Of a stretch of 64,000 nt of DNA, positions 1 through 64,000 are shown one piece after another. The notes under the pieces were generated by a model. That model was not told the DNA's origin. It made no database searches and was given only the letters and a program-made list of their open reading frames with translations. The DNA lies in sequence record KJ019103.1; one strand, given 5' to 3'. Both the position numbers and the translations under genes were made by a program. Positions within the stretch are counted from its first letter, which is position 1, and each line of letters opens with the position of its first letter.

Positions 1-927
1 ATGAGCTTCGCAAACCTAAAGAAACAGTCCTCCCTTGGTTCTCTCACTGAGAAACTTGTGAAGGAAGTCGAGAAGATGAATAATACACAGTCCGGTGGTG
101 AAGACGACCGTTACTGGAAACTTACATGTGACAAGTCACAGAACGGATATGCAGTTATCCGTTTCCTCCCTGCACCAGACAGTGAGGATATGCCTTTCGT
201 GAAACTATACTCCCACGCCTTCCAATCAAAGGGTGGTTGGTTTATCGAAAACAGTCTAACTACACTCAATCAGAAAGATCCTGTATCTGAGTATAACTCT
301 GAACTCTGGAACAACGGAACTGAAGCAGGTAAAGAACAGGCACGTAAACAGAAGCGTAAGCTCACCTATATCGCTAACATCTACGTAGTAAAGGATCCAG
401 CTAACCCTGAGAACGAAGGTGGAGTATTCCTCTACAAGTTCGGTAAGAAGATCTTTGACAAACTCATGAGTGCCATGCAACCTGAGTTTGAAGATGAAGA
501 TGCCATCAACCCCTTTGATTTCTGGGAAGGTGCAAACTTCAACCTCAAGGCTAAGAGCGTTGCAGGTTATCGTAACTACGACTCCTCTGGATTCGGTAAG
601 GTTACTTCCCTCAACGATGATGATGAGGTTCTAGAAGGTGTCTGGAAGAAAGAATACTCTCTTGCTGAACTCGTAGCCCCTGATCAGTTCAAGGACTATG
701 AGACACTCAAGAAGCGTATGAATCAAGTTCTAGGACTTGGTGGCACTTCACGTCCAGCACCACAAGAAGACACTGAAGACGATAACATTGAGTCTCAGTT
801 GCGTTCTTCACGTCCTACCTTCGCTAAGGAAGAAAGCTCATACTCTGAACCTGAGCTACCTTCTATGAGTTCTAGTGATGAAGATCAATCTGCTCTCGAT
901 TATTTTCAATCTTTAGCCTCTGACTGA
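1..927 (+). CDS. gp32: ssDNA-binding protein gp32
   Basis: T4 gp32-like core (GYAVIRFLPAP, KLYSHAFQ..GGWFIENSLTTL, NPFDFWEGANF) with acidic C-terminal tail. Confidence 0.95.
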   Translation: MSFANLKKQSSLGSLTEKLVKEVEKMNNTQSGGEDDRYWKLTCDKSQNGYAVIRFLPAPDSEDMPFVKLYSHAFQSKGGWFIENSLTTLNQKDPVSEYNSELWNNGTEAGKEQARKQKRKLTYIANIYVVKDPANPENEGGVFLYKFGKKIFDKLMSAMQPEFEDEDAINPFDFWEGANFNLKAKSVAGYRNYDSSGFGKVTSLNDDDEVLEGVWKKEYSLAELVAPDQFKDYETLKKRMNQVLGLGGTSRPAPQEDTEDDNIESQLRSSRPTFAKEESSYSEPELPSMSSSDEDQSALDYFQSLASD

Positions 928-935
928 TAAGTTTC

Positions 936-960
936 GGGATCCTACGGGATCCCTTTTTTT
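936..960 (+). terminator. intrinsic terminator after gp32
   Basis: GGGATCC-TACG-GGATCCC stem with UACG tetraloop, then T7. Confidence 0.9.
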
Positions 961-974
961 ATACAAATAAGATA

Positions 975-1175
975 ATGAAACTTACAAGAGGAACAAAGGT
1001 TATTGGTTGTCTAATGATTGCAGCTCTCTTCTATACGATGGGACTTAATCAACATAAATCAAACATCATCAGGTCTACAATTATTGATAAGTGTGCGGAT
1101 AAAACACCTAGAAGATATACCAGCTGCGCAGCTAATGTAATACAAAATATAAACAGCTGGACGAACAACAATTAA
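975..1175 (+). CDS. small hypothetical protein with N-terminal hydrophobic segment
   Basis: 66 aa ORF between terminator and petE. Confidence 0.6.
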   Translation: MKLTRGTKVIGCLMIAALFYTMGLNQHKSNIIRSTIIDKCADKTPRRYTSCAANVIQNINSWTNNN

Positions 1176-1187
1176 CGGAGAAACATT

Positions 1188-1511
1188 ATGAAAATCGTAT
1201 TAGCTATTGTAGCTGCCTTCTTTCTTGCACTTCCTGCTTATGCTGCTGATGTTCAAATGGGTTTCAACGGAAACCTGGTATTTGAACCTAATGAACTCAC
1301 AATCTCCGCAGGAGATACAGTCCACTTTCTGAACGATATGCTTCCTCCACATAATATTATTGTGGAGGCTAGACCTGACCTTTCACGAGAGTCGCTTATG
1401 TTTAACCCCGGTGAGTCACAAGATATTGTGTTCGCTGACGCAGGTGACTACGAGTTCTTCTGTGGTCCTCATCAGGGAGCCGGAATGACCGGAGTGATTC
1501 ACGTTGAGTGA
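1188..1511 (+). CDS. petE: plastocyanin (auxiliary metabolic gene)
   Basis: signal peptide ending AYA; copper ligands PHN and CGPHQGAGM; GGAG RBS. Confidence 0.95.
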   Translation: MKIVLAIVAAFFLALPAYAADVQMGFNGNLVFEPNELTISAGDTVHFLNDMLPPHNIIVEARPDLSRESLMFNPGESQDIVFADAGDYEFFCGPHQGAGMTGVIHVE

Positions 1512-1892
1512 TTAGTTCTGAACAAGATACTTTAGAGGTAGAGTCAATGCTGTCTTTACCTCTATAGTTTTTAACTCATAATACGAAGTTGCACTCTGGT
1601 TCCAGTCATACTGACGAACCTTATTTAAGTGCATATTATATCCAACAAACCCCCAGTTATACACTGCGTTCACCGATGTAATCGGATACTGATCGTAGAG
1701 TAGATTGGGGGTTTTTGCGTAGTAATTGTAAATATATACCTTTCCTGGTAGGGGTGCATTGACTTCAGTATCCTTGAGTCTAGCCATCACCAAGTCCATA
1801 ATATCATCAGACTTTTCTGTTCCAATTAGATTATCTAGAATAGGTTTCAGCCTATTAGAACTCTTCTGTTGGGATACCTTCTTTCTAGCCAT
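1512..1892 (-). CDS. gp2-like DNA end protector
   Basis: motif YIYNYYAKTPNLLYDQYPI...GFVGYNMH resembles the gp2 family; lies next to gp4. Confidence 0.55.
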   Translation of the reverse strand: MARKKVSQQKSSNRLKPILDNLIGTEKSDDIMDLVMARLKDTEVNAPLPGKVYIYNYYAKTPNLLYDQYPITSVNAVYNWGFVGYNMHLNKVRQYDWNQSATSYYELKTIEVKTALTLPLKYLVQN

Positions 1893-2316
1893 TCTTAAAT
1901 AGATCCTTTTCTGTTAGTATTCTGAACTCAAGTCCATTATCTTCGCAGAACTCCTCTGCCGCCCTCCACTTAGCAGTGTTTTGTGCGTAGAGTGACTCAG
2001 CAATCATCACATTCTTAGTCCGCTTGGTGTATTTGGGTGGACTACACTCACGGTGGGGTTTGATTTCAATGAGACACTTCTTAATTCCACCACCCTTCTT
2101 CACATACTCCACATAGAAATCTGGGAAATACCTGGCTACTTTTTTCTTCATGGGGTTCCAATACTTGATGGCGATTTCTTCAGAGCCCCAACGTTGGACA
2201 GTTTCTCTACTATCCAAATAGATCATGAAACGGCGTTCCCATCCTGATCTGTAGACAATTTGGTTGGAGTTTCCGATATACTTTTTAGGGTTACTGGGTT
2301 TATACACCCCCTTCAT
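1885..2316 (-). CDS. gp4: head completion protein gp4 (TnsA-like nuclease fold)
   Basis: YKPSNPKKY, YRSGWERRFM, YFPDF, EIKP; start moved to 2316 because this ATG overlaps the upstream stop (ATGA). Confidence 0.9.
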   Translation of the reverse strand: MKGVYKPSNPKKYIGNSNQIVYRSGWERRFMIYLDSRETVQRWGSEEIAIKYWNPMKKKVARYFPDFYVEYVKKGGGIKKCLIEIKPHRECSPPKYTKRTKNVMIAESLYAQNTAKWRAAEEFCEDNGLEFRILTEKDLFKNG

Positions 2317-2645
2317 AGGTTTTCCCATAGTCTCCATCCCTTTACTGACTTTCTTTTTCCTTGTAGTAACTCACATACATGTCCCGTGGAGAGTGTATGT
2401 TTCTTACAGAAGTGTGCTAAACAAGTAAATTCCTCTACTATACCATCCTTTATTAGTTTCCCACCTTTATGTAAGTATGGTCTCTTTATACCAGCGAGAG
2501 CTTCTGATATAGCCTTTCTTGTGGCTGGGTGATGGGGGTTTGGTATTCTAGTAGGTGTGAAAATATCTACATAATCTGTGCCTTCTGGTTCTACCCCCAA
2601 AAACTCATCAATACCGTCAAAATTGTAGGTTCTTGTAACCAACAT
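2313..2645 (-). CDS. NUMOD-type DNA-binding protein, homing-endonuclease-related, no nuclease domain seen
   Basis: HPATRKAISEALAG (NUMOD3-like) and C-terminal HTH-like FCKKHTLSTGHVCELLQGKRKSVKGW. Confidence 0.55.
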   Translation of the reverse strand: MLVTRTYNFDGIDEFLGVEPEGTDYVDIFTPTRIPNPHHPATRKAISEALAGIKRPYLHKGGKLIKDGIVEEFTCLAHFCKKHTLSTGHVCELLQGKRKSVKGWRLWENL

Positions 2646-2673
2646 AAATAATAATAGTCCCTAGTAGTATTTA
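2644..2673. promoter_or_regulatory. divergent T4-type late promoters
   Basis: ATAAATA at 2644-2650 on + and TAAATA on - (TATTTA at 2668-2673) between divergent gene clusters. Confidence 0.65.
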
Positions 2674-2678
2674 GTAGA

Positions 2679-3425
2679 GTGAGAAGAGATCTAACCCTAC
2701 AGGATGTTCGTCCTCTAATAGGGAACTTATCACGGACAAATATCTACCAAGTGCAATTTGGTGGATTGAGTCCTGGTCTTATTGGATATCTAGCTTCTAG
2801 GAGTGTTGGTTCCCAGTTTATCGCAGATGGTGCTGGTTTGATGTGCTATGAAGCTTCCCTACCAGGATCATCACTATCACAAGTTCAGAGTTCTAACTTC
2901 CACGGAGTGGTAGAGAACTTCGCACACACAAGAGTATTCACACCCATTACCTTATCATTCTATTGTGACAGTGGTTATCAAACACTGAGAATGTTGGAAC
3001 ACTGGATGGAGTATGTTGTCAGTGGAAATGGAACATCAGGAATGGCATATGGTGGAAATAACTATAACTATCGTCTAAAGTATCCCAATGACCCATCAGA
3101 TGGGTATAAGTGTGACTCTACTAGTGTATATAAGTTTGAAGGTGATAAGGAAAATGGAAGTGTGATGGAGTATTCCTTCATTGGACTATATCCTTCCAAC
3201 CTATCCTCAGTCCCTGTTAGATACGGACCCAATAATGAGATTACTAGAGTAACTTGTAGTTTCTCCTATGATAGGTATGTTGCTGGATCTAAAAGAAGTT
3301 TTGATTGGGTTCTTGGTAACTCTAACAATAGAGATCAATCTAACGGTAACTTTATTAATCAAACAGTTAGGGATCTTTTGGATGTTGGTGTTGACTTTGT
3401 TGGTAACATCCTAAACAGGAGATAA
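2679..3425 (+). CDS. gp54: baseplate tail-tube initiator (gp54/gp19-like)
   Basis: tube-family features (SRTNIYQVQF, LMCYEASLPG, VTCSFSYD); lies before gp48; GTG start. Confidence 0.65.
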   Translation: MRRDLTLQDVRPLIGNLSRTNIYQVQFGGLSPGLIGYLASRSVGSQFIADGAGLMCYEASLPGSSLSQVQSSNFHGVVENFAHTRVFTPITLSFYCDSGYQTLRMLEHWMEYVVSGNGTSGMAYGGNNYNYRLKYPNDPSDGYKCDSTSVYKFEGDKENGSVMEYSFIGLYPSNLSSVPVRYGPNNEITRVTCSFSYDRYVAGSKRSFDWVLGNSNNRDQSNGNFINQTVRDLLDVGVDFVGNILNRR

Positions 3426-3428
3426 ATA
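3422..3428 (+). promoter_or_regulatory. late promoter
   Basis: ATAAATA just upstream of gp48. Confidence 0.7.
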
Positions 3429-3433
3429 GTAAT

Positions 3434-4393
3434 ATGGCAAAATCTAAGAAACAACTAAGATACCCACTTACTAGGATTGAGTCCAACTCCGACTATCTAT
3501 CTATTAATGTGTGTAAATATAATCCACCAGGTTTTACTGGGGGTAACACTGCTGATACTATGTTCGATATCCCATCCAGCACTAGCATAGGTGGTGGTGG
3601 TAACTGCTCAAAGAAATCTATTGAGGGTAATATTTTATTGCCCATGCCTGATTCAATCGTAGACTCAAATATAACTAACTGGGAGAGTAATGAGATTAAT
3701 AGTGTAGCTGCTTCTGCTATTGGCAGTATCAAACAGGGATTGGAGGAATTTACACTAGATAGTATGATAAACAGCCCAGGCAAAAAACTCACAGATGGGT
3801 TAGCGCGTGCACAAACTACAGCAAGTAACGCTTTAGACGCCGCAAAGGATCCAGCTGTTTCTGCTGCTTTGGAAAACTACTTTATTGGTAATGCTGTTAA
3901 TCTATTTGGTGCAAACGTAGACGCAACATCACTCCTATCCAGAGAAAAGGGTTTAGTTCTTAACCCAAACATGGAGTTTCTATTCAAAGGTGTTCAACTT
4001 CGATCTTTCGACTTCACCTTTGTCATGAACCCCAGAAGTAGACAGGAGTCTATCGAGGTTAAATCTATCATCAATACTTTCAAGAAGAGAATGGCAGCTA
4101 AGAGTAGTGCTGAGGGATCAGGACCTAGGGGGTTATTTGTCAAAGCGCCTGATGTATTTGAACTCCAATTTAAGAGGGGTTCTTCCAAACATCCTTTCTT
4201 ATATACTATGAAGACTTGCGCACTCACAAAGATGACTGTAGATTATATGAGAACTGGTAACTATATCACATATGAGGATAGTACTCCAGTTCAATTAGCA
4301 ATGGCTTTGAGTTTCACTGAACTCAACCCAATATACGCAGAGGATTATGATATGAATAACCTACCTGGTGCAGATGAAGGAGTTGGATTCTAA
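3434..4393 (+). CDS. gp48: baseplate tail tube cap gp48
   Basis: NPNMEFLFKGVQLRSFDFTF, APDVFEL, CALTKMTVDY, LSFTELNPIY. Confidence 0.9.
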   Translation: MAKSKKQLRYPLTRIESNSDYLSINVCKYNPPGFTGGNTADTMFDIPSSTSIGGGGNCSKKSIEGNILLPMPDSIVDSNITNWESNEINSVAASAIGSIKQGLEEFTLDSMINSPGKKLTDGLARAQTTASNALDAAKDPAVSAALENYFIGNAVNLFGANVDATSLLSREKGLVLNPNMEFLFKGVQLRSFDFTFVMNPRSRQESIEVKSIINTFKKRMAAKSSAEGSGPRGLFVKAPDVFELQFKRGSSKHPFLYTMKTCALTKMTVDYMRTGNYITYEDSTPVQLAMALSFTELNPIYAEDYDMNNLPGADEGVGF

Positions 4394-5052
4394 TGACTTA
4401 TTTTAGAGAGCTACCAAACTTAGAGTACGAAAACTTTCTATCAGATTCTACTGGATCTGGTGATTATATCCTAATGAAGAATATCTTCGTTAGGGGGAAG
4501 CTTCGTGATGACTTACAAAATGTATTAACTCTATTCAATAAGTATATTATTGAAGAGGATGAGAGGCCAGATCAGATTGCTCTGAAACTATATGGTGATC
4601 CAGGTTTAGATTGGGTTATTCGTATGGTGGGTGAAATTACTAACATGCCCAACGATTGGCCAATATCTTCACAACAACTCTATGAGTTCTGTGTGGAAAA
4701 GTATGATGGTGAGAAGGGTATGAATGGTGTTAAGTATTATCAAACTACTGAAGTTAAAGACTCACAGGGTAGAATATTACTAGCAGCTGGTCTCACAGTT
4801 GATAAGAACTTCACAATCCCTGATCCCGATCCAGATCACCAGGGTAATATTATTAATCCAACTGAACCAGTTACTAACTACGCATACGAAACCAATCTTA
4901 ACGATAGTAAGAGGGAACTATATGTATTGAAGAAGTCGTTCATTGGTCAGTTTGTGAGTGATATGAGAGATATTAATACATATGGATTCAACTCTGAGTT
5001 TGTGAATTCTAAAACTCTTCGTGTGGCAAACACTAGGGTAACCAATCCCTGA
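4393..5052 (+). CDS. gp53: baseplate wedge subunit gp53
   Basis: YFRELPNLEY, ERPDQIALKLYGD..LDW, WPIS. Confidence 0.9.
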   Translation: MTYFRELPNLEYENFLSDSTGSGDYILMKNIFVRGKLRDDLQNVLTLFNKYIIEEDERPDQIALKLYGDPGLDWVIRMVGEITNMPNDWPISSQQLYEFCVEKYDGEKGMNGVKYYQTTEVKDSQGRILLAAGLTVDKNFTIPDPDPDHQGNIINPTEPVTNYAYETNLNDSKRELYVLKKSFIGQFVSDMRDINTYGFNSEFVNSKTLRVANTRVTNP

Positions 5053-5058
5053 TAAATA
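5052..5058 (+). promoter_or_regulatory. late promoter
   Basis: ATAAATA upstream of gp26. Confidence 0.7.
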
Positions 5059-5088
5059 CAGCATACCTTTCTATATTATTCTTACATC

Positions 5089-5799
5089 ATGGCGTTACCT
5101 AAGATTGCCAAGATAACCTATGAATTGGTTATTCCTTCCACTGGCAAAAAGATTAAGTATAGACCTTTTCTAGTTAAAGAAGAGAAAGTTCTTATTCTTG
5201 CACAAGAATCTGGTTCCCAAACGGAAATGACCAGAGCTATTAAAGATGTTATCTCTGCTTGTGTTCAAACTCGTGGATTTAAGGTCGATCAGATGGCAAC
5301 CTTTGATATTGAGTATGTCTTCTTAAACATTAGGGGGAGATCTGTCGGTGAATCTGTGGATGTTATCGTCACCTGTCCAGATGACGAAAAGACTACAGTT
5401 CCCGTTACTATTTATCTAGATGAAATTGAGGTTATCTTTGATGAAAACCACGAGGCAAACATCAAGTTAGATGATACTTACTCTGTACAGATGAAGTATC
5501 CCACTATGGAACAGGTCATGGAAGCAGATGCTGACAACATCTCCATCCAAGAAAGTCTAGAACTGATTGCCAAGTGTATTGATCAGATTTATAGTGAAGA
5601 GGAATCTTTCGCCGCTTCTGATTCTTCACTGAAGGAACTTGTATCATGGGTAGAGGATCTGGAACCTAAACAGTTTACTAAACTAGAGAACTTCTTCACC
5701 ACCATGCCTAAGTTATCACATACTATTAATGTGATGAACCCAGAAACAGATGTTGAGAGTTCTGTCGTATTGGAGGGACTGGGTAGTTTTTTCGCGTAA
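5089..5799 (+). CDS. gp26: baseplate hub subunit gp26
   Basis: MALPKI..YELVIPSTGKKIKYRPFLVKEEK, FDIEYVFLNIRGRSVGE, LEGLGSFF. Confidence 0.92.
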   Translation: MALPKIAKITYELVIPSTGKKIKYRPFLVKEEKVLILAQESGSQTEMTRAIKDVISACVQTRGFKVDQMATFDIEYVFLNIRGRSVGESVDVIVTCPDDEKTTVPVTIYLDEIEVIFDENHEANIKLDDTYSVQMKYPTMEQVMEADADNISIQESLELIAKCIDQIYSEEESFAASDSSLKELVSWVEDLEPKQFTKLENFFTTMPKLSHTINVMNPETDVESSVVLEGLGSFFA

Positions 5800-5801
5800 G
5801 T

Positions 5802-5981
5802 ATGGCTCACATGGATCTAGAGTCATACTATAAGACCAACTTTGCACTGATGCAACACCACAAGTACAACCTCTCCGATATTGAAGATATGATCCCATGG
5901 GAGAGGGACATCTATGTTACTCTACTCAAGAACTGGATTGAGGAAGAGGAACAACGAATCGCACAACAGCAGAAAGGATGA
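5802..5981 (+). CDS. gp51: baseplate hub assembly catalyst gp51 (missing from ORF track)
   Basis: own translation MAHMDLESYYKTNFALMQHHKYNLSDIEDMIPWERDIYVTLL...; ATGA overlap with next gene. Confidence 0.9.
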   Translation: MAHMDLESYYKTNFALMQHHKYNLSDIEDMIPWERDIYVTLLKNWIEEEEQRIAQQQKG

Positions 5982-7912
5982 GTTTATTCACCTCCGCTAC
6001 TTCAGGTGTAGATCCCCAAACAGGATCTTACCTCTCTAAGGAACAAAGAGTTGCGATGTTCCAATCCTCCCGTGGTCGTGGAGGTGGTGGAAGCGCTACG
6101 CCTGAAGGTAAAAGAGGTAAAGTTGCACCACAGAATGCCATTGTTGTAGCAAACAAGATGGCACAGGTGGTTCAGACACTCCAGACAAATACACAGGAGA
6201 CTGTTCAAGCTGTTAATGTAAAGGTTCAAGAGAACGCACAAAATATTGAAAACCTCTACAAATCTGTTCAGAATAACAGATCAGCAGAGGCTAAGGAAGA
6301 AAAAGCAGAGACAAAAGATTTAAGAGCAGACAGAGAGAATGCACTAAGGGCAGGTAAAGAGAAACTTATTGAGGGCATGTCATCAGCTGTTGCTGGTCTT
6401 GTCGGTGTAGGTAAGAGGGCAGCTGATGCTGCACTTAAACCCGTTATGGGTTTCTGGGAAAAGATTAAAGGATTCTTGCTTAATATAGCAGCAGCTTGGG
6501 CTATTAAGAATCTCCCAGTTATTATGGGTTATGTTGAAGATTTTGTTAGTTGGTTAGGTGACTTTAAGAGTTGGTTGCCTAAGTCTCTTACGGGTCTTCG
6601 TGGTGTATGGTCTATTGCGGATAATATTATCCGAGCAATGTGGCGCGGTTTCAGTCGTATTGGTGGCACAATATTCCGTATAGCTACATGGTTAACTAGA
6701 AAGCTATTTTCACTACTCAAGAGAATATTTGCACCTATTGGTAGATTTATTTCAAGAATAGTAGGTGGTATTGTTGACTTCCTGAGACCAATAGTATCTA
6801 GAGCACTGAGAGGTTTGGGTGATGCACTTGGTGGAATGGGGAACTCCATCAATCGAGCTTTTGGTGGTGGTGGTAGTTCCAGTAGTCTAGGTGGAGTTAA
6901 AGGTGGCGCTGGTGTTGATCCTGGTCAGAAGGCAATAGCTGGAGCTGCCGAAGAAGGTGGCGGTCTTTTTGCAAGGTTCAACAGATTCCTCAAAGGGCTG
7001 ACGCAGAAAGGCAAGGCTGCTTTTTCTAAAGGTCAAGAGTTATTTGCGAGTGGTGGTAAAAAGATTCAGCAGGGTATAGGTGCAATACAGGAAACCACCA
7101 CTGGAGTTAAACCGCAACCCGAAAAACATGCGGGATGGCTTAAAAAAGCACTAACTCCTATTGGTGACCTTCTTCCCGGTATGAAGGGAGCACTTAGTGG
7201 TATAGGTAAACTAGTCAATGGTGTTCTTAAAGTTGTTCCTGGTATTGGTTTTGCTATTGATTTGGCTCTAAACAAGGGAATCAATGGTGATGACTGGACT
7301 ACTGCTATTGTAGCCGCTCTTGGTTCCTCTGTCGCTGGTGGTATTGGTATTGCTGGTGGTGCTAAGATTGGTGGTGGAGTTGGTTTTGCTCTTGGTACTG
7401 CTATTCCTGGTATAGGTAACATTGTTGGTGCCGCTATTGGTGCCGGTCTTGGTGGTATTATCGGTGGTATTGCTGGCGGTGCTCTTGGTGATACTGCAGC
7501 CAGAATGGGTCTGGATGCATTAAATATAGGAGAAAGTGCTCAGTCGGAAAACAAACCAGCTGATGTGAGTTCTCCTGGAGGTGCGATGGATCTTGAGGGT
7601 GGTGCTCACGAAACAGTACCTGCTAGTTCTGTGGGAGCTACAACTAACAATAACTCAACATCAGGTATGGTTAGTAGTGCAACCAGTGGTAGTAGCACAC
7701 CAGAAGGTATGTCAGAACCAAACGGTGGTAATACTACTTCTGTTGAAACCATTAATCTAGCTCCTAATGTTGTAGATAGTGGTAAGGAGGATAGTTCTGG
7801 AAAACTTGAAGTGCCGTCTATGATTGATGATAACCCCTTCTGGCAGACAGCAGATCCAGCTTCTGATATGTACAGGAGTTTCGCTTCAACTGAATATGAG
7901 TTGGTACACTAA
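5978..7912 (+). CDS. tape-measure-like / hub-associated protein
   Basis: long helical N-terminus, Gly/Ala-rich hydrophobic repeats, position after gp51. Confidence 0.5.
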   Translation: MSLFTSATSGVDPQTGSYLSKEQRVAMFQSSRGRGGGGSATPEGKRGKVAPQNAIVVANKMAQVVQTLQTNTQETVQAVNVKVQENAQNIENLYKSVQNNRSAEAKEEKAETKDLRADRENALRAGKEKLIEGMSSAVAGLVGVGKRAADAALKPVMGFWEKIKGFLLNIAAAWAIKNLPVIMGYVEDFVSWLGDFKSWLPKSLTGLRGVWSIADNIIRAMWRGFSRIGGTIFRIATWLTRKLFSLLKRIFAPIGRFISRIVGGIVDFLRPIVSRALRGLGDALGGMGNSINRAFGGGGSSSSLGGVKGGAGVDPGQKAIAGAAEEGGGLFARFNRFLKGLTQKGKAAFSKGQELFASGGKKIQQGIGAIQETTTGVKPQPEKHAGWLKKALTPIGDLLPGMKGALSGIGKLVNGVLKVVPGIGFAIDLALNKGINGDDWTTAIVAALGSSVAGGIGIAGGAKIGGGVGFALGTAIPGIGNIVGAAIGAGLGGIIGGIAGGALGDTAARMGLDALNIGESAQSENKPADVSSPGGAMDLEGGAHETVPASSVGATTNNNSTSGMVSSATSGSSTPEGMSEPNGGNTTSVETINLAPNVVDSGKEDSSGKLEVPSMIDDNPFWQTADPASDMYRSFASTEYELVH

Positions 7913-9873
7913 TGGCACAACCACAAATTGCTGCAAACAAAACTAAAGCTCTGAGAATTGGTCAGAGGTTGATGGTTGGTGCCAAGAGTTTTGGTAAAGG
8001 TGTCAGGAATAGTGTTGATACTTCACAACAGGTTATCACTCAGAGTGCTCGTAAGATCAAATCAGATCAGAAAAGAATCAACACAGAGAATAGGAAGCAG
8101 CAAAGGTTTGAGGAAGCAGTACGGGAAGAAACAGAGAGAAGACAGAAATCCCTAACAAAGGGTGCATATGGTGTTGGTAGTGCTGCCAAGAAGCTAACCG
8201 AGAAGGTTGTGGTGGATCCAATGAAAGCTATTTGGAACATTATTGCTGCTTGGGCTATTAAGAATCTCCCAACTATTGTTGATGAAGTTAGAAAATTTGT
8301 AAAGAAAGTGAGGATTGTAATAGCTGCTATTAATAACGCGTTTAGAGCAACTGGTAACCTATTTAAGGGGTGGTTATCATATGGACAGGCTTGGCTGACA
8401 AATATGGTTACCTTTGACTGGGGTGACTCCACAGGTAGGTTGGAAGACGCACAGGCTGAAATAGATAATAGTTATGATGAATTAGATGCAAGTTGGAATA
8501 CTATCTACAATGTATGGGGTAAGGAGGAAGAAGAGTTAGACAAAATGCTAACTTGGTTGGATAGTGGTAAGACTGTTAAACAGGCTACTGATGCTATTAC
8601 ACAAGGTATTCCATTGCCACAGACACCTGCTTTTGGTGATGGTAGTAGGGAAGGTGGCGGAGGTTATGGTGGATCAGGCATCCAAATGAGTGCTGATGAG
8701 CAACAACTTACAGAGTCATTGATTGCCGGTGAGGAGGGGGTAAGAACCAAAGCATATCAGGATAGTGAAGGTATTTGGACAATTGGTTATGGTCAGACTA
8801 GAATTAATGGTCGTGCAGTAAGACCAGGTGATACAATAACAAAAGCACAAGCATTGAGTGGTTTTAGAGGTGCTCTTGCAGAACACCAACAAAGGGCAAT
8901 CAATCAACTTGGTGAGGAGAGATGGTCACAACTGGACGCAAGATCTAGAGCAGTTCTCACCTCTATAACATACAACTATGGTAGTATTCCTGGTAGAGTT
9001 CTACCTGCTGCTAAAACTGGTAATGCTGAAGACATTGCTGTAGCGATGAATAGTTTGTATGGAGATAATAGAGGAGTTCTAAAAGGTAGAAGACAGAGAG
9101 AGCAATCTATTCTTAGGGGCGGTACTTCTTCCTACTTAGATAAAGACTTTATGGCTGGTGGTCAATTTGCAGGCTCTGGTACTGGTCCTCTAGTCATGGG
9201 TGGTGGAAATGAATCTAGTTCAGGTTCAATATCTTCATCTGGAGGCACAACCAACACGACTGCAATGAAGAAAGGTGATATGGTTGGTGGTTTTAGTGTT
9301 AGTTCTGCATTTGGACGTAGAGCTGCACCTACTGCTGGTGCTAGTTCTAATCATGGGGGTCTTGATATTGCTACTCCACAAGGAACATACTTAGCTTTTG
9401 ATGTTGATGTTGAGATTATGTTCGCTGGTTCAGCTGGTGGATATGGATATGTCATTGATGCTTGGTCGGCATCATTAGGAATTCAGTTCCGTTGTGCTCA
9501 CATGTCAGTATTAATGTGTAACCCAGGACAGAAAGTTCGTGCTGGAACTGCTGTTGGTAGAACTGGTGGTGCAGTGGGAAGTCGTGGAGCTGGTACATCC
9601 ACTGGACCTCATCTTCACTTTGAAGTGAGTAATCAGAAGGGTTCTGCTAACTATGGTGGTTCAAATAGTGCTAGTATGTTAGCCAGATACGCAAAACACT
9701 TAATCCTTAGCTCATCTAAACCACAACCACAGTCACTCAGACCAGCTACAGTGAGTTCTTCCTCACAGCAAACCGCTAATCAACTTAACTCTTCTGCTTC
9801 CTCCAGAAGAACTAATGGTAGGAGAACTGATCAAAAAATAATACTAATCAAGGAAAATACTATTATTAAATAA
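7912..9873 (+). CDS. tail-associated peptidoglycan hydrolase: GH24 lysozyme plus M23 peptidase
   Basis: E-x8-D-x5-T triad (EGVRTKAYQDSEGIWT); M23 zinc motifs HGGLD and PHLHFEV. Confidence 0.85.
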   Translation: MAQPQIAANKTKALRIGQRLMVGAKSFGKGVRNSVDTSQQVITQSARKIKSDQKRINTENRKQQRFEEAVREETERRQKSLTKGAYGVGSAAKKLTEKVVVDPMKAIWNIIAAWAIKNLPTIVDEVRKFVKKVRIVIAAINNAFRATGNLFKGWLSYGQAWLTNMVTFDWGDSTGRLEDAQAEIDNSYDELDASWNTIYNVWGKEEEELDKMLTWLDSGKTVKQATDAITQGIPLPQTPAFGDGSREGGGGYGGSGIQMSADEQQLTESLIAGEEGVRTKAYQDSEGIWTIGYGQTRINGRAVRPGDTITKAQALSGFRGALAEHQQRAINQLGEERWSQLDARSRAVLTSITYNYGSIPGRVLPAAKTGNAEDIAVAMNSLYGDNRGVLKGRRQREQSILRGGTSSYLDKDFMAGGQFAGSGTGPLVMGGGNESSSGSISSSGGTTNTTAMKKGDMVGGFSVSSAFGRRAAPTAGASSNHGGLDIATPQGTYLAFDVDVEIMFAGSAGGYGYVIDAWSASLGIQFRCAHMSVLMCNPGQKVRAGTAVGRTGGAVGSRGAGTSTGPHLHFEVSNQKGSANYGGSNSASMLARYAKHLILSSSKPQPQSLRPATVSSSSQQTANQLNSSASSRRTNGRRTDQKIILIKENTIIK

Positions 9874-9883
9874 CCTATAAATA
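9867..9883 (+). promoter_or_regulatory. tandem late promoters
   Basis: TAAATA at 9867 and ATAAATA at 9877. Confidence 0.65.
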
Positions 9884-9907
9884 CCTAATATAGGTGTGTA
9901 AGGTGTA

Positions 9908-11257
9908 ATGTCTAAGAGACCAGCAATATATAGAAAAGTCTCAGTAGTTACTAAAGATGGTTTTAGGGCAGATATTCGTCTTGCTTGTGTGTCAATTGAC
10001 TTCTTTCAGGATATAATGTCACCTGCACTAACGGCAAAGATTATTATTGCCAATACTATGACTAATATTGAGGATGATCAGGGTGCCACCGTATCTCTCT
10101 ATGAAGGATTGAAGTTGCGCGGTGGTGAGGCAGTTGAGATTGAAATAGAAGCAAATAGTGAAGATAACTTACCTATTGAATTTAATAATCCTGCGTTGTA
10201 TGTCAGTGGTGTATCTGAAATGAGTAGGAAGTCACTCAAACAGTTCTTCACTATCAACTTATACACCAAGGAGGCATATGATAATGAGACTAAGTTCCTA
10301 GAGAAAGCATATCCAAAAGAATCTAGAGTGAGTGATCATGTTAGTACTATAGTTTCTGAGTCTTTTCCTACAACTACTCTCAATAAGGTAGATACTACCT
10401 CAAATACTTATGGTTTTTTGGGTAATCAACTCAAGCCATTCTATGCTCTTATCAGGTTAGCAAGTAAAGCAGTTCCTGAAGGTGCTGGTAGTGGTGGAAA
10501 TAGTGCGACAGCTGGTTTCTTCTTCTACCAATCTATGAGTGGATTTAACTTTAGATCCATTGATAAAATGATGGGGGAAGAACCAAAGGCACAATATACT
10601 TACACTGAAGTTAGTTCATCTGAAGAGACTGGAGATTTTGAAGCTACCCCAGAACTACCTTCTAATAGGTTTAAGATTGAGAAGTTTCACGTCACTAAAA
10701 ACCAGAACCTCTTGAAGAACCTTAGTCAAGGTGTATACGCCTCTGCTAAGAAGTTCTTTAACCCTGTAGATTTTACAGTCACCCCACCACAAGAGTTCTT
10801 CAGTGGTGATAAGTACATCAGGGGTGTTAGTAACTTGGGTCAGGCTTTTGATCCACAAGACATCAGCTTAGTGGGTGATTCTTTGAGTTTCACTAATGTA
10901 CCATCTAGGATTCTTAATGAGGTATATGATATTGGAACTGTTGAGAAAGAAGTGAATCAGGAACCCACACAAAACCCTGATGAGTTTCTAGCACAGAGAA
11001 AGATGAGGTATAATACATTATTCACTCAAGATGTTTATATTCAAGTTAGTGTTAATACTAATCTTGAGGCTGGTGATCTTGTTAAATGTCTATTCCCTAA
11101 AACTCAAGAGTGTCCTACTGATGATATAGATCAGGATCAGTTAAGTGGTCTATATATGATTAAGGAAATTAGACATCACTTTGATACTAGGGGTTCTTAT
11201 TCATCTATGAGACTACTTCGTGACACCTTTGGTTTATATGGAGTGAATAACAAATGA
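9908..11257 (+). CDS. baseplate hub protein (gp27-like)
   Basis: precedes gp5; GFFFYQ..SGFNFRSID and C-terminal GLYMIKEIRHHF hub-family motif. Confidence 0.6.
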   Translation: MSKRPAIYRKVSVVTKDGFRADIRLACVSIDFFQDIMSPALTAKIIIANTMTNIEDDQGATVSLYEGLKLRGGEAVEIEIEANSEDNLPIEFNNPALYVSGVSEMSRKSLKQFFTINLYTKEAYDNETKFLEKAYPKESRVSDHVSTIVSESFPTTTLNKVDTTSNTYGFLGNQLKPFYALIRLASKAVPEGAGSGGNSATAGFFFYQSMSGFNFRSIDKMMGEEPKAQYTYTEVSSSEETGDFEATPELPSNRFKIEKFHVTKNQNLLKNLSQGVYASAKKFFNPVDFTVTPPQEFFSGDKYIRGVSNLGQAFDPQDISLVGDSLSFTNVPSRILNEVYDIGTVEKEVNQEPTQNPDEFLAQRKMRYNTLFTQDVYIQVSVNTNLEAGDLVKCLFPKTQECPTDDIDQDQLSGLYMIKEIRHHFDTRGSYSSMRLLRDTFGLYGVNNK

Positions 11258-13311
11258 CAATTAAACTTGGTAGAATCGCTGACATTGAACCACAAAAGGA
11301 ACAGGTCGATGGTGGTGGATGGGCGTGGAGATATAAAGTACGCATCCTAGACAAACACTCACAGGATAAGAATGTTCTTCCTGATGAGGATCTACCGTGG
11401 GCACAGGTTATTATGCCTGTCACGGCAGGTTCTGGTGCTGCTAACTATGCAGTATCGCCTATGATTAACCAGGGTGACACTGTAAGAATTGAGTATTATG
11501 ATCTAGACGAACAACAACCAGTTATTACAGGTATCCTCCCTAGAACTAAAAAGGTTTCTACAGGTCCAGTGGGTGAGAACAATGGATATCTACCACACAC
11601 TGGTTATACAGAGAGGAGAGAACCGAACTCCAAACAGGTAAAGGATGAGTCACACGAATCTAATAAGGAAAGCCAAGTATCTACAAGATCTGATAGGTTC
11701 TCCAGTGTCATTGGTGATACTACAGTTCTAGCGGATAGTTGTGATCCTAATGCTTATAAGATTAACGCAGTAACTTCTGCTATCACTAATCTATTCAACC
11801 AGATTAATAACTTTGCTAATCAAGCGTCATACATTGAGACTATTACTCAAGCAACTATTGATAGGATTCATGCTATTGTTAATCCATATGTAGGACAAAT
11901 CTTCAATGGATTATTTGAGGGATTGGTTCCTATTCTCAACCAGGGTTTGGCTGCATTATACAAGAAAATATTCGCTCAAGTATTGGCTGCCACTAATGGT
12001 AATGTAATTGCTGCCACTGCTGCCGCAGAAGCAGCACTCATCGCACTTATGCCAGCTATTATGGCACTACAGGAAGCCATTCAGATGTTGGCATCTCTAA
12101 CAGTTGAGCAAATGTTAGACGAGATTGATTCCCTAGTTAGGGATGCAGTTGATAATAATGATGACTTCTCCCGTTGTGCGGCAGAAGACTTCGCTTCTGC
12201 TATGATCAACGATATTGTTGATAAGACTGATAATGGTATGCAACCACTACTAAACGCAGTCACTATTATTCTAGCACTCGCAAGTGTTGGTAGTGGATTC
12301 ACCGCTGGTACTGCTATTCGTAGTACTTTGGATGTTCTAAAAGATCTCACATCTGCTCTACTTGCACCAGGTCAAAGTGGTGGTGGTAATTGTGGTGGAA
12401 TCACAAAGGAATATGCATTTGGTATAGGTCCTGTGAAGGATGTGGGTGATGTTATGGATGCTCTTCTAGAGTCAGCAAACATAGCAAAGTCACTAGTAGA
12501 TGAGGCAAAGAAAACACAACAGGAAGTTGATGGTCTCCTAGACACATTTGGTGACTTCCCATTTATGAGTTCCACTACAAATATTATATCTAATCTAGAC
12601 AAGTGTTCCACACTAGAACCTACTACTTGTTTTGGTCCTGAAGTTGTATTATTTGGTGGTAGAGGTGATGGTGCTAAAGCTCGTGCTATTATTGGCAACA
12701 CAAAATCAAAATCAGATGATAGAATTGCTGGCAATGCACAGGGTGGCATTGTTGCTATTGAAGTTCTGGATGGTGGTTCAGGTTATGAGTACCCACCATA
12801 TGTGGATATCAGAGACAATTGTGGTCTAGGTATTGGTGGTGTTGGTAGAGCAGTCCTAAAGGGTGATAAGGTAGATAAAATCTATATGGTGAATATTGGT
12901 GAAGACTATCCTGGAGATGCACCTGGGGACTTTATTGTTGATACTATTATCATCGTTGATGGTGGCATAGGATATGAACCAGGTATTACTCCTGGAGGTG
13001 AATATGAAGTTATTACTGACCCAGATGGAACAGTAATTGATATTATTCCTACCAACCCAGTACCAATTCCTGGTCCTCCAACTATAAATATACCAGATGT
13101 ATCTCCACCTATTCCACCAGGAGGTAATATCATTGATGGTAATGTTGTAGATGAGAATGGTAAAGTAATAGCACCCGCTAAGATTGGTACTGGTTTAGTG
13201 TTCTATCCAGTTATCAAACAGATACCCCCACTTAAGGACCTCCTTGAGGGTAATGTTCCTGGATTTACACCGGAAGAAGTTGTATTCATTATTGATTGTA
13301 TTCAGAGTTAG
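11254..13311 (+). CDS. gp5: baseplate hub/spike gp5, N-terminal part
   Basis: OB-fold motif WRYKVRI...DEDLPWAQVIMPVTAGSG. Confidence 0.8.
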   Translation: MTIKLGRIADIEPQKEQVDGGGWAWRYKVRILDKHSQDKNVLPDEDLPWAQVIMPVTAGSGAANYAVSPMINQGDTVRIEYYDLDEQQPVITGILPRTKKVSTGPVGENNGYLPHTGYTERREPNSKQVKDESHESNKESQVSTRSDRFSSVIGDTTVLADSCDPNAYKINAVTSAITNLFNQINNFANQASYIETITQATIDRIHAIVNPYVGQIFNGLFEGLVPILNQGLAALYKKIFAQVLAATNGNVIAATAAAEAALIALMPAIMALQEAIQMLASLTVEQMLDEIDSLVRDAVDNNDDFSRCAAEDFASAMINDIVDKTDNGMQPLLNAVTIILALASVGSGFTAGTAIRSTLDVLKDLTSALLAPGQSGGGNCGGITKEYAFGIGPVKDVGDVMDALLESANIAKSLVDEAKKTQQEVDGLLDTFGDFPFMSSTTNIISNLDKCSTLEPTTCFGPEVVLFGGRGDGAKARAIIGNTKSKSDDRIAGNAQGGIVAIEVLDGGSGYEYPPYVDIRDNCGLGIGGVGRAVLKGDKVDKIYMVNIGEDYPGDAPGDFIVDTIIIVDGGIGYEPGITPGGEYEVITDPDGTVIDIIPTNPVPIPGPPTINIPDVSPPIPPGGNIIDGNVVDENGKVIAPAKIGTGLVFYPVIKQIPPLKDLLEGNVPGFTPEEVVFIIDCIQS

Positions 13312-13313
13312 AC

Positions 13314-14003
13314 ATGGCAGAACAAAATTGGGAAAGAAGAATACTCCAGAGTTTTGGTGCTAACTTTCGACTAGATGTTAGTAACCCACAGAAGACTGTT
13401 GGTGGTGAAGATGTATATAACTTCTACTCTGTTACAGATGAGGAGAAAGTATGTCTAATGGGACAACAACAGGATGGTCTCTGGCGCCTCTACAATGATG
13501 ATAAGGTAGAGATTGTAGGTGGTGCCAAAGTTGTTGAGGATGGTGTATGTGTAACTATTGTTGGTAAGAACGGTGATGTAGTTATTAACGCTGACAACAA
13601 TGGGAGGGTTAGAATCCGTGGGCAGAATATCAACCTCCAGGCAGATGAGGATGTTAATATCACTGCGGGTAGGAATGTTAATATCAAATCTGGTTCTGGT
13701 AGAACTCTCCTTGCGGGCAATACCCTGGAGAAAGACGCACTCAAAGGTAATCTATTAGACCCAGAGAAACAATGGGCATGGAGAGTATTTGAAGGAACTG
13801 GACTACCTGCTGGTATGTTCCCACAACTCATGTCACCCTTCAGTGGTATTACAGACCTAGCGGGATCTATTGTTGGTGGAGTTGGGTTCGGTGATGCAAT
13901 CAGTGGGGCTGTGAGTAGTGCAGTCAGTGGGGCAGTCAGTGGTGCTGTTGGTGGTGTCGCCGGTGATATTGCTGGTGACGCAATTGGTGGTATTATACCC
14001 TGA
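13314..14003 (+). CDS. gp5 C-terminal-like beta-helix spike protein
   Basis: beta-helical repeats (GDVVINA, GRVRIRGQNINLQADEDVNITAGRNVNIKSG); likely start MAEQNW. Confidence 0.6.
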   Translation: MAEQNWERRILQSFGANFRLDVSNPQKTVGGEDVYNFYSVTDEEKVCLMGQQQDGLWRLYNDDKVEIVGGAKVVEDGVCVTIVGKNGDVVINADNNGRVRIRGQNINLQADEDVNITAGRNVNIKSGSGRTLLAGNTLEKDALKGNLLDPEKQWAWRVFEGTGLPAGMFPQLMSPFSGITDLAGSIVGGVGFGDAISGAVSSAVSGAVSGAVGGVAGDIAGDAIGGIIP

Positions 14004-14009
14004 TAAATA
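14003..14009 (+). promoter_or_regulatory. late promoter
   Basis: ATAAATA upstream of the collagen-like gene. Confidence 0.7.
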
Positions 14010-14041
14010 TAAGAAGCACCTATAACTAGCACCTATTAGTA

Positions 14042-16831
14042 ATGGCAAGCATTCAATTCCCAGCAAATCCGAAAGTTGGTGATACTTACTACGACGTAGA
14101 TACAAATATAACTTACACCTGGGAGGGTGAATACTGGTTTGCAACAGGACCAGGCACAGGTATTGGTGCCACTGGAGCAACTGGAGCACAAGGAAATCAA
14201 GGTTCTAGTGGTGAAAAGGGTGAGCCAGGAACTCGCGGAATTAAAGGAGATACTGGATCTACTGGTTCTACCGGTCCCACAGGTCCTGGTGGTTTTATTG
14301 GATTAACAGGTGCAACTGGTCCTCAAGGTTCTCCCGGTGGTGCTACCGGTGCTACAGGTAATATTGGTCCTTTAGGAACTACTGGTGCAACTGGTCCTGA
14401 TGGTGCTAGTGGTGCTACAGGTATTCAGGGTCCTATTGGTACTCCAGGTGGTGCAACTGGCGCTACTGGTTTAGCTGGTCCTCCAGGAAATGTTGGTGCT
14501 ACTGGTCCTCTCGGTCCTAATGGTACTCCAGGTGGTGCTACTGGTCCTCTTGGTCCTGTTGGTTCTACTGGAGCCACTGGTGCTGGTGCTACTGGCTCTG
14601 ATGGTGCTACTGGTTCTACAGGTATTCAGGGACTACAAGGTTCCCCAGGTGGTGCAACTGGTGCTACTGGTATTGATGGTTTACTAGGTCCTATTGGTGC
14701 CACAGGTACTACAGGAGCTACCGGTGTTGATGGTCCTATTGGTGCCACAGGTACTACAGGTGCCACAGGTGAGACAGGTGATACAGGTTCAACCGGTGCT
14801 GCTGGTCCTACCGGTATTCCTGGAGCCACTGGATTTACTGGTCCCGAAGGTGCTACGGGTTCCAAAGGTGATGAAGGTTCTACAGGTAGTACAGGTCCTC
14901 AAGGTTCTCCAGGTGGTGCCACTGGTGCTACTGGTGTTGATGGTCCTGTAGGTTCTACAGGTGCCACAGCTGCTACTGGTGCAACTGGTCCTGACGGTCC
15001 TACTGGTCCCGCAGGTCCTACAGGTTTATTAGGTGCCACTGGTGCTACTGGTGATGATGGTTCTACCGGAGCCACTGGTGCTACTGGTTTTGGTGCTACT
15101 GGTGCTGATGGTGCTACTGGTTCTACAGGTTCTACAGGTCCTGATGGTCCTCTTGGTTCTACTGGTGCCACTGGTATTGCAGGTGGTGTGAGTCATGTAT
15201 GGTCACCAGATGTTTCTATCCTAACTGCCAACAACTCTTTCCTATTCACCCATGATGTAGACGAAGATATTAAGATCCTAAAGATCTCCAAGTTTAGTTC
15301 AACATTCACCAATGAGGAGGCACTACTTAATAGTTTTGCAATCGGTGATTCACTTAGACTAACATCAGGTCCAGCAACATTCCAATATACTGTTAGAGCC
15401 AATGGTGGACTCACAGTATCATCTGGTGTTGACGTGTTTATGTTACTCGTCAGTGATGGTTTCTTAGCATCTGGTAGTGGAACACTCAATGGTTCAACAG
15501 TTGTTCTTCAACGTCCCACATCATCCACCTTCGCTACATTTAACTTCGGTGTATCCACTATCAACTGGCCTACTACTGATGGTGATGTAACTATTGACTA
15601 TCCATTCCTAGTAAACAATGGTCCTAGGTATGTTGCATTCAATCAGAAGGATCTACTAGGTAGGGATGATGAGCAGTTCTTCTTTGAACCTTTAGTATCT
15701 ACAGACCTAAACTCATTCCAGTTCCAGGTTAAGACTACTAACTTCTTCAAATCAGAAATTGAAGGTGGTTACTACTATAGTGATATTGATGCCTATGTGT
15801 ATCTAACTGATATCACCGAACTATATTCAGATCCAAGTAATCCAGTAACCAGTGTGGGTTCACCTTGGAATGTTCAGGTTGTAGGTATTGCCTCCGCCAT
15901 TCCTGGTGTTGCTGGTTCTCCAGGTGGTGCAACCGGTGCTACTGGTCCTGCAGGTCCTCCAAGTGGTGCAACTGGTGCTACAGGTGATCTTGGTCCTATT
16001 GGTCCCGGTGGTCCTACTGGTCCCGTTGGTGTTAACGGATCCCCAGGTTCACCCGGTGGTGCCACTGGTGCCACTGGCGCTGATGGTGCTAGTGGTGCTA
16101 CAGGTTCTACAGGTGCCACAGGTGCATTCGTCACTGGTAGTAATCTTGTAGCTGGTATTGTTACAGCCACCACATTTGATGGTGATGCCACATCAGCTGA
16201 TAAGATTAAGACTAACCGATCCACCAGTGCGGCTGTTAACTATCTAACTTTCGTTGCTGATGATAACTCTGGTGGTGCTGTTAGTGAAACCCTCAAGACC
16301 AACTTGAATGTAAGTTTCATTCCTTCTTCTGGTGATTTTATCGCTAGTAGGATTACAGCAAGTAACAACTTCTACCTAGGTGGTACTGAGGTCAATTCTT
16401 CAGCATCTGAACTAAATGTGTTGGTTGGTGTTACTGACTTCTTAGATGAAGATAATATGGCATCCGATAGTCCTACGGCTATCCCATCACAACAATCAGT
16501 TAAGAGGTATGTTGACGCTAACGCTTTCTCTGGTATTACTACAGTTAGTATCCTAGTGGGCGCTGGTTCTAGTGATGTATACTTCGCAAGTTCTATTGTT
16601 CCAACTACCAATGAGTCCATTGACTTGGGTAGTATTGACTATAAGTTCAGAGACCTCTACCTATCAGACACAACCATATATACTAACACTGGTGAACTTA
16701 GTGTAGGTTTGAATACCACAGCACCAACCGCAAAGGTTGTTCTTGGTCCAGCACTACAAACAATTGTTCAACAGTCCACTGATTTTGATGACTTTAAGAT
16801 CAGAATCGCAGCACAAAGTTGGGGTGGCTAA
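14042..16831 (+). CDS. collagen-like (Gly-X-Y) virion fibre protein
   Basis: two Gly-X-Y blocks rich in GAT/GST/GPT; N-terminal [19 protein letters not shown] fibre motif. Confidence 0.8.
14156..15183 (+). repeat. collagen-like coding repeat block 1
   Basis: GGT-GCT-ACT-type 9-nt periodicity, interrupted by G(S/T)PGG units. Confidence 0.9.
15900..16130 (+). repeat. collagen-like coding repeat block 2
   Basis: same GATGATG / GSPGG units. Confidence 0.85.
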
Positions 16832-16834
16832 TTA

Positions 16835-17257
16835 ATGGGTTATCGTAATGAGAAAGCTCCCCACACTGGGAGCTTATTGGTAGGAACTGGAGGTAGAGTT
16901 ACTTTTACTGGTAGATCCTCTGGTGATATGAATAAGATTGCCACTTGGGGTGAAGAAGGGGGACAAATAGAATCCACCAACTTTTCTGATCTTCTGGCAC
17001 TATACGAGGAGTCTTTCGCGGTATCTATTGTCAGTGAAGATGAACCTTCGCTAAGACCTTTGGGTGAAGACCTAAAACTAGGAGATCTGTGGTATAGTAC
17101 GTCAGAACGGAGACAGTATGTTTTTACAAATGGAATTGATGACCTTCCAGTCACCTTTAGAGGCTGGACACCTGTTATTTCAGGACTTAGTACGATTGCT
17201 AACGGATTTATTGTATCCAATGGTATCATTGTTGGTGTGGCAGCAACAACTCCATAG
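16835..17257 (+). CDS. hypothetical fibre-associated protein
   Basis: GDLWYS motif seen in fibre proteins; follows the collagen gene directly. Confidence 0.55.
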   Translation: MGYRNEKAPHTGSLLVGTGGRVTFTGRSSGDMNKIATWGEEGGQIESTNFSDLLALYEESFAVSIVSEDEPSLRPLGEDLKLGDLWYSTSERRQYVFTNGIDDLPVTFRGWTPVISGLSTIANGFIVSNGIIVGVAATTP

Positions 17258-17292
17258 TATGGTATAATGGTGGGTAAGTATCTTATACCCAC

Positions 17293-17856
17293 ATGAGCCA
17301 CGAGCACGAAGATTACGAATTTGAAAAAGATTATTGGGGTGATTGTTGTAATACCTTCGATGAGGATCAGAAACACTATGTGTATGCCCGTCTAATGGGA
17401 TTAGAACAGGCACACTATAGTTTTCGTTTGCCTGGTATTTCTGTAATTGATATTGGTGGCGGTCCTTCTTCGATGTTATTGAAGACTGAAGGACTTACTA
17501 GAGGTTTGGTTGTAGATCCTATTTCATATCCTCAATGGACTAAAGATAGGTATTCAGTAAAGAATATTGAAGTCCATGTAGATGTTGGTGAGAATGTAAC
17601 AGAGACAGGATATGATGAGGTGTGGATATACAATTGTATGCAACACGCTATTGATCCAGAGAAGATTATTGCTAACGCAAGGGAAGCAGCACCAGTCCTA
17701 AGATTGTTTGAGTGGATTGATATTCCAGCACACGATGGTCACCCCCACGAACTAACAGAGCAATCACTAAATAAGTGGATTGGTCAAACCGGTAGTGTTA
17801 CATCTCTAGCAGAGAGTGGTTGCTATGGTAAAGCATATTATGGAGTATTTGAGTGA
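17293..17856 (+). CDS. class I SAM-dependent methyltransferase-like protein
   Basis: VIDIGGGP motif I; YDEVWIYNCMQH; TGGTATAAT extended -10 at 17260-17268. Confidence 0.65.
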   Translation: MSHEHEDYEFEKDYWGDCCNTFDEDQKHYVYARLMGLEQAHYSFRLPGISVIDIGGGPSSMLLKTEGLTRGLVVDPISYPQWTKDRYSVKNIEVHVDVGENVTETGYDEVWIYNCMQHAIDPEKIIANAREAAPVLRLFEWIDIPAHDGHPHELTEQSLNKWIGQTGSVTSLAESGCYGKAYYGVFE

Positions 17857-18944
17857 GTAATAAGTTTCGATTTCATATTCTCGGACTCCCCCATACTGTT
17901 ACGCATCCAGACTTCTCCGCATGTGCGTACACATCTAAAGTCTTAAAGTTCGGTAAGATGATGAAGGCACGTGGGCATGAAATCATTCACTATGGACACG
18001 AAGATAGTGAGTTGGTTTGTGATGAACATGTTACAGTAACTACCAACAAAGACTTAGAGATTGCTTATGGTGATTATGACTGGAGAAAGAACTTCTTCAA
18101 GTTCAATACATCGGACCACGCATATCAAACCTTCTACAAGAATGCTATTGAAGAAGTAGGTAAGCGCAAACAGAAGAATGATTTCATCCTACCTTTCTGG
18201 GGTAGTGGTACTCGTCCAGTATGTGATGCACACCCGGACATGATTTGTGTGGAACCCGGTATTGGTTATGCTGGTGGTCATTGGTCTCAGTGGAAAGTAT
18301 TCGAGAGTTATGCCATTCTCCATGCATACTGTAACCTAACATCAGTAGGAACCTGCAAACAGAGTTGGTATGAGGTTGTAATCCCTAACTATTTTGATTT
18401 AGATGACTTCACTTACGCCCCAGAAACTAAAGAAGACTATTTTCTATTCTTGGGGCGTGTATATAGCGGTAAGGGCATTGATATTGCTGTACAGGTTACT
18501 GAACACATAGGTGCTAAACTAAAAGTAGCAGGACAGAACCCAGAGAATAGAACTTTCCCACCACATGTGGAGTTTGTTGGATATGCTGATATTGAGATGA
18601 GACGGGAGTTGATGTCTAAAGCAAAGGCATCCTTTGTTGCATCACAATACCTAGAACCTTTCGGTGGTGTTCAGGTGGAGAACTTATTATCAGGAACTCC
18701 TACTATCACTACAGACTGGGGTGCTTTCGTTGAGAACAACCCAGACGGACTAACTGGTTTCCGTTGTCGTACATTCGGTGACTTTGTTGATGCCGCTAAT
18801 AACATTGACCAGATATCTCCTGCAGTATGTCGCACTTTCGGTGAGCAGTTTGCACTGGAGAATATTGCTCCCAAGTACGAGAAGTATTTCCAGGATGTTC
18901 TCAATGTATATACTGGAAAGGGATGGTATGAACTAAATGAATGA
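17853..18944 (+). CDS. GT-B glycosyltransferase (GT4-like)
   Basis: FLFLGRVYSGKG, EPFGGVQVENLLSGTPTITTDWGAFVE. Confidence 0.9.
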   Translation: MSNKFRFHILGLPHTVTHPDFSACAYTSKVLKFGKMMKARGHEIIHYGHEDSELVCDEHVTVTTNKDLEIAYGDYDWRKNFFKFNTSDHAYQTFYKNAIEEVGKRKQKNDFILPFWGSGTRPVCDAHPDMICVEPGIGYAGGHWSQWKVFESYAILHAYCNLTSVGTCKQSWYEVVIPNYFDLDDFTYAPETKEDYFLFLGRVYSGKGIDIAVQVTEHIGAKLKVAGQNPENRTFPPHVEFVGYADIEMRRELMSKAKASFVASQYLEPFGGVQVENLLSGTPTITTDWGAFVENNPDGLTGFRCRTFGDFVDAANNIDQISPAVCRTFGEQFALENIAPKYEKYFQDVLNVYTGKGWYELNE

Positions 18945-19530
18945 ACTAATACAAACGATTGATTGTATTACTCAAACTGAAATCAATACAATCAAAGAAT
19001 ATGTCCAAGATGATTGGTGGCAACCTACTACTATCTTTGGAATGTCTGGTTGTGAAATTAATACAGATGTTAGATCCAATGATAGAATATCTCTCCATGA
19101 TGATAGTATTGCCGCTCAGATTATTCATACGGGTATGAATAAGGCACTCCTTGAGTATAGAACACAACTCTATAATGTTGATCCATACTTCAACAATTAC
19201 CCAGTTCCAGGATCATATAGGACTAATTGTCATAGGGAAGGTATTCAACTCCTTAGATATAAAGAAGGACAACACTACAACTGGCATCACGATACTGCAG
19301 CAGATCGTGCAGTAAATGAGTATCACAGAACGATCTCTATTGTGTTATACTTATCAGATGACTTTGAGGGTGGTAGAACAGTCTTCCCTCACAGAGCATA
19401 CAAACCAAAAGCAGGTCAGGCACTAATTTTTCCCTCTAACTGGTGTTTCCCACATAAGTGTGAACCAATCACAAAGGGTGTGAAGTTAGCATCTGTTTCC
19501 TGGTACTATTCACATTATAACTATGACTGA
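18937..19530 (+). CDS. 2OG-Fe(II) oxygenase (prolyl-4-hydroxylase-like)
   Basis: YKEGQHYNWHHD (HxD), LYLSDDFEGG, FPHKCEPITKG. Confidence 0.9.
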   Translation: MNELIQTIDCITQTEINTIKEYVQDDWWQPTTIFGMSGCEINTDVRSNDRISLHDDSIAAQIIHTGMNKALLEYRTQLYNVDPYFNNYPVPGSYRTNCHREGIQLLRYKEGQHYNWHHDTAADRAVNEYHRTISIVLYLSDDFEGGRTVFPHRAYKPKAGQALIFPSNWCFPHKCEPITKGVKLASVSWYYSHYNYD

Positions 19531-19699
19531 AAATAAGACTACACCACAAACAGTAGAAGAAGCAACTCATGCTGCTTTCACTGGAAAGATGAACATGATC
19601 AAGTGTGCAGAACACTGTGGGATGACGATAAAACAGTTTAAATTAACCTTCCGTGAGTATCTAAAATACCACCCAATAGACGAAAATTATCCTATCTAA
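19523..19699 (+). CDS. small putative helix-turn-helix protein (missing from ORF track)
   Basis: own translation MTENKTTPQTVEEATHAAFTGKMNMIKCAEHCGMTIKQFKLTFREYLKYHP... Confidence 0.6.
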   Translation: MTENKTTPQTVEEATHAAFTGKMNMIKCAEHCGMTIKQFKLTFREYLKYHPIDENYPI

Positions 19700-19702
19700 A
19701 TA
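19697..19702 (+). promoter_or_regulatory. late promoter
   Basis: TAAATA upstream of the 1955-aa gene. Confidence 0.65.
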
Positions 19703-19733
19703 TATGTAAGCAAGTATATGATGGTACGGAACA

Positions 19734-22700
19734 TTGCCCCTTAATAAGTTAGAGAATTTCATTAAGAATACGGATGGACGTACTCTGTATGTTAATCCAA
19801 ACGATCTTAATGCTACTGATAGTATTACAAACCAAGGCACTTCCCTTACAGAACCCTTCAGAACTATTCAGAGGGCGTTAATTGAGAGTGCGCGTTTCTC
19901 ATATGTGCGTGGTGATGATAATGATCTCATCGAGAGAACCACCATCATGGTGTATCCCGGTGAGCATCCTATCGATAACCGTCCTGGTTTCGGTATTAAG
20001 ACAGTAGGTAATAGTCCGGTAGCGGTAACTCCTTCAGGTGAGTTGATTGATCCGTTCCAAGCATTTAACCTGACTGATGCTAGTAACTTTGATATTGAGT
20101 CTAGTAATAACGTTCTCTATAGATTTAACAGTATCTACGGTGGTGTTGTTGTTCCCCGTGGTACTTCTATCGTGGGTATGGACCTACGTAAGACAAAGAT
20201 TCGTCCGATATATGTTCCCAACCCCACTGATGATTCAGTAGATTACTCAGCGATCTTCCGTATCACAGGTACTTGCTACTTCTGGCAGTTCACCATCTTT
20301 GATGGTAATGAGAATGGTGTAGTATTCACTGACCCAAGAGATTTCTCTGAGAATAACCAGTCCAGACCCACTTTCTCACACCACAAACTAACAGCATTTG
20401 AATACGCTGATGGTGTCAACCCAGCGGTAGAATCAGGGTTTGAACTCACTGACCTTGCTATGTATTATAGTAAGTTGTCTAACGCATATAATGAAGCATC
20501 TGGTCGTCCTATTGATGAGAAGTATCCATCAGATCCTGGTGGTTTTTCACCACAACGTCCTGAGTTTGAGATTGTTGGTGCATTCGCAACTGACCCAATC
20601 AATATCACTCGTTTAATCTCTGGTGATGGTTTTGTCCCTGATGCTGTCATCACAGTAGATACACAGGTCCCACATGAACTAAACACTGGAACACCAATTA
20701 AGATTCGTGGTGTTGCCATCAGTGACTATAATATCTCTACAAAAGTATCTGCAGTTCTTAGTCCTACTAGGTTTACGTATAACCTATCATTCGTAAGACC
20801 TAACCTACCAGCAGAACCTTCAGTATCCTCTGCAACTGTAACCGTTGAGACTGATACTGTAACAGGTGCTTCACCATACATCTTTAACTGTTCGATGAGA
20901 TCAGTTTGGGGTATCAATGGAATGCACGCCGATGGTGCCAAAGCAACTGGATTCCGTTCCATGGTTGTTGCTCAGTTCACCGCGATCTCCCTTCAAAAAG
21001 ATGATAGATCCTTCGTTACTTATAATAAACAGGCACGTAGATACGATGGTATCAACGTCAATAAGACTGTAAGGGGTGCTGAACTATCTGCACAGTCATC
21101 TTCTACTAACTCAGCAACTGTATACCACCTAGATCCTGACGCTATCTATCGTCCTGACTGGGGTACAACTCACATCAAGATGAGTAATGATGCAGTCATT
21201 CAGATTGTGTCTGTATTCGCTATTGGTTTCAATCAACACTTTGCTTCTATTGGTGGAGCTGATGCATCAATCACAAACTCTAACTCCAACTTTGGTCAGT
21301 TTGCACTGAAAGCTGATGGATTCAAGAATGATGCTTTCCTCAAAGATGATAAAGGTTTCCTAACATCATTTGTTTCTCCTAAGAGTGCGTATAACCCAGA
21401 AACTGATGATGTTGAGATCATTGACTGGATTAACATTGACTTTGATCTAACTCGTAGTATTGCCTTTGCTAATCAACTCTATCTAACTGGTTATACTAAC
21501 GCGGAAGATAAACCACCAGTAGTTAATCAGGGTTTCCGAATTGGTGCCAACTACAAAGAGAGTCTCATTCAGAGAACAACAGTTGGTGCTGGTGCAGATG
21601 TAACCTCATCAGTAAGAATGTGTGATAATATTCTCGGTCCTGGTAACAATCAAGCCAATGGTAGTAGTGTTGCTAGGAAAGTATATCAAGTTCTAGCAGG
21701 ACCTATCAACAATACCCTCTCACTGGGTGTTCATGGACTACTTAATGGTGAGAGTGTAAGAGTATTCTCATCAACAGGTGACCTACCTGAGAACCTAGAA
21801 AGAGGTGCCCTATACTACGCAAATGTGGTTGATGGTGAGAATATTCGTATTGCTACTTCCGAGTCTAATGCACTCAACAACATCTTCCTCAACATCTATG
21901 GTGGTGTTGAACTTCGTGTTGAGTCTAGAGTTAATGATAAGGAAGCAGGTGAAAGAGGTCATCCCGTTCAGTATGACTACACTAACCAGAACTGGTTTGT
22001 TCATACTGATGCCAATAGTGATATCTATCAGTATATTGTAGCCAACCCAACCTCTACAGATGGTATTGACTTTGTATCCATATTCAAGAGATTTGGTGAT
22101 AACAGGGCACTAGAAGACAAACTATATCGCCTCAGGTATGTTATTCCTAAGGAGTCAAGGAACGCAAAACCACCTACCCCTGGTTATGTTCTACAAGCAT
22201 CAGCAACAACAGGTGCTAGGAATAACGATGACTTTATCCTACAGGATATTGGTATCAATGACTATGAATATAACAGAAACCCACGTTATATTGTAAGTTG
22301 TACTGTTATTGCTAATGAAGTTGAGGTTCGTAGTGAGATTCCACACAACTTGAATGTTGGTGATAAGATTAAAATAGTGAATGTTGCCAGTACAAATAAC
22401 ACTGGCGCATCACAAATCAAAGGTTTTAATGGTGAGTTCCTAGTTACTAGAGTTATCAACTCTCGTGAGTTTAGGTATGATATTACTGATGTAAATGGTT
22501 TTAGTAGAAATCCTGGTACCTTCACCAACAACATCAATGAAAGAAACATTCTTCTACCTCGTTATGAGAGAAAGGATCTACAGAGTAATGTATTCGTATA
22601 TCGTATTGAAACTATCACTGATTTCCTAGAAGGTGAGAGGGATGGTATCTACCACTTATTCCTTCTTAATGGTTCTAACCCAGTAACAGAGACATTCACT

Positions 22701-25601
22701 GATATCCAATACAATCAACCTGTGGAAGATTTATATCCACAGATGGATCCTGATAACCTTATTCAGAACCCCCCTGCAACCACAACGTTTGCTAAGAGGG
22801 CACCCCTAGGTGATGTTACTATTGATGAACAACAGAACTCCATTACTAAAGAGTCTGTTGATAAAATATACAAGACACTTAATGTTGGTATCATTGAGAC
22901 TGCTACTGATGGCACTGTTGGTGCTGGTGGAACACGTACAACCACACTAACATTCCAAAGAGAGCACGAGTTCAACTCTGTGTATAGTTACACCACACTA
23001 GTTGGTGGTGGTGGATATACTGATGGTACTTTCTATGATGTTAAACTACTCAGTGAGTTTGGCACAGTATGGGGAGGTGCTTCTGCTGTTGTTACTGTTA
23101 CTGCTGGTACAGTTACCGCAGTTACTATCATGGATCCTGGTTCAGGTTATTCTGCAGGTCAGACACTATTCATCGATGGAACTACAATTGGTGGTGGTAC
23201 TAACGCTACTATTAGTATTACTCAGGCAGACTTAGAGGATAACAAGCATAGTATCCTACAGATTTCTGGTGGTGCTTTGTATAACCCAGATTCATATGTA
23301 GTGATGACCAGTGTTGAGGATCAGTCTTCAGTTGGTGTTGCTAGAACTTCTGGAAGTCCTGCTATTATTCCTGGTATGTACGCATATCCAGCAGATAGTG
23401 GAACAGGTATTTCTTCAACTACATATAACTCCGATACAGGTTTAACAACACTAGTATCTACAGGTAGTGCTGGTTTTGGTCTTCAGAGGGGTAACACTTT
23501 CGTTGTATTCAGTAGTAACTATAGCTATCTCGGTAAGTTCTTTGTATCTAATGTTCCAACTCCAGATACATTGGAGTTCTACTCATACCGAGATCTAGGA
23601 ACTGTATCTATTGTAGGTAAGACAGGTTTAGATGTAAATGATGCTAACACTGGTTCCTTAGGTGAGAACGTGGGTGTTAGAGCTACACCACTATATGATA
23701 ACGGTGTATTCTATCTTGAACAGTCTTCAGGTACTGGAACACAACTAACAGTTAGGGCTGAAGATGGTGGTGTGGCTGGTAATGTAGACTCTAAGATGTA
23801 CCTAGGAAGATACTTCCAAATGGGTTCTGAGATTATCAGAGTTGCTAGTAAGAACTTTGATGGAGCCAATAACAATATCGTAACTGTTATCCGTGGTGCT
23901 CTTGGTACCGTTGTTAGCAACCTTCCCATTAATACTAAGGTGAAGGCAATCAGACCTTCCGCACTAGAACTTAGAAGACCTTCTATTCTACGTGCCTCAG
24001 GTCACACCTTTGAATATCTTGGTTATGGTCCTGGTAACTATTCCACTTCATTACCACAACTACAGGTTAAGCAACTCCCAGATGATGAAATTTACCTAGT
24101 ACAGGCTCAGGAACTATCCTGTGGTCAGGTTGTTTATACTGGTATGAGTGATAATGGTGACTTCTATATCGGTAATACCAAGTATTCCGCAACCTCAGGA
24201 ACACAATCAACCTTTGATGTTCCCATCCCAACTGTTGCTGGTCAACCAGGTAGTTCTAATAATGTTGTGTTTGATGAAGTTATCATCAACCGTCGTCTAT
24301 TCGTATCTGGTGGTGAAACTAATGAGGTTCAGTCACAGTTTGATGGTCCTGTTAAGTTTACCCAGTCTGTTACTATTCAGAACAATCTTTTCGTAACTGG
24401 TACAACTCAACTCAATAGAATTGAGATCACCAGTACAGAGAACGCAACCAGTTCTGCTAATGGTGGAGCACTAACTATCAGAGGTGGTGCTGCTATTGGT
24501 AAAGACTTCTATGTTGGTGGTGAAATGTACACCAACGCATATCAAATAGAAGATACAAGTGCAGTTCTTGAAATTGGTACTAACCAGTCATCTAAGGATA
24601 TCTCTGTTGGTGGTTCAACTGATACAGATAGAGTTGTTTTTAATACAACTAAACTAGCAACAGGTGAAGGTGCTGAAGAGGTAGTTAACGCAGACGCTGG
24701 TGTTGTTGTTGAGGGTGGATTAGTTGTTCGTGATGTTATTATCGCGAAAGAGTTTAGAGGTGCTGGAACTGGTGGTGGTCCTGGTACTATCCTACTCTGG
24801 GGTGGTTCTACTAGTGCTCTCCCTGACAGATATCTACTCTGCAACGGAGCTACTCTCAATAAAAACACATATAACAAACTATTCGAAGCCATTGGTTATA
24901 TCCATGGTGGTAGTGGTAATAGTTTTAAGTTACCAGATTTGAGAAATAGGTTTATCCCTGGTGCTGGTAGTTCTTATGCGGTAGCTGCAAAAGGTGGGGA
25001 TGATTCAGTTGTACTAACTGAAACGCAGATGCCACGCCACACGCACTCAACTTCAGCAGTCAACGCACCACATACTCACCCAGTATCGTTTACTAGTGGA
25101 GCGGCAAATGCACCACATAAACACCCAGCTGGCACAGGTGGCGGTGGAAATCATAACCACCCATCAGGTGGCACAGGTGGTGGTGGTAATCACAATCACC
25201 CATCAGGTGGCTCTAACAATACAGGCAACCATGGACACCCGTATAGTGCTCCGGGGCAATCCAAAACTGATGTTGCTAATTCTAACGAGAAGAATGTAAC
25301 TAGCAACGTCAATGCCTCAGGTGCAGGAACCGGTGGTGGTGGAGCACACTCCCACTCTGTTTCAGTTAACAGTACATCCTCAGCTCATAATCACCCAGTA
25401 AGTGTCAACTCTGGATCTTCAGCTCATAATCACCCTGTTAGTGTTAATTCAGCTAATGCACCACATTCCCACCCAATTAGTGGTAATGCAGGTTCTGCAA
25501 ACGCACCTCACGTTCACCCAATTGGTAATACTGGTGGTACTGCTTCCTTTGACAATAGACCCAAATACTACGCTCTCTGCTATATTATCCAATCAGAGTG
25601 A
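19734..25601 (+). CDS. large virion fibre protein with tail-collar domain and His-rich needle
   Basis: cyanophage structural N-terminus MPLNKLENFIKNTDGRTLYVNP; collar PGTILLWGG..LPDRYLLCNG..FKLPDLRNRF; 11 HxH motifs; C-terminal DNRPKYYALCYII. Confidence 0.8.
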   Translation: MPLNKLENFIKNTDGRTLYVNPNDLNATDSITNQGTSLTEPFRTIQRALIESARFSYVRGDDNDLIERTTIMVYPGEHPIDNRPGFGIKTVGNSPVAVTPSGELIDPFQAFNLTDASNFDIESSNNVLYRFNSIYGGVVVPRGTSIVGMDLRKTKIRPIYVPNPTDDSVDYSAIFRITGTCYFWQFTIFDGNENGVVFTDPRDFSENNQSRPTFSHHKLTAFEYADGVNPAVESGFELTDLAMYYSKLSNAYNEASGRPIDEKYPSDPGGFSPQRPEFEIVGAFATDPINITRLISGDGFVPDAVITVDTQVPHELNTGTPIKIRGVAISDYNISTKVSAVLSPTRFTYNLSFVRPNLPAEPSVSSATVTVETDTVTGASPYIFNCSMRSVWGINGMHADGAKATGFRSMVVAQFTAISLQKDDRSFVTYNKQARRYDGINVNKTVRGAELSAQSSSTNSATVYHLDPDAIYRPDWGTTHIKMSNDAVIQIVSVFAIGFNQHFASIGGADASITNSNSNFGQFALKADGFKNDAFLKDDKGFLTSFVSPKSAYNPETDDVEIIDWINIDFDLTRSIAFANQLYLTGYTNAEDKPPVVNQGFRIGANYKESLIQRTTVGAGADVTSSVRMCDNILGPGNNQANGSSVARKVYQVLAGPINNTLSLGVHGLLNGESVRVFSSTGDLPENLERGALYYANVVDGENIRIATSESNALNNIFLNIYGGVELRVESRVNDKEAGERGHPVQYDYTNQNWFVHTDANSDIYQYIVANPTSTDGIDFVSIFKRFGDNRALEDKLYRLRYVIPKESRNAKPPTPGYVLQASATTGARNNDDFILQDIGINDYEYNRNPRYIVSCTVIANEVEVRSEIPHNLNVGDKIKIVNVASTNNTGASQIKGFNGEFLVTRVINSREFRYDITDVNGFSRNPGTFTNNINERNILLPRYERKDLQSNVFVYRIETITDFLEGERDGIYHLFLLNGSNPVTETFTDIQYNQPVEDLYPQMDPDNLIQNPPATTTFAKRAPLGDVTIDEQQNSITKESVDKIYKTLNVGIIETATDGTVGAGGTRTTTLTFQREHEFNSVYSYTTLVGGGGYTDGTFYDVKLLSEFGTVWGGASAVVTVTAGTVTAVTIMDPGSGYSAGQTLFIDGTTIGGGTNATISITQADLEDNKHSILQISGGALYNPDSYVVMTSVEDQSSVGVARTSGSPAIIPGMYAYPADSGTGISSTTYNSDTGLTTLVSTGSAGFGLQRGNTFVVFSSNYSYLGKFFVSNVPTPDTLEFYSYRDLGTVSIVGKTGLDVNDANTGSLGENVGVRATPLYDNGVFYLEQSSGTGTQLTVRAEDGGVAGNVDSKMYLGRYFQMGSEIIRVASKNFDGANNNIVTVIRGALGTVVSNLPINTKVKAIRPSALELRRPSILRASGHTFEYLGYGPGNYSTSLPQLQVKQLPDDEIYLVQAQELSCGQVVYTGMSDNGDFYIGNTKYSATSGTQSTFDVPIPTVAGQPGSSNNVVFDEVIINRRLFVSGGETNEVQSQFDGPVKFTQSVTIQNNLFVTGTTQLNRIEITSTENATSSANGGALTIRGGAAIGKDFYVGGEMYTNAYQIEDTSAVLEIGTNQSSKDISVGGSTDTDRVVFNTTKLATGEGAEEVVNADAGVVVEGGLVVRDVIIAKEFRGAGTGGGPGTILLWGGSTSALPDRYLLCNGATLNKNTYNKLFEAIGYIHGGSGNSFKLPDLRNRFIPGAGSSYAVAAKGGDDSVVLTETQMPRHTHSTSAVNAPHTHPVSFTSGAANAPHKHPAGTGGGGNHNHPSGGTGGGGNHNHPSGGSNNTGNHGHPYSAPGQSKTDVANSNEKNVTSNVNASGAGTGGGGAHSHSVSVNSTSSAHNHPVSVNSGSSAHNHPVSVNSANAPHSHPISGNAGSANAPHVHPIGNTGGTASFDNRPKYYALCYIIQSE

Positions 25602-25605
25602 TGGT

Positions 25606-25612
25606 ATAAATA
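25606..25612 (+). promoter_or_regulatory. late promoter
   Basis: ATAAATA upstream of the 25644 gene. Confidence 0.7.
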
Positions 25613-25643
25613 TCTATAAGGTACTCTAACCATTTTATAGATA

Positions 25644-27752
25644 ATGGCGAATTTTAATAAGGCGTTTAACTTTAGAGGTGGCTTCCAAGTTGATGAAGAC
25701 ACCTTTTTGGTGCGCGGTTCTAACGTTGGTATCGGATCTTCTGTTCCATCAGAAAGACTAGATGTTGACGGTGTTATTAAAGCTCGCGGTTTAATTATTG
25801 ACTCCACTGATGTTGTTGCCATTACTACCGCATATGTTGGTGTTGTAAGTGCAACTGAGGTTCAATCCGGTATATTCACTGGAACTCCAAAAAATGGTGG
25901 TATTGCTACTTACTATGGTGATGGATCACAACTAATCAATCTCCCCACATCTCAGTGGGTTGATATTGATGTAGGATTAGGCTTCACTAGTATCTACGCA
26001 GCTGGAAATGTTGGTGTTGATACTGTAGATCCTAGGTATAAGTTTCAGGTCGGTGGAGTTCCTTTCAAAACCAAAACTGGTCCCCTCTTACAAGCACAAG
26101 ATGGTGTAGGTGTTGAGGATGGTAACATTTATTTCTCTGGTATTGCCTCTGCCAGATTCAAACCCGGTCTAGAAAAGCAGGGTTTTGTGGGTTATGGTTC
26201 ATATATTAATACATTAAATGCAGCTGAACTCACCACTGGTGATATTCCTTCATATGCATATGGTGATCTTATTATCACCGAAGAAATTATAGCACCTAAA
26301 CTAACAGGTATTGCATCAACTGCTATCGGTGTTACAACTGATGCTCAGTTATCATTTGATACTGCAGTAGCAAACGAACTTAGAGCAAAGAATAGATTTA
26401 TCAGTACAGAAGGTTATCTTCAGATTGGTACTGATGAAGATGTTGCTGGTGTAGGTGATATTGAAGTAGTAAAAGATACAGATAACTCCAACATCTATTC
26501 AATATCTAATACTCGAGCACAAATTCTGGTGGGTAATGAGAGACCCGGTGGATCTAATCGTGGTATTGGTGGAATAAGGAAGGGCACATTTACTAGTGAT
26601 CCACTCACATCAGCCACTGATGTAGATTTGGTTAACTATGATGTCGGTAACCTAAACTTCTATCTCCATAACGGATCTGGTGGTCAGGGTGCAACAACTG
26701 GTAAGTTCCGTTGGATATATGGCCAGAGAGATATTTCAGTTATGGAGCTGGATAAAGATGGTCAATTAGTTCTACCTGATAATGTAGTGGTTACAGGTCC
26801 ACTCCTAAGTGTTGGTGGAAGTGCATATCTCAAGAATGGTGCTCAGTTAGATGGTGATCTAAATGTTACATCAGGTATTGGTTCTTTCGCTAATGATGTT
26901 AATATCTTTGGAGAACTCAGTGTAGGTAGTATCTCAATATCTGGTGTTGTTACATTTAGTGGTATTGACACAGATATCCTAACTGTAGGATCAGACACAG
27001 TTATTCAATCTGGCATTGCAACCATTGCAAGAATTATGGTTGTTAATGATACAACCAATTCAGTAGATATCGATGGTTCTCTTGAGTCATCAACATTAGT
27101 AACAACTAACGCTAGTTCTTCCACATTAGTATTCTCACAGAGTTTAACAGGACCGAATGGTTTCACAGTATCATCTGATGGTAGTGTAACAGCCTCTAGT
27201 GTGGATGTATCAGGTAATATAGGTGCTGGTGGGACTTTTGAAGGTGTTGATATTGTTACAAACACCGGAAGCATCAACGACCTCACTGTTAGTGAATTAA
27301 TCGGATCTAAAGTCGATGTTAGTGAGGTCGAAACTGATAGTCTCAATGTAGCAAACTCATCCACAGTTAATGACCTAAGTGCTACTAGTATTGAGACCAC
27401 ATCCATTCAGGCAGACACCACTGATTTCAATGCCATGGAAGCAACTGCCGCAAGTGTGGATAGTTTAGGTTCTAAGAGTGGATCAAAAGTAGATATATCT
27501 GATGATCTAGACTTACAGAACAACGATATCGATGGAGTTAATGAGATAAACGTTGAGAACCTCAACGCAAACGATAGGGTTTCTAGCTCCTTTGGGCGCT
27601 ATGGTATTACTAACAACAACTACGTTTCTATTGATTATGGGGACAGAGGTTTCGGTAGTCAAGATCTTCCAGCTATTACTTTCGAGGTGTTTGATGATAA
27701 CAACGTTTCCCTAGGACAGACATACTTCAAACTATATACCCCTGTCCCCTGA
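25644..27752 (+). CDS. virion structural / tail fibre protein
   Basis: GNVGIG-type fibre repeats, YYGDGSQLINLP, beta-rich Ser/Thr/Val C-terminal half. Confidence 0.7.
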   Translation: MANFNKAFNFRGGFQVDEDTFLVRGSNVGIGSSVPSERLDVDGVIKARGLIIDSTDVVAITTAYVGVVSATEVQSGIFTGTPKNGGIATYYGDGSQLINLPTSQWVDIDVGLGFTSIYAAGNVGVDTVDPRYKFQVGGVPFKTKTGPLLQAQDGVGVEDGNIYFSGIASARFKPGLEKQGFVGYGSYINTLNAAELTTGDIPSYAYGDLIITEEIIAPKLTGIASTAIGVTTDAQLSFDTAVANELRAKNRFISTEGYLQIGTDEDVAGVGDIEVVKDTDNSNIYSISNTRAQILVGNERPGGSNRGIGGIRKGTFTSDPLTSATDVDLVNYDVGNLNFYLHNGSGGQGATTGKFRWIYGQRDISVMELDKDGQLVLPDNVVVTGPLLSVGGSAYLKNGAQLDGDLNVTSGIGSFANDVNIFGELSVGSISISGVVTFSGIDTDILTVGSDTVIQSGIATIARIMVVNDTTNSVDIDGSLESSTLVTTNASSSTLVFSQSLTGPNGFTVSSDGSVTASSVDVSGNIGAGGTFEGVDIVTNTGSINDLTVSELIGSKVDVSEVETDSLNVANSSTVNDLSATSIETTSIQADTTDFNAMEATAASVDSLGSKSGSKVDISDDLDLQNNDIDGVNEINVENLNANDRVSSSFGRYGITNNNYVSIDYGDRGFGSQDLPAITFEVFDDNNVSLGQTYFKLYTPVP

Positions 27753-27759
27753 AGAATAA

Positions 27760-27818
27760 TGTGACAGTCGACAAACTGGCACAGGGGGGTTGGCAAACCC
27801 CCTTTTTTGTGCTATAAT
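27760..27818 (+). promoter_or_regulatory. element copy 1 (with terminator hairpin)
   Basis: TGTGACAG..CTGGCACA, TTGGCA-17-TATAAT. Confidence 0.9.
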
Positions 27819-27851
27819 AACAGGGTAGTCAAACAGAGAGGTTAGGTTCTA

Positions 27852-28202
27852 GTGGGTTTCCTGAAGTCTCTGTTTGCTACTGCCTTGGTGGGTATTGTTG
27901 GTGTGGTGTCTCCCGCCGAGGCAAGTGTAGGTGGCAATATGTCTCCAGTCGTAGAGGGTATGTGTATAAAGTACACACCCTTTGGTGATTTGCCCTGTAA
28001 GATTAGAGTATACGATAGTGAAGAACTAGTGTATATTACAGATGGTCATAATACTATGACATATACCAAGCACCCATTCATACCATATGCGTGGACAATG
28101 TATGTGAATGAACAACGGATATCTAATATGTTATGCTCCCTAGATAAGTATAACTTCTCTTGTTTCACCTCAATCCAATTTGTTCCTGATTATGAAAACT
28201 AA
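27852..28202 (+). CDS. exported hypothetical protein
   Basis: signal peptide ending AEA; several Cys; GTG start. Confidence 0.65.
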   Translation: MGFLKSLFATALVGIVGVVSPAEASVGGNMSPVVEGMCIKYTPFGDLPCKIRVYDSEELVYITDGHNTMTYTKHPFIPYAWTMYVNEQRISNMLCSLDKYNFSCFTSIQFVPDYEN

Positions 28203-28524
28203 ATCATTGATGCTCACCAGTTTGATGGTGGCAACGATAACCGCAACACCTGCTATGGCATACGGATATCGTCAACCATACTATCAACAACCCCCAGTTG
28301 TTATTCAACAGCCAGCACCTGTTATCATTCAACAACCAAGACCCAGTACCCTAGAAACTGTTTTGGGTATTGCAGTTATTGGTGCAGGTTTATACTGGAA
28401 TAGTCCAGCATATCAGAACGATCATGGATATTATAATGGAAATAGAAACCATCATCACAACCAATACCAAGGTGGCAAAACATATGTAATTTGTAATGAT
28501 TACGGACGGAGGTATTACTGCTGA
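28192..28524 (+). CDS. exported/membrane hypothetical protein, Pro/Gln-rich
   Basis: signal peptide ending AMA; QQPPVVIQQPAPVIIQQP; TM segment. Confidence 0.65.
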   Translation: MKTKSLMLTSLMVATITATPAMAYGYRQPYYQQPPVVIQQPAPVIIQQPRPSTLETVLGIAVIGAGLYWNSPAYQNDHGYYNGNRNHHHNQYQGGKTYVICNDYGRRYYC

Positions 28525-28733
28525 TGGATTTTGTGGCATTTATGATTGATAAGGAAAACGCCTTATCACTGATACAATCACTTCACGAATCTGCCGATAA
28601 GTGTAGTAAAGATGGAAGACGAATTATGGAAGCAAACTATACCAAACTAGCAGACATGATGATGGAACAATACCTAGTATCAGAGAGTATCCACAGGAAG
28701 AGAAAAAGAAATAACGGAGATTATATCGGCTAA
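28524..28733 (+). CDS. hypothetical protein
   Basis: coupled ORF. Confidence 0.6.
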   Translation: MDFVAFMIDKENALSLIQSLHESADKCSKDGRRIMEANYTKLADMMMEQYLVSESIHRKRKRNNGDYIG

Positions 28734-29305
28734 TGATTGACTATCTTACCATCCCTAATAGCTTATCAGACAAACTTTGTGACGACATCATTCACAAGTT
28801 TGACAGTGATGATAGAGTTGATTATGGTAAAATTAATATGGGAGATGTTGATACTGAGGTCAAAAGATGTAAAGAGTTGTTCATATCAATCCTAGATAAC
28901 TGGCGAGATCTTGACAATCAGGTATTCAATGCGTCGGTGAAGGGGTTAAGTCAATACCGTGAGTACATTAATGAGTTATACGATGCCGATTATCTTCTAG
29001 GATCAGATAATTCTGATCAAGGTTACCGGGTAAAGAGATACGATATTGGTGAAGATTACTTTCATTGGCATCATGATCTACGCATAGATGAAAACCGTAG
29101 GATGAGATCAGTTGCCTTCATATGGTATCTAAATGATGTGGAAGAGGGTGGTGAAACAGAATTTAGTAATGGTCTAAAGATACGTCCAGAGAAAGGTAAA
29201 CTACTTCTATTTCCATCTACATGGAACAACGTACACAGAGGGAATACACCAATAAGTAATACGAAGTATGCTATTACTAGTTTCCTCTATTCCTCCTACG
29301 ATTAG
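28733..29305 (+). CDS. 2OG-Fe(II) oxygenase
   Basis: YFHWHHD, IWYLNDVEEGGETEF, FPSTWNNVHRGN. Confidence 0.9.
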   Translation: MIDYLTIPNSLSDKLCDDIIHKFDSDDRVDYGKINMGDVDTEVKRCKELFISILDNWRDLDNQVFNASVKGLSQYREYINELYDADYLLGSDNSDQGYRVKRYDIGEDYFHWHHDLRIDENRRMRSVAFIWYLNDVEEGGETEFSNGLKIRPEKGKLLLFPSTWNNVHRGNTPISNTKYAITSFLYSSYD

Positions 29306-29334
29306 GTGATATATACTAAGTATGGGATACTTCA

Positions 29335-29889
29335 GTGGCAAAGGGTTATCGAATCAGGGGAGACTTTATTGCAAGTCTCATTAAACAACACGACTGTAAG
29401 ATTGGTTATGAAATTGGGGTATCCAATGGTGCAACTTTTGGTAAGATCTTAAAGAAATGTGATAATATTGAGTGGCATGGTGTAGATCCATGGGTTGTAT
29501 GTCCCGAGTATGATAAACGCCCCAATGGTAAGGGTAAGTGGAATCATGATAGTAACTATGAGAAAGTTCAGGAGATTGTTAGTAAGTATCCAAAGCGTGC
29601 ATATACCCACCGCATGACCTCTGTAGAGGCTGCAAAGGAGGTAGAGGATAGAAGTATTGATATTATCTTTATAGACGGTCTGCACACCTACGAGGGGGTG
29701 AAGGAAGATCTAGAAGCTTGGGTGCCAAAGATCAAAATAGGTGGTATAATCTCTGGACATGACTATAAAGGTATGAAGAGACATGAGGGTGTGACTATAC
29801 GAGTGAATGAAGTATTTGGTGAAGAAAACATTACTACTGGTCCAGATGTGACCTGGTGGTTATACAAAACGGAGGAACACGATGACTGA
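29335..29889 (+). CDS. class I SAM methyltransferase (Methyltransf_24-like)
   Basis: YEIGVSNG, DIIFIDGLHTYEGV..D, GGIISGHDY. Confidence 0.85.
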   Translation: MAKGYRIRGDFIASLIKQHDCKIGYEIGVSNGATFGKILKKCDNIEWHGVDPWVVCPEYDKRPNGKGKWNHDSNYEKVQEIVSKYPKRAYTHRMTSVEAAKEVEDRSIDIIFIDGLHTYEGVKEDLEAWVPKIKIGGIISGHDYKGMKRHEGVTIRVNEVFGEENITTGPDVTWWLYKTEEHDD

Positions 29890-30643
29890 GGGTTATGTTG
29901 TTATTGCACTTGGCGATAAGTATGTTCAACTCGCCAAGAACTTTGAAGATACACTAAGACAAAACGGTGACAATCGTCCTGTTCATGTTGTCACTGAAGA
30001 CATGATTGATAAGGATAATGATAAGTATAGGGACTGTGATGTTCCCAACGAAAGGTATAACTGCTACCCCAAACTTCACTTCAATGAGTATGCGATATTT
30101 GATCATAGTATCCTAATCGATGCCGATGTTCTGTGCGTAGGTGATACCCAACACGTTTGGGATATGTGTAAAGAACAGGAACAGTTTATTCTTCACCGTG
30201 GGTGGGGACAAGTTACTAAATGGAATAGAGAACTACAGAAGAAAGTGTGGGACGTTCATGGGTTCGTACCTCCTCGCATTCACGGAGCTTTCTGTTATCT
30301 AAGGAAGGCAGATATCAATGAAGACTTCTTTGAATTTATCCAAAATAATGTGTGGTTTCAGTATACTGAATGGTGTACGGAAGATGTCAAAGCAAGACAT
30401 CACAGGTTAAGTAGATCAGACCAGGTGATATATGCTATTGGTTATGGTAAGTTTGATCTCATGCCCTGTCAGTTAATGGAAGTCCCTATTATGACTCATA
30501 TATTGACAGCGGCACACGTTAATCCTCCATACGATAGAATCACTTTTAAGGATCAAATTGGACCCGATTTACAACATCCAGTGGCATTTGCCCATATCGA
30601 ACAACTATTTCAGGAGAGCACCCCAGAAAGTTTTCTAAGGTGA
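29882..30643 (+). CDS. GT-A glycosyltransferase-like protein (GT8-like)
   Basis: SILIDADVL DxD motif; SRSDQ; C-terminal FAH. Confidence 0.6.
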   Translation: MTEGYVVIALGDKYVQLAKNFEDTLRQNGDNRPVHVVTEDMIDKDNDKYRDCDVPNERYNCYPKLHFNEYAIFDHSILIDADVLCVGDTQHVWDMCKEQEQFILHRGWGQVTKWNRELQKKVWDVHGFVPPRIHGAFCYLRKADINEDFFEFIQNNVWFQYTEWCTEDVKARHHRLSRSDQVIYAIGYGKFDLMPCQLMEVPIMTHILTAAHVNPPYDRITFKDQIGPDLQHPVAFAHIEQLFQESTPESFLR

Positions 30644-30697
30644 CAGTCCACAAACTGGCACACAGGGCTTGGCAACCCTCCCAAAAGGTGCTATACT
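30639..30697 (+). promoter_or_regulatory. element copy 2
   Basis: GGTGACAG..CTGGCACA, TTGGCA-17-TATACT. Confidence 0.9.
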
Positions 30698-30723
30698 ATC
30701 CAAGTAACCAAAGGAAATGATTT

Positions 30724-30945
30724 ATGAAACCAGCAGAAATTCTCTACGAAATGCAATCCATTCGTAAAGTCTGGCATAATAATAATTTCGTTATCAGTCC
30801 CGAACTAAACCGTCGCTATTGTGAACTTCTTAAACTCCGCCGTGAACGAGTTTCTCAATTCTATAAAGAGGGAAGGGTCGCTACAGGATCACAGACCCCC
30901 GACCTCAAAGCCCGAGAAGCAGCCAGACAAGCCGAGGTTGGTTGA
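30724..30945 (+). CDS. hypothetical protein
   Basis: downstream of element, AAGGA RBS. Confidence 0.75.
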   Translation: MKPAEILYEMQSIRKVWHNNNFVISPELNRRYCELLKLRRERVSQFYKEGRVATGSQTPDLKAREAARQAEVG

Positions 30946-30949
30946 GCCT

Positions 30950-31189
30950 ATGCAGGAACTTCTAGATACTTTCTATACAACTCCCTATGGTGATTTTGCC
31001 ATTAGAAAGACTCGTTTCGGTGTTCATACCTCATATGATCGAGAGGGAACCGATTTGGTGACAGGTTTAGAGTGGATTGACGTATTCACCACCACACCTT
31101 GTCACCTACAATGGGAGAAGGAGGGTTACAAACCCCCCGAAGGTACAGTTCAAGCAACCTATGATAGTGTAGTCTCTGGAAAACTCTAA
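30950..31189 (+). CDS. hypothetical protein
   Basis: start corrected to MQELLDTF. Confidence 0.7.
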   Translation: MQELLDTFYTTPYGDFAIRKTRFGVHTSYDREGTDLVTGLEWIDVFTTTPCHLQWEKEGYKPPEGTVQATYDSVVSGKL

Positions 31190-31536
31190 TGGAAGACCGA
31201 AAATCACAACTATACAGCATCATGTATGATGCTATCAGTGAACTAACTGAGCACGAGAGTGCTGAGGATATCTTTGACAATATTGTAGAGTATTTTGCTC
31301 TACGTGTTGAAGAAGCTCGTACTGAGGTTGATACTTACACGGATATGTTAAATGTATTCCGTAAAGACAACCCAGTGAGAGACGTTCCTAGTGCAGATCC
31401 ATACAAGAGAACTGAATGGGAACACGCATTTGGTGATATGGATGACATCAATCAAACATACATGCCATCAAACCAACACATCTGGAACGAGTTTCTTAAG
31501 AATATCAAATTCACGGACAATCAAGATACTAAATAA
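31189..31536 (+). CDS. hypothetical protein
   Basis: coupled ORF. Confidence 0.7.
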   Translation: MEDRKSQLYSIMYDAISELTEHESAEDIFDNIVEYFALRVEEARTEVDTYTDMLNVFRKDNPVRDVPSADPYKRTEWEHAFGDMDDINQTYMPSNQHIWNEFLKNIKFTDNQDTK

Positions 31537-31556
31537 ACACTATCAGGAGAAAAGAG

Positions 31557-31754
31557 ATGACTACTGACCCAAACGATAAGTACGCTAAGTTCAAAGTACC
31601 ATTTGGCACTAATGAACATCACGAAGATGATGAATGGGATCCTACAACTGAGGGTAAAATCTCTGATTGGCACAACCGACATCAAGATAAACTCTTAGAT
31701 GAGTTTTGTGACACTCACCCAGGCGCACCCCAATGTAAGGTGTTTGACGATTAG
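31557..31754 (+). CDS. cp12: small protein with CP12-like C-terminus
   Basis: C-terminal LLDEFCDTHPGAPQCKVFDD matches the CP12 CxxxPxxxxCxxYDD motif; TAAATA at 31530; AGGAG RBS. Confidence 0.8.
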   Translation: MTTDPNDKYAKFKVPFGTNEHHEDDEWDPTTEGKISDWHNRHQDKLLDEFCDTHPGAPQCKVFDD

Positions 31755-31802
31755 CAAAGTGGCACAAGACCACTTGACAGTACCACATTATTAGGTTACA
31801 GT
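31743..31802 (+). promoter_or_regulatory. element copy 3 (degenerate left arm)
   Basis: GTGGCACA, TTGACA-17-TACAGT. Confidence 0.65.
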
Positions 31803-31824
31803 ACATTTGTTCAAGAGGTTTCTC

Positions 31825-31995
31825 ATGACTACCGTTGTTGACTCAGAGGTTATCTTTGCTGACGCTTTCAGTGAAGATGGTATAGACTACGGAACTGGTT
31901 ATTATGTAACTAAGTTCTATAGCAATGGTATGACCGACCTATTTGGACCATACAATTTTGAGGAAGACGCCCTCAATCTTGCCACTGTTTATTGA
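31825..31995 (+). CDS. hypothetical protein
   Basis: start corrected to MTTVVD. Confidence 0.65.
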   Translation: MTTVVDSEVIFADAFSEDGIDYGTGYYVTKFYSNGMTDLFGPYNFEEDALNLATVY

Positions 31996-32011
31996 TTCCT
32001 TCCTTTTTATT

Positions 32012-32140
32012 ATGACTTTTGACACCTACGAAGACGAAAGTATCTTCACTATTCTCGGTATTGCCGAAGAAGGTGAAGAAGAAACAGAAAACCCCTATTC
32101 CACTGAGGATACTAAAACACTAAAAGAATATGGCTATTGA
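32012..32140 (+). CDS. small acidic protein
   Basis: MTFDTYEDE... Confidence 0.5.
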   Translation: MTFDTYEDESIFTILGIAEEGEEETENPYSTEDTKTLKEYGY

Positions 32141-32212
32141 TTTCTCGTTCATTCTAGGTTTAGTTTTCATTTGGTTGGGACTAAATATCCGTATAGTGAG
32201 AGGGGTGGAATA

Positions 32213-32500
32213 GTGGATTTCAGGGTAACAGTAAGAACACACACCGGGGCAGTTAGAGTTGTCGAGGTGAGCAACATGCCGAACGAGGAGGCAGCCAGAG
32301 CGGAAGCTGTTGGTATGACTTTCGGTAGGGTTCTGCAGGTTGAGTGTTTAGATGAGATCCCAGAACAATCCAAACCTAAAAAGAAAAGAGGACCAGTTCA
32401 AGAGATTGAACGAGAACTTAGACCAGGTGAAACCGAAACAATTGTAACAGGTTACAATAGCAACCCGTTAGCAGTGTTCTTCACTTTAGATGTTTTTTAG
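32213..32500 (+). CDS. hypothetical protein
   Basis: GTG start after GAGG; TAAATA at 32182. Confidence 0.6.
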   Translation: MDFRVTVRTHTGAVRVVEVSNMPNEEAARAEAVGMTFGRVLQVECLDEIPEQSKPKKKRGPVQEIERELRPGETETIVTGYNSNPLAVFFTLDVF

Positions 32501-32532
32501 GGGTTGACACACCCCTTTTTTTGTGCTATACT
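32500..32532 (+). promoter_or_regulatory. element copy 4 (no dyad; terminator hairpin plus promoter)
   Basis: GGGG-TTGACACA-CCCC-T7, TTGACA-17-TATACT. Confidence 0.8.
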
Positions 32533-32553
32533 TATACCAATCGCAGGAGATCA

Positions 32554-32820
32554 ATGGAAGAAAACATGTCGATTTCGACAGAACTTCTAACCAGCATAAA
32601 CGACGCCATGTATGTTGCCACTAACAACGCAGCTACTTACATGCACGGTGATAGAGGTGCTGACGCTATGTGTCTCCTAAACGAGTGGACTACAGAGGAT
32701 GGTGAATGTTTACTCACACAATATGCAAAGGGTGAAGTATGTGAGCACATGGGAACTTTCATGTTTATCAACCTAGAAGAAGAAACATGGGGTGAGTTTA
32801 TTATATCCGATGATGAGTAA
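32554..32820 (+). CDS. hypothetical protein
   Basis: AGGAGA RBS; start corrected. Confidence 0.7.
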   Translation: MEENMSISTELLTSINDAMYVATNNAATYMHGDRGADAMCLLNEWTTEDGECLLTQYAKGEVCEHMGTFMFINLEEETWGEFIISDDE

Positions 32821-32851
32821 ACTATATACTACAGACAATTATTCAGGTACA

Positions 32852-33067
32852 ATGAACCTAACTGAACATCAAAAGATTCAACTCTCACAATTTATTCATG
32901 AGTCGTTCTCTACATTCTATGAGGAGGAACTAAAGTTTCAAGTAGAAACTCTAAAAGATGATGACAAGTTGGATTGGACTTATACAATCACACCAAGAGA
33001 CTCAGGGGAGATTTATGATAAGGTTCAGGAATTATTCACACTAGAAAGGCGTGTGACAGTCGAATAA
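32852..33067 (+). CDS. hypothetical protein
   Basis: C-terminus RVTVE encoded by element copy 5. Confidence 0.65.
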   Translation: MNLTEHQKIQLSQFIHESFSTFYEEELKFQVETLKDDDKLDWTYTITPRDSGEIYDKVQELFTLERRVTVE

Positions 33068-33111
33068 GTGGCACAAGGGGGGTTGGCGAACCCCCTTTTT
33101 GCTGCCATAAT
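33052..33111 (+). promoter_or_regulatory. element copy 5 (with terminator)
   Basis: full dyad, TTGGCG-17-CATAAT. Confidence 0.9.
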
Positions 33112-33133
33112 ATACTCATACACACAAAGACCA

Positions 33134-33262
33134 ATGAACGTCCCCAACTGGCAGAAACACTCTAAGAAAGACCAGAAGGGTCGCGGGGTGAGCAAGGGTC
33201 AGATGAGAGCCCGCAAACAGGCTCTACGTGCCCTGAAGGCAAAGCTCCTTGTGACAGTCTAG
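33134..33262 (+). CDS. small basic protein
   Basis: MNVPNWQKHSKK..; ends LLVTV in copy 6. Confidence 0.7.
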   Translation: MNVPNWQKHSKKDQKGRGVSKGQMRARKQALRALKAKLLVTV

Positions 33263-33309
33263 GAAGTGGCACAAGCCCCCTAGGCAAGACCCTCAAACCC
33301 TGCTATACT
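33250..33309 (+). promoter_or_regulatory. element copy 6
   Basis: full dyad, TAGGCA-17-TATACT. Confidence 0.92.
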
Positions 33310-33332
33310 AAACACATACAAAGGAAACCACC

Positions 33333-33743
33333 ATGGCTCGTCACTCTGAAGTTCTCATCCAAGGCACCGAGGTTCCCGGTCTTCGCATGATCGTAACCGT
33401 TCCAGTCGATCACACCTGGGCATCAGAAACCGCCGAGAGCATCTATGGATTTGGTGGCAACACCCAATATATCTGGCGGAAGTCTTGGGAGACTAACCAA
33501 CCCGCCCCCCGTGGTGGTGGTTCCTCCTCCTCCTCCTCTGGCATGGGTCCTGGAGCTATCCTGATGGGGATGATTGGTCTTATCCTGGTTGCTGGTATTG
33601 GTTCCGCCTTCGAGGGTAACGACACCCCCTCAGCTCCTTCCTATGACGCTCCCGCACCTGTTGAGAGGTCATACGTTCCACAGGCACCCGCAGCCTCCTA
33701 TGACAATGGCCCTTGTCTCACCGCTAACTTCGAACCTTGTTAA
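33333..33743 (+). CDS. membrane-anchored hypothetical protein
   Basis: one TM segment, Pro/Ala-rich tail. Confidence 0.75.
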   Translation: MARHSEVLIQGTEVPGLRMIVTVPVDHTWASETAESIYGFGGNTQYIWRKSWETNQPAPRGGGSSSSSSGMGPGAILMGMIGLILVAGIGSAFEGNDTPSAPSYDAPAPVERSYVPQAPAASYDNGPCLTANFEPC

Positions 33744-33744
33744 T

Positions 33745-33918
33745 ATGAATGACTTTCGCCCCCCGCATCACACCACTACTAAAGAAGAGTGGGAGTTTAT
33801 TTTCCAAACACAGATACATAACTGCGCCCAACTAAAGAACACAGAACTCCAACGTTTTGTGTGTGTAGATAGTATGGGCAACAAAACTACCAAATATGTT
33901 ATAGAATACAATGACTGA
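33745..33918 (+). CDS. hypothetical protein
   Basis: start corrected to MNDFRPP. Confidence 0.6.
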   Translation: MNDFRPPHHTTTKEEWEFIFQTQIHNCAQLKNTELQRFVCVDSMGNKTTKYVIEYND

Positions 33919-34201
33919 AAAAGAAGTAGAGCTACACTTTGGGAGTGAGTATGAGGCTGGCATTGACTATGGGGATAGTGATGATTCAGACATTTTAGAC
34001 TACACCAAAGAAGTAAGTGTCACACTAACCCGTTCAGATTGGAATTGGTTTGTTACACTGATGTCAGACTCCGTTAATAAGATGGAGGCTGCAGTTTCTG
34101 CACAAGGTATGGATGCTGAGTCCTTCCTTTCTATTGATGTTCTTCGCACTATTCGTAATGAAATCGCAACTCAGAGTGGGCTCACTCAATACATTGATTG
34201 A
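33911..34201 (+). CDS. hypothetical protein
   Basis: coupled ORF. Confidence 0.7.
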   Translation: MTEKEVELHFGSEYEAGIDYGDSDDSDILDYTKEVSVTLTRSDWNWFVTLMSDSVNKMEAAVSAQGMDAESFLSIDVLRTIRNEIATQSGLTQYID

Positions 34202-34202
34202 G

Positions 34203-34475
34203 ATGCCAGTAGTGGCACCTAAAGGTTATCACTATGAGGCAGTAGAACACAAACAAAACGTAGTGGCTATTTGGTTATGTGGAGGTCCAACATACCTCTA
34301 CAAGATGGGAGAAACTGCTAGAACTATTCACTCCTTCTATAATATTAAGAAGAAAACCTGGTATGCACCTATCAACTGCAAGAAGCCAGGTAAGGAGGTA
34401 TCAGTGGATAAGATACGACCTTACACATCAATGCAACTGAACTACAACCCTCTGGAGATGCTACTATATGGCTAA
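34203..34475 (+). CDS. hypothetical protein
   Basis: start corrected to MPVVAPKGYHYE. Confidence 0.7.
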   Translation: MPVVAPKGYHYEAVEHKQNVVAIWLCGGPTYLYKMGETARTIHSFYNIKKKTWYAPINCKKPGKEVSVDKIRPYTSMQLNYNPLEMLLYG

Positions 34476-34510
34476 ATATATGTTATAATATCATAACATA
34501 TATCACGAAT

Positions 34511-34732
34511 ATGAAGTCCAAAGACCAATACAAGAAAGAGTTTCAATTCACACTGAATACATCCGATGATAAGATCGCGGAAGAGAATATTCTTCACGAT
34601 TTCGCCAGAGAGGTTTCAGTTATTGATGCTTTCCTACAAGGTGGGAAGGTATCACTAAAGGAGGCAAAACAGCGTATCAAAGATGTATACAAAGTGTGGA
34701 AGAACTCACTGAAAAACAACAACCAAATGTAA
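34511..34732 (+). CDS. hypothetical protein
   Basis: TAAATA at 34473 upstream. Confidence 0.7.
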   Translation: MKSKDQYKKEFQFTLNTSDDKIAEENILHDFAREVSVIDAFLQGGKVSLKEAKQRIKDVYKVWKNSLKNNNQM

Positions 34733-35119
34733 ATGGAACCTTTCCTGCTAATGGCTGTTGATGTAGCTGAATCTTCACCTTCTAGAAAGAAGGTTGGAGC
34801 TGTTCTAATGAATAAGAACAAAGTTATAGCAACAGCCACAAATCATGATTGTAAATCACACCCTCTACAAGCAAAGTGGGCAGAACGTGTGGGACTATCT
34901 GAAAAGATATATCTACACGCTGAAATGTCAGCAATGATCAAAGCTCGTGATGACTCAGACAAAATCGTTGTAGTTAGACTAGGAGGACATTCTGGTCACG
35001 AACTACGACAATCACGTCCTTGTCCTATATGTGAATCATACCTGAAATATTCGGGTATTGAACACGTATATTATTCCACTGGGAATAACAAATTTACCTA
35101 TGAATACTGGGGGAAATGA
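34733..35119 (+). CDS. zinc-dependent cytidine/deoxycytidylate deaminase-family protein
   Basis: LHAEMSAM (HxE) and RPCPIC (PCxxC). Confidence 0.85.
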   Translation: MEPFLLMAVDVAESSPSRKKVGAVLMNKNKVIATATNHDCKSHPLQAKWAERVGLSEKIYLHAEMSAMIKARDDSDKIVVVRLGGHSGHELRQSRPCPICESYLKYSGIEHVYYSTGNNKFTYEYWGK

Positions 35120-35316
35120 TGGAAACGTTCACAGCAACTTGTCCCAAAGACTACGACAGACATCACTATTCAGTTGTCAACAAAGACGGCACGAATAGGA
35201 TGTTTAGTAGTTGGGAACTCGCACAGAGTTACTGGTGGCATACTAACAAACTTGGTACACTATCACACATCGATGTGATAGACTATAAAGAACAATCAAG
35301 AGGTTTTGGAGCATGA
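35116..35316 (+). CDS. hypothetical protein
   Basis: ATGA-coupled ORF. Confidence 0.7.
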   Translation: MMETFTATCPKDYDRHHYSVVNKDGTNRMFSSWELAQSYWWHTNKLGTLSHIDVIDYKEQSRGFGA

Positions 35317-35531
35317 ACATGTTGGGTAAACAATCAGAGACTGGGATGAAAGTAACCTTTCTTGGTTATATCCCAGAACAAGTGAAGTTCGCAGGATCTG
35401 ACACACCAGACAAACTGAATACCACTACAACATATACCATTGAACAGGTAAAACGATTCAACTCGTATACCAAGATCAAACTAGTTGGTGATGATCTGTG
35501 GTATAATTCAGTTCACTTTAGAGTTACTTAA
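35313..35531 (+). CDS. hypothetical protein
   Basis: ATGA-coupled ORF. Confidence 0.7.
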   Translation: MNMLGKQSETGMKVTFLGYIPEQVKFAGSDTPDKLNTTTTYTIEQVKRFNSYTKIKLVGDDLWYNSVHFRVT

Positions 35532-35731
35532 TGGATAACATCTATGGGCGTGAGTATCACAGACATGCTGTTGATTATGCTCTGATGATAGGTGAGTTAG
35601 AAGGAACTTACACTCACCTGAAACGAATGTCTTACTTTGAGGATGCTGCTATCCTTGAAGAAATGAAGAAACGTTACTACAAGATCTACTTCCGTACCTT
35701 ACGTGAAGAAAGAGAAAAAGCAGAAAACTAA
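35531..35731 (+). CDS. hypothetical protein
   Basis: coupled ORF. Confidence 0.7.
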   Translation: MDNIYGREYHRHAVDYALMIGELEGTYTHLKRMSYFEDAAILEEMKKRYYKIYFRTLREEREKAEN

Positions 35732-35749
35732 CCTAATTGAGGATTTTGA

Positions 35750-36058
35750 ATGGTGTTAACTTGGACCGACGAAGAGAAAGTAAACCTAACCCGTGCAGAG
35801 GTTAGTATTCATGGGGAGAATATCACTCCAGATAAACTAGACAACAAAACTCTACCAACAGATATTCATGTCATTGAATATGAGATGGAAGGTGTAACTT
35901 ACTACGACGCGGTTCGTGCCTACAAAATGGTTAGCATCTTTGATGTATATCACGATAAGCTAAAAGGTGGTGGTAAAGTTGTTAGAATCACCAATGGGTA
36001 TGGTAGCATTAGACCTAACCTGTGGAACAACAATAAGAGTGAGAAAGGTGATGAGTGA
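35750..36058 (+). CDS. hypothetical protein
   Basis: GAGG RBS. Confidence 0.75.
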   Translation: MVLTWTDEEKVNLTRAEVSIHGENITPDKLDNKTLPTDIHVIEYEMEGVTYYDAVRAYKMVSIFDVYHDKLKGGGKVVRITNGYGSIRPNLWNNNKSEKGDE

Positions 36059-36230
36059 GAGGAAGTCAGAGGACTGGATTAGTGAGTGGAAAGGAATGAA
36101 TGATGAGTTCATTGAAGAAGACACTATGTTTAGAGTTCAGATTCCCTCTGCTGAAAAGACACAAGAATGGATGGATAGAGAACCATTAATCTTAAAAGTA
36201 GATCACTCGAAGTATTATTTTGATGACTGA
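36051..36230 (+). CDS. hypothetical protein
   Basis: start corrected to MSERKSED. Confidence 0.6.
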   Translation: MSERKSEDWISEWKGMNDEFIEEDTMFRVQIPSAEKTQEWMDREPLILKVDHSKYYFDD

Positions 36231-36426
36231 AGAAGATCCAATGATCAACTGGAAACAGAAGATGATGAAACATTGCACCCACGATTGGGAAAAGCAACTA
36301 TTACGTGAAGGTGCCACATCATCTGTGACAGCAATGGGTATAATGTCACTAAAGAAACGATACAAAAGGATTATGGGTATTGATGATGATCCAAAGCCAC
36401 CTGTAGTTCAGTACGCCTCCTATTGA
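36220..36426 (+). CDS. hypothetical protein
   Basis: coupled ORF. Confidence 0.65.
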   Translation: MMTEEDPMINWKQKMMKHCTHDWEKQLLREGATSSVTAMGIMSLKKRYKRIMGIDDDPKPPVVQYASY

Positions 36427-36432
36427 TACTTT

Positions 36433-36837
36433 ATGAATAAGAACAAGCACAATGAGATTGTAGGATCTACAGTAGAAAGATCAGACGAGAGGATCAAAGA
36501 CACTGGGGAGGTATTCACTCCCCTAGAACTGTGTCGTGAGATGGTTAGTGAGATCCCCCTATCTACCCTGCAAGATCCTAACTCCACCTTTTTGGATAAT
36601 TCTGCTGGCTGTGGCAACTTCCTCATCGCCCTCAGGGACCGGCTATTGGAATATCATGAGTTATCACATATCGTAGACAATATGATCTACTGTGTGGAAC
36701 TTATGGAGGACAACCATAGGGAAATATGTAAGACAATGGGTGTATCTACCGATCATCCACACTATGTGAGGGCAAATGCACTGGAATACGATTATAGCTT
36801 CGGCAACCCCGTTGGGTTGGAGAGTTTCTTCGTGTGA
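36433..36837 (+). CDS. short N6-adenine DNA methyltransferase-like protein
   Basis: TGEVFTP and FLDNSAGCGNFL (motif I); no NPPY/DPPY motif IV. Confidence 0.7.
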   Translation: MNKNKHNEIVGSTVERSDERIKDTGEVFTPLELCREMVSEIPLSTLQDPNSTFLDNSAGCGNFLIALRDRLLEYHELSHIVDNMIYCVELMEDNHREICKTMGVSTDHPHYVRANALEYDYSFGNPVGLESFFV

Positions 36838-36892
36838 CAGTTGAATAAGTGACACAAGGGGGGTAGGCACCCCCCTTTTTTTGTGCCATAAT
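36833..36892 (+). promoter_or_regulatory. element copy 7 (with terminator)
   Basis: TGTGACAG..GTGACACA, TAGGCA-17-CATAAT. Confidence 0.9.
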
Positions 36893-36917
36893 ACAACCAA
36901 ACAAACCCCATCAAGAC

Positions 36918-37454
36918 ATGTTCAGTTCAATCTTTTCTGATAATACACTACAGGATTATATCAACCAAAATATTAAAGATCCTTGGGTAGGCACACCTTT
37001 TGAGGGTTATGTGTTTATGTCACCTAAACAAAAGGGTGAGTTTGGTGAGCGGTTTGTATCTAAGTTTATGACACTAGCTGGATGTAATGTTAAGAGAGCA
37101 AAGACATCTACATCAGGTCATGATCGTCTGATTGATGGTATCCTGACTGAGATTAAGTTTGGTGTTGCTATCCGCGATAAAAAAGATGGTGTTTGTGTTG
37201 ATGGATTCATCATTAATCACGTCTCCGTTGGTAAAGACTGGGAGCGTCTTATTTTCTGTGGCATTAACCCTGATGAGGATGATGTTCGTTTTGTTTTTAT
37301 CACTAAGGAGGACTTTGAATCACACCTCAAGAGTGATGACTGTTTATTCAATGTTCAGCAAGGTGGAAAGAAAGTCGGCAATGATGACTATATTTGCACC
37401 AAAGTATCAGAACTGTTGCAGACCAATATCGTTCGTCCGATTGATCAGTGGTGA
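36918..37454 (+). CDS. PD-(D/E)xK restriction-endonuclease-like protein
   Basis: KGEFGE...HDRLIDGILTEIK. Confidence 0.65.
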   Translation: MFSSIFSDNTLQDYINQNIKDPWVGTPFEGYVFMSPKQKGEFGERFVSKFMTLAGCNVKRAKTSTSGHDRLIDGILTEIKFGVAIRDKKDGVCVDGFIINHVSVGKDWERLIFCGINPDEDDVRFVFITKEDFESHLKSDDCLFNVQQGGKKVGNDDYICTKVSELLQTNIVRPIDQW

Positions 37455-37514
37455 TGTTACACCTAAACAACTGGCACAAGGGGGGTAGGCACCCCCCTTT
37501 TTTTGTGCCATAAT
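37455..37514 (+). promoter_or_regulatory. element copy 8 (with terminator)
   Basis: TGTTACAC..CTGGCACA, TAGGCA-17-CATAAT. Confidence 0.9.
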
Positions 37515-37540
37515 ACAGAGGTAAACAACGGGAACCACCC

Positions 37541-37918
37541 ATGCAACTACCTACCCCCCTGCTAAACAGAGGTTACATTGTAGATGGCAATACTGCCAGT
37601 AGGGTATATCAGCACGGTTTTAGAGTAGAGTTAGAGGCACTAACTACCCTAAACATGCCCATAGGTTTACTAAACTATATTATAAACGAAAACGATATAG
37701 AGTGCCCCTGGGCACCATCAGATGTAGAGCAGTTTGATACTATCTGGCACTATACTGTTACAGATATTAGAGGTGAGATACTAGATAATACATATGGTTT
37801 TACAACCTATTATATGTTTGACTCTATTAGAGAGATACATAACGCACTAACAGATATTACAGTAGATAATGCGTTAGATATTATGAATGGCACATCTGAA
37901 CTATATGCCACCTGCTAA
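37541..37918 (+). CDS. hypothetical protein
   Basis: single-gene unit between copies 8 and 9. Confidence 0.7.
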   Translation: MQLPTPLLNRGYIVDGNTASRVYQHGFRVELEALTTLNMPIGLLNYIINENDIECPWAPSDVEQFDTIWHYTVTDIRGEILDNTYGFTTYYMFDSIREIHNALTDITVDNALDIMNGTSELYATC

Positions 37919-37963
37919 ACTGGCACAGGGGGGCTAGGCACAGCCCCCTACACCTGCTATACT
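37904..37963 (+). promoter_or_regulatory. element copy 9
   Basis: TATGCCAC..CTGGCACA, TAGGCA-17-TATACT. Confidence 0.88.
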
Positions 37964-37985
37964 AAACACATACCAAACCAATACT

Positions 37986-38162
37986 ATGTTTGAATTGATG
38001 TTATTGGCGGGGGTGGCATTCACACCTCTCCAAGGATCAGAAACTATCAATCAATTTTGTTCTGAAGTTGTTGGTATCCCATACGCCAGTGATAACTTCA
38101 CTGATGAAGAATGGGAACGTTTTACTTATTGTCGTGAATCTATCAAGGTACCTCAAAAATGA
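37986..38162 (+). CDS. small hypothetical protein (missing from ORF track)
   Basis: MFELMLLAGVAF...FCSEVVGIPYASDNFTDEEWERFTYC. Confidence 0.7.
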   Translation: MFELMLLAGVAFTPLQGSETINQFCSEVVGIPYASDNFTDEEWERFTYCRESIKVPQK

Positions 38163-38446
38163 AAGAATCAATTATCTCTGGCATCAAAGGCGCTCTAATC
38201 GGCACAGGTTCTGCACTCGTTGTGTTTGCTGGAATTGAGTTCTTCTTCCCTACCCCAGATACATACACAATCGATCTCAACAAAAGAGAAACTATCTCCC
38301 TAAAGATGTCTGTTATTCGCACACCCTGTGGATATGATTATTGTTTCATTCCTGCCATCAAAGAAGGAGAATCAATTGAGATTGAAACACATAACCCAAA
38401 CCCTGAGCCCGGTTTCCTTCGCCCTGTAGAATCTACTGATTATTGA
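38159..38446 (+). CDS. membrane-anchored hypothetical protein
   Basis: N-terminal TM segment. Confidence 0.7.
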   Translation: MKESIISGIKGALIGTGSALVVFAGIEFFFPTPDTYTIDLNKRETISLKMSVIRTPCGYDYCFIPAIKEGESIEIETHNPNPEPGFLRPVESTDY

Positions 38447-38447
38447 T

Positions 38448-38657
38448 ATGGATTATCAACCCCCAACTCTCTGTATTCGGAGTATTGAACCCGCTGCAAC
38501 TCCCGGTAGGTTCTTGTTAGATATGCCTTCACTTTGGAGAGAACCAGGAGCATTAGAGGTGGATCAATATACCATCGATTATGTTACTGGTGGGAAATAT
38601 GAGGTTCCTAAATGTCCCCCAGGTTATCCAAATCCACCAACCCCTGATACACAATGA
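38448..38657 (+). CDS. hypothetical protein
   Basis: coupled ORF. Confidence 0.65.
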   Translation: MDYQPPTLCIRSIEPAATPGRFLLDMPSLWREPGALEVDQYTIDYVTGGKYEVPKCPPGYPNPPTPDTQ

Positions 38658-38788
38658 CACCCGAAGAATTTGAAGAAAATGCAAGAATCATCACGGGCGA
38701 CCCAACATGGTCACTAGATGATGATGTGACACCTGAGGAAGTGGCACAACCCCCCTTGGCAAACCCCCTGAAACCTGTTATCTTATAG
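38654..38788 (+). CDS. small ORF reading through element copy 10
   Basis: MTPEEFEENARIITGDPTWSLDDDVTPEEVAQPPLANPLKPVIL; ATGA-coupled. Confidence 0.45.
   Translation: MTPEEFEENARIITGDPTWSLDDDVTPEEVAQPPLANPLKPVIL
38725..38784 (+). promoter_or_regulatory. element copy 10
   Basis: TGTGACAC..GTGGCACA, TTGGCA-17-TATCTT. Confidence 0.88.
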
Positions 38789-38844
38789 GAGTGGGAGAGA
38801 TACACCCCCCACACCAAACAAACCCCCTACAACCCCTTCTAAGT

Positions 38845-39195
38845 ATGAATCTCAAGGCACTGGCACTCACTTCCGTTCTCGCCGTTGGTGGCATCTTTGG
38901 ATCAGTTGCACCAGCATCAGCTGGCACCTGTTGGTTTGAAAACTACAGTGGTAGTTTGTCTCCAACATATTGTTCCACATATGTTAGGACTAACGCTAAC
39001 GGACACAGGGTTGTGGATGTTGTTGACTATGAAGGAACCACAATGACGTTAGTATTTTGGACTGATAGTTCAGTTGAGATTCTTTACACTAACGGACAAT
39101 ACAATGGCCAAAGAGTTGTGGCAACTTGGTACTTCGATGATGATGGTGACCGTCGCATCTACGTTGGTGACTTTGAAATGAGTCTCCGAGTTTGA
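38845..39195 (+). CDS. exported hypothetical protein
   Basis: signal peptide MNLKALAL...ASA; two Cys. Confidence 0.75.
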   Translation: MNLKALALTSVLAVGGIFGSVAPASAGTCWFENYSGSLSPTYCSTYVRTNANGHRVVDVVDYEGTTMTLVFWTDSSVEILYTNGQYNGQRVVATWYFDDDGDRRIYVGDFEMSLRV

Positions 39196-39202
39196 TAACA
39201 CT

Positions 39203-39227
39203 GGAGGGTTTATAACCCTCCTTTTTT
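39203..39227 (+). terminator. intrinsic terminator
   Basis: GGAGGGTT-TAT-AACCCTCC-T6. Confidence 0.9.
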
Positions 39228-39235
39228 ATGCCATG

Positions 39236-39264
39236 TTGCCATTGTAGCTGATATGTGTTATAAT
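39236..39264 (+). promoter_or_regulatory. host sigma70-like promoter without dyad
   Basis: TTGCCA-17-TATAAT with extended TG. Confidence 0.75.
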
Positions 39265-39289
39265 ACCTTTGTCAGGATCAGTAGGGATT

Positions 39290-39559
39290 ATGAAACGCAA
39301 AGCAACCAGGAACTTTGATCTTAGGATCAGGTTAGATAAGAACAAATGGAAAGTAGTTCAGTTAGAAGAGGGTAAGATAGTTACCCCAGCTAAGTTGAAA
39401 GAACTGAACGCTAGACAGATAAGAGATTATACAGAAGAAGTTAAAGAGGTTGACTTAAGTTTTCTATCACCAGAAGATAAGCGTTACTACCGTAAACATA
39501 AGTCTAATCCAGATATGGATTGGGCTCTAGATATTCTCTCCTATCCCCCAACTAAATGA
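39290..39559 (+). CDS. basic hypothetical protein
   Basis: start corrected to MKRKATRN. Confidence 0.65.
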   Translation: MKRKATRNFDLRIRLDKNKWKVVQLEEGKIVTPAKLKELNARQIRDYTEEVKEVDLSFLSPEDKRYYRKHKSNPDMDWALDILSYPPTK

Positions 39560-39720
39560 AAAGCAAGTATGTAGAGCTTATGTCCTTATGGAAAAGAGCT
39601 ATGTCAATGAACAACAAAGAGGAAGCATTCCGTCTAAAGAGTGAGGCTAACCAACTCATTATAGAAGGGAAGGTAACAGATAGGGAGATAACAGCAGGTA
39701 AGTTTATTGGTTGGCGTTGA
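39556..39720 (+). CDS. small hypothetical protein (missing from ORF track)
   Basis: MKSKYVELMSLWKRAM...; coupled. Confidence 0.55.
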   Translation: MKSKYVELMSLWKRAMSMNNKEEAFRLKSEANQLIIEGKVTDREITAGKFIGWR

Positions 39721-39733
39721 TTGATATAAACTC

Positions 39734-39891
39734 ATTTTTCCATAACGGGGATGGCAGGGACTACCTACCGTCCCTTTTTTATGAAAATATGGATTTTTAC
39801 GAGTTTGGGTCTAGTGCCTGACTGGGTTCTCAGGGGGCAACAAACCCCATATCACCCGGATACCACCCCCCTACACAAAACCACAAACCAT
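39734..39891. repeat. 158-bp non-coding element, copy A
   Basis: collinear with 49341-49498: ATTTTTCCATA, ATATGGwTTTTT, GTCTAGTGsCTsACTGGkkTCTCAG. Confidence 0.7.
39757..39780 (+). terminator. intrinsic terminator
   Basis: GGGAC-N8-GTCCC-T6. Confidence 0.7.
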
Positions 39892-39951
39892 TGTGCCAGT
39901 TGGACTAGTGGCACAACCCCCCTAGGCAAACCCACAGCAGTCGTGTATTGT
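39892..39951 (+). promoter_or_regulatory. element copy 11
   Basis: TGTGCCAG..GTGGCACA, TAGGCA-17-TATTGT. Confidence 0.88.
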
Positions 39952-39997
39952 ATAGAAGTGGAGGGGAAACCCACCACACAAACCACTAACTAACCAA

Positions 39998-40180
39998 ATG
40001 AACCGTATCCAAATCAACAAAGAACTCACACAACTTCGCGAAGAACGTGAAAAAGCACAGCGTGAAGTTGATAACATTCAAGCATGTATGAATGAGTTGA
40101 TGAAGAAGCGTAATGAGTTGGATATGGAACAAGAAGAGCGTTCAGGTCAGATGTTATTCGACCAGATGTTCGGAGGTTGA
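39998..40180 (+). CDS. small coiled-coil protein
   Basis: heptad-rich ORF after copy 11. Confidence 0.7.
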   Translation: MNRIQINKELTQLREEREKAQREVDNIQACMNELMKKRNELDMEQEERSGQMLFDQMFGG

Positions 40181-40209
40181 GTTAGTAACACAAACTATTC
40201 ACTAAAACA

Positions 40210-40455
40210 ATGAACACAACAACAATCAACATTCTCAAATCACTGGACATTCTTTCCACTTTGATTCAGGCATTCTATGAGATTGGATATGAACTTGGCA
40301 CCTTCTATCGCAACCATCTTCATTCACATGTGAAGTTTGCTATTGAATACTCTGGTCTTGTTATTCGTGAGACCTATGGTAACCGTCAAGAGTATTTCAC
40401 AAAACTGAATAACTTCCGCAACCAAGCTGGTTCATACTTTGTCTATAGCGTGTGA
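40210..40455 (+). CDS. hypothetical protein
   Basis: stop codon is the TGA of copy 12. Confidence 0.7.
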   Translation: MNTTTINILKSLDILSTLIQAFYEIGYELGTFYRNHLHSHVKFAIEYSGLVIRETYGNRQEYFTKLNNFRNQAGSYFVYSV

Positions 40456-40510
40456 CAGTTGAGGAAGTGGCACAACCCCCCTTGGCAAACCCCTCAGGGG
40501 GTGCTATACT
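40451..40510 (+). promoter_or_regulatory. element copy 12
   Basis: full dyad, TTGGCA-17-TATACT. Confidence 0.92.
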
Positions 40511-40535
40511 ATATTCATACCAAAGGGAACCACCC

Positions 40536-40778
40536 ATGACTCATCTTTCCTTCACTCAGACCACACAAAACGCACTCCGTGAGTTAGATCGTTTAGAGGG
40601 AATTAAAGTTAGACTCGCTGGTCTGATTGTTGATCTTAAAGAGACACCATCAGCTAACTCTGAGACTTGGGTCAGGATGTATACTGACCGCCTCGTTTCT
40701 AATGTTATCCCAGCCATCAAGGAAGTTAAAGAATATCTCACTAGTCAGGATGCACTAGTTACCAAAGCATCCAACTGA
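40536..40778 (+). CDS. hypothetical protein
   Basis: start corrected to MTHLSF after AAGGGAAC. Confidence 0.7.
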   Translation: MTHLSFTQTTQNALRELDRLEGIKVRLAGLIVDLKETPSANSETWVRMYTDRLVSNVIPAIKEVKEYLTSQDALVTKASN

Positions 40779-40826
40779 CAAACTGGCACAAGGGGGGTTG
40801 GCAAGACCCCCCAAAACCCCTATACT
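40767..40826 (+). promoter_or_regulatory. element copy 13 (left arm lost)
   Basis: CTGGCACA, TTGGCA-17-TATACT. Confidence 0.85.
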
Positions 40827-40855
40827 AAACACATACCAAACAAAGGGAACAACCC

Positions 40856-41107
40856 ATGGCTCAACAAATCAAAATGAGAACACGAGTTTATTCTGATGTG
40901 ACAGTAAGAGATCCACAGAAATATTATGATAGTGTGTTTCAGGGTTATAATGAGTACTGGACACTATTAGATTCAGAAGATCCACAATGTATCTTAGTTG
41001 AGACTACCGCACGATATGATTTAAACCCAGAGGGTTTGGATAACTTATACGACTTGATTACTCCTGAAATGTATCAGTCAACATCAAGGACTTATGTGAA
41101 AGTATAA
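40856..41107 (+). CDS. hypothetical protein
   Basis: single-gene unit. Confidence 0.7.
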   Translation: MAQQIKMRTRVYSDVTVRDPQKYYDSVFQGYNEYWTLLDSEDPQCILVETTARYDLNPEGLDNLYDLITPEMYQSTSRTYVKV

Positions 41108-41109
41108 GG

Positions 41110-41168
41110 TGTGACAGTTGGAGAAGTGGCACACGCTTCCCCGCAAACCACCCCACACCTGCTATACT
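41110..41168 (+). promoter_or_regulatory. element copy 14 (CCGCA class)
   Basis: full dyad, CCCGCA-17-TATACT. Confidence 0.9.
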
Positions 41169-41189
41169 ATATTCATACCAAAGGAACCA

Positions 41190-41357
41190 ATGTTTAAGTC
41201 ACAAGTTCAGCGAATCGTCCGCGACACTGTTATTGGTCAGAGTGCTTCACTCACACGCGAAGAGAAGTGGTCCGTGTTCATCCAAGTCTGTGATGGTCTC
41301 TACAGTGACGGTCGCATCACACTCAAGCAACATGAAAGTTGGACATCCCCTTTCTGA
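41190..41357 (+). CDS. hypothetical protein
   Basis: start corrected to MFKSQVQR. Confidence 0.7.
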   Translation: MFKSQVQRIVRDTVIGQSASLTREEKWSVFIQVCDGLYSDGRITLKQHESWTSPF

Positions 41358-41366
41358 TCACCCTGA

Positions 41367-41426
41367 TGTGACAGTTGGACTAGTGGCACAAGCCCCCTAG
41401 GCAAACCCCTCCACACCTGCTATACT
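41367..41426 (+). promoter_or_regulatory. element copy 15
   Basis: full dyad, TAGGCA-17-TATACT. Confidence 0.92.
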
Positions 41427-41450
41427 ATATTCATACCAAAGGAACCCAAC

Positions 41451-41648
41451 ATGGTTATCGACACTGACAACTATTTCACCACTGACAACGATCTTCTTCA
41501 GGCAGTATCACAATTCATTCTCTCACTGAATAACAAACTTATCAGTCAGAATGAGAACTTCCAGAGAGATACTGGTATCACTACTCTTGATAGTTTCAAT
41601 GAGTGTCTTATCGCTGAATGTGAAGAATACAAGTGTTATGATGTATAA
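41451..41648 (+). CDS. hypothetical protein
   Basis: after copy 15. Confidence 0.65.
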   Translation: MVIDTDNYFTTDNDLLQAVSQFILSLNNKLISQNENFQRDTGITTLDSFNECLIAECEEYKCYDV

Positions 41649-41785
41649 TGAGATTACTTATTCTCTTCTTGTTTGTCACTGGGTTTCTAGTCCTTAGATT
41701 CGGAGTTGTCCCCCATGACAACTACGTATTCGATTGTGACAACATCCCACAAACAACAATCAACACCATCGCCTGTGGTGGTTAA
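41648..41785 (+). CDS. small membrane protein (missing from ORF track)
   Basis: MRLLILFLFVTGFLVLRFGVVPHDNYVFDCDNIPQTTINTIACGG. Confidence 0.5.
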   Translation: MRLLILFLFVTGFLVLRFGVVPHDNYVFDCDNIPQTTINTIACGG

Positions 41786-41808
41786 CACTCAACCTCAACT
41801 ATTTCATC

Positions 41809-42318
41809 ATGACTGATACTAACAAGGCTCAAACAATTGAAGAGCTGAAAGCTGAAGTTTCTGAACTGAAGGCAGCTAGGAAGGAAGAACTTCTGGCACA
41901 GGCAGAACAACGAAAGCAAGATGAGGAACTTCGTTCACTCGAACTTCAGAAACAAGCTCTAGAAAGTGGTTCCCTCCCCTCCCCCACAGGCACACCCCAG
42001 TCACTACAACGTAGGATGACTGATGTTGAAAACGCACGAGTTCGCACCTGGGCATATGCACTAGGAGCTTATTTCACTGGTCCTATCATGCCAGCTGTGG
42101 TGGCTAATCGTACTAAGAACTGGACACCTTTCTGGGCTGGATTGGGTCTTGGTATTGTATCTCTCCCCCTAGCATTTGCTGACCTTGGTATCATCTCCTC
42201 TGTCCCTGCAGCTGCTTTAGGAACTGTACTTCAGGCTCAGAAATCTAACAAGAAACGTGAGGAGTTGGGTATTGTTTCCCCTGAGGAAGCTGACCTCCTC
42301 CGGTTCAAACAGTTCTGA
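41809..42318 (+). CDS. membrane protein with N-terminal coiled coil
   Basis: coiled coil followed by 2-3 hydrophobic helices. Confidence 0.75.
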   Translation: MTDTNKAQTIEELKAEVSELKAARKEELLAQAEQRKQDEELRSLELQKQALESGSLPSPTGTPQSLQRRMTDVENARVRTWAYALGAYFTGPIMPAVVANRTKNWTPFWAGLGLGIVSLPLAFADLGIISSVPAAALGTVLQAQKSNKKREELGIVSPEEADLLRFKQF

Positions 42319-42415
42319 TTAAGTTACATCTCTGACCTCCTCAGTTTATACTGACGACTAAACCAACCGAGAGCGCTGGTCCCCTCTCACAACTCACCTT
42401 ATCTAACTATCTACT

Positions 42416-42961
42416 ATGGCTATTTTCTCCGAAGAGTTCACCAACAGCATCAAGTCTAAAGTTGATTCAGCAAAGAACAAAATCTCTAACATCAACATTG
42501 GGAAACAGAGTGTCGTTGCTATTGTGGGAGGTACTTTAGTATTCTCAACCCTCGCAGTTGGTGCAGTTGGTGCTACAGTTCGTCAGGTTGTTGGTTCTAA
42601 CATTGGCAAAGAATGTAATGTGGCTGTTGGTGACTATGTGAGGTTGGCTGAAGTTCAAGAGACACAACTACTCAAGGCTAATGGATATATTCAATCGGTT
42701 CTAGAAAACCCTTGGAGCGCCCTAGTCCTTGGTGCTAGGATGTCTGAGATGGCAGACGAGATGAGTGCTCGTTGGGATGAGATTGGTGAAGCTGATGACA
42801 CTTACCTTGAATCATGTGTTCTTGATGGTGACTTCAAGCGTTGGGTATTTGGTGGATATGTTCAAGAGGATCGTGAAGTGAAGTGGGAAGCTCAAGCTAA
42901 CCTAGAGGAAACTCGTCAGGTTACAGTTAAACTCTCTGAGCAACTAGATAGCCGGTACTGA
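42416..42961 (+). CDS. membrane-anchored helical protein
   Basis: TM segment at residues ~32-52. Confidence 0.75.
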   Translation: MAIFSEEFTNSIKSKVDSAKNKISNINIGKQSVVAIVGGTLVFSTLAVGAVGATVRQVVGSNIGKECNVAVGDYVRLAEVQETQLLKANGYIQSVLENPWSALVLGARMSEMADEMSARWDEIGEADDTYLESCVLDGDFKRWVFGGYVQEDREVKWEAQANLEETRQVTVKLSEQLDSRY

Positions 42962-43021
42962 TGTGACAGTTGAATAAGTGGCACAAGGGGGGTTCGCAAC
43001 CCTCCTTTTTTATGCTATACT
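42962..43021 (+). promoter_or_regulatory. element copy 16 (with terminator)
   Basis: full dyad, TTCGCA-17-TATACT. Confidence 0.92.
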
Positions 43022-43045
43022 ATATTCATACCAAAGGAACCACAC

Positions 43046-43297
43046 ATGCCCAACCCTTTCGAGTCACTGACCTCTGAGGAGTTTTCGTTTCTATCTGACG
43101 CATGTGCCCTCTCTGAGCAAATGTGGAGGGAGCGCTCCCGTTCTATAAAAGCAGGGGAGCCACGTTGGTTTCTAGATGGTGAGCCCATGTTCACTGAAGA
43201 GGAATGTCGCTCAGAAATGAAACGATACCGTGAGTTACAGAAGCGAGTTTCCTGGTTCTCCCTCACACCAGAAGAGATGGAGCGTGTGACAGTCTAG
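43046..43297 (+). CDS. hypothetical protein
   Basis: ends ERVTV in copy 17. Confidence 0.7.
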   Translation: MPNPFESLTSEEFSFLSDACALSEQMWRERSRSIKAGEPRWFLDGEPMFTEEECRSEMKRYRELQKRVSWFSLTPEEMERVTV

Positions 43298-43344
43298 AAA
43301 CTGGCACAAGCCCCCTAGGCAAACCCCTCCTTTTCTGCTATACT
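43285..43344 (+). promoter_or_regulatory. element copy 17
   Basis: full dyad, TAGGCA-17-TATACT. Confidence 0.92.
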
Positions 43345-43366
43345 ATTCACATACAGACAAAACACT

Positions 43367-44272
43367 ATGGCTAAGAATCTCCACCTAGAACACCCAGAAG
43401 ACCAGCTCCTCACTGGTGATGATAGTGTCATCAGTTGGTTCTATGCAACCTCTAGTTCCTCTGTGAAGATGGATGGGGCTCCTGCTATTGTATGGGGAAC
43501 TAACCCTGAAAATGGTGAGTTCTTTGTTGGAACTAAGTCAGTGTTTAACAAGAAGAAGATCAAGATATGTTATACTCAGAAGGATATTACAACACTATAT
43601 GGCCATCAACCTAATGTGGTTGCTATCCTCACTGCCTGTTTGGCATACCTCCCCCGCACTGATGTAGTGTATCAGGGTGACTTTATTGGGTTTGGTGGTG
43701 ATGATACCTATACCCCCAATACCGTCACCTATGTGTTCCCTGAGGTTATTCAGGAACGTGTTATCATGGCACCCCATACTTTCTATGTGGGTGAGAAGAT
43801 GACTGAGATGGATGCATTCCCTATCTTATCCACTCTAGATGAATCACGTCACGTTTGTTTTGTCCAACCCACTGTAGATATCTACAACAATAAGGCAAAC
43901 TGGGAAGAGTTTCAGCGTTGTTATGATGAAGTGAAAGAGGTAGATGGTTTCCTAGGTATCAAGAGAGCCACAGAGGCAAAGATCATCATCAACCAGTTAC
44001 TCCGTAACAACAAGTATCTTAGTATTCCACTATTGACTGAGATCTTTGGTACCAAAGAGATGGCTATTCTCTACACCTTCGCATTACATGAGAAGTTCAG
44101 AATCCTTGAGGATGCTATCTACTACGATGGTCCTCAGTGTTTGTTAGATGGTGATGATGTAGAGTCTGAGGGTATTGTTAGAACCAATCAGTTTGGTTCT
44201 ATGAAACTCGTCAATCGTTACATCTTCAGTGTAGCAAACTTCAACAACAGCAAGTTCAGAGAGGTGAAGTAA
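43367..44272 (+). CDS. putative ATP-dependent ligase-fold nucleotidyltransferase
   Basis: KMDGAP (KxDG motif I), YQGDF, EGIV, MKLV in the order of ligase motifs I/III/IV/V. Confidence 0.55.
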   Translation: MAKNLHLEHPEDQLLTGDDSVISWFYATSSSSVKMDGAPAIVWGTNPENGEFFVGTKSVFNKKKIKICYTQKDITTLYGHQPNVVAILTACLAYLPRTDVVYQGDFIGFGGDDTYTPNTVTYVFPEVIQERVIMAPHTFYVGEKMTEMDAFPILSTLDESRHVCFVQPTVDIYNNKANWEEFQRCYDEVKEVDGFLGIKRATEAKIIINQLLRNNKYLSIPLLTEIFGTKEMAILYTFALHEKFRILEDAIYYDGPQCLLDGDDVESEGIVRTNQFGSMKLVNRYIFSVANFNNSKFREVK

Positions 44273-44466
44273 TGATTGACTTCGATACTCTAACCCACGA
44301 AGAACTAGAGAGACTATCTGATGACTGTGAAGACTTTCTTCTTCATAGAAATATACCTCTAAGGTCACATTCCTATGAGAATATCATCAGACATGCTATT
44401 TTGGAAGGATACCAACTATCTCGGTATCCTGGTGTGACACCTGGGAAACTGGCACAAGACCCCTAG
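44272..44466 (+). CDS. hypothetical protein
   Basis: reads through the dyad and stops at the TAG of the -35. Confidence 0.7.
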   Translation: MIDFDTLTHEELERLSDDCEDFLLHRNIPLRSHSYENIIRHAILEGYQLSRYPGVTPGKLAQDP

Positions 44467-44492
44467 ACAAACCAGACCACACCTGCTATACT
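44433..44492 (+). promoter_or_regulatory. element copy 18
   Basis: TGTGACAC..CTGGCACA, TAGACA-17-TATACT. Confidence 0.92.
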
Positions 44493-44516
44493 ATATTCAT
44501 ACCAAACAAACAACCC

Positions 44517-44774
44517 ATGCAACTCACAGCACAACACGCAGACATCGTTGTTGATTTCTACCCTGTAAAGTATTCTGATGGTACTATCAGTGAGCGTCTA
44601 ATGTATAAAACAGTGAAGTTCGTTGGTTCACCCCCATCCAAGTCATATATCAACAAAGAATCCTTCGAAAAGGAAGTTGATTCCCGTGTTTATGGTTTTG
44701 GTTATGAGGTGACTGCTCTACATACAGAGCCACAACTCTTCAACTCTGCACTTGTTCAAACTCGCTGGTCATAA
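44517..44774 (+). CDS. hypothetical protein
   Basis: after copy 18. Confidence 0.75.
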   Translation: MQLTAQHADIVVDFYPVKYSDGTISERLMYKTVKFVGSPPSKSYINKESFEKEVDSRVYGFGYEVTALHTEPQLFNSALVQTRWS

Positions 44775-44776
44775 GT

Positions 44777-44968
44777 ATGAATTACACACAACGGTTGTAT
44801 GAGGCTGAACAACTCTCCACTATGTGTTACCTCCAGGATATTGATCTAATGGATTGTATCATAGAGGTACGTGATTATCTAGAGTTGGGTTATAATGAAA
44901 GTAAAGATATTGCCTCAGGTACATATAAAGTTCTCTCATCAATGAATCCCAATGAGCCTATCAAATGA
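44777..44968 (+). CDS. hypothetical protein
   Basis: operon-like spacing. Confidence 0.6.
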   Translation: MNYTQRLYEAEQLSTMCYLQDIDLMDCIIEVRDYLELGYNESKDIASGTYKVLSSMNPNEPIK

Positions 44969-45323
44969 ATCAATGAAGAAACTTGTGGAAAACGTTGGAC
45001 CTGATGTTTTCCATCTAATTGCTTCTGACCCATACTATACTGAGACCTTTATGAACCTATTACCTGGTGCAATCACTGAGGTTATTGGTGACACTTCCCC
45101 TGAACTTATTGGTGCTTTGGGTATCAGTATCATGAACAGAATTGAGTTTGTTGGTGACGATGATGGTGGTGATAATAAAGCCGCTAAAGTATGGGAGGAG
45201 AGATATAGATCTCTGTTTCGTTATGTCAAAAACACATACGCATCAGAGTATGTTGATGGGGCAGAATATGGTCAGATGGGTACAATGTATGGAGATTTTA
45301 CTAGTACCTCGGAGTTAGACTGA
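44952..45323 (+). CDS. hypothetical protein
   Basis: operon-like spacing. Confidence 0.7.
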   Translation: MSLSNESMKKLVENVGPDVFHLIASDPYYTETFMNLLPGAITEVIGDTSPELIGALGISIMNRIEFVGDDDGGDNKAAKVWEERYRSLFRYVKNTYASEYVDGAEYGQMGTMYGDFTSTSELD

Positions 45324-45532
45324 TGCCATCATTTACACCCTATGGTAGATACCAACTAACATCAGTTCAGGTAGATTTGATCCTACATTGTCTAGAATAT
45401 TGTAGGAACCTCACCACTGAAGAAGATAACGAGAAGAGAAAGATTATAGATGAGTTGGGTAGTTCCTTCGCAGAAACTGACCCCTACCCATCAGATCCTT
45501 ACCTAGAACACTATTACACCTGTGACTATTGA
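45323..45532 (+). CDS. hypothetical protein
   Basis: coupled ORF. Confidence 0.65.
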   Translation: MPSFTPYGRYQLTSVQVDLILHCLEYCRNLTTEEDNEKRKIIDELGSSFAETDPYPSDPYLEHYYTCDY

Positions 45533-45906
45533 TGACTGAACTCTTTCCTTTTCCTGGTTTCCAGTATAGATTAGACTATACAGATAACGGAACTCCAAAA
45601 CTATGTTGGTTTGAATGTGAGGATCATTTAGCCAAACATATATCTAGATACAAACTAACAAAGAAAACTCACAGGGCAAAGATCCAAACCCCTCGCGGTG
45701 TGAAGTTGGCGAAAGACCCGCTAGCCACCAAACCAGCCAGGAAACGGAAAACCACCCCCCAGAAACCCAGTGATACCAAGGGTTCTAAAGTATCAAAAAC
45801 ACAAAAATCCATAACGAAGGGCAAGAAGGTAGAAACACCCACCCCCTCCCGTAGGAAAGCGAAGAAATCAGTTTTTAGTACCGTGGAGGACTTCTTTACC
45901 AAATGA
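45529..45906 (+). CDS. hypothetical protein with Lys-rich tail
   Basis: highly basic low-complexity C-terminus. Confidence 0.7.
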   Translation: MMTELFPFPGFQYRLDYTDNGTPKLCWFECEDHLAKHISRYKLTKKTHRAKIQTPRGVKLAKDPLATKPARKRKTTPQKPSDTKGSKVSKTQKSITKGKKVETPTPSRRKAKKSVFSTVEDFFTK

Positions 45907-46094
45907 TTGTACCTAACGAATCAGAATTGCTTCACCTAAAGATACAAGCAGCAATGAGGGAGAATGCTTTTCCTCACAATCAGTTGATGTATCTGGGTGA
46001 GAGAGAAGATCAACACTGGTATCTAATAGCAGGAAAACATGAAGTGCCAGTAACAATGTTAGAAGGATTTGAGAGGATTGATGATGAAGAATGA
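45903..46094 (+). CDS. hypothetical protein
   Basis: ATGA-coupled ORF. Confidence 0.7.
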   Translation: MIVPNESELLHLKIQAAMRENAFPHNQLMYLGEREDQHWYLIAGKHEVPVTMLEGFERIDDEE

Positions 46095-46236
46095 TAAACT
46101 AAAGACATATCACCTAAAGGTAAAGTTTATGGATGAACTAACCTATGGTCAGTTTATTACAGCACCCAGTGAAGAGGAAGCCATGAGACTTTTCATTGAG
46201 GAGTATATCTACATCGCATCGGAGAGAGACACATGA
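46084..46236 (+). CDS. small hypothetical protein (missing from ORF track)
   Basis: MKNDKLKTYHLKVKF...; fills the gap and is coupled to the next ORF. Confidence 0.55.
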   Translation: MKNDKLKTYHLKVKFMDELTYGQFITAPSEEEAMRLFIEEYIYIASERDT

Positions 46237-46424
46237 ACCACAATAAGGTAGCAGAGGCTCTTCATGAAGAAGTAACTGATTATATCTTTAAGAACCATTA
46301 TCGCCATATCAAATCAGTTTATACTGATGTTGTTGAGGAATACATAGAGAGGGAAGTGGGTCCTCTAACTGAGAGGAACCACAAACAACTAGTTAAACAA
46401 CTCGTTAAATTCTACATCTCCTGA
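46233..46424 (+). CDS. hypothetical protein
   Basis: coupled ORF. Confidence 0.65.
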   Translation: MNHNKVAEALHEEVTDYIFKNHYRHIKSVYTDVVEEYIEREVGPLTERNHKQLVKQLVKFYIS

Positions 46425-46438
46425 TTGAGCTTTTCGTT

Positions 46439-46648
46439 ATGTCTTCACCATCAGCATTCACACCAGCATTAGGTCTAGAAGTTGAATACAGGGGCTTTGT
46501 GGGTTATATCAAGTTTATAGATGAAGAATATTTAACAGTGTGTGTGAAGAAGAAAGAGCACCAAATGTTTGGTGATGTTTGTATGGTTGTGTATCCAAGT
46601 CAGTGGGAACACATTAAACTAATGGGCGGACCTCACAGAGACCGCTAG
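46439..46648 (+). CDS. hypothetical protein
   Basis: stop lies in the left arm of copy 19. Confidence 0.7.
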   Translation: MSSPSAFTPALGLEVEYRGFVGYIKFIDEEYLTVCVKKKEHQMFGDVCMVVYPSQWEHIKLMGGPHRDR

Positions 46649-46705
46649 GACAGTTGGGGAAGTGTCACAAGGGGGCTAGGCAAGCCCCCTTTGTCGTGCT
46701 ATACT
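46646..46705 (+). promoter_or_regulatory. element copy 19 (with hairpin)
   Basis: TAGGACAG..GTGTCACA, TAGGCA-17-TATACT. Confidence 0.88.
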
Positions 46706-46732
46706 ATATTCATACCAAAGGGAACCACCCCC

Positions 46733-46879
46733 ATGACTATCAACCTTAAAAGTCTATTCATCACCACTTGTGTGGGTCTCACCCTAATACTAGGGAGCTT
46801 CGCTTTTACCAGTGATTATGGTACTGAGACCGGGCGTGGCGAACAGACTGAGAGCCCTTACTACGGACCCGCTTTCTAA
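46733..46879 (+). CDS. small membrane/exported protein
   Basis: start corrected to MTINLKSL; hydrophobic N-terminus. Confidence 0.6.
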   Translation: MTINLKSLFITTCVGLTLILGSFAFTSDYGTETGRGEQTESPYYGPAF

Positions 46880-46924
46880 AGTGGCACAAGGGGGGTTGGC
46901 AATACCCTCTACACCTGCTATACT
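46865..46924 (+). promoter_or_regulatory. element copy 20 (left arm lost)
   Basis: GTGGCACA, TTGGCA-17-TATACT. Confidence 0.85.
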
Positions 46925-46947
46925 AAACACATACCAAACAAAGAACC

Positions 46948-47124
46948 ATGTTCAAACTTCAACTCAAGTGGCAGAAAGAAGGTGAGTGGATTGATACAGT
47001 ATACGCTCCTACAGAATACGCAACAGCTTTCTTTCGTTGGAGACAGTACCAAGAGCTTTGGGGTGATACTCACACCTATCGCCTCCTCGATGTGACACCT
47101 CAGGAAGTGGCACAAGCCTCCTAG
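46948..47124 (+). CDS. small hypothetical protein (missing from ORF track)
   Basis: MFKLQLKWQKEGEW...DVTPQEVAQAS; reads through copy 21. Confidence 0.65.
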   Translation: MFKLQLKWQKEGEWIDTVYAPTEYATAFFRWRQYQELWGDTHTYRLLDVTPQEVAQAS

Positions 47125-47150
47125 GCAAACCACCCCACACCTGCTATACT
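47091..47150 (+). promoter_or_regulatory. element copy 21
   Basis: TGTGACAC..GTGGCACA, TAGGCA-17-TATACT. Confidence 0.92.
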
Positions 47151-47173
47151 AAACACATACCAAACAAAGAACC

Positions 47174-47455
47174 ATGAATTTCAAGTCCTTCCTTCTTTCC
47201 TCACTCATCGTCACCACCGGGCTAGTAGCCTCAGCACCAGGAGCCAAAGCCGCTGAATGTTTCATGGGTGATGGCTATCGGGTTTGTATGGAGAGCTTAG
47301 GCATGAACCGTTGGGAAGTATCCTTCGAGAACAACCATGGCTCAGAGTTTATGGAGGTTCAGTGTATTGGTAAGAGTGTGAGTGATTGGACATCACGAGG
47401 TGATTTGAGTCAGTCTGAGGCAAACTATCTCGCAGAACAGTTCTGTTCCTGGTAA
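47174..47455 (+). CDS. exported four-Cys protein (paralog of 50861)
   Basis: signal peptide ending AKA; four Cys. Confidence 0.75.
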   Translation: MNFKSFLLSSLIVTTGLVASAPGAKAAECFMGDGYRVCMESLGMNRWEVSFENNHGSEFMEVQCIGKSVSDWTSRGDLSQSEANYLAEQFCSW

Positions 47456-47488
47456 GATATAACAACTAACCAACTCTACACTATTATC

Positions 47489-47647
47489 ATGTTTGTATCC
47501 TTCACTGAAATCCAAGACTATATTCGCGAAGATCAATACACATATAGTGAGCGCCAGTTCCGCTCACGCAAGTATAAAAAGAACGAACGTCGTTATCAGC
47601 GTCGTCAGAAGCAACAACAAAGAGAACGCAACTACGATAGCGTGTGA
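47489..47647 (+). CDS. small Arg/Gln-rich protein (missing from ORF track)
   Basis: MFVSFTEIQDYIRED...; stop is the TGA of copy 22. Confidence 0.6.
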   Translation: MFVSFTEIQDYIREDQYTYSERQFRSRKYKKNERRYQRRQKQQQRERNYDSV

Positions 47648-47701
47648 CAGTTGGAGAAGTGGCACACACTTCTCCGCAAACCCCTCAGGGGGTGCTATAC
47701 T
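47643..47701 (+). promoter_or_regulatory. element copy 22 (CCGCA class)
   Basis: full dyad, TCCGCA-17-TATACT. Confidence 0.92.
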
Positions 47702-47726
47702 ATATTCATACCAAAGGGAACCACCC

Positions 47727-47951
47727 ATGACCACCACCACTCCAAACCTCTACAACGAAGCTATCCGTCGTTTGGCTGACGGGTTCTCCTCAGAGTTCGC
47801 TGAGTTCTGTGCAGGAGACGAGAGGGTTCACGAGATCATGATGGACCTCGCTAGTGAGTTCGTAGAAACCAATATCCCTGTAGTGAGTGAGGATAGCCAG
47901 CACGACGTGGCTTCTGAGCTCCTCATGAGTATCACAGTCACCAAGGTGTGA
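47727..47951 (+). CDS. hypothetical protein
   Basis: start corrected to MTTTTPN; stop in copy 23. Confidence 0.7.
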   Translation: MTTTTPNLYNEAIRRLADGFSSEFAEFCAGDERVHEIMMDLASEFVETNIPVVSEDSQHDVASELLMSITVTKV

Positions 47952-48006
47952 CAGTCTAGGAACTGGCACAAGGGGGGTTGGCAACACCCCCCAAAACCTC
48001 TATACT
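47947..48006 (+). promoter_or_regulatory. element copy 23
   Basis: full dyad, TTGGCA-17-TATACT. Confidence 0.92.
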
Positions 48007-48031
48007 AAACACATACCAAACAACCCAGACC

Positions 48032-48580
48032 ATGAACTTCAAGAAACTCCTCCTTTCCACCCTCGCACTTGGTTCAGTTGTAGCCCCTTCAGCAAACGCT
48101 GGTTATACCTATGAGGGTTACCACTTGATGGATGGTTCTGACTTTCCTGGTTATGAGAGAGTGGCAACCCCAATGATTCAGGCTCTCAATGAAATGGGTG
48201 TTCCTGTTGTTGATGGTGGTAAGAATAACGTAGAAATGTGTATTCCTGAAGAGGAGAAGATGACTCTTGGTTTCTATGTTCCAGCATCCAATGTGATGGT
48301 TATCTGTACCAAGTCTATCCCAGGTTGGCTCCAGATGGAGACACTTACCCACGAAACAGTTCACGTTATCCAAGACGCACGGGCTGGTATTGATAACGGA
48401 GATTTGGGAGAGGCACCAACCGATCACCTTATCACCCTCGCTAATGAGATGGATCCCGATAAGATGAATATCATCTACAGCCTCTACGATGAGTCTGATT
48501 ACGCAGTAGAGATTGAAGCTTTCTACTTTGAAACAGAACCCCAGGTGGTTATGAATGAGATCCAACGTTGGGCATTCTGA
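48032..48580 (+). CDS. exported HExxH zinc-metallopeptidase-like protein
   Basis: signal peptide ending ANA; LTHETVHVIQD; downstream EIEA. Confidence 0.65.
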   Translation: MNFKKLLLSTLALGSVVAPSANAGYTYEGYHLMDGSDFPGYERVATPMIQALNEMGVPVVDGGKNNVEMCIPEEEKMTLGFYVPASNVMVICTKSIPGWLQMETLTHETVHVIQDARAGIDNGDLGEAPTDHLITLANEMDPDKMNIIYSLYDESDYAVEIEAFYFETEPQVVMNEIQRWAF

Positions 48581-48622
48581 TACACTAAGTAACACTCACC
48601 AAACACACTAACTAACAACATC

Positions 48623-49009
48623 ATGGGCACACGTTCACGCATCGGTTATCAACTTCCAACTGGCAATATCGTTTCTGTGTATCATCATTGGGATTCCTAT
48701 CCTACGTGGTTGGGTAAGAGACTCACCAAAAACTATATCACTGATAAAACTATCACCGAACTGATTGATGGTGGTGATATGTCATCTATCGAGAGTAATC
48801 GCGACTGGGATCTTAATGAAGTTGCCCCACATGTTCAGTATTATTCACAACGTGGTGACACTGGATGTGAACCTCTCCTTCACAAAAACCAGAGAGAGTT
48901 TATCAAAACCACTGTAGACTGTTGGGGTGAGTATTCCTACCTATACAGGAATGGACGTTGGTTCTGTTATGATGAGAAGGGTAAGTCTGTTTCACTGAAG
49001 AACTTATGA
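48623..49009 (+). CDS. conserved phage hypothetical protein
   Basis: MGTRSRIG...YHHWDSYP.WLG motif common in phages. Confidence 0.75.
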   Translation: MGTRSRIGYQLPTGNIVSVYHHWDSYPTWLGKRLTKNYITDKTITELIDGGDMSSIESNRDWDLNEVAPHVQYYSQRGDTGCEPLLHKNQREFIKTTVDCWGEYSYLYRNGRWFCYDEKGKSVSLKNL

Positions 49010-49341
49010 TTAGCAAACTGTTCTCACTATCTCTTGTTCTTGCGGGTTCTATCTTACCCGCACAGGCATACCCCAATATCGTATATTGGGAACGCATTGA
49101 TTGTAACCTCATCACCGAAACTATCCAGAAGTGTGATAGGTACAATGGGCAGAATGGAGTTTTCATCGAATCATACTATCTGGACATATACACAAACGAA
49201 CATAGCTTTATAGATCCACGAGGACCTGAAATAGTTGTACCTGATGTAATAGAAGAAGAGACACTAGATGATATCCAACCTGATGTAGAATACAACGAAC
49301 CGATAACAACAACAGACCCACTCCTGAATGATAGTTACTGA
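49006..49341 (+). CDS. exported hypothetical protein
   Basis: signal peptide ending AQA; two Cys. Confidence 0.65.
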   Translation: MISKLFSLSLVLAGSILPAQAYPNIVYWERIDCNLITETIQKCDRYNGQNGVFIESYYLDIYTNEHSFIDPRGPEIVVPDVIEEETLDDIQPDVEYNEPITTTDPLLNDSY

Positions 49342-49498
49342 TTTTTCCATATTCCTGTCGGCAACCACCTCCTACCATACCCCCTGCCAAACCGATATGG
49401 TTTTTTCACCTTTCCCGTCTAGTGGCTCACTGGTGTCTCAGCGAGGCACAAATGAGATTTCACCCCCATACCCTCAGACAGAGCAAAACTCATAACCA
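49341..49498. repeat. 158-bp non-coding element, copy B
   Basis: collinear with 39734-39891. Confidence 0.7.
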
Positions 49499-49557
49499 TG
49501 TGACAGTTGGATTAGTGGCACACGAAAGCCCGCAAACCCCTCAGGGGGTGCTATACT
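49499..49557 (+). promoter_or_regulatory. element copy 24 (CCGCA class)
   Basis: full dyad, CCCGCA-17-TATACT. Confidence 0.9.
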
Positions 49558-49579
49558 AAACCCATACACAACAAAACCA

Positions 49580-49936
49580 ATGATCTACTCTATCACTCAC
49601 CAGGAGACTGGCATTACGTATTCAGTTAGCACTGAAGATATTCGTAAAGTTGCTAACATCCTCCCAATGAACTCTGAGGAGTTGGCTGACATGATGACAG
49701 GTCTGAATTGTGACTCATATGCAGATATGGCAGAAGAGTATATTGAAGAAGTTGCGGATATGTATGATGATGTGACACTGGCAACTGATAAGTTTATGAG
49801 TAGCACTGATGAAAGAGCACAAACAACGTTCGCCTACTATCGTATCATGAACTGTGATAACTCTGATGAAGTGACTACACAATATTGGCGTGATGACGCT
49901 ATGGCTATGATCACTGACTACAATGATCGCAAATGA
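49580..49936 (+). CDS. acidic hypothetical protein
   Basis: after copy 24. Confidence 0.7.
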   Translation: MIYSITHQETGITYSVSTEDIRKVANILPMNSEELADMMTGLNCDSYADMAEEYIEEVADMYDDVTLATDKFMSSTDERAQTTFAYYRIMNCDNSDEVTTQYWRDDAMAMITDYNDRK

Positions 49937-50244
49937 AACGCTACGGACTTTATTGGCTGAGAGCTATAACCCTAGGGGCTGGTCTAAACTTTGTTTTGAC
50001 TGGTTATCTCATGGGTCACCAAAAGTGGAAGTTTCAACATGCAGCTCCACTCTCAGCGTTTATCTGTGTGAATCTATCGTATGTGGCGGATCGTCTTATC
50101 TTTGGTGATAAGAAGGAACCTGAAGATTTAGATCCAGATACTATTGTTATATCAACCCCACACTGTTGCCCCGTATGTTCAGAGTATCCTTGCACTTGTG
50201 ACAGTTGGGAAAGTGGCACAACCCCCCTAGGCAACACCCTCTGA
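49933..50244 (+). CDS. membrane protein with Cys cluster
   Basis: two TM segments; HCCPVCSEYPCTC; runs into copy 25. Confidence 0.6.
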   Translation: MKRYGLYWLRAITLGAGLNFVLTGYLMGHQKWKFQHAAPLSAFICVNLSYVADRLIFGDKKEPEDLDPDTIVISTPHCCPVCSEYPCTCDSWESGTTPLGNTL

Positions 50245-50256
50245 ACCTGCTATACT
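50197..50256 (+). promoter_or_regulatory. element copy 25
   Basis: full dyad, TAGGCA-17-TATACT. Confidence 0.92.
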
Positions 50257-50280
50257 AAACACATACCAAAGGAACCAACC

Positions 50281-50478
50281 ATGAAAGTCTCTCAGGAAGT
50301 TTTCAAGAGTTACATTCAGATACTGGATGAAAACACACAAACATCATGGGATATCCTAAATGTTTTGAATGATATTGTTAGAGGTGACTGGGATAACTCA
50401 GTCCAGTATTGTTTGGAAAATCCATCAGGCGACCCTATGGATGATTTCAACTACGCAGGCAGTCGCCACCACTATTGA
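50281..50478 (+). CDS. hypothetical protein
   Basis: after copy 25. Confidence 0.7.
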   Translation: MKVSQEVFKSYIQILDENTQTSWDILNVLNDIVRGDWDNSVQYCLENPSGDPMDDFNYAGSRHHY

Positions 50479-50507
50479 TCACTAACTCACCACACTAACT
50501 AACAACT

Positions 50508-50792
50508 ATGACACGCACTCCAATGACAGTCACCCTCAAGCGTAGCGACTGGGAATGTTATACAGACACCCCCGATACTATCATCGAAACTATCAACTCA
50601 TACTTCTCTTATGTGTTATCAACTAAAGATAACGCGTTTGATGCACAGTCTGAGATATTCAAGTTTCTGAATATGTTTAGTGAGTTTGGGTTTATGGATA
50701 GTGAGTGCCTAGAATGTGCAACTAGAGTCATCAACAGATATTTCGATTCATACCTCTCCCGCTGGAGTCAGGTGGGTGATGTGACAGTCTAG
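50508..50792 (+). CDS. hypothetical protein
   Basis: ends GDVTV in copy 26. Confidence 0.7.
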   Translation: MTRTPMTVTLKRSDWECYTDTPDTIIETINSYFSYVLSTKDNAFDAQSEIFKFLNMFSEFGFMDSECLECATRVINRYFDSYLSRWSQVGDVTV

Positions 50793-50838
50793 GAACTGGC
50801 ACACGCTTCTCCGCAAACCCCTCAGGGGGTGCTATACT
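50780..50838 (+). promoter_or_regulatory. element copy 26 (CCGCA class)
   Basis: full dyad, TCCGCA-17-TATACT. Confidence 0.92.
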
Positions 50839-50860
50839 ATATTCATACCAAAGGAACCAA

Positions 50861-51178
50861 ATGAATTTCAGAACACTAGCACTCACCACCACCCTGGCTC
50901 TCTCCACTGTCCTAGGTGGTTTGGCTCCTGAAGCTAAGTCAGCTGACTTTTGTGACAACATCCCCGGCAACTCGGGATACGTTTGTGTTACCATGGGTCT
51001 CTGGTTCGACTTGGTTGAGGCAGACATACCCGCCTTTGGTGGTAAAGAGTCATTACACATCACCTGTGACAATGGCTGGTCATATCGATCTAATGGTAAC
51101 TGGAACAAAGACGCCGCTTCCCTTGTGGCTAAGGAATACTGTGAAGGTGCTGGCTGGAACAGCCACTCCGAGGTGTGA
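50861..51178 (+). CDS. exported four-Cys protein (paralog of 47174)
   Basis: signal peptide; four Cys; stop in copy 27. Confidence 0.75.
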   Translation: MNFRTLALTTTLALSTVLGGLAPEAKSADFCDNIPGNSGYVCVTMGLWFDLVEADIPAFGGKESLHITCDNGWSYRSNGNWNKDAASLVAKEYCEGAGWNSHSEV

Positions 51179-51233
51179 CAGTCTAGGAAGTGGCACAAGC
51201 CCCCTAGGCAAGACCCCTCGGGTCTGCTATACT
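51174..51233 (+). promoter_or_regulatory. element copy 27
   Basis: full dyad, TAGGCA-17-TATACT. Confidence 0.92.
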
Positions 51234-51258
51234 ATATTCATACCAAACAAGGAAACCA

Positions 51259-51525
51259 ATGTTCCCACACCTCCACATCTCTGAATCAAACCTCGGACCT
51301 CACACCTCCACGTTTTTCAAAGTATCATCACAACCACAAGATGAGTGGCAGAATGGCATTTTCCATAACTCACCTTATGGTATCTTTCACCTTCATTCTG
51401 AGAAAGGTGTTTATAAGTTGGAACTATCTTCCTCAGGTTTGAATACACCTAAGTTCAGGAAGTGTAAGTGTGAAGATGAACTTACCGCACTCACTAAGAT
51501 TCGTCAGTGGATGGATAAGTTCTGA
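51259..51525 (+). CDS. hypothetical protein
   Basis: after copy 27, AGGA RBS. Confidence 0.75.
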   Translation: MFPHLHISESNLGPHTSTFFKVSSQPQDEWQNGIFHNSPYGIFHLHSEKGVYKLELSSSGLNTPKFRKCKCEDELTALTKIRQWMDKF

Positions 51526-51560
51526 TATTATCTAACACAAACCACTCACAACAAACTATC

Positions 51561-51734
51561 ATGAACCGACTAGAACTACTGACCCAACGTGAACAACTGA
51601 TGGAGAGGATTGACTCTATCTGTGATGAATTCTTTTATAAGAACTATAATGGAGATACATCAGAAGCAGATGAATTAGTTCGTATTCTATGTGATGCTGT
51701 TTGTGAAACCATAGACCCAGCGGGCATGGTGTGA
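51561..51734 (+). CDS. small hypothetical protein (missing from ORF track)
   Basis: MNRLELLTQREQLMERIDSIC...LVRILCDAVC; stop in copy 28. Confidence 0.7.
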   Translation: MNRLELLTQREQLMERIDSICDEFFYKNYNGDTSEADELVRILCDAVCETIDPAGMV

Positions 51735-51789
51735 CAGTTGAGGAAGTGGCACAAGCCCCCTAGGCAAACCCCTCCATACCTGCTATACT
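51730..51789 (+). promoter_or_regulatory. element copy 28
   Basis: full dyad, TAGGCA-17-TATACT. Confidence 0.92.
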
Positions 51790-51814
51790 ATATTCATACC
51801 AAAGGAAACCGACC

Positions 51815-52078
51815 ATGTTCCAAGTCTGTACCGAAGACGCTCTAGATCACCGCTACACAATTGATGAGTTTGAGACACTGGAAGAAGCCCAATCTTGTTA
51901 TAACGAGTGTGTGAAGGTTGGAGCTGAGGGTTATGAGATTTCGGTTGAGTTAGAGGAAATCATTGGCGATCATGATGATTACGTTTCCATCGAGTTCACC
52001 GAGTGGTTTACACAAGAGAGTTGGGAGGAAGCTCATCCATGGAATGAGAAGGAAGGAGTATGGGAAAACATAGACTGA
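51815..52078 (+). CDS. acidic hypothetical protein
   Basis: single-gene unit between copies 28 and 29. Confidence 0.7.
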   Translation: MFQVCTEDALDHRYTIDEFETLEEAQSCYNECVKVGAEGYEISVELEEIIGDHDDYVSIEFTEWFTQESWEEAHPWNEKEGVWENID

Positions 52079-52138
52079 TGTGACAGTTGGAGAAGTGGCA
52101 CAAGCCCCCTAGGCAAACCCCTCCATACCTGATATACC
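52079..52138 (+). promoter_or_regulatory. element copy 29 (damaged -10)
   Basis: full dyad, TAGGCA-17-TATACC, apparent 11-bp deletion. Confidence 0.85.
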
Positions 52139-52154
52139 AAACAAAGGAAACCAA

Positions 52155-52496
52155 ATGACCACCACCCAAACCAAAACCGAGTTCCTCACCGAGGCAATGA
52201 TCGAACAGGTGAACAACCTCTGGAAGGTTTATAACGTGGAGTCAGGTCACACCATCACCCCACTTCTTAAGTATGAAGTGGCTAAGAAGTACATCAAGGT
52301 CTATCGTTTAGACGTTGTGAATGGTGAGATTCGTGACGGTCGTTCAGTGTTTATGTTTATCGATAAGGAGACTGGAGCGGTATACAAGCCAGCCAGTTGG
52401 AGAGCACCCGCTAAGGGTATTCGCTTCTACATTGAGTCGTTGGCTGAGAATCCTGAGCTGGTTGATCAGTATGGTAGTTTCCTCTACCGTCGCTGA
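52155..52496 (+). CDS. conserved phage hypothetical protein
   Basis: FIDKETGAVYKPASWRAPAKGIRF motif common in phages. Confidence 0.8.
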   Translation: MTTTQTKTEFLTEAMIEQVNNLWKVYNVESGHTITPLLKYEVAKKYIKVYRLDVVNGEIRDGRSVFMFIDKETGAVYKPASWRAPAKGIRFYIESLAENPELVDQYGSFLYRR

Positions 52497-52556
52497 TGTG
52501 ACAGCCACCAAGGTGGCACAGGGGGGCTAGGCAGCTCCCCTTCTTTATGCTATACT
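52497..52556 (+). promoter_or_regulatory. element copy 30 (with terminator)
   Basis: full dyad, TAGGCA-17-TATACT. Confidence 0.92.
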
Positions 52557-52578
52557 ATATTCATACCAAAGGAACCCG

Positions 52579-53832
52579 ATGACCCTGACTCTCCGCCCCC
52601 ACCAACTAGAAGCACTTCAGGTGATGGCTGAGACCCGTCTTGGCCAGATATTAGTTCCAACTGGAGGCGGCAAGACATTGATTGCCATCATGGACGTTGT
52701 GAGGACTCTAGAGAACGCAGGAACCCCTCAGACTATCGTTGTGGTAGCTCCTAGAATATTGTTATCGCAACAGCTCTGTAGTGAGTATATGGAGGTTCTG
52801 AGCGATAGGTTCGCTAATGTTATCCCCGCTCATATCCATTCAGGTCATACACCCCACTTCTCTACCACTAACATTCAGAAGATTCATCTCTTTGAGAAGA
52901 TGATGGATACCGCCAACCTTCACCGTATATACTTCACAACATACAACTCACTTCCTAGACTCGCAGAAGCAGGTGTGAGTGTTGATACTATCTATTTTGA
53001 TGAAGCACATAACTCGACTCGTAATGACTTCTATCCCGCTACCAAGTATTTCTCACAGACCGCTAGTCGTTGTTATTTCTTTACAGCAACTCCCCGTCAC
53101 TCGGTAACATCCAAGAGACACGGAATGAACGAGTCTGATGTATATGGTCAGGTCATCTACAATGTTCCTGCCCCTACACTTGTTCAGGGTGGGTTTATCA
53201 TCCCCCCACAGGTTCGTGTTAAAGAGATGGAGTTTGTAGCTAAACATGAGCTCATCTCACAACGTGATACAAACCACCTCATCTCTTGTATTGATGACAA
53301 CCACACGAGCAAAGTTCTAGTTTGTGCTAAGTCAGTCAAACAGATCATGCGTATGTTTAGTGAGACCGATATCAGCCAACAACTTGATGATCGTGGTTTC
53401 TCCTATATGTACATCTCAGCTAAGACTGGTGGTGTTATCAATGGTAAGAAAGTATCACGCACTATGTTCTTCGATACTCTAAACCAGTGGGGTAAGGATA
53501 ACAACAAGAAGTTCATTGTTCTTCATCATTCTATTCTCTCTGAGGGTATCAACGTGAGTGGTTTAGAGTCAGCTATCTTTCTTCGTACTATGGATCATAT
53601 CACTATCTCCCAAACGATTGGAAGAGTAATAAGATTACACAAGGATGATGCTAAAGCTATGAGAGATGGTTCGATTCGCCCCGGTGATCTTAACTCCTAT
53701 ACTAAGTCCTTTGGTTTGTGTATTGTTCCAGTTTATTCTAAAACACAACAAACAGTTGCCAAGTCTCTTCAGGCAGTTGTTAATACCGTCTTTGTGGAAG
53801 GTGAAGCAGCAACCACAGTTGTGAGGCGTTAG
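52579..53832 (+). CDS. superfamily 2 (DExH) helicase
   Basis: PTGGGKT, FDEAH, TAT, LSEGINV, QTIGRVIR. Confidence 0.9.
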   Translation: MTLTLRPHQLEALQVMAETRLGQILVPTGGGKTLIAIMDVVRTLENAGTPQTIVVVAPRILLSQQLCSEYMEVLSDRFANVIPAHIHSGHTPHFSTTNIQKIHLFEKMMDTANLHRIYFTTYNSLPRLAEAGVSVDTIYFDEAHNSTRNDFYPATKYFSQTASRCYFFTATPRHSVTSKRHGMNESDVYGQVIYNVPAPTLVQGGFIIPPQVRVKEMEFVAKHELISQRDTNHLISCIDDNHTSKVLVCAKSVKQIMRMFSETDISQQLDDRGFSYMYISAKTGGVINGKKVSRTMFFDTLNQWGKDNNKKFIVLHHSILSEGINVSGLESAIFLRTMDHITISQTIGRVIRLHKDDAKAMRDGSIRPGDLNSYTKSFGLCIVPVYSKTQQTVAKSLQAVVNTVFVEGEAATTVVRR

Positions 53833-53833
53833 T

Positions 53834-53962
53834 ATGAATTATCAAAACCAAGCTCTTGTGATACTTCTAGGTCTAATGGTTATAGCTGGTATTAACGTAA
53901 TTCACTATGAACAACAATGGCAATGTAGGATGCATCAAACCTATTGTTTTGTTTCTGAATAA
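53834..53962 (+). CDS. small membrane protein (missing from ORF track)
   Basis: MNYQNQALVILLGLMVIAGINVIHYE... Confidence 0.45.
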   Translation: MNYQNQALVILLGLMVIAGINVIHYEQQWQCRMHQTYCFVSE

Positions 53963-54651
53963 TACCATAGGTAACCCTTCCAACGCGAACCCCATTTGAT
54001 AGAAGTACAAATACCCTTTCCACGATCCTCTTCATTAAAGGATCTCATCGCATCACTAATAGAGTCAAAGACGGGAGTAACATGACCAGTCTTATGAACT
54101 CCATAGACTTGTTTCTTATTCTTAGCGTGTTTATGAATCCACCATTTGTAACCATATGCCGAACCCTCTCTTGTGATACTTCTCCTGATATTTGATGGCC
54201 TACCATTCACAAACTCAGCGGCAGCAACCCAACCGTGAAAGGTTTTGATCTTACCCGTTTCCAAGCACCTACACTTGATCACGTTCTTATCATGTTTCTT
54301 AGGTTTCTTCTTTCGTTGATAACCCCAACGCCTATCCCCATTATGATATGACTCTTTATTATTCAGCTTCCTACCAGTATGTTCTAACACCAAATTGTTA
54401 TATTCAGGTTGATACTTATTCATCCAATATTCCACTCTCTCTTTAACCTTATTATCATTCACTTCTTCTAGTATGCGTATAGTGAAGTCATCGGAGTTAT
54501 AGTAACCCAACGCATTCGACAGAGGAGTATTTTCCTCCTTATGATTTTCCAATATCCCAGCCCAAACTTTATTCAGGGGAAGCGTATCATAACCGATGTA
54601 TTTGTGAGAGGTTTGTCTATTCAAGATGATGTAGATGTTTGTGATGCTCAC
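53941..54651 (-). mobile_element. free-standing GIY-YIG homing endonuclease gene
   Basis: N-terminal NIY...KYIG and conserved E (ILEE); C-terminal repeated NUMOD1/HTH-like units; only confidently called minus-strand gene in the accessory region. Confidence 0.75.
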
Positions 54652-54751
54652 GGGAAATAGTCTCTATTCTGGTTGTATATATAAACATTATCTTTTTTTA
54701 TCACATGTGTTTGTTTATCTCCCTATTGGATGTTATAATAGAAAGGAAGAG

Positions 54752-54865
54752 ATGAAGATGAATAACCAATGGAATTACCTAAGAGAAGGTAACACTAATC
54801 CCCTATACAATAACCCAATAGAAAGTGATCTAATAGAAGGTAATCATATAGAGGAAGGTGAATAG
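54752..54865 (+). CDS. possible short ORF
   Basis: TGTTATAAT upstream, AAGGAAGAG RBS; repetitive, may be non-coding. Confidence 0.3.
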   Translation: MKMNNQWNYLREGNTNPLYNNPIESDLIEGNHIEEGE

Positions 54866-55000
54866 AAAGCCCTATACAATACCCCTTATAATAGTATCAT
54901 ATAACGAGGTCTTTACAGCTCACTAAGCTCCTCCTAAACTCCACTGCCCGTTGCATATAAAGATCCATAGAAAGGTCTCTGCCCGTTGCTACCTTAGCCC

Positions 55001-55029
55001 ACCCTACCACGGGATTCCATTTTTGCCAA
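55001..55029 (-). promoter_or_regulatory. minus-strand sigma70-like promoter facing the GIY-YIG gene
   Basis: reverse complement reads TTGGCA-17-TAGGGT with extended TG. Confidence 0.5.
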
Positions 55030-55064
55030 GGGATCTCCGAAAATCTTAATATTTCCGAGACACC

Positions 55065-55124
55065 CCAGACACCCACGGAACTGGCACAAACCCCCTAGAC
55101 AAACCCCCCGAAATGGCATATACT
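55065..55124 (+). promoter_or_regulatory. element copy 31
   Basis: CCAGACAC..CTGGCACA, TAGACA-17-TATACT. Confidence 0.88.
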
Positions 55125-55150
55125 ATATTCATACACAAGGGAACCGACCC

Positions 55151-55384
55151 ATGGAATTCATCCAAACTGACTACCCCGCTAACATGGCTCCCAATGTTAT
55201 GGAGAGGAACTATGGTCGGGGTATCATCCTGACTCAGGTCAATGAGGATGGTGTCATTCCATTCTCAGTATTCAATTTCAAAAAAGAGGATTGGAACTGG
55301 GGAGCTGACTACTACATGACCGAGCATAACTTTTATACACTAGAAGAGGCAGAGGCGGTAGTGACTCAGCTCGTAGCCAGCTGA
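55151..55384 (+). CDS. hypothetical protein
   Basis: after copy 31. Confidence 0.7.
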   Translation: MEFIQTDYPANMAPNVMERNYGRGIILTQVNEDGVIPFSVFNFKKEDWNWGADYYMTEHNFYTLEEAEAVVTQLVAS

Positions 55385-55432
55385 ACCACTGTCACATGGG
55401 GGCTAGGCACAGCCCCCTCTATACCCTATACT
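55373..55432 (+). promoter_or_regulatory. element copy 32
   Basis: GTAGCCAG..CTGTCACA, TAGGCA-17-TATACT. Confidence 0.88.
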
Positions 55433-55458
55433 ATATTCATACACAAGGGAACACCCCC

Positions 55459-55617
55459 ATGACCAAAGCAACTCAGAGACCTTCCACCCAGAGCCGTTAC
55501 ACCAGTCAGGTAGCCATGGATCGTAAGGCAGCAGCACTCCAGAGGGCAGAGGAGCGTCGCCTCACGGGTTCTGCCGACGTGGATCAGGTGAACCGCCTCT
55601 ACACTGTGACACTCTGA
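55459..55617 (+). CDS. small hypothetical protein
   Basis: start corrected to MTKATQR; ends YTVTL in copy 33. Confidence 0.65.
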   Translation: MTKATQRPSTQSRYTSQVAMDRKAAALQRAEERRLTGSADVDQVNRLYTVTL

Positions 55618-55664
55618 GAACCGGCACACAGGGGGTTGACAATACACCCCCATGGCTCTATACT
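55605..55664 (+). promoter_or_regulatory. element copy 33
   Basis: TGTGACAC..CCGGCACA, TTGACA-17-TATACT. Confidence 0.9.
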
Positions 55665-55688
55665 ACACTCATACACAGATCCAACCCC

Positions 55689-55850
55689 ATGAACAGCCAA
55701 CAGCATCTAGACTCCCTGGTATCCTCACTAGCCCAGGACGGTTGCCAAGAGATCGCAGTTATCAAGCTCCCTTCCCAAGCGAAGAGGAACCACAAGACCC
55801 TGTTCAGCCCACCCAATAGAAAGGCACTCAGAGCCAAGACTTCAGCCTGA
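55689..55850 (+). CDS. small basic protein (missing from ORF track)
   Basis: MNSQQHLDSLVSSLAQDG... Confidence 0.6.
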   Translation: MNSQQHLDSLVSSLAQDGCQEIAVIKLPSQAKRNHKTLFSPPNRKALRAKTSA

Positions 55851-55887
55851 TCACCCTACTCACTCATCCCCCTACCCCCTGAGAACT

Positions 55888-56070
55888 ATGAACAACATCG
55901 ATAACTTAGCTATGGATCGCCTGGATCAGTTGGCTTCCATGGTTATCCATCACACGGCGAATGGAAACGAATCACTCGCCGAACTCTGTGACCAGGAGGC
56001 ACGGGACCTACTGAACGAACTGGAATCCGAGGACTATACCTTCTGGACTATGAACCTGTTGGAAGCCTAG
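55888..56070 (+). CDS. hypothetical protein
   Basis: last ORF of the accessory array. Confidence 0.65.
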   Translation: MNNIDNLAMDRLDQLASMVIHHTANGNESLAELCDQEARDLLNELESEDYTFWTMNLLEA

Positions 56071-56546
56071 GGACAGGTTACTCAGGGGGACAGATCGACA
56101 GTCCCCCGAATCGACAGGTCCCCCGTCCGTTGAGCCGATACCCCCGGATCGCGATACCGAAAAGCAATAGGGGACCCAACTCGCAACCTACAAACGTTTC
56201 CCAGCGGGCTATAATTATCGATTCCATTTTATTTTTCCCAGGGTCACCGAGCCCACAGAGTCGCCTATATTATTCCCTTCCCAGTTTCCCAGGGTCTCCC
56301 AAAATTTCCCCCAGTAAAAATATTCCCCATAAGGTTATGCAATAAACACGGAGTGTTTCTCGTAGGGAACCGTAGAGGAACAATCTGTTTCTCTTCACCC
56401 CCTAGGGGCTCTCCGTATCTCTCTGTCACTCTCCCATTATAACATACAATACTCTACATTACATACAGTTACTCTGAGAATACAAACACAGAGATATAGT
56501 ATAAAATGTAGAAGTTCTATATACAACAGTTGTTACCCCTATATGA
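56071..56546. other. repeat-rich non-coding gap
   Basis: GGGGGAC/GTCCCCC hairpin, tandem ATCGACAG(G)TCCCCCG, TTTCCCAGGGTC twice; no credible ORF. Confidence 0.6.
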
Positions 56547-56711
56547 ATGAAAAAGGAAAACACGTTTATCACTGAGTTACAAGAGAATGTCTCCACGGGA
56601 GATCTAATGGCTTCTATTCCCCCACAGATCCTCTCAGAGATGGGATGGTATGAGGGCACGGAGGTACGTTGGGTCATCGATGGAAACGAGTTAGTTCTTA
56701 TGGAGTCTTAG
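56547..56711 (+). CDS. AbrB/MazE/SpoVT-like DNA-binding protein (missing from ORF track)
   Basis: own translation ...GDLMASIPPQILSEMGWYEGTEVRWVIDGNELVL matches the swapped-hairpin pattern. Confidence 0.7.
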   Translation: MKKENTFITELQENVSTGDLMASIPPQILSEMGWYEGTEVRWVIDGNELVLMES

Positions 56712-56722
56712 AGACTAAAAAA

Positions 56723-56914
56723 ATGGCACAAAAAACATCCCTGTATCATATCTACGTCAACAAAGAGCCCATCTATGTCAATCTAGATGAGGATGATTTT
56801 AAGCGAGAATATAGTTACCTGTTGGGGTTTTTGGAGTTGACTAATCTAAAGAAAGATGCTACAATAGAGTATGAGGAATGTGAGACTATTCTTGGTTTAG
56901 AATCGTCTTACTAA
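56723..56914 (+). CDS. hypothetical protein
   Basis: start corrected to MAQKTSLY. Confidence 0.7.
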   Translation: MAQKTSLYHIYVNKEPIYVNLDEDDFKREYSYLLGFLELTNLKKDATIEYEECETILGLESSY

Positions 56915-56955
56915 TCCTCTACATACTAGTATGAACACATTAATGGAGTATTGAA

Positions 56956-57723
56956 ATGGCAAAGGGTTTCACCGTGAAGGCGAAGACACCCCCTAAAGGA
57001 ACCGAAGCTAAAAAGGCATCGGAATGGGATTATGATAAGGCTAAGGAGATTATGCGTGGTAAGAGCGTAGTATTCTGTCTCCCTGGTCGTGGCGTTAGTT
57101 ATACGTATCTAAAGAACTTTGTTCAGCTATGCTTTGACTTAGTTCAAATGGGAGCTTCGATTCAGATCTCTCAAGACTATAGTTCAATGGTTAACTTTGC
57201 ACGTTGTAAGTGCTTAGGTGCCAACGTTCTACGGGGTCCTGATCAGATTCCATGGGATGGTCGACTTAAGTATGACTACCAACTCTGGATTGATAGTGAT
57301 ATCGTATTCAACACTGAGAAGTTCCTACAACTTGTTCTAATGGACAAGGACATTGCTTCTGGTTGGTATTGTACTGAAGATGGACGTACCTCCTCTGTAG
57401 CCCACTGGTTAGAGGAAGATGACTTTGCCAAGAATGGTGGTGTCATGAACCATGAGAACCTAGAAACAATGGCTAAGCGTAAGAAGCCTTTCACGGTTGA
57501 CTACACTGGCTTCGGTTGGGTCCTTATCAAGAATGGTGTCTTTGAGCACCCTGAGATGAAGTATCCATGGTTCGCACCTAAGATGCAGATCTTTGAATCT
57601 GGTGATGTACAGGATATGTGTGGTGAAGACGTTAGCTTCTGTTTAGATGCTATTGAAGCTGGATTTGAGATCTGGTGTGATCCTCGTATCCGTGTTGGAC
57701 ATGAGAAGTCACGAGTGATCTAA
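56956..57723 (+). CDS. GT-A-fold glycosyltransferase-like protein
   Basis: LWIDSDIVF DxD motif, GFGWVLIK, GEDVSFC, VGHEK. Confidence 0.7.
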   Translation: MAKGFTVKAKTPPKGTEAKKASEWDYDKAKEIMRGKSVVFCLPGRGVSYTYLKNFVQLCFDLVQMGASIQISQDYSSMVNFARCKCLGANVLRGPDQIPWDGRLKYDYQLWIDSDIVFNTEKFLQLVLMDKDIASGWYCTEDGRTSSVAHWLEEDDFAKNGGVMNHENLETMAKRKKPFTVDYTGFGWVLIKNGVFEHPEMKYPWFAPKMQIFESGDVQDMCGEDVSFCLDAIEAGFEIWCDPRIRVGHEKSRVI

Positions 57724-57887
57724 TGGACCACTTGTATGATATAATCATAGAAGGTCAGGTTATTCATAAGGGAGTATGTGAAGAGGAGTTTCTAGATCTT
57801 ATGGAGATCTTCTCTTCCAACTATTATGAATGTGGGTTCCCCCATCCTGACACCATCTCTCACACAATGTATACTAAGGAGAACTAA
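57723..57887 (+). CDS. small hypothetical protein (missing from ORF track)
   Basis: MDHLYDIIIEG...; coupled at both ends. Confidence 0.65.
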   Translation: MDHLYDIIIEGQVIHKGVCEEEFLDLMEIFSSNYYECGFPHPDTISHTMYTKEN

Positions 57888-58018
57888 TGTACGGAAACAC
57901 TAAGACTCAGGATGCGGCAAGACCTAAGAGAACCTCTCAAGGTCGTTCAGCAAACACTAAGATGAGTGCTACCTCACGAAACTCTCGTAAGAAGCGTTAC
58001 CGCGGACAAGGTAGATAA
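57887..58018 (+). CDS. small basic protein (missing from ORF track)
   Basis: PKRTSQG...SRNSRKKRYRGQGR. Confidence 0.7.
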   Translation: MYGNTKTQDAARPKRTSQGRSANTKMSATSRNSRKKRYRGQGR

Positions 58019-58025
58019 GATATCT

Positions 58026-58056
58026 AACCACCTCTAAATACTAGGGGTGGTTTTTT
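58026..58056 (+). terminator. intrinsic terminator containing a late promoter
   Basis: AACCACCTCT/AGGGGTGGTT stem plus T tract; TAAATA at 58035-58040. Confidence 0.75.
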
Positions 58057-58070
58057 AGTGCTATTTCTTT

Positions 58071-58679
58071 ATGGAAGTGTTGCATGAGTTTTTGAATGTA
58101 CATCCAGATGACATGTGGGTGTATAACAAACTACAACTTTGTCGTAAGTTGGAGTATATCTGTGGACCTCTAGGGGCACCAGTACCCTTTCCTGGTTGGT
58201 ATATCCTTAAGCCTGCTATAAACTTCCTTGGTATGGGAAGAAACTCAAGAAAGATATGGTTAACTCCTGAAGATAAGACAGAAAACTTTGGAATACCGGG
58301 TGAGTTTTGGTCTGAGTTCTTTGTAGGGGAACATATTAGTATAGATTATCACAAAAGACATCAGATATTAACTGTCAAGGGATACCCAGAGGATAAGAAA
58401 CACATCTCTGAGTGCTCTAGATGGAAGAAGTGGACTAAAGTTGATAGAGAAGTACCATTCCCAGAAGTATTAGGGGATGTATGGAGGAACTATGCTACTA
58501 TTAACATTGAATGCATTGGTGGAAATATGATTGAAGCCCATGTTAGGGGTAACCCTGACTTTGTTTGGGGTAATGAAGAAGCTATTCCAGTGTGGAAAGG
58601 TGATAGAATAGATCCACCGGATGGTTATACATATGTCAAGAGTCCAGATTACGAAAGAGTTGGGTTCTACATCAAGTAA
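58071..58679 (+). CDS. hypothetical protein, possibly ATP-grasp-like
   Basis: YILKP, EFFVGEHISID, NIECIGGNMIEAH.R.NPD. Confidence 0.55.
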   Translation: MEVLHEFLNVHPDDMWVYNKLQLCRKLEYICGPLGAPVPFPGWYILKPAINFLGMGRNSRKIWLTPEDKTENFGIPGEFWSEFFVGEHISIDYHKRHQILTVKGYPEDKKHISECSRWKKWTKVDREVPFPEVLGDVWRNYATINIECIGGNMIEAHVRGNPDFVWGNEEAIPVWKGDRIDPPDGYTYVKSPDYERVGFYIK

Positions 58680-58746
58680 ATAAAGTATCAGGGGATAGAA
58701 ACCCCCTTAAAAGTTCTATAACTGTTGTTTTTAGGACTATAGTACT
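58677..58746 (+). promoter_or_regulatory. late promoter plus structured leader
   Basis: TAAATA, then GGGG-ATAGAAA-CCCC and AGTTCTA..TAGGACT hairpins. Confidence 0.5.
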
Positions 58747-58884
58747 ATGGGAAGACCAGTAGATCGATCAGAAGGAGTTCTTTTAGTCACCGATTATGGT
58801 GCTCTTGAGTGGGCATTGAAGAAAAAGAAGGAAATGGCGAAGAGATGTCCGTCATGTTCTTGTCAGACAAAGGCAACTTCCTGA
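58747..58884 (+). CDS. small hypothetical protein (missing from ORF track)
   Basis: MGRPVDRSEGVLLVTDYG...CPSCSC. Confidence 0.55.
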   Translation: MGRPVDRSEGVLLVTDYGALEWALKKKKEMAKRCPSCSCQTKATS

Positions 58885-58892
58885 TAATACAC

Positions 58893-58908
58893 TAAATACA
58901 ACTAAATA
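58893..58908 (+). promoter_or_regulatory. tandem late promoters
   Basis: ACTAAATAC twice, 10 bp apart, upstream of gp25. Confidence 0.7.
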
Positions 58909-58918
58909 CGCAACAATA

Positions 58919-59323
58919 ATGGCAGAAGTCACACGTATTTCTAGGGCATTTAAGGACATTAGTCTCTCGTTCAAACCTCATCCGGTTACGGGAGATATTT
59001 CTGTGCTCAAAAACGAGAGAGCGATCAACAAATCTGTACAGAATATCGTCGAAACCATTCCTGGTGAGAAGTTTTTCAATCCTAACTTTGGTTCTGACGT
59101 TAGATCAATGCTTTTTGAGTTAGTTGACTTTGGTAGTTCCGCATTAATTGAGGATCAGATCCTAACTTCCATTAATAACTACGAACCAAGAGTTAATAAA
59201 GTAAAAGTATCGGTAGATCCGAGACCTGATACTAATGAATTCGAGGTTACTGTTAATTATGAAATCATAGGACAACCATTTCCTTCCCAAACATTCACAT
59301 TCATCTTAGAGGCAACTAGGTAA
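58919..59323 (+). CDS. gp25: baseplate wedge subunit gp25
   Basis: FKDISLSF..HP, GEKFFNPNFGS, YEPRV. Confidence 0.95.
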   Translation: MAEVTRISRAFKDISLSFKPHPVTGDISVLKNERAINKSVQNIVETIPGEKFFNPNFGSDVRSMLFELVDFGSSALIEDQILTSINNYEPRVNKVKVSVDPRPDTNEFEVTVNYEIIGQPFPSQTFTFILEATR

Positions 59324-61248
59324 TGGCATTTACTAAGTTCACTAACCTAGATTACGACCAGATTAAGGCGTCTATTAAGGATTATCTAAGAGCAAACTCA
59401 GATTTCACTGGGTTTGACTTTGATGGTTCTAACTTTTCTGTGCTAATTGATACTTTAGCATACAACGCCTACATCAACTCAGTAAATGCCAACATGATTG
59501 TCAATGAATCCTTTTTGGATTCAGCAGTCGTTAGGAGAAACGTGGTTTCTCTTGCTGGAAATATCGGATATCTACCAAGATCAAAGAAAGCAGCACAAGC
59601 AAAGATTACACTTACTATTGCAACCGCCTCAGATACTCCTACGCTCACCCTGAAGGCGGGTTTGGTGTGTGTTGGGGCACAAGATAACACAAACTATGTG
59701 TTCTCCATTCCAGAGGATATTACGACACTAGTAAATGATGGGGTTGCTCAGTTTGGAACTACTGAAGATCCCATTACTGTCTACCAAGGAACATATTTAC
59801 AGAACTCCTTTACCTATGATGGGTCCTTAGATCAGAGATTCATCATTACCAACTCCAATATGGACTACAGTACCCTTGTGGTGCGTGTTAAAGATCAAAA
59901 TGAACAGACTCCTGGTAAAGTCTGGAACAGGGTAGAGAATATTATCAAGATCAATAGGGATAGTGAGATATATTTCTTAGCAGAAGTTGAAAAGGAGTAC
60001 TATGAACTCCTATTTGGTGATGGAATCTTTGGTAAGAAGCTAAAACAGGGACAACAACCTGTTGCGAGTTACATTTTGACTGATGGGTCATCAGGAAATG
60101 GACCTTCTAAGTTCAGTTATTCGGGTTCTGTGGTTAGTTCGACTGGTGGAGTGATAATCCCTACCAATACCATCGATATAACCACTGTAGAGAGTGCTAG
60201 GAATGGTGCAAATATTGAATCTGTTGACTCTGTAAGGTATTATGCACCCAAACTCTATGGTGCTCAGTATAGAAGTGTAACTGCTCGTGATTACGAGGGT
60301 ATTATTAAGGAAATTTACCCAAATACGGAGTCTGTCTCTGTTGTTGGTGGTGAAGAACTCGATCCACCCCAGTTTGGTAACGTTTTAATCAGTATCAAAC
60401 CGGTAAATGGTACCGAAGTCTCTGATTTTGACAAAAAGAACATATTGGAGGGGTTGAAACAGTACACAATCGCTGGAATCAACCAACAACTAGTGGATCT
60501 TAAGATTCTATTCGTCGAATTGGACTCTTATGTCTACTATGATGTAACTAAAGTGGCATCTGCTGACTCTTTGAAGACAGAAGTCATTGGTTCACTCAAT
60601 ACTTACGCAAAATCAGTCGATCTTAACAAGTTTGGCGGTAGATTCAAGTATTCGAAGGCACAGAAGGTAATTGACGACACCAGTATCGCTGTTACCTCCA
60701 ATATTACTCGTGTTGTTATCCGTAGAAACCTATCTGCAGCGATTGGGCAGTTTGCACAGTATGAATTGTGCTTTGGTAACGGTTTTCACATCAAAGCATC
60801 AGGTGGAAACATCAAAACCACTGGTTTCCGCATTACTGGGTTGAATGATGTTGTATACTTAACAGATACACCAAATAAAGATGCAAATGGAAATGTAGAT
60901 AACTCAGGGAAGGGTAAGATTTCCGTAATTACTGGAATTGCCGATGATAATGGTAGTTTCCGATATACTGTTGTTATTGATAAGGCAGGAACAGTGGATT
61001 ATACAAAAGGAGAGATAATGTTGAACACTTTACAGATAAGTTCTACTGTTAAACCCAATAGAATTGTTGAAGTGCAGGCATACCCAACATCTAATGATAT
61101 TATTGGTTTGAAGGACCTTTATGTGTCACTAGCTGTTCCTGATAGTGAGATAAATATGGTTAAGGATACTATTACCAGTGGTGAGCAAATCTCTGGTGTA
61201 GGATTCAAAGTAACCTCCAGTTACGGCAACGGCAAGTTAACACGGTAA
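59323..61248 (+). CDS. gp6: baseplate wedge subunit gp6
   Basis: LDYDQIKASIKDYL, DFDGSNFSVLIDTLAYN, RSVTARDYE, PPQFGNVLISIKP. Confidence 0.95.
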   Translation: MAFTKFTNLDYDQIKASIKDYLRANSDFTGFDFDGSNFSVLIDTLAYNAYINSVNANMIVNESFLDSAVVRRNVVSLAGNIGYLPRSKKAAQAKITLTIATASDTPTLTLKAGLVCVGAQDNTNYVFSIPEDITTLVNDGVAQFGTTEDPITVYQGTYLQNSFTYDGSLDQRFIITNSNMDYSTLVVRVKDQNEQTPGKVWNRVENIIKINRDSEIYFLAEVEKEYYELLFGDGIFGKKLKQGQQPVASYILTDGSSGNGPSKFSYSGSVVSSTGGVIIPTNTIDITTVESARNGANIESVDSVRYYAPKLYGAQYRSVTARDYEGIIKEIYPNTESVSVVGGEELDPPQFGNVLISIKPVNGTEVSDFDKKNILEGLKQYTIAGINQQLVDLKILFVELDSYVYYDVTKVASADSLKTEVIGSLNTYAKSVDLNKFGGRFKYSKAQKVIDDTSIAVTSNITRVVIRRNLSAAIGQFAQYELCFGNGFHIKASGGNIKTTGFRITGLNDVVYLTDTPNKDANGNVDNSGKGKISVITGIADDNGSFRYTVVIDKAGTVDYTKGEIMLNTLQISSTVKPNRIVEVQAYPTSNDIIGLKDLYVSLAVPDSEINMVKDTITSGEQISGVGFKVTSSYGNGKLTR

Positions 61249-61260
61249 TAGGTATTAAAC

Positions 61261-64000
61261 ATGATCGGTACTGAGCTAGGTATTGACGTGAGAGTTAAGA
61301 TTCAGGATGTGGTTTCCTCACAACTTCCTGATTATATTTTAAGTGAAGCTCCACTCACCGACGATTTTCTAAAACAGTTTTACATATCTCAGGAATACCA
61401 AGGCGGTACTGTAGATTTTGCGTCAAACCTAGATCAATACCTCTCTCTGACAACACTTGGCAGTGAGAATCTTTATACTGCCTTTGAACTTACACAAGAT
61501 GTAAGTATTGATGATACTATTATTCATGTTAATACTACAAGTACCTTCCCCAACGAATGGGGTCTTCTAAAGATTGATGATGAGATTGTCACCTATACCG
61601 GTCTCACCACAAACACCTTCACTGGAGTTGTAAGAGGTTTCAGTGGTATTTCTAGTTACAGAGATTCTGATAATCCTTCCGAACTTGTATTTGAAACCAC
61701 AACCGCTGCCACTCACACTACAGAAACCAATGTTGAGAATCTATCAACACTCTTCCTAAAGAATTTCTACGACAAACTCAAGTATACCTTTGCTCCTGGT
61801 TTTGAGAACCTAGAGTTCAATAGTGAAGTTAGTGTTGGTCAGTGGATTCGTCAGGCAAGATCATTCTACCAATCTAAGGGTAGTGAAGAGTCCTTCAAGA
61901 TTCTATTCAGAGTATTATATGGTGAAGATCCTCTAGTTATTGATCTAGAGCAGTTCCTTATCAAACCTTCCCAAGCAGAGTACTCTAGAAGGGACTATGC
62001 GGTTGCTATTCCAGTCAGTGGTAACCCTATAACCCTCAAGGGTAAGACAGTGTATCAGAGTGATGCAGAGGACGTGTTTGGTGCCATCTCAGAGATTGAG
62101 ACATTTACTAGAGATAACAAATTATATTACAGAATCTACTTCTTTGTTAGTAATGATGAAATTGCTAATGAGAGAAAACTATTCACTATCCCTGGTAGAT
62201 CAAGAACACAGAGAGGATGGAATCAGGGTGACACTACAATCACTGTAGATACTACTCTTGGGTTTAGGGATAACAATGAGTTTATCACTGAAGATGGAAC
62301 TAAGTTTACATACTTGGAGAGAACTGTTAATCAGTTCCTAGGTGTTGAATGTAGTGATACAGAGAAAACACTAGGTACTAATGAAGATATCATTGATGAT
62401 ATTACTATCTTTGGTATTAATGATGATGGTGAGACTGTCTCACTACGTATGACTGGTGTTATCTCTGATATTGAGTTCCCCGATGAAGTCCCATTCACTA
62501 CACCTGGGGAGAAGATATCTGTAGATACCTTAGGTGAGAATATCATCTCTGCTGATGTAACTAGAAGTGAGCCTACACAGAGACAGATCATTGCTAATAG
62601 TTTCATCTATAACACTTCAGTAAGAATGGAAGTAGATGAACTCAATGGTTCTGATTTCCAAATCAATACTGCCTACTTAGATAAAGCTTTCATTTCTCCT
62701 GGTGACTCTGTTGATATTCTCCAAAGAGGCTCGCAGCTTGTCTATGTCGCTAATCGCAAAGTAACCTCAGTTGACTATCTCAATAGTATTATAACAATCA
62801 ATGACTCATTTGGCATCCCTTTAGATCAATCACTTGATATCAGAAGGAATCAGAACTATGCAAAGAGTAGCACTACAGATATTGAGTATGGTCAGAACTC
62901 TGTTCTATCCAATGTTCTGAACCTTTATGATGCAACAGAGTTTGATGGTAACTTCTATGTTGCAACTAACTCCCTACCTTCCTATGATATGGAAGTTAAA
63001 GTTGTTGAGAGTATCCTCACTGGAATCACTACTTCTAACTTTGAAGGATATAACTCATTCACTGATCAGTATTCAACAATTATCTTTGATTCTGCCACTT
63101 CATTCATAACTGGTGATCTAATTTCATATAGAGTTATCTCAGTAGAAAGAACAGGTATTCCCCTTATCACTGAAGGTGAATACTTTGTAGAGGTTCTCAG
63201 CAACCCCAGAAAGATTAAACTATATGTATCACCTTCCTTCATTGGAAGTGATAACTTTGTTGGATTCGTATATAACGATGCAGTAGGTGCTCATGCCTTC
63301 ACTCTAGAGGAACAGAAAGATAGAAGAATCAATACTAAGAATGTATTCAAGAAGATTCCCTTCACAGCAACCAAACAGAATATCACTATCCCTAGAACAC
63401 CCGATGTAACCCCCTCAGGTTCCCCTGTGGCAGTTCTTACTAATGGTGTAGAGGTATTGTCATATAAGTCACCAGATAAGGTGTTCTTGGGTCCTTTAGA
63501 AGAAGTTGTTCCTGTTGCTTCTGGTGAGGGTTATAGTGTTATTGGACCACCCAATATCCTAATCACACCACCTAATATTCAAGTTACAGATCCAACTGGT
63601 ATTCCTACTGATGGTGGTGTTGCTAGAGTATCACCAGTTATCTCTGGTAGGTTGAAGAAGATCTATATCGATCCACAAGACTTTGATATTGAGGAAGTAT
63701 TCTCAATCACTGTTGTTGGTGGTAACAGTCGTGGTGCCACAGCAAAACCACAGATTTCTAAGAGAACTCGTTCTATCCCCTTTGATACGAGACTTGATAT
63801 CTACGGTGGTGGTATTAATCCAAATGAAGAGACCATCCTATTCTTAACTGAACACAAACTCGCCAAGGGTGATGCAATTATCTACGAAAACAACGATACA
63901 CAAAGTATTGGTGTTAATGTTGCTGGTGGTAGTAACATCTATAATGGCCAGACACTATCTAACGGTGCTGTGTATTTTGCAGAACCCCTTAATAATGTAA
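61261..64000 (+). CDS. gp7: baseplate wedge initiator gp7-like protein (runs off the window)
   Basis: open frame from ATG 61261; VVSSQLP, FLKQFY.SQEYQG, FYQSKGSEESFKILFRVLYGE; follows gp6. Confidence 0.85.
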   Translation, partial: MIGTELGIDVRVKIQDVVSSQLPDYILSEAPLTDDFLKQFYISQEYQGGTVDFASNLDQYLSLTTLGSENLYTAFELTQDVSIDDTIIHVNTTSTFPNEWGLLKIDDEIVTYTGLTTNTFTGVVRGFSGISSYRDSDNPSELVFETTTAATHTTETNVENLSTLFLKNFYDKLKYTFAPGFENLEFNSEVSVGQWIRQARSFYQSKGSEESFKILFRVLYGEDPLVIDLEQFLIKPSQAEYSRRDYAVAIPVSGNPITLKGKTVYQSDAEDVFGAISEIETFTRDNKLYYRIYFFVSNDEIANERKLFTIPGRSRTQRGWNQGDTTITVDTTLGFRDNNEFITEDGTKFTYLERTVNQFLGVECSDTEKTLGTNEDIIDDITIFGINDDGETVSLRMTGVISDIEFPDEVPFTTPGEKISVDTLGENIISADVTRSEPTQRQIIANSFIYNTSVRMEVDELNGSDFQINTAYLDKAFISPGDSVDILQRGSQLVYVANRKVTSVDYLNSIITINDSFGIPLDQSLDIRRNQNYAKSSTTDIEYGQNSVLSNVLNLYDATEFDGNFYVATNSLPSYDMEVKVVESILTGITTSNFEGYNSFTDQYSTIIFDSATSFITGDLISYRVISVERTGIPLITEGEYFVEVLSNPRKIKLYVSPSFIGSDNFVGFVYNDAVGAHAFTLEEQKDRRINTKNVFKKIPFTATKQNITIPRTPDVTPSGSPVAVLTNGVEVLSYKSPDKVFLGPLEEVVPVASGEGYSVIGPPNILITPPNIQVTDPTGIPTDGGVARVSPVISGRLKKIYIDPQDFDIEEVFSITVVGGNSRGATAKPQISKRTRSIPFDTRLDIYGGGINPNEETILFLTEHKLAKGDAIIYENNDTQSIGVNVAGGSNIYNGQTLSNGAVYFAEPLNNV

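Follow-up and report, generated by a model that had tools for sequence, protein, structure and literature searches.

Organization of the fiber locus

The window—the whole stretch of DNA analyzed, 64,000 nt in length—comprises nucleotides 1-64000 of KJ019103.1, from the marine cyanophage Synechococcus phage ACG-2014f (isolate Syn7803US44). The region 14042-19530 is 100% identical to this record at the same positions, and these limits, set by the first-pass annotation, match gene bounds exactly. The record annotation already covers all genes of the cluster and places them in the fiber module, not the nucleotide-metabolism module; a literature search found no paper tying the fiber, methyltransferase (MT), glycosyltransferase (GT), and oxygenase genes together. 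The cluster runs in the order fiber, 140-aa ORF, MT, GT, oxygenase, 58-aa ORF, and is followed by a giant fiber gene:

14042..16831, + strand: collagen-like tail fiber gene (Syn7803US44_16), 929 aa; Pfam Collagen E=3.6e-41; PHROG tail-fiber families
14042-14164: fiber N-terminal conserved domain, aa 1-41
14165-15190: fiber collagen block 1, aa 42-383, 110 triplets
15191-15904: fiber central non-collagen domain, aa 384-621
15905-16129: fiber collagen block 2, aa 622-696, 24 triplets
16130-16831: fiber C-terminal fiber domain, aa 697-929
16835..17257, + strand: 140-aa ORF, short, without collagen repeats; phrog_3608, N-terminal matches to phrog_36982
17293..17856, + strand: class I SAM-dependent methyltransferase-like protein by predicted fold, 187 aa
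17853..18944, + strand: soluble GT-B glycosyltransferase, 363 aa; Pfam Glycos_transf_1 1.8e-12
18937..19530, + strand: prolyl-4-hydroxylase (P4H)-like 2OG-Fe(II) oxygenase, 197 aa, annotated PiuC; Pfam PF13640 (2OG-FeII_Oxy_3) 3.8e-18
19523..19699, + strand: 58-aa predicted ORF (Syn7803US44_21), its start overlapping the oxygenase gene end
19734..25601, + strand: giant fiber gene, 1955 aa, annotated 'putative short tail fiber'

Block identity is 97.8-100% among the records listed, and at least 80% of the block is covered in 45 records. Stop and start codons overlap by 4 nt between MT and GT, 8 nt between GT and oxygenase, and 8 nt between oxygenase and the 58-aa ORF, an operon-like arrangement that agrees with the earlier description of the enzyme genes as coupled. 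That description also placed them within 0.5 kb of the fiber; the distance is indeed 462 nt, though the gap holds the 140-aa ORF, which went unmentioned. This ORF has no match in Pfam. Relatives carry a second collagen-like fiber (S-CAM7 gp015, at 41% identity; a 695-aa protein in L078) to whose N-terminal domain the ORF is homologous, with matches in L076, L077, L078, and L080. Homologs of the 58-aa ORF come after the oxygenase in S-CAM7, L075, and L079, a position thus kept in relatives, and the giant fiber, in which no collagen repeats were found, is the conserved downstream neighbor of the cassette (syntenic in S-CAM7, AG-345-F15, and L077-L080).

The fiber gene is annotated in the record as 'collagen triple helix repeat protein'. 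More than 100 Gly-X-Y triplets, often with Thr at Y, had been claimed for it; the count is 134 in two blocks (in runs of at least 3), 58 of them with Thr at Y, including 32 GAT, 13 GST, and 5 GPT. The repeats hold 41 Pro (29 at X, 12 at Y), and Lys occupies Y in only 3 of the 134 triplets. Collagen rises by ~0.29 nm per residue, at which the two blocks would form collagen-type rods of about 98 nm and 21 nm.

Assignment of the enzymes

The identification of the oxygenase as prolyl-hydroxylase-like holds: besides the PF13640 match, the closest PDB entries by sequence are P4Hs of B. anthracis, Chlamydomonas, and PBCV-1. Its residues H117-x-D119...H173 and K183 include catalytic positions invariant in 31 orthologs, and the best 50 Foldseek PDB matches of its AF2 model (pLDDT 90.8) are all prolyl hydroxylases, with 4iw3 and 5v7y among the structural matches. 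A second P4H-like paralog lies in the window at 28733-29305; such paralogs are frequent in cyanophages without a nearby collagen gene (S-SSM7, S-RIM2, P-SSM3) and adjoin helicase genes elsewhere among phages; the 'P4H-like' label by itself therefore proves little.

Assignment of the GT to family GT4 is likewise upheld, Glycos_transf_1 being the Pfam family that holds CAZy GT4. Its best PDB match is 7fg9 (8.7e-18), E268-x7-E276 is invariant in 59/59 relatives, and its closest solved relatives, a glucosylsucrose synthase and a pteridine glucosyltransferase, work on small molecules (PMC9909042).

The MT has no match in Pfam or NCBIfam, and its proposed identity as a SAM methyltransferase is supported by predicted fold: the best 500 Foldseek PDB matches counted for its AlphaFold2 model (pLDDT 90.2) are all class I SAM methyltransferases, all at E<=0.001, and include the sugar O-methyltransferases EvdMO1, RebM, and AtmM. 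Across 30 homologs, motif I (D53, G55, G57) and D75 do not vary. The family (692 homologs) is unnamed and almost virus-only, with 8 loci, all in MAGs, among the cellular genomes of 185,579 species. No transmembrane segments were found in the enzymes of the cluster.

Association of the enzymes with collagen-like genes

Co-occurrence of the enzyme and collagen genes across viruses had been named beforehand as the check on the proposal, and it was found in 14/20 GT contexts and 15/16 oxygenase syntenic loci. Clustering the IMG/VR relatives of the GT at 85% identity gave 24 groups, of which 20 had 8 kb of flank or more; a collagen ORF (at least 20 triplets) lies within 8 kb in 14 of these and is the adjacent gene in 8, while the flanks of the remaining 6 hold no collagen gene. 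In S-CBWM1, a phage of another genus, a GT only 31% identical directly follows a collagen-like tail fiber, and in another T4-like myovirus (L029-L031) an oxygenase-MT-GT-collagen-collagen array precedes the gp13-15 neck genes. Repeat composition differs as well: of 82 distinct collagen ORFs that have a GT homolog within 6 kb, 75 carry Thr at 30% or more of their Y positions, versus 10/77 of those that have none (Mann-Whitney p=8e-22, ignoring phylogeny). Within the marine clade, Thr at Y is 0.30-0.49 in GT-carrying phages and mostly ~0.00-0.07 in GT-less syntenic relatives, a few ORFs of which are higher (up to 0.81, in L204). On these data the GT tracks Thr-rich collagens, whether or not the oxygenase is present.

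The oxygenase tracks collagens, often Pro-rich ones, in marine relatives without the GT. Among 12 ortholog contexts (at least 41% identity, upstream sequence readable), 11 lie beside collagen fibers and 1 beside a fiber with only 6 triplets; L079 retains GT and oxygenase next to such a 6-triplet fiber, and L232 has an oxygenase without collagen. For an unbiased locus set, retrieved via the giant-fiber gene, both oxygenase and collagen were present in 15 loci, oxygenase only in 1, collagen only in 9, and neither in 18 (Fisher p=1e-4; dereplicated, 8/0/7/17, p=6e-4; closest subgroup alone, p=0.07); all p-values given here overstate independence, since the phages compared are related to one another and were collected by similarity. 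Pro-rich collagens, with 0.5 Pro per triplet or more, are found in 9/15 oxygenase-positive versus 0/12 oxygenase-negative loci, and oxygenase and collagen genes alternate in L011 and L013.

The MT is tied to the GT, not to collagen. A GT homolog is present in 14/19 MT clusters, usually overlapping the MT, whereas a collagen gene is absent within the flanks in 12/19; L034 carries the module with extra sugar genes and no collagen gene. The best BFVD match of the MT is a 664-aa GT-MT fusion (53% identity), and its 187-aa family is fused to a GT in L056, L122, and BFVD A0A6J5QUJ2. Elsewhere the GT is fused to FkbM/Methyltransf_21 (L076, L077) or to Methyltransf_23/11 (L085, L095, L163), and in L080 a free Methyltransf_23 fills the same slot. 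Since the fusion partners of GT homologs come from three different MT families, the methyl group is probably placed on the sugar, and the MT is a probable sugar O-methyltransferase. The earlier claim that the fiber is methylated is thus retained as to the presence of a SAM methyltransferase and revised as to its target, most likely the sugar and not the fiber protein.

Alternative explanations

Taken across viruses, gene adjacency and repeat composition suggest that the cluster is probably a virion-fiber modification cassette, its enzymes decorating the collagen-like fiber. Another virion protein could be the substrate, either the downstream giant fiber or the second fiber of which the 140-aa ORF would be an N-terminal remnant. 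The order of oxygenase, small ORF, and giant fiber is kept in every marine relative, oxygenases without a nearby collagen gene lie upstream of a giant-fiber homolog in S-SSM7 (35% identical) and just downstream of one in S-RIM2 (29% identical), and L079, as noted, pairs the GT and oxygenase with an almost collagen-free fiber. However, GT relatives accompany collagen genes in phages without the giant fiber (S-CBWM1, L029-31, L085, L127-L151), the giant fiber lacks comparable repeats, and collagen composition at both Thr and Pro covaries with enzyme presence; we therefore regard such a substrate as unlikely. It is also improbable that the target of the GT and MT is a glycan of the host envelope, such as O-antigen or some other surface polysaccharide, whose remodeling would block superinfection or alter receptors, with the place of the genes beside the fiber incidental. 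Glycosyltransferases in the hypervariable fiber region of marine myoviruses are usually read in this way (PMC7029224, PMC12801897), and the L034 module does sit inside a larger sugar-gene cluster, but this reading leaves unexplained both the specific adjacency to collagen-type genes and the Thr-at-Y covariation; the lack of membrane segments and the near absence of the MT family from cellular genomes also count against it.

The coupling of four genes by stop/start overlaps, the ortholog-specific collagen association and Pro-rich covariation, hard to obtain by chance, and the repeated GT-MT fusions adjoining collagen genes all speak against unrelated cargo of a variable island, which we consider a doubtful explanation. 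Under it, the oxygenase would hydroxylate host EF-Tu or a ribosomal protein or simply consume 2-oxoglutarate, and the product of the GT and MT would be a small glycoside: bacterial P4H homologs modify EF-Tu (4iw3 and 5v7y), in the cyanophage literature such oxygenases are connected with 2OG and nitrogen stress or with DNA repair (PMC3037559, PMC9602691), and the best solved GT relatives use sucrose and pteridines. DNA hypermodification, raised as an alternative in the first-pass annotation, is poorly supported and highly improbable. Phage 5mC/TET/glycosyl-5hmC systems are defined by the same three enzyme classes of methyltransferase, dioxygenase, and glycosyltransferase (10.1101/2023.12.21.572611), and in Rhizobium phage RL38J1 a GT with 7fg9 as its best structural match is listed as a glycosylation candidate (PMC13326640). 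Yet the oxygenase matches PF13640 only, with no Tet_JBP, and its best 50 structural matches are protein prolyl hydroxylases; the MT has a small-molecule or protein type fold, not that of a C5 or N6 DNA methyltransferase; and the genes lie in the fiber module.

Comparison with known systems and proposed mechanism

Glycans of Bacillus BclA include O-methylated sugars. In Clostridioides difficile, SgtA, whose gene lies beside bclA3, attaches O-linked glycans to Thr in GPT collagen repeats; as in the phage, a glycosyltransferase gene immediately adjoins a collagen-like surface-fiber gene, and Thr in G-X-T triplets is the glycan site, there by SgtA and here as proposed (PMC7157674). Both of these systems, however, belong to bacterial spore surfaces, not viruses, and involve no prolyl hydroxylase, and SgtA is described as being of the O-GlcNAc-transferase type and was not recovered as a relative in any of the searches. 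Mimivirus encodes collagens and collagen-modifying enzymes, among them the L230 lysyl-hydroxylase domain and a collagen glucosyltransferase (PMC5802723, PMC9546862), a pairing of collagen-like proteins with 2OG-oxygenase and glycosyltransferase enzymes like that for which collagen modification is proposed here. It differs as a giant eukaryotic virus with an animal-type hydroxylysine-linked route, to which the scarcity of Lys at Y stands in contrast; the phage oxygenase resembles P4Hs instead of lysyl hydroxylases, the GT comes from another family, and there is a methyltransferase in addition.

Small monomeric P4Hs (PBCV-1 vCPH, Chlamydomonas, Bacillus anthracis), whose viral use was termed 'cryptic' in a 2022 paper (PMC9301287), share with the phage oxygenase the fold, ~200 aa size, the HxD...H triad, and a Lys 10 residues past the second His. 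They are only ~20% identical to it, its N-terminal half is peculiar to the phage ortholog group, and such enzymes are so far undescribed as fiber modifiers in bacteriophages, the substrate here being putative. Freeman et al. (cited as reference 61 in PMC12801897) reportedly found in 2023 that mycobacteriophage glycosyltransferases decorate their own virion proteins, namely capsid and tail-tube subunits of siphoviruses; phage-encoded glycosyltransferases acting on own virion proteins are likewise proposed here, whereas collagen repeats and prolyl hydroxylation are not known to be involved there. The earlier interpretation is partly supported, and we see the cassette as a variation on the collagen-modification systems known from viruses and spores.

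The first-pass annotation had envisaged a pathway by which the phage modifies its own fiber. Modification of the fiber is supported by the comparison; one obligatory pathway is not, hydroxylation and glycosylation-plus-methylation being separable modules that are combined in ACG-2014f. From these patterns we infer the following substrates, sites, and order of steps. With Fe(II), 2-oxoglutarate, and O2, the soluble P4H-like oxygenase would hydroxylate Pro residues of the Gly-X-Y repeats, which offer 41 candidates, 12 of them at the canonical X-Pro-Gly site; its substrate would be the unfolded chain, as for known P4Hs. Counting against the proposal, hydroxyproline is not known to be required by collagen-like proteins of bacteria. 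The soluble GT4-type enzyme, probably retaining, would transfer sugar from a nucleotide sugar to the hydroxyl of Thr at Y (58 candidate sites), and the small MT would then O-methylate the Thr-linked sugar. The likely outcome would be a stabilized fiber with a glycan coat.

Gene organization and transcription signals

ACG-2014f is a T4-like cyanomyovirus (Kyanoviridae, Atlauavirus), and the window comprises its first 64 kb. The 5.5-kb block at 14042–19530 shows 100% identity to the record of isolate Syn7803US44 (Synechococcus phage ACG-2014f, KJ019103.1) over matching positions. It is located in the baseplate/fiber module, directly after a gp5-like hub gene; 45 records cover at least 80% of it, and the ACG-2014f isolates among those listed are 97.8–100% identical. 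The block and the genes that follow it comprise:

14042–16831, collagen-like fiber, 929 aa (Pfam Collagen; placed by PHROG search among tail-fiber families)
16835–17257 (+), 140-aa ORF, homolog of the N-terminal domain of a second collagen fiber
17293–17856, methyltransferase (MT), 187 aa
17853–18944, glycosyltransferase (GT), 363 aa
18937–19530, prolyl-4-hydroxylase (P4H)-like 2OG-Fe(II) oxygenase, 197 aa
19523–19699 (+), 58-aa ORF, its start overlapping the end of the oxygenase gene; no family match
19734–25601 (+), giant fiber, 1955 aa

The record names these, in order, 'collagen triple helix repeat protein', two hypothetical proteins, 'group 1 glycosyl transferase', 'PiuC', a hypothetical protein, and 'putative short tail fiber'. 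The first-pass annotation described the enzyme genes as coupled and within 0.5 kb of the fiber. The coupling is evident from stop/start overlaps of 4 nt (MT/GT), 8 nt (GT/oxygenase), and 8 nt (oxygenase/58-aa ORF); what had been overlooked is that the 462-nt interval between the fiber and MT is occupied by the 140-aa ORF. This ORF has no collagen repeats in ACG-2014f. Its homolog is a second collagen-like fiber, full-length in S-CAM7 (gp015, 637 aa) and in L078 (695 aa; L numbers designate fetched loci of uncultured viruses); in ACG-2014f, L076, and L080 this second fiber appears to be reduced to 140–167 aa. The 58-aa ORF is kept at the equivalent position in S-CAM7 (62% identity), L075, and L079.

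Scans of 13200–20000 for sigma-70 promoters and for terminators returned site numbers not above those of shuffled sequences. The T4 late-promoter motif TATAAATA was not enriched in the window (three matches vs. 3.7 expected), and no match lies immediately 5′ of the block genes. An extended −10-like sequence, TGGTATAAT, is present at 17258–17266 (+), within the 35-nt gap 5′ of the MT start, though it was not called by the two-hexamer scan; it might represent the enzyme genes' own promoter.

Fiber repeat composition

The initial impression of more than 100 Gly-X-Y triplets, often with Thr at Y, holds on counting: the fiber contains 134 triplets spread over 13 runs (minimum run length, three triplets); 58 triplets (0.43) have Thr at Y, with GAT, GST, and GPT accounting for 32, 13, and 5 triplets, respectively. 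Its Pfam Collagen match (PF01391) has an E-value of 3.6e-41. Collagen block 1 (aa 42–383) holds 110 triplets and block 2 (aa 622–696) holds 24; the blocks flank a 238-aa non-collagen domain, and the protein ends in a 233-aa C-terminal domain. Proline occupies X in 29 triplets and Y in 12 (0.31 Pro per triplet), and Lys is found at Y in 3 of 134. Such repeats would be expected to assemble as a trimeric triple helix.

A motif containing PGGATG is present in seven copies across aa 42–696 and accounts for 7 of the 12 prolines at Y; each copy inserts one extra residue, shifting the triplet register. This motif was considered as an oxygenase target and rejected, as it is present in GT-only collagens and missing from oxygenase-only collagens. 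Because it occurs in related fibers with or without the oxygenase, it represents a feature of the lineage and is no signature of the enzyme.

Enzyme families

The enzyme classes originally assigned (SAM methyltransferase, glycosyltransferase, P4H-like oxygenase) are confirmed by Pfam, catalytic motifs, and structural matches, in the case of MT by fold and motifs only. GT, a GT-B-type enzyme, matches Glycos_transf_1 (PF00534, 1.8e-12) and PF13692 (2.5e-10), and its C-terminal nucleotide-sugar domain carries an E-x7-E motif (E268-x7-E276) that is invariant in 59/59 relatives. The best PDB match is glucosylsucrose synthase (7fg9, 8.7e-18), and cyanobacterial pteridine glucosyltransferases (PMC9909042) are also among the nearest solved relatives, the likeness to both being limited to the donor-binding half. 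The Pfam family and nearest solved enzymes suggest membership in CAZy GT4 and retaining stereochemistry. No transmembrane segment was found in GT.

The oxygenase matches 2OG-FeII_Oxy_3 (PF13640, 3.8e-18), and the nearest solved sequences are the prolyl 4-hydroxylases of Bacillus anthracis, Chlamydomonas, and PBCV-1. The His-x-Asp…His iron triad (H117-x-D119, H173) and the 2OG-binding lysine (K183, 10 residues past H173, as in P4Hs) do not vary across 31 orthologs. The structural model (pLDDT 90.8) has the double-stranded beta-helix fold of P4H-type enzymes, and prolyl hydroxylases make up all 50 of its best structural matches in the PDB; the nearest relatives by sequence or structure include no lysyl hydroxylase. 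The wider family comprises 351 records and 624 places, including three places in the ACG-2014f genome (tblastn), while close orthologs among cultured or named phages are restricted to S-CAM7 and Marine virus AG-345-F15. Distant paralogs adjoin or lie among virion genes, or adjoin helicase genes, with no collagen nearby; the collagen-free contexts in S-SSM7, S-RIM2, and P-SSM3, examined as possible additional support, instead count against a general rule. Given these paralogs, P4H-like character alone is no evidence for a collagen substrate. 

The window also contains a second P4H-like oxygenase, annotated 'hypothetical protein', at 28733–29305 (+), downstream of tail-fiber-like genes; it is 33% identical to that of the block, and its best PDB matches are B. 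anthracis P4H. Additionally, four IMG/VR contigs (L015–L018; e.g., L018:340–10383) carry tandem rows of 4–8 2OG-Fe(II) oxygenase paralogs, three of the four without nearby collagen genes.

MT has no Pfam or NCBIfam match, and its PHROG match (3603) is labeled 'unknown function'; its predicted membership in the class I SAM methyltransferases derives from fold and motifs only. An AlphaFold2 model built from 30 homologs (pLDDT 90.2) has a Rossmann-like seven-strand fold, with a Gly-rich motif I (D53, G55, G57) and an acidic residue ending strand 2 (D75) that are invariant across the 30 homologs. The best 500 Foldseek matches of the model in the PDB all have E ≤ 0.001, and the 50 listed are all SAM methyltransferases, including the sugar O-methyltransferases EvdMO1, RebM, and AtmM as well as protein N-terminal methyltransferases. 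Designed repeat proteins ('Cake', 'Scone') returned by the PDB sequence search were dismissed as spurious, having matched through many weak repeated segments, and the fold search decided the family. None of the 692 MT homologs is named. A scan of GTDB (185,579 species) recovered only eight cellular loci, all on MAG contigs; several of these look phage-derived, again with GT and collagen genes.

Gene neighborhoods and covariation

Among cultured phages, MT is found in ACG-2014f only, and GT in ACG-2014f, S-CAM7 (85% identity), and the unrelated S-CBWM1 (31%). In S-CAM7 the gene order is two collagen fibers, GT, a second GT-like protein, the oxygenase (58%), and the giant fiber; in S-CBWM1, a collagen-like tail fiber (67 triplets) is directly followed by GT. 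Marine virus AG-345-F15 has the oxygenase ortholog 44 nt past a Gly-Pro-Pro-rich collagen fiber, without GT.

A search on the GT side yielded 80 IMG/VR loci (69–96% identity), forming 24 clusters at 85% identity, 20 of which have at least 8 kb of flank. The co-occurrence check proposed with the first-pass annotation was carried out and bears out the association: a collagen ORF of at least 20 triplets is present in 14 of the 20 GT clusters (as the adjacent gene in eight), and oxygenase orthologs are accompanied by collagen in 15 of 16 loci. The largest collagen ORFs near GT homologs reach 417 triplets. On the MT side, 19 clusters with flanks include a GT homolog in 14, mostly overlapping, an oxygenase in five, and a collagen gene in seven. 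Homologs of GT are fused to the 187-aa MT family in L056, L122, and BFVD A0A6J5QUJ2, to FkbM/Methyltransf_21 in L076 and L077, and to Methyltransf_23/11 in L085, L095, and L163; in L080 an unfused Methyltransf_23 occupies the equivalent slot. This repeated, non-orthologous pairing of GT with methyltransferases suggests that both enzymes act on one product, which would most simply be a methylated sugar.

Related arrangements extend to other viruses. Loci L029–L031, from another T4-like myovirus, carry the complete set rearranged and at another genomic location, in the order oxygenase, MT, GT, collagen, collagen, then the gp13–15 neck genes. The marine loci L076–L080 all keep GT, MT or a second GT, the oxygenase, the small ORF, and the giant fiber, with large upstream collagen fibers in four of the five; the fiber of L079 has six triplets only. 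In L080, a Peptidase_S8 (subtilisin-like) gene (5539–7455) lies between the collagen fiber and the GT-MT-oxygenase genes. Two uncultured marine loci (L011:1–15794 and L013:1–11002) show collagen and oxygenase genes alternating in the order collagen, oxygenase, collagen, collagen, oxygenase, collagen, collagen. In a T4-like myovirus locus with no nearby collagen (L034:1914–5789), additional methyltransferase, beta-1,4-glycosyltransferase, and kinase-like genes precede the oxygenase-MT-GT trio, a gene set that suggests a larger glycan pathway.

As a less biased control, 80 loci were fetched by the giant-fiber gene alone, and those with 6 kb or more of upstream sequence (43 loci) were tabulated.

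Co-occurrence of the oxygenase ortholog and collagen (at least 20 triplets) in loci fetched by the giant-fiber gene. Counts are both / oxygenase only / collagen only / neither. Neither these counts nor the Pro and Thr comparisons that follow are corrected for common ancestry or for the mode of locus retrieval; the p-values are accordingly upper bounds on significance.
Loci; counts; Fisher p
All 43 loci; 15 / 1 / 9 / 18; 1e-4
Dereplicated at 95%; 8 / 0 / 7 / 17; 6e-4
Closest subgroup only; 15 / 1 / 9 / 5; 0.07

Proline composition is more telling than these presence counts: a collagen with 0.5 or more Pro per triplet is found in 9/15 oxygenase-positive loci vs. 0/12 oxygenase-negative loci. Threonine follows GT. 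When all distinct collagen ORFs with 30 or more triplets were pooled across the fetched loci (159 ORFs), a Thr share of 30% or more at Y was seen in 75/82 ORFs with a GT homolog within 6 kb vs. 10/77 without, and several of these 10 exceptions lie close to a more distantly related GT. In the marine clade, Thr at Y is 0.30–0.49 in GT carriers, whereas GT-less syntenic relatives are mostly at ~0.00–0.07, with a few ORFs higher. The GT–collagen pattern recurs in GT relatives down to 26–33% identity (S-CBWM1, L037–41, L068, L070).

Discussion

The gene identities, motifs, coupling, and covariation observed here suggest that the block is probably a fiber-modification cassette with two separable modules; from these observations we infer its substrates, sites, and order of steps. 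In one module, GT would add a sugar to Thr of G-X-Thr collagen rods and the methyltransferase would yield a methylated sugar; in the other, the P4H-like oxygenase would most likely hydroxylate Pro within those collagen repeats. ACG-2014f would then join both modules on one fiber of mixed composition (Thr at Y 0.43; 0.31 Pro per triplet). As the enzymes are soluble, they could reach newly made fiber chains in the cytoplasm. The first-pass annotation had proposed a single pathway hydroxylating, glycosylating, and methylating the phage's own fiber; covariation with collagen Thr and Pro favors the fiber as target, while the occurrence of GT without the oxygenase, and the converse, divides the pathway in two.

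The enzymes could instead act on another virion protein, such as the giant fiber, whose downstream synteny is conserved; L079, with its six-triplet fiber, fits this explanation. However, the link between GT and collagen holds in phages without the giant fiber, and collagen composition covaries with the enzymes, making such a target unlikely. Remodeling of a host-surface glycan by GT and MT is how such genes are usually interpreted (PMC7029224, PMC12801897), but it leaves both the specificity for collagen genes and the pattern of Thr unexplained, and we consider it improbable.

We give similarly little weight to the genes being unrelated cargo, with GT and MT making a small glycoside and the oxygenase acting on host proteins or 2OG levels (PMC3037559, PMC9602691). 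DNA hypermodification of the methyltransferase-dioxygenase-glycosyltransferase type is known (PMC13326640; 10.1101/2023.12.21.572611), but appears highly improbable here: the oxygenase matches PF13640 only, together with prolyl hydroxylase structures, and is not TET/JBP-like, and MT has no DNA-methylase match and is not a DNA methyltransferase, cytosine-specific or other. Beyond ACG-2014f, the fiber-modification reading extends to a more tentative generalization, to which we assign slightly less than even likelihood: that aquatic T4-like myoviruses widely make 'glyco-collagen' tail fibers through a dedicated GT family, in most cases paired or fused with a methyltransferase (methyl-sugar coating on G-X-Thr rods), and that one oxygenase ortholog group is a true collagen prolyl hydroxylase.

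Virion glycosylation in mycobacteriophages, reportedly described by Freeman et al. in 2023, is one close system. Others are BclA glycosylation in bacterial spores, including SgtA, which glycosylates collagen-repeat Thr of BclA3 (PMC7157674); the mimivirus collagens with L230 and a collagen glucosyltransferase (PMC5802723, PMC9546862); and the small P4Hs of PBCV-1, Chlamydomonas, and B. anthracis. The ACG-2014f cassette differs from all of these in belonging to tailed phages, in having collagen-type tail fibers as its proposed target, and in the addition of a methyltransferase. Its likely acceptor would be Thr, not hydroxylysine: the features of animal- and mimivirus-type hydroxylysine glycosylation are lacking, with Lys at Y in 3/134 triplets and no lysyl hydroxylase relative.

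Cyanophage genomes carry up to 24 2OG-Fe(II) oxygenase genes (PMC9602691), for which roles in DNA repair or in 2OG and nitrogen stress have been guessed, or which have been called 'cryptic' (PMC3037559, PMC9301287); viral use of P4H was likewise 'cryptic' in a 2022 paper (PMC9301287). No link of these oxygenases, or of fiber-region glycosyltransferases, to collagen-like fibers was found in the literature searched. What is new is the comparative pattern; the individual genes are unremarkable and had been annotated before. Tying one oxygenase ortholog group to Pro-rich collagen fibers provides a directly checkable function. If true, this would be the first hydroxyproline collagen known to be made by a bacteriophage, and part of a gene family that has lacked an explanation ever since cyanophage genomes were first sequenced would gain a concrete role. 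The unnamed MT family (~690 proteins) would receive a provisional annotation. Glycosyltransferases in phage fiber regions are routinely annotated as host-surface modifiers (PMC7029224); the strong association of this GT family with Thr-rich collagen repeats suggests that some decorate the virion instead, and that such annotations may need revision. Fiber glycans could influence host recognition, stability, grazing, or enzymatic attack on viruses that rank among the most abundant in the ocean.

Follow-up and report, generated by a model that had tools for sequence, protein, structure and literature searches.

The window analysed here, a stretch of 64,000 nucleotides from sequence record KJ019103.1, belongs to Synechococcus phage ACG-2014f, a T4-like cyanomyovirus. 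Between positions 27760 and 55664, about 80 small accessory genes are partitioned by 33 co-oriented copies of one module of 60-90 bp on the + strand, the number given in an earlier note on this DNA. A full 24-bp dyad is present in 27 copies, the promoter-proximal half only in five (31743, 40767, 46865, 55065 and 55373), and no dyad in a single copy at 32496. The exact pattern TGTGMCAS-N8-STGKCACA is matched 21 times in the window, always on the + strand, against 0.00 expected, and TGNTATACT 23 times against 3.9 expected; the 27 full dyads are obtained once a few mismatches are allowed. A promoter matrix derived from the elements of these 27 dyads recovered 32 sites when both strands of the window were scanned, all of them on the + strand. 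Neighbouring elements are 198 bp to 3.6 kb apart. Across the genome, dyads of this class are restricted to this small-ORF region (27.7-55.7 kb), one site before cobS and one before psbA; the replication and metabolism genes have dyad-free TGTTATAAT promoters. The elements are as follows.

27760-27818, +, element 1, full dyad, terminator-like G6/C5 hairpin with T6 (-15.0 kcal/mol), TTGGCA in loop, -10 TATAAT
30639-30697, +, dyad with 1 mismatch (GGTGACAG), weak hairpin
31743-31802, +, proximal half-dyad only (AAGTGGCACA), TTGACA-17-TACAGT; from promoter matrix
32496-32532, +, no dyad, GGGG/CCCC hairpin with T7, TTGACA in loop, TGCTATACT; from promoter matrix
33052-33111, +, full dyad, terminator-like hairpin with T5 (-15.9), -10 CATAAT
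33250-33309, +, full dyad, C-run variant, hairpin-free
36833-36892, +, dyad, terminator-like hairpin with T7; left junction of an inter-isolate cassette replacement
37455-37514, +, degenerate distal arm, terminator-like hairpin with T7; deletion junction in KJ019155, KJ019091 and KJ019101
37904-37963, +, degenerate distal arm, hairpin without T-run; right junction of a 3.4-kb methyltransferase and helicase replacement
38725-38784, +, full dyad, Syn9-type -10 (TATCTT), long AGTGGGAG leader
39892-39951, +, dyad TGTGCCAG..GTGGCACA, Syn9-type -10 (TATTGT); leader repeat flanks a 197-bp ORF indel
40451-40510, +, full dyad, CCCCTCAGGGGG hairpin in promoter spacer
40767-40826, +, proximal half-dyad only, G6/C6 hairpin; from promoter matrix
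41110-41168, +, full dyad, CGCTTC/CCCGCA variant; left repeat of a single-gene cassette indel
41367-41426, +, full dyad; right repeat of the single-gene indel named for 41110-41168, 84-bp overlap, hybrid element in KJ019155
42962-43021, +, full dyad, terminator-like hairpin with T6; wholly missing in 3 isolates, where the flanking genes overlap at ATGA
43285-43344, +, full dyad, C-run variant
44433-44492, +, full dyad, -35-like hexamer TAGACA
46646-46705, +, dyad with 3 mismatches, strong hairpin (-16.6), T-poor tail
46865-46924, +, proximal half-dyad only; from promoter matrix
47091-47150, +, full dyad
47643-47701, +, full dyad; CACTTCTCC pairs with dyad spacer GGAGAAGTG
47947-48006, +, full dyad, G6/C6 hairpin without T-run
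49499-49557, +, full dyad; missing with its following gene in 3 isolates
50197-50256, +, full dyad
50780-50838, +, full dyad; left boundary of KJ019101 gene swap
51174-51233, +, full dyad; right boundary of KJ019101 gene swap, crossover between -35 and -10
51730-51789, +, full dyad, nearest of all to consensus
52079-52138, +, full dyad, -10 TATACC; extra gene and element inserted here in KJ019101
52497-52556, +, full dyad, terminator-like hairpin, 5' of helicase gene
55065-55124, +, proximal half-dyad only; from promoter matrix
55373-55432, +, proximal half-dyad only (CTGTCACA), hairpin; from promoter matrix
55605-55664, +, last element, dyad with 3 mismatches, TTGACA-17-TATACT

The operator is a 24-bp near-palindrome, TGTGMCASTY-N4-RASTGKCACA, located at approximately -66 to -43, and the stop codon of the preceding gene mostly lies inside or adjoins it, a feature absent from the earlier note. 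From dyad start to -10 start there are 53 nt in 6 copies and 54 nt in 21; the 59-60 bp from dyad start to -10 end described earlier was found in all 27 full-dyad copies. TATACT serves as the -10 hexamer in 25 of 32 copies, TG is present at -15/-14 in 26 of 32, and a -35-like hexamer (TAGGCA in 15, TTGGCA in 7, CCCGCA or TCCGCA in 4, and others) invariably lies 17 bp upstream of TGn-TATACT, in agreement with the spacer and extended -10 of the earlier note. Most copies were classed as sigma-70-like with a TG extension in an independent consensus scan. In 29 of 31 copies the first ATG follows the -10 by 16-29 nt, and an AAGGAAC-type purine box, as claimed for the leader (AAGG(G)AAC), is present in 23 of 32.

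A feature missed by the earlier note is a G/C hairpin that overlaps the -35 in 12 of the 27 copies and holds the hexamer within its loop. A T-run follows it in 5-7 of the 27; these copies look like intrinsic terminators and may act as such, and the consensus scan scored 4 element hairpins as terminator-like. Termination is no general property of the array, since so few copies have such a tail; from most copies the hairpin has been lost, typically with a C-run in place of the 5' G-run. The 'weak -35' of the earlier note is not simply weak: in some copies the hexamer forms the loop of a terminator-like hairpin.

The dyad is not peculiar to ACG-2014f. Syn9 carries it at 48558 and 52996, with degenerate copies at 46339 and 51050, all in the syntenic small-ORF region (~4-6 copies versus 35 in ACG-2014f). 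A scan of IMG/VR found the dyad in at least 120 environmental cyanophage loci. Among the matches listed, 84 dyad loci encode homologues of array proteins; of the 161 non-redundant sites, 107 have a TAnnnT box at offset 53-55, and 53 of them have TTG at offset 31. Positions left free by the search pattern are still conserved, T9 being present at 84% of these listed sites and A16 at 85%. Doron et al. 2016 (ISME J) reportedly described a 'novel regulatory element' of early genes in Syn9 and other T4-like cyanophages. The Syn9 dyad is of the ACG-2014f type, at an equal distance from a -10-like box and in a small-ORF region, and may be the published motif; the dyad is also abundant in environmental cyanophage contigs, and ACG-2014f, like the Syn9 system, has a second, host-like, dyad-free promoter class before replication genes. 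To our knowledge, a recombination role and cellular counterparts are absent from that report.

In cellular genomes the pattern occurs at 120 loci or more, against ~9 expected by chance; among the matches listed, 91 are from Acidobacteriota, 15 from Cyanobacteriota and none from marine picocyanobacteria. The Acidobacteriota chromosomal sites (~90 among the matches listed) have a -10 box peak at offset 54, the box being present in 65, and no -35. In Nostocales and Microcystaceae the dyad-promoter module is located 5' of the Cyano-1 (Yfr2) sRNA, and the RNA 5' end, 64 nt past the dyad start, agrees with the predicted start site. Because it lies upstream of this 5' end, the cyanobacterial dyad is not transcribed from the Cyano-1 promoter. 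Phage and bacterial chromosomes share this palindrome-promoter design, and for that reason the binder is probably a host factor.

The whole is best explained, with reasonable probability, as a gene-junction module that combines a stop region, an operator, sometimes a terminator, an extended -10 promoter, an RBS leader and a recombination site. The element would close the upstream gene, with stop codons in or near the dyad, and a dimeric DNA-binding protein, most likely a host factor, would sit on the operator and assist the host RNA polymerase. In a subset of copies, a transcript arriving from upstream may fold into the G/C hairpin and T-run, with the -35-like hexamer in its loop, so that read-through is terminated or attenuated. 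Transcription would start ~7 nt downstream of the extended -10 (TGn-TATACT), and the short leader would present a purine-rich ribosome-binding box 5-9 nt 5' of the ATG. Homologous recombination by the phage between copies may then delete, insert or swap cassettes and leave expression of the neighbours intact. By analogy with Syn9, the dyad promoters are probably early. The sequence gives indirect support to an activator role of the dyad, as the earlier note proposed: the dyad-to--10 spacing is rigid in ACG-2014f and recurs in the environmental and Acidobacteriota sites, the latter without a -35; the module is found at the Cyano-1/Yfr2 sRNA; and the arms contain non-complementary positions that speak against a hairpin. 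The binder itself we infer, and the occurrence of the dyad in cellular genomes speaks for a cellular dimeric activator rather than for a repressor or a hairpin.

Known activator systems offer partial parallels. NtcA-type cyanobacterial promoters lack a -35 and have GTA-N8-TAC at -41.5, and CRP class I and II sites are TGTGA-N6-TCACA. As in these designs, the phage dyad would hold a dimer at a constant distance from a TAnnnT box and take the place of the -35, and its outer TGTGA/TCACA letters resemble CRP half-sites; its half-sites, however, are 14 nt apart rather than 6-8, with the centre near -54.5 and not at -41.5 or -61.5. PMM1637, a PlmA-type GntR protein, is the one host activator of marine picocyanobacteria known to act from a similarly placed upstream palindrome; pull-down and gel shift demonstrated its binding to CGRE1 at the Yfr2 sRNA promoters of Prochlorococcus and marine Synechococcus (PMC6191309, PMC6778093). 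CGRE1 (GTTG-N13-CAAC, central GTGACAC, start at -55 to -57; PMC6191309, PMC6778093) occurs in the phage's host group; like the phage dyad, it is a palindrome 21-24 nt long that lies immediately 5' of the -35 position, and other cyanobacteria have the phage-type dyad before the same sRNA family. The phage dyad differs in sequence (TGTGMCASTY-N4-RASTGKCACA) and starts near -66. CGRE1-like sites are absent from ACG-2014f and the compared cyanophages; PlmA is reportedly confined to cyanobacteria (PMC6191309, PMC6778093), whereas the dyad is commonest in Acidobacteriota among the matches listed.

It is unlikely, though not negligibly so, that the dyad is a repressor operator, bound for example by a phage early protein that silences early genes at the middle switch. 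Early genes of T4-like cyanophages are turned off after the first phase, as established for Syn9, and an operator common to all early promoters would permit coordinated shut-off; a small MazE/AbrB-like protein is encoded in the window (56547-56711), with homologues in 14 dyad-bearing IMG/VR loci among the matches listed. The position of the dyad (-66 to -43), 5' of the core promoter and clear of the -35 and -10, argues against this, as does a distance to the -10 that varies by no more than 1 nt in ACG-2014f, environmental phages and Acidobacteriota promoters lacking a -35, since contact with polymerase on one face of the helix needs such spacing and simple occlusion does not. Syn9, in addition, has the dyad but no AbrB-like homologue.

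Less probable still is reading of these promoters by a phage sigma-70 family protein, which would make them middle rather than early, with TAGGCA as its -35. ACG-2014f does encode a protein of 230 aa that contains sigma regions 2 and 4 (record positions 139540-140232), and the -35-like hexamers deviate from TTGACA. Against it, the -35 is largely dispensable for primary sigma factors where an extended -10 (TGn) is present, the dyad-promoter module is also found in cellular genomes, and Syn9 has dyad promoters with only a gp55-type late sigma in its annotation.

The elements double as break-and-join points for gene swapping, and the earlier note's claim of recombination junctions is supported by cassette gain, loss and replacement among six ACG-2014f isolates: of the 28 indel or replacement junctions, 18 are no more than 10 bp from an element, against 12% expected (P = 1.7e-10). 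Junctions away from elements were found at 36426 and 49933 and as a 226-bp insertion near 50476-50504. Hybrid elements are present with overlaps of 59-84 bp at junctions, crossover points vary inside the element (leader, -10, between -35 and -10, dyad), and the elements are mosaics, with the four-gamete test passed in 9 of 10 segment pairs. Homologous crossover between copies would be expected because the 33 repeats have the same orientation and long identical stretches. A dedicated site-specific recombination or mobile-element system (integron attC- or MITE-like) is very unlikely: as in integron arrays, co-oriented, promoterless-looking small ORFs lie between imperfect inverted repeats and come and go as units, an element-only indel (42945-43051) separates two otherwise overlapping genes, and homing-endonuclease genes are close by, but each cassette here has its own promoter, no integrase or transposase is among the Pfam families listed (25 of 26) for the 84 array proteins, terminal inverted repeats and target duplications are both absent at the element-only indel, the dyad-to--10 relation is fixed in cellular promoters, and the variable crossovers and hybrids fit homologous exchange.

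Hardly credible is a dyad that works as RNA or single-stranded DNA, whether as an upstream-transcript 3' hairpin (stabiliser, processing site or terminator part) or as a cruciform. In its favour, the dyad is a near-palindrome situated where the upstream gene ends, with a terminator-like hairpin behind it in some copies. Against it, 23 of 27 copies have A facing G at positions 5/20, and 20 of 27 have G/G or C/C at positions 8/17, as do 177 of the 234 environmental sites in promoter orientation (among the matches listed); folding gives a mean of -4.9 kcal/mol, compared with -15.8 for a perfect palindrome, five copies retain the promoter-proximal arm alone, the cyanobacterial dyad is 5' of the Cyano-1 RNA, and an Rfam search of the window gave no matches.

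The gene-junction module has its closest known relatives in the promoter-early stem-loops (PeSLs) of the T4-like phages RB49/phi1, T4/PST and KVP40/nt-1 (PMC2839356, PMC4122927); the sole cyanophage paper to mention PeSLs saw no dense array of them in S-PM2 (PMC4503421). Both PeSLs and the ACG-2014f elements are repeated, co-oriented promoter/terminator modules set between small ORFs in hyperplastic regions; they share G-run/C-run stems and a conserved Shine-Dalgarno leader, and both occur at indel or replacement junctions of close relatives with crossovers at differing points within the module, so that the array follows the swapping logic of the coliphage and vibriophage cassettes. The ACG-2014f elements differ in having a 24-bp GC-containing palindrome in place of the AT-rich upstream region, an extended -10 promoter, and a stem-loop that is gone from most copies and overlaps the -35 rather than lying upstream of it. 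The placing of the -35 in a hairpin loop in 12 of 27 copies, 5-7 of them terminator-like, makes the array a cyanophage counterpart of PeSL cassettes.

The window covers bases 1-64000 of Synechococcus phage ACG-2014f (KJ019103.1, isolate Syn7803US44), which is a T4-like cyanomyovirus (Kyanoviridae, Atlauavirus) with a genome of 217,937 bp. The array region holds about 80 small ORFs on the + strand, mostly unannotated, and extends from the tail-fibre genes to the gp25/gp6 baseplate genes, the place of the hyperplastic region in T4-like phages. The exact dyad TGTGMCAS-N8-STGKCACA has 21 matches, on the + strand every time, against none in 100 shuffles, and TGNTATACT occurs 23 times (3.9 expected). 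When mismatches are tolerated the number of full dyads rises to 27. A promoter-part matrix gives 32 sites, every one of them on the + strand; its additional sites carry the proximal arm AASTGGCACA alone (five copies) or, in one case, no dyad. The earlier note had counted 33 elements with a fixed distance between dyad and -10, and both statements hold: the total is made up of the 27 full dyads, the half-dyad copies and the dyad-less one, and in each of the 27 full copies 53 or 54 nt separate the start of the dyad from the -10 hexamer. The -35-like hexamer and the -10 hexamer are separated by 17 bp. The -10 hexamer reads TATACT in 25 of 32 copies, TG is present at -15/-14 in 26 of 32, and an ATG lies 16-29 nt beyond the -10 in 29 of 31. 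In a fuzzy dyad scan, chance near-matches on the - strand fall in the long collagen-like Gly-X-Y coding repeats of a 929-aa ORF (14042-16831).

The stop codon of the upstream gene, which had been overlooked, lies mostly within or adjoining the dyad, as TGA right before it, as the TGA in TGTGA, or as TAG or TAA in the dyad spacer. Stop codon, operator, optional terminator, promoter, and leader are thus united in one element, which is a complete gene junction. Three GenBank coding sequences pass through elements (40452-40778, 38654-38788, 49933-50244), one with a GTG start in the dyad and two with ends past the -35; for CDS 40452-40778 the ATG near 40539, after the leader, is the likelier start. 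Elements 38725 and 39892 (named by start coordinate) have a long leader, ATAGRAGTGGRAGGGGARACCC..CACACAAACCA, at 38779-38845 and 39946-39997. It is common to phage Syn9 (GTGTATTCTATAGGAGTGGAAGGG) and several IMG/VR loci (compare also L129:15823-16021). This leader may fold as a structured RNA or serve as another kind of recombination linker.

Also overlooked was a strong hairpin (-11 kcal/mol or stronger) between dyad and -10, present in 12 of 27 copies and missing from 15. It overlaps the -35 and does not lie ahead of the promoter. Five to seven of the 12 have the shape of an intrinsic terminator (G5-6, loop, C5-6, then T5-7), with the "-35" hexamer in the loop; these are 27760, 33052, 36833, 37455, and 42962, and more weakly 46646 and 52497. 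The remaining copies either have a C-run instead of the 5' G-run, which leaves them without the hairpin, or form a small CCCCTCAGGGGG hairpin within the spacer. G-runs are seen in the 5' arm of 27760, 33052, and 42962, and C-runs in 33250, 38725, 40451, 41367, and others; the 3' C-run is retained in both. By this swap the terminator is lost and the G+C content beside the -35 is unchanged. It could have arisen by strand-switch repair or by selection.

The 33 elements of the array fall within 28 kb, all on the + strand and between small non-core ORFs. The structural block at 64-114 kb contains no element. Outside the array a full element is found only at two places of the record:
Record 114252-114330 (L003:252), dyad-promoter before cobS.
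Record 171717-171790 (L004:7717), dyad-promoter before psbA.

The psbA element is directly followed by CATAAATAAG, which is similar to a T4-type late promoter, so psbA may be served by an early and a late promoter in tandem. Another class of promoter, (G)TG-TGTTATAAT, is without dyad and mostly without -35. It is distributed over record 100-213 kb (for example 107419, 115930, 131939, 148502) and precedes genes of replication, nucleotide metabolism, and auxiliary metabolism. A transcriptome study of Syn9 reportedly found a novel element on early genes and host-like promoters on middle genes, and by analogy the division between the dyad class and the TGTTATAAT class in ACG-2014f would match that split. 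Besides the gp55 late sigma, a 230-aa sigma-70 family protein (regions 2 and 4) is encoded at record 139540-140232 (L003:25540-26232); the Syn9 annotation has no counterpart of it.

The array was compared in six isolates (the window's own, KJ019066, KJ019155, KJ019059, KJ019091, and KJ019101), and about twelve distinct gains, losses, or replacements were distinguished. The segment 36905-37918 is exchanged for a 3.4-kb cassette with a methyltransferase and a helicase, both junctions being within elements. Loss of the single gene 41190-41357 has left a hybrid element, with an 84-bp overlap. Gene 50861-51178 is exchanged for an unrelated gene between two elements, the right crossover lying between -35 and -10. 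An additional gene plus element is inserted inside element 52079, and element 42962 is absent by itself where the flanking genes overlap at ATGA. In three isolates the long leader of element 39892 is present twice and encloses a 197-bp ORF insertion; in KJ019059 an HNH endonuclease gene is inserted at window 51516-51561. Altogether 18 of 28 junctions lie no more than 10 bp from an element; the expected share is 12% (P = 1.7e-10; per event P = 2e-4). Within the window the elements are mosaic: variants of dyad spacer, flank, -35, spacer, and leader are found in nearly all combinations, and four gametes are present in 9 of 10 segment pairs. The proposal in the earlier note that the elements act as recombination junctions is supported by the position of these junctions, the hybrid elements, and the mosaic structure. 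An integron attC array would have a tyrosine-recombinase integrase beside it and one fixed crossover point; the array does not fit this, as no integrase is present among the 25 listed of the 26 Pfam families in the 84 array proteins, and the crossover points vary. The sole minus-strand gene of the region (53941-54651) is a NUMOD1-containing homing-endonuclease-like ORF annotated 'cox1-i7', the length of which varies by isolate (compare L131:27724-28119, another locus).

Promoter-early stem-loop (PeSL) cassettes are known from RB49/phi1, T4/PST, and KVP40/nt-1 (PMC2839356, PMC4122927). Like PeSLs, the elements are clustered and co-oriented between small non-core ORFs of the hyperplastic region, indel and replacement junctions of close relatives fall in them, and hybrids are seen. 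They also have the sigma-70-type promoter of a PeSL (17-bp spacing, TATACT -10, TG extension). They differ in carrying a conserved 24-bp dyad where the PeSL has an AT-rich region upstream of the -35. As to the terminating stem-loop that a PeSL has just upstream of its promoter, 12 of 27 copies have a strong hairpin, 5-7 of these with a T-run, and it overlaps the -35. The one cyanophage paper discussing PeSLs reported no dense PeSL array in S-PM2 (PMC4503421). The junction data carry PeSL-type shuffling from coliphages and vibriophages to cyanophages, for which previously only absence, in S-PM2, was noted.

In the syntenic small-ORF region of Syn9, a member of another genus, dyads stand at 48558 and 52996, and two further copies, at 46339 and 51050, are degenerate. 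All four lie 50 nt ahead of a GTGTATTCTATA box, and window elements 38725 and 39892 have a -10 and leader of the Syn9 type. BLAST with one element gave matches confined to the ACG-2014f lineage and S-CAM7; the wider spread is visible only by pattern search. A pattern scan of IMG/VR returned at least 120 loci with the dyad, and 84 of those listed encode homologues of array proteins. Among the matches listed, TAnnnT stands at offset 53-55 from the dyad start in 107 of 161 non-redundant sites (peak 53-54), and TTG peaks at offset 31. Positions left free by the search pattern are conserved in these sites as well (T9 in 84%, A16 in 85%), so the operator can be written TGTGMCASTY-N4-RASTGKCACA.

A genome collection of 596 Gb was scanned with the stricter pattern TGTGMCASTTNNNNAASTGKCACA, for which about 9 matches are expected by chance (4^-16 x 2^-4). 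At least 120 loci were found; among the matches listed, 91 belong to Acidobacteriota, 15 to Cyanobacteriota, and a few to others, with no marine picocyanobacterium among them. In about 90 listed sites of Acidobacteriota, TAnnnT occurs at offset 53-55 on one side in 65, with a peak at offset 54 (45 sites). No recognisable -35 is present in these, a start codon follows shortly downstream, and the genes behind them vary widely, many encoding secreted or envelope proteins. These sites appear to form a class of activator-dependent promoters that has not been described. Among the genome loci listed (L134-L253; for example L135:5014-5037, L141:4557-4580, L189:2227-2250), the palindrome TGTGACASTT-N4-AASTGTCACA is strongly enriched in chromosomes of Acidobacteriota. 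In Nostocales and Microcystaceae the dyad-promoter precedes a short conserved transcript, Cyano-1 (RF01701) according to Rfam, a family also known as Yfr2. The loci with dyad and Cyano-1 are:
L149:7006-7145.
L195:3995-4134.
L204:3111-3255.
L212:4104-4398.

The first base of Cyano-1 lies 64 nt past the dyad start, in agreement with a start site about 7 nt beyond the -10. The architecture before Cyano-1 is thereby that of a working promoter type in cells. Some Cyano-1 loci have two tandem sRNA copies, with a half-dyad at the second.

The rigid spacing between dyad and -10 in phages and cells favours an activator over a repressor. On the favoured reading, host polymerase would read the extended -10 promoter of each element with the assistance of a dimeric protein on the dyad; the terminator in a subset of copies would insulate the cassette, and the repeated modules would serve as substrates for homologous recombination. 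We infer early timing, terminator activity, and the identity of the binder. A tentative reading, one that we would sooner bet against than on, is that a conserved cellular activator, not recognised as such, has the dyad as its operator, that this factor also drives, in cyanobacteria, the Yfr2/Cyano-1 stress sRNA and, in Acidobacteriota, a sizeable -35-less regulon, and that T4-like cyanophages captured this host module to fire their first genes and then multiplied it into arrays doubling as recombination linkers. Under such a capture the start of infection would be tied to the light and nitrogen state of the host. An autoregulated binder was sought as a gene family shared by the flanks of cellular dyads, and none was found (largest cluster 10 of 192 flanking ORFs, Pfam families diverse).

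One candidate for the conserved activator is a PlmA-related protein of the GntR type. Marine picocyanobacteria induce Yfr2 through the PlmA-type GntR regulator PMM1637, which acts on CGRE1 (PMC6191309, PMC6778093), a palindrome of 21-22 nt starting at -55 to -57, with GTTG-N13-CAAC and a central GTGACAC (PMC6191309). The dyad is not CGRE1, which as described differs from it, and a pattern search for CGRE1-like sites (GTTG/GTTA-N13-14-CAAC/TAAC, central GTG(A)CAC) found none in ACG-2014f, Syn9, or the listed IMG/VR loci (at least 120). This makes PMM1637 a lead in the search for the binder; it does not identify it.

A phage-encoded binder is disfavoured relative to a cellular one by the presence of the dyad in cells and by Syn9, which has neither the sigma-70-like nor the AbrB-like gene of ACG-2014f. 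The AbrB-like gene (56547-56711) encodes a 54-aa protein with a sub-threshold match to MazE/AbrB (SpoVT-AbrB; 22.5 bits, cut-off 24.7), the sole DNA-binding-like match among the 84 array proteins. Its homologues occur within 15 kb of dyads in at least 14 IMG/VR loci, and none is found in Syn9. ACG-2014f lacks homologues of two Syn9 proteins, gp230 ('transcriptional regulator') and gp22.

The dyad itself is not a hairpin signal. Its arms oppose A to G at positions 5/20 in 23 of 27 copies, and G to G or C to C at positions 8/17 in 20 of 27 copies, a mismatch shared by 177 of 234 promoter-oriented environmental sites; its mean fold energy is -4.9 kcal/mol versus -15.8 for a perfect palindrome; and five copies persist with the proximal arm alone. 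An RNA family is likewise rejected, Rfam being without match in the window. In a CRP/FNR site (TGTGA-N6-TCACA, 16-22 bp, centre -41.5/-61.5) the spacing is different from that of the dyad, where the half-sites are 14 nt apart and the centre is near -54.5. For a sigma-54 promoter (GG-N10-GC; TGGCAC-N5-TTGC), GGCA or TTGC stands 13 nt past the GG of TGGCACA, an excess of 3-4 nt, and to our knowledge cyanobacteria lack sigma-54. By direct reading of the sequence, the spacing is wrong for sigma-54, CRP, NtcA, TnrA, and lux-box sites.

The cassette principle is already known from PeSLs, and the reported early-gene element of T4-like cyanophages is probably the same as the dyad element. In the open literature we found no account of the Syn9 early motif and no mention of the dyad, and the paper describing the ACG-2014f genomes does not mention the element. 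Relative to the open literature, the anatomy (dyad for AT-rich tract, hairpin wrapped round the -35), the array size and junction evidence in a cyanophage, and the identical operator-promoter design in Acidobacteriota and before cyanobacterial Yfr2 appear to be new. The elements bear on how the most abundant marine myoviruses turn on and reshuffle accessory genes. Should the dyad be bound by a host factor, the phage would rely on a host regulator for its early transcription, which would be a new control point, possibly a resistance point, in cyanophage-cyanobacterium interactions. From the cellular dyads a promoter class emerges in Acidobacteriota and cyanobacteria, and a simple DNA bait can now be used to look for its regulator.

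In three IMG/VR loci (L054:89-285, L060:779-1837, L118:12-330), dyad plus TTGACA is repeated in tandem at intervals of ~58-115 nt; the copies have no ORF between them and lack a good -10. Such a run may be a sponge or decoy for the factor that binds the dyad, or a region with multiple promoters.

Follow-up and report, generated by a model that had tools for sequence, protein, structure and literature searches.

Why do unrelated genes in the hyperplastic region of a T4-like cyanomyovirus repeatedly end inside, or flush against, the same short palindrome, and is this palindrome the site at which those genes are exchanged? A first-pass annotation had proposed that genes are captured by crossover at the dyad, in an arrangement resembling an integron array. 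We analyzed the window, a 64,000-nucleotide stretch of record KJ019103.1 that belongs to Synechococcus phage ACG-2014f. A profile built from 24 copies of the repeat identified 32 units of 82 to 87 nt each in the hyperplastic region, all on the plus strand and none on the minus strand, with the first match at 27760 and the last at 55675. The direct repeats (70 to 90 nt) are spaced 0.2 to 3 kb apart among ∼85 small CDSs, mostly annotated as hypothetical, and more copies lie outside the window before cobS and psbA. The pattern TGTGACA-N10-TGGCACA, allowing at most one mismatch, occurs 26 times against an expectation of 0.03. Judged from its sequence context, the dyad forms the leading part of some 32 near-identical cassettes, predicted early promoters that sit tightly against the genes before them (Table 1).

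In the typical unit, a 24-bp quasi-palindromic dyad (about -66 to -43) comes first and is followed by a -35-like hexamer, a 17-nt spacer and an extended -10 (TATACT); a short conserved leader carrying the ribosome-binding site then runs up to the ATG. Every unit has the same orientation, with the ATG 82 to 87 nt on. A scan for sigma-70-type promoters picks up the unit promoters as TTGGCA or TAGGCA, 17 nt, and TATACT, often preceded by TG. Thirteen copies (about a third to 40%) have a G/C hairpin around the -35 with a folding energy of -13.8 to -16 kcal/mol, and the scan called terminator-like structures at 42985 and 52520. In 6 to 8 copies the hairpin is followed by a T-run and should therefore stop transcription arriving from upstream. 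The units would thus be predicted to act as promoters early in infection and, in part, as terminators. Variants of the arm, core and leader are found in every combination across units.

Table 1. Promoter cassettes in the window. Stops of upstream genes are given relative to dyad position 1; L numbers denote compared genomes.
Feature	Coordinates	Strand	Profile score	Upstream stop	Remarks
Array of 32 promoter cassettes	27760..55688	+			profile search; between tail-fibre-like gene and gp25
Unit 1	27760..27851	+	56.6	-7	terminator-type core (G-run hairpin, then T-run); -10 TATAAT
Unit 2	30639..30723	+	50.2	arm TGA	ends CDS 29882-30643
Degenerate unit	31743..31824	+		loop (CDS 31557-31754)	pattern search only, under profile threshold; poor left arm, own -35/-10
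Promoter-only unit	32500..32553	+	17.2	start of unit (CDS 32213-32500)	profile positions 28-60; hairpin, T-run and -10, without dyad
Unit, terminator-type core	33052..33133	+	65.5	loop, +16	left arm read through
Unit, C-run core	33250..33332	+	62.6	+13	no hairpin; elsewhere, homologues of the CDS ending here carry another tail of about equal length
Unit, terminator-type core	36833..36917	+	58.8	arm TGA	left edge of variable slot; junctions at +57 (L007), +72 (L004), +74 (L003)
Unit, terminator-type core	37455..37540	+	51.4	flush, 37454	
Unit, hairpin core	37904..37985	+	55.1	+15	no T-run; right edge of variable slot; junctions at +2, +14, +66
Unit, different -10	38725..38844	+	39.7	+64	long G-rich leader; read-through by CDS 38654-38788
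Unit, long leader	39892..39997	+	26.0	nearest at -171	no abutting gene
Unit, C-run core	40451..40535	+	68.3	arm TGA	left partner of 2.8-kb deletion in L006, crossover in right arm
Unit, degenerate left arm	40767..40855	+	42.3	+12	profile positions 9-71
Unit, third core type	41110..41189	+	59.5	-2	recombined with unit 41367 in L005, L007, L008
Unit, C-run core	41367..41450	+	66.4	-9	second in-frame TGA flush with arm
Unit, terminator-type core	42962..43045	+	67.4	flush, 42961	entire unit missing in L005, L007, L008, where flanking genes overlap
Unit, C-run core	43285..43366	+	65.4	+13	right partner of the L006 deletion
Unit	44433..44516	+	53.6	+34	CDS crosses entire dyad, stops at TAG of -35 hexamer
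Unit, hairpin core	46646..46732	+	66.6	+3	L007: 632-bp cassette inserted, 70 bp of unit duplicated (46729/46660)
Unit, degenerate left arm	46865..46947	+	54.2	+15	profile positions 9-71
Unit	47091..47173	+	58.9	+34	read-through
Unit, third core type	47643..47726	+	60.0	arm TGA	
Unit, hairpin core	47947..48031	+	60.8	arm TGA	gene-unit junction retained in S-CAM7
Unit, third core type	49499..49579	+	53.8		no abutting gene; unit and the gene after it absent from L005, L006, L008
Unit, dyad within CDS	50197..50280	+	63.5	+48	CDS 49933-50244 (frame 1); encoded tail aligns with S-CAM7 homologue
Unit, third core type	50780..50860	+	60.6	+13	left border of two ORF replacements
Unit, C-run core	51174..51258	+	68.3	arm TGA	right border of ORF replacements, -4 and -7
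Unit, C-run core	51730..51814	+	72.4	arm TGA	top score; dyad fold only -5 kcal/mol
Unit, shortened -10/leader	52079..52154	+	51.4	flush, 52078	303- and 425-bp cassettes inserted in relatives
Unit before helicase gene	52497..52578	+	59.9	flush, 52496	terminator-like hairpin 52520-52541 (scan call)
Unit, degenerate left arm	55065..55150	+	32.3		no abutting gene
Unit, hairpin core	55373..55458	+	41.2	+12	
Final unit of array	55605..55688	+	48.4	+13	

The overlap between gene ends and the dyad is real. The TGA at dyad positions 3 to 5 ends annotated CDSs at 30643, 36837, 40455, 47647, 47951, 51178 and 51734, exactly as the first-pass annotation had listed. Its read-through tails at 33067, 33262, 43297, 44466, 47124, 50792 and 55617 are likewise as claimed, and to its flush stops at 42961, 52078 and 52496 we add one that it overlooked, at 37454. 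Across the 32 units, the upstream gene stops in the arm TGA in 7, flush with the arm in 4, 2 to 9 nt before it in 3, at +3 in 1, in the loop in 9 and at +28 to +64 in 5, with no gene nearby in the remaining 3, so that 24 of 32 units have their upstream stop within -9 to +16, counted from dyad position 1. Independent contigs from IMG/VR give a similar picture: in 50 of 58 units the open frame upstream comes to its end within -9 to +17, versus 23% at random positions. The reading frames entering the units (∼7:8:11) make near-equal use of all three.

This overlap is a consequence of gene packing, because genes here are packed with zero spacing. Median gene spacing is -0.5 nt at the 48 borders without a unit versus 79.5 nt at the 28 borders with one, and the latter value is smaller than the unit itself. 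The C termini had been expected to bear the mark of the element, and this stood for the read-through genes, the only ones with altered tails; genes that stop flush with the arm share their C terminus with homologues lacking the element, and those ending in the arm TGA match such homologues in C-terminal length to within 1 residue.

We compared the window with 7 sister genomes (of ∼45), merging events shared by descent by coordinates only, and on this basis counted 30 structural differences. Sixteen of these have both ends in units and 4 have one end in a unit, although units cover only 11.9% of the region (binomial p ∼4e-8 per event), and 36 of 60 window breakpoints fall inside units (p ∼9e-19). 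Cassettes have been gained or lost between two units, and entire ORFs have been swapped from the ATG to just short of the next dyad (e.g., 50861-51167). The proposal of exchange by crossover at the dyad thus survives insofar as the repeats mark the junctions. Crossover is not limited to the dyad itself: in four chimeric units, one crossover fell in the right arm, one at the -10, one in the interval from -10 to leader and one in the interval from -35 to ribosome-binding site, three of the four being outside the dyad, and homology edges are scattered along the entire unit. Crossovers at four places in the unit point to homologous exchange rather than a fixed site.

These events also bear on the possibility that the cassettes are only promoters and that indels cluster there simply since intergenic DNA tolerates breakpoints, the homology between units being irrelevant. 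Selection would remove breakpoints within genes, 10 of the 30 events proceed independently of units (e.g., the insertion of a homing endonuclease and a deletion across 10 bp of microhomology), and some events used short microhomology alone. We nevertheless regard this as unlikely, given that unit-by-unit deletion junctions share 49 to 84 bp of overlapping homology and yield clean chimeric units, that insertion can duplicate the unit (as in L007), that segment variants of the unit are reassorted, and that few events occur at borders without units even though such borders are commoner.

An integron-like system, in which single-stranded DNA would fold the dyad into an attC-type site and an unrecognized site-specific recombinase would cut there to capture or excise promoter-ORF cassettes, would account for the imperfect palindromes that mark every cassette border, all in direct orientation. 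Several individual junctions also agree with it: a 1.03-kb indel (36426/37459) ends in a left arm past the TGA, between arm positions 5 and 6 of unit 37455..37540, with similarity of only ∼5 nt; the L006 deletion crossed over within a right arm; and three different insertions in relatives begin at +23, right past the dyad of unit 55605..55688. Given the first two of these, the dyad may make some specific contribution to exchange. The first-pass annotation had noted no integrase in the window; over 213 of the phage's 218 kb, the annotated genes include neither an integrase nor any other site-specific recombinase, and Pfam searches of the region's 20 largest proteins detected no site-specific recombinase. 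Together with the position of three of the four mapped crossovers, the predicted promoter in every cassette, the weak fold of the dyad and its lack of compensatory changes, and its presence before core phage genes such as psbA and nonmobile cyanobacterial small-RNA (sRNA) genes, this makes an integron-like mechanism very improbable, and the resemblance fails in every feature tested.

The dyad could instead be an RNA element, carried by the upstream message as a 3′-terminal hairpin and acting in stability, processing or translation termination as a counterpart of the stem-loop in phage promoter cassettes described below. In most copies it lies exactly at the upstream gene's stop codon, it is transcribed within the upstream message, and one copy (39892), the only one with fully complementary 7-nt arm cores, folds at -10.9 kcal/mol. 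For typical dyads, however, the folding energy is just -3 to -6.6 kcal/mol, no better than for shuffles (z-scores, -1.7 to +0.1), and no compensatory changes were seen. Positions 5 and 20 occur in all four combinations, positions 8 and 17 tend to be alike rather than complementary (p 7e-8), with G.G and C.C favored over pairs, and an A.G mismatch is retained in 79 of 125 distinct dyads. In S-CAM7, the distal arm decays and the promoter-proximal arm is retained.

The same dyad also precedes sRNA genes of the Rfam Cyano-1 (Yfr2) family at 13 cyanobacterial loci (4 genomes and 9 metagenome contigs), where it lies upstream of the sRNA start. These loci have 34 to 47% G+C and include Nodularia and Cyanothece, with no marine Synechococcus, the host group of the phage, among them. 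In all 13, 29 to 30 nt separate the end of the dyad from the -10-like hexamer that follows it, just as they do in the phage, and this fixed distance in phage and host points to a role in the downstream promoter. We consider an RNA element quite unlikely on these grounds. Since the same dyad stands at the same distance before Yfr2 genes, it is probably a transcription factor operator, most likely a double-stranded DNA binding site for a dimeric regulator rather than a recombination site.

Taken together, we consider it probable that each repeat works as an early-expression cassette complete in itself, that its overlap with genes arises from packing, that exchange proceeds by homologous recombination, and that the dyad serves as an operator. 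The cassette would fill the entire intergenic space of a spacer-free genome, its first bases overlapping the last codons of the preceding gene, which would end at the first stop that its frame meets, whether the left-arm TGA, a loop stop or its own flush stop. Homologous recombination by UvsX, UvsY, UvsW, gp46 and gp47, all annotated in the phage, could pair any two units within a genome or between coinfecting relatives, and so delete, duplicate, insert or swap the intervening genes. A moved gene would keep a promoter in front and an insulated neighbor behind, the T-run hairpins ending transcription from upstream. Sister phages have gained and lost genes with endpoints in these predicted early-promoter cassettes, whose dyad also stands in front of a conserved cyanobacterial sRNA gene.

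Among known systems, the dyad upstream of yfr2 (Rfam Cyano-1, RF01701) in Nodularia, Cyanothece and uncultured cyanobacteria, for which our literature search found no paper describing it, matches the phage dyad in its half-sites (TGTGNCA ... TGNCACA) and 10-nt spacing. Unlike in the phage, the host dyad occurs once per sRNA gene, is followed by a weak -35 and has no connection with recombination, and the organisms differ from the marine host group of the phage. In marine picocyanobacteria, the published description of CGRE1 presents it as a palindrome that serves the GntR/PlmA-family regulator PMM1637 as operator at yfr2 promoters, with its start at -55 to -57 and with GTTG ... CAAC on its two sides (Lambrecht 2018, PMC6191309). 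Compared by description only, CGRE1 and the phage dyad are both palindromes of ∼21 to 24 nt that reach into the -35 region or lie shortly before it and are linked to Yfr2-family sRNAs, and the GTGGCAC within the phage right arm resembles the described CGRE1 center; by the same description, the phage dyad differs in starting near -66 and lacking the GTTG ... CAAC flanks.

Integrons (attC plus IntI) share with the phage a direct array, short imperfect palindromes at cassette borders, and a variable cargo made up of small genes whose functions are unknown. They differ in that the phage has no annotated integrase, a promoter in each cassette and no fixed crossover point, and in that its palindrome is 24 bp with a weak fold and its exchange looks homology driven. 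With the integron label failing, the right comparison would be the promoter-early stem-loops (PeSLs), mobile regulatory cassettes of the T4-type phages RB49/phi1, T4/PST and KVP40/nt-1 (Arbiol 2010, PMC2839356; Comeau 2014, PMC4122927), which by analogy of architecture are the nearest known system. The ACG-2014f cassettes depart from PeSLs in their cyanobacterial host group, S-PM2, the sole cyanophage examined earlier, having been reported without a dense array (PMC4503421). They also have a 24-bp operator-like dyad where PeSLs have an AT-rich upstream tract, a G/C hairpin that encloses the -35 in only ∼40% of copies rather than preceding it, and an overlap with the preceding coding sequence. 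The two nevertheless agree in being repeated intergenic cassettes of 50 to 90 nt in a single orientation within hyperplastic regions of T4-like myoviruses, in joining a sigma-70-type early promoter and stem-loop terminator to a ribosome-binding site and start codon (parts that in ACG-2014f are predicted from sequence), in flanking small genes of unknown function, and in serving as the places where indels and replacements between close relatives start and stop, with crossovers at several positions in the cassette.

The window matches the first 64 kb of KJ019103.1, Synechococcus phage ACG-2014f isolate Syn7803US44, at 100% identity; the phage is a T4-like cyanomyovirus (Kyanoviridae, Atlauavirus) with a hyperplastic region bounded by a tail-fibre-like gene (ending at 27752) and baseplate gp25 (starting at 58919). 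This region holds ∼85 small CDSs on the plus strand, nearly all annotated as hypothetical. Pfam searches of its 20 largest proteins returned a 2OG-Fe(II) oxygenase, a methyltransferase, several DUFs, and a NUMOD1 trace, with no recombinase or obvious DNA-binding regulator among those 20, and an Rfam scan of the window gave no family at gathering score. The NUMOD1 trace belongs to the sole minus-strand gene of the array (53941-54552), annotated as "cox1-i7 protein" or HNH endonuclease and given a length of 483 to 711 nt among relatives. We also note a long run of Gly-X-Y collagen-like, 9-nt-periodic GGT-rich repeats at 14164-16125, in a structural gene that precedes the tail-fibre genes, and, outside the window, a gene annotated as a sigma-70-family RpoD subunit (139540-140232) as well as gp43 (DNA polymerase) and gp45 (sliding clamp), each annotated as two CDSs.

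The hyperplastic region is dense in copies of one repeat, here called the unit. The pattern TGTGACA-N10-TGGCACA with at most one mismatch gave 26 matches against 0.03 expected, and a profile trained on 24 copies recovered 32 units, all on the plus strand between 27760 and 55675, with none on the minus strand or in the flanking structural genes of the window. There are ∼36 copies genome-wide, 32 of them in the 28 kb between the tail-fibre genes and gp25 and four elsewhere in KJ019103.1. Each unit begins with a 24-bp dyad (left arm, loop, right arm), followed by 29 to 30 nt that include a −35-like hexamer, then a −10, a conserved leader with an AAGGA-type ribosome-binding site, and an ATG. The promoter predicted from sequence in nearly all units is TTGGCA or TAGGCA, 17 nt, and TATACT, usually with TG ahead of the −10, and the ATG lies 77 to 93 nt from dyad position 1 in most units (82 to 87 nt being commonest) and at 107 and 121 nt in two long-leader units. 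The AT-rich tract upstream of the −35 is absent, the dyad and a G- or C-run standing in its place. In 13 of the 32 units the −35 hexamer is enclosed by a hairpin of a G-run paired with a C-run (−13.8 to −16 kcal/mol), with a T-run after it in 6 to 8 of the 13, a combination that looks like an intrinsic terminator; the remaining units lack a hairpin, their core being a C-run or of a third type. A sub-family (38725-38844, 39892-39997, and, in sister genome L005, 34370-34470) has a different −10, a 50- to 60-nt G-rich leader, and a possible hairpin before the start codon. The annotated GTG start of CDS 40452-40778 falls inside a dyad and is probably a mis-call; the unit itself supplies an ATG at 40536, and a 243-nt version is annotated in sister genome L002. 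Unit 55605 supplies the ATG of an unannotated 53-codon ORF (55689-55850), and relatives carry insertions of 0.5 to 0.9 kb directly after its dyad.

The phage collection contains ∼45 sister genomes of 94 to 99% identity, from seven of which (L002 to L008) we aligned the region with the window. Thirty distinct structural differences were found in the unit-bearing part. Counting an end as inside a unit when it fell within −10 to +93 of the unit origin, both window ends lay in units in 16 of the 30 events, one end in 4, and neither in 10, while units make up 11.9% of the region (binomial p ∼4e-8 per event and 9e-19 per breakpoint). The proposal of the first-pass annotation that the repeats are places of gene exchange is thus upheld by the 16 events with both ends in units. 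The table lists examples of these differences together with events independent of the units. One slot receives large and unlike inserts, and its cargo may serve defence or counter-defence; restriction-modification subunit annotations occur elsewhere in the region in the related phage S-CAM7 (L129).

That proposal had also placed the crossover at the dyad itself, and here the data point elsewhere. In four chimeric units compared three ways with both parental copies, the switch points differed from one another (see table), and homology edges were scattered over the entire unit, with arm, core, and leader variants found in all combinations. One indel (36426/37459) has its end between arm positions 5 and 6, where similarity amounts to only ∼5 nt. 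By sequence comparison, this spread of crossovers and homology edges marks homologous exchange at any point of the 70- to 90-nt repeat rather than at a fixed site.

Gene ends at units, unit copies outside the window, structural differences among sister genomes, and mapped crossovers. Coordinates are window positions unless marked; signed offsets count from dyad position 1.
Feature	Position	Genome	Detail
Upstream stop, TGA within arm	arm positions 3-5		7 units
Upstream stop flush against arm	42961, 52078, 52496, 37454		4 units
Upstream stop before arm	2-9 nt before		3 units
Upstream stop at +3	+3		1 unit
Upstream stop in loop	+12 to +16		9 units
Upstream stop farther downstream	+28 to +64		5 units
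No gene nearby			3 units
Unit before cobS	114252-114322 (outside window)	KJ019103.1	peptidase gene ends flush against unit
Unit before psbA	171717-171783 (outside window)	KJ019103.1	tail-fibre gene ends in unit's loop
Deletion	36907-37906	L003	74 bp overlapping homology
Slot	36905-37918	L004	3.4 kb, DNA methyltransferase and helicase
Slot	36905-37918	L007	3.1 kb, two large ORFs
Gene deletion between two units	41190-41357	L005, L007, L008	
2.8-kb deletion	between units 40451 and 43285	L006	
ORF replacement	50861-51178		two different ORFs; from ATG to 4-7 nt before next dyad
Cassette insertions	units 46646, 52079, 55605		
Unit-independent: HNH endonuclease gene insertion	near 39729	L006	
Unit-independent: gene loss	41809-42318		10-bp microhomology
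Unit-independent: unit itself precisely present or absent	unit 42962		
Crossover	−10 region	L003	
Crossover	between −10 and leader, +60 to +66	L007	
Crossover	inside right arm, about positions 17-25	L006	
Crossover	between −35 and ribosome-binding site	L005	

The stop codons that the first-pass annotation had placed at the dyad are all correctly located when checked against the window sequence and the annotated CDSs. Across the 32 units, the stops of upstream genes use the three reading frames about equally. The median spacing of gene pairs without a unit is −0.5 nt (range −17 to 97), against 79.5 nt for pairs with one; since the latter is less than the unit length, the unit fills the whole intergenic space and overlaps the preceding gene by a few bases. 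Unit-bearing IMG/VR contigs provide an independent sample: of 58 open frames upstream of a unit, 50 terminate in the interval from −9 to +17, compared with 23% at random positions. The exact-pattern scan of IMG/VR itself returned mostly single chance matches and became informative once its loci were re-scored with the unit profile. One way for unrelated genes to end at a common element would be a portable stop in all three frames. We rejected this candidate, as all frames are closed by +16 in only 3 of the 32 window units and within the 24-mer in 11 of 125 distinct dyads.

We compared the C-termini of window proteins with those of S-CAM7 and IMG/VR homologues. A C-terminus identical to that of homologues without a unit behind them is found in the flush-stop genes 36918-37454 and 52155-52496 and in gene 41190-41357, which stops 9 nt short of the arm. 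The genes that use the TGA of the arm (47727-47951 and 36433-36837) are within one residue of their homologues in length and differ in the last one or two residues, and S-CAM7 keeps the junction between 47727-47951 and its unit. In the read-through genes 33134-33262, 44272-44466, 50523-50792, and 51561-51734, repeat-encoded tails replace native tails of similar or shorter length. The earlier expectation that genes at the element would differ at their C-termini from homologues lacking it therefore holds for the read-through genes, whose tails are replaced, and fails for the flush and arm-TGA genes, which keep their native end or length. By this comparison the arm overlies the natural end of a gene, and a new end made by fusion to the arm is not the usual case. 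The repeat accounts for oddities of annotation such as C-terminal tails that it encodes and starts placed within the dyad. CDS 49933-50244 reads the dyad at 50197-50220 in frame 1 as the C-terminal segment of its protein, and its S-CAM7 homologue has a similar terminal peptide encoded by dyad-like sequence (28280-28306). Several S-CAM7 genes are also followed by another repeated element (28300-28330, 20220-20245, 27136-27160, and 26025-26045), whose right arm is of type AGTGTCCAC rather than AGTGGCACA; this element may be a sister family of the dyad.

The symmetry of the dyad could serve an RNA or single-stranded DNA hairpin or, alternatively, a protein that reads the duplex. The typical single-stranded dyad folds at −3 to −6.6 kcal/mol by RNA parameters, not better than shuffled sequences, and the only fully paired copy (39892, −10.9 kcal/mol) has no abutting gene. 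The ACG-2014f set, S-CAM7, and IMG/VR together supplied 125 distinct dyads. At positions 5 and 20 the combinations are A.G in 79, C-G in 27, A-T in 6, and C.T in 6, counts that give no covariation. Positions 8 and 17 tend to be alike and not complementary (G.G in 59 and C.C in 30 versus G-C in 20 and C-G in 8; p 7e-8), although part of this association may reflect subfamilies spread by copying. Weak folding, the lack of covariation at 5/20, and anti-complementarity at 8/17 led us to reject a hairpin as the main function of the dyad. In S-CAM7 the promoter-proximal arm is kept and the distal (coding) arm decays; together with the weak fold and the pair counts, this retention would fit two half-sites read on double-stranded DNA.

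A parallel to such an operator-like element comes from cyanobacterial genomes. When 185,579 prokaryotic genomes were searched for exact copies of the phage-type dyad with 18 specified bases, 24 matches were returned, about the chance number. Four of these immediately precede an Rfam Cyano-1 (RF01701) gene; the carriers are two Nodularia, one Cyanothece, and one uncultured cyanobacterium. Cyano-1 we take to be a Yfr2-family sRNA, partly on the basis of its conserved 5' motif. A metagenome scan for a relaxed dyad followed 36 to 48 nt later by the 5' motif of the Cyano-1 RNA added 9 loci, all Cyano-1 at gathering score. Phage units and host loci share TGTGNCA-N10-TGNCACA, and at all 13 host loci the dyad ends 29 to 30 nt before a −10-like hexamer, a spacing that the phage units share. 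Because the same dyad recurs at the same distance from the −10 in 13 Cyano-1 loci, it looks like a conserved cyanobacterial upstream promoter element, one that would be used on the putative early promoters of the phage.

Marine picocyanobacterial yfr2 promoters are described as carrying a palindrome, CGRE1, which is recognized by PMM1637, a regulator of the GntR/PlmA family, and is induced by high light and nitrogen starvation; it is given as starting at −55 to −57, with GTTG ... CAAC flanks around a GTG-CAC-type centre (PMC6191309). Set against this description, the phage dyad starts near −66 and lacks the GTTG ... CAAC flanks, and it is the GTGGCAC of the phage unit that stands at the place of the CGRE1 centre, so that CGRE1, as described, and the dyad are not obviously the same motif. 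We hypothesize, as a speculative scenario that we consider less likely than not, that the phage copied the host Yfr2 operator/promoter architecture onto ∼35 early genes plus psbA and cobS, that a host stress-responsive regulator (the most evident candidate being of the PlmA/GntR type, which drives yfr2 in high light and under nitrogen starvation) would gate the whole early programme, and that the cassette would double as homology for exchange between co-infecting phages with regulation left intact. The match to yfr2 promoters is a concrete, testable lead on how early cyanophage transcription may be coupled to host physiology, and it bears on Yfr2 regulation outside marine picocyanobacteria.

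An arrangement of promoter, gene, and shared flanking element invites comparison with integrons, a likeness that had been raised at the outset and that we do not retain. Integrons have a tyrosine-recombinase integrase beside the array, whereas none is annotated in record positions 1-213000 and none was detected by Pfam among the region's 20 largest proteins; the T4-type homologous-recombination genes UvsX, UvsY, UvsW, gp46, and gp47 are annotated instead. Integron cassettes are promoterless and served by one common promoter, while each phage cassette has its own predicted −35 and −10. Crossover in integrons occurs at a fixed position of the palindrome, in contrast to the four differing switch points mapped here, and the integron site forms a stable single-stranded hairpin, unlike the typical phage dyad.

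The closest match among known systems is the promoter-early stem-loop (PeSL) cassette of T4-type phages (PMC2839356, PMC4122927). Both combine a repeated sigma-70-like early promoter, predicted from sequence in the phage unit, with the ribosome-binding site and the start codon that serve the following gene, and 13 of the 32 phage units also have a stem-loop; both are concentrated in hyperplastic regions, between small non-essential genes; and in both, indel or replacement ends of close relatives lie in the cassettes, with crossovers at several places within them. The phage unit differs in its cyanobacterial host group, in its overlap with the preceding gene, and in having an operator-like dyad where PeSLs have an AT-rich tract upstream of the −35. 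The PeSL stem-loop acts as a terminator just ahead of the promoter, whereas the hairpin of the phage unit, a putative terminator in 6 to 8 copies, surrounds the −35 and occurs only in some copies (13/32), the upstream dyad folding weakly. In the literature searched, no paper ties this dyad to ACG-2014f, to cyanophage early promoters, or to PeSLs. Cyanophage S-PM2 is reported to have no dense PeSL array (PMC4503421), and that one earlier look had judged PeSL cassettes unlikely in marine cyanomyoviruses. The ∼45 sister genomes, from one water sample, form an unusually good natural data set on variable gene content made by cassettes. By analogy, we rate the units as PeSL-type cassettes in variant form, with the shared yfr2-type putative operator as the new lead, and on this reading the "mobile regulatory cassette" idea developed for PeSLs would reach from coliphages and vibriophages to marine cyanomyoviruses.
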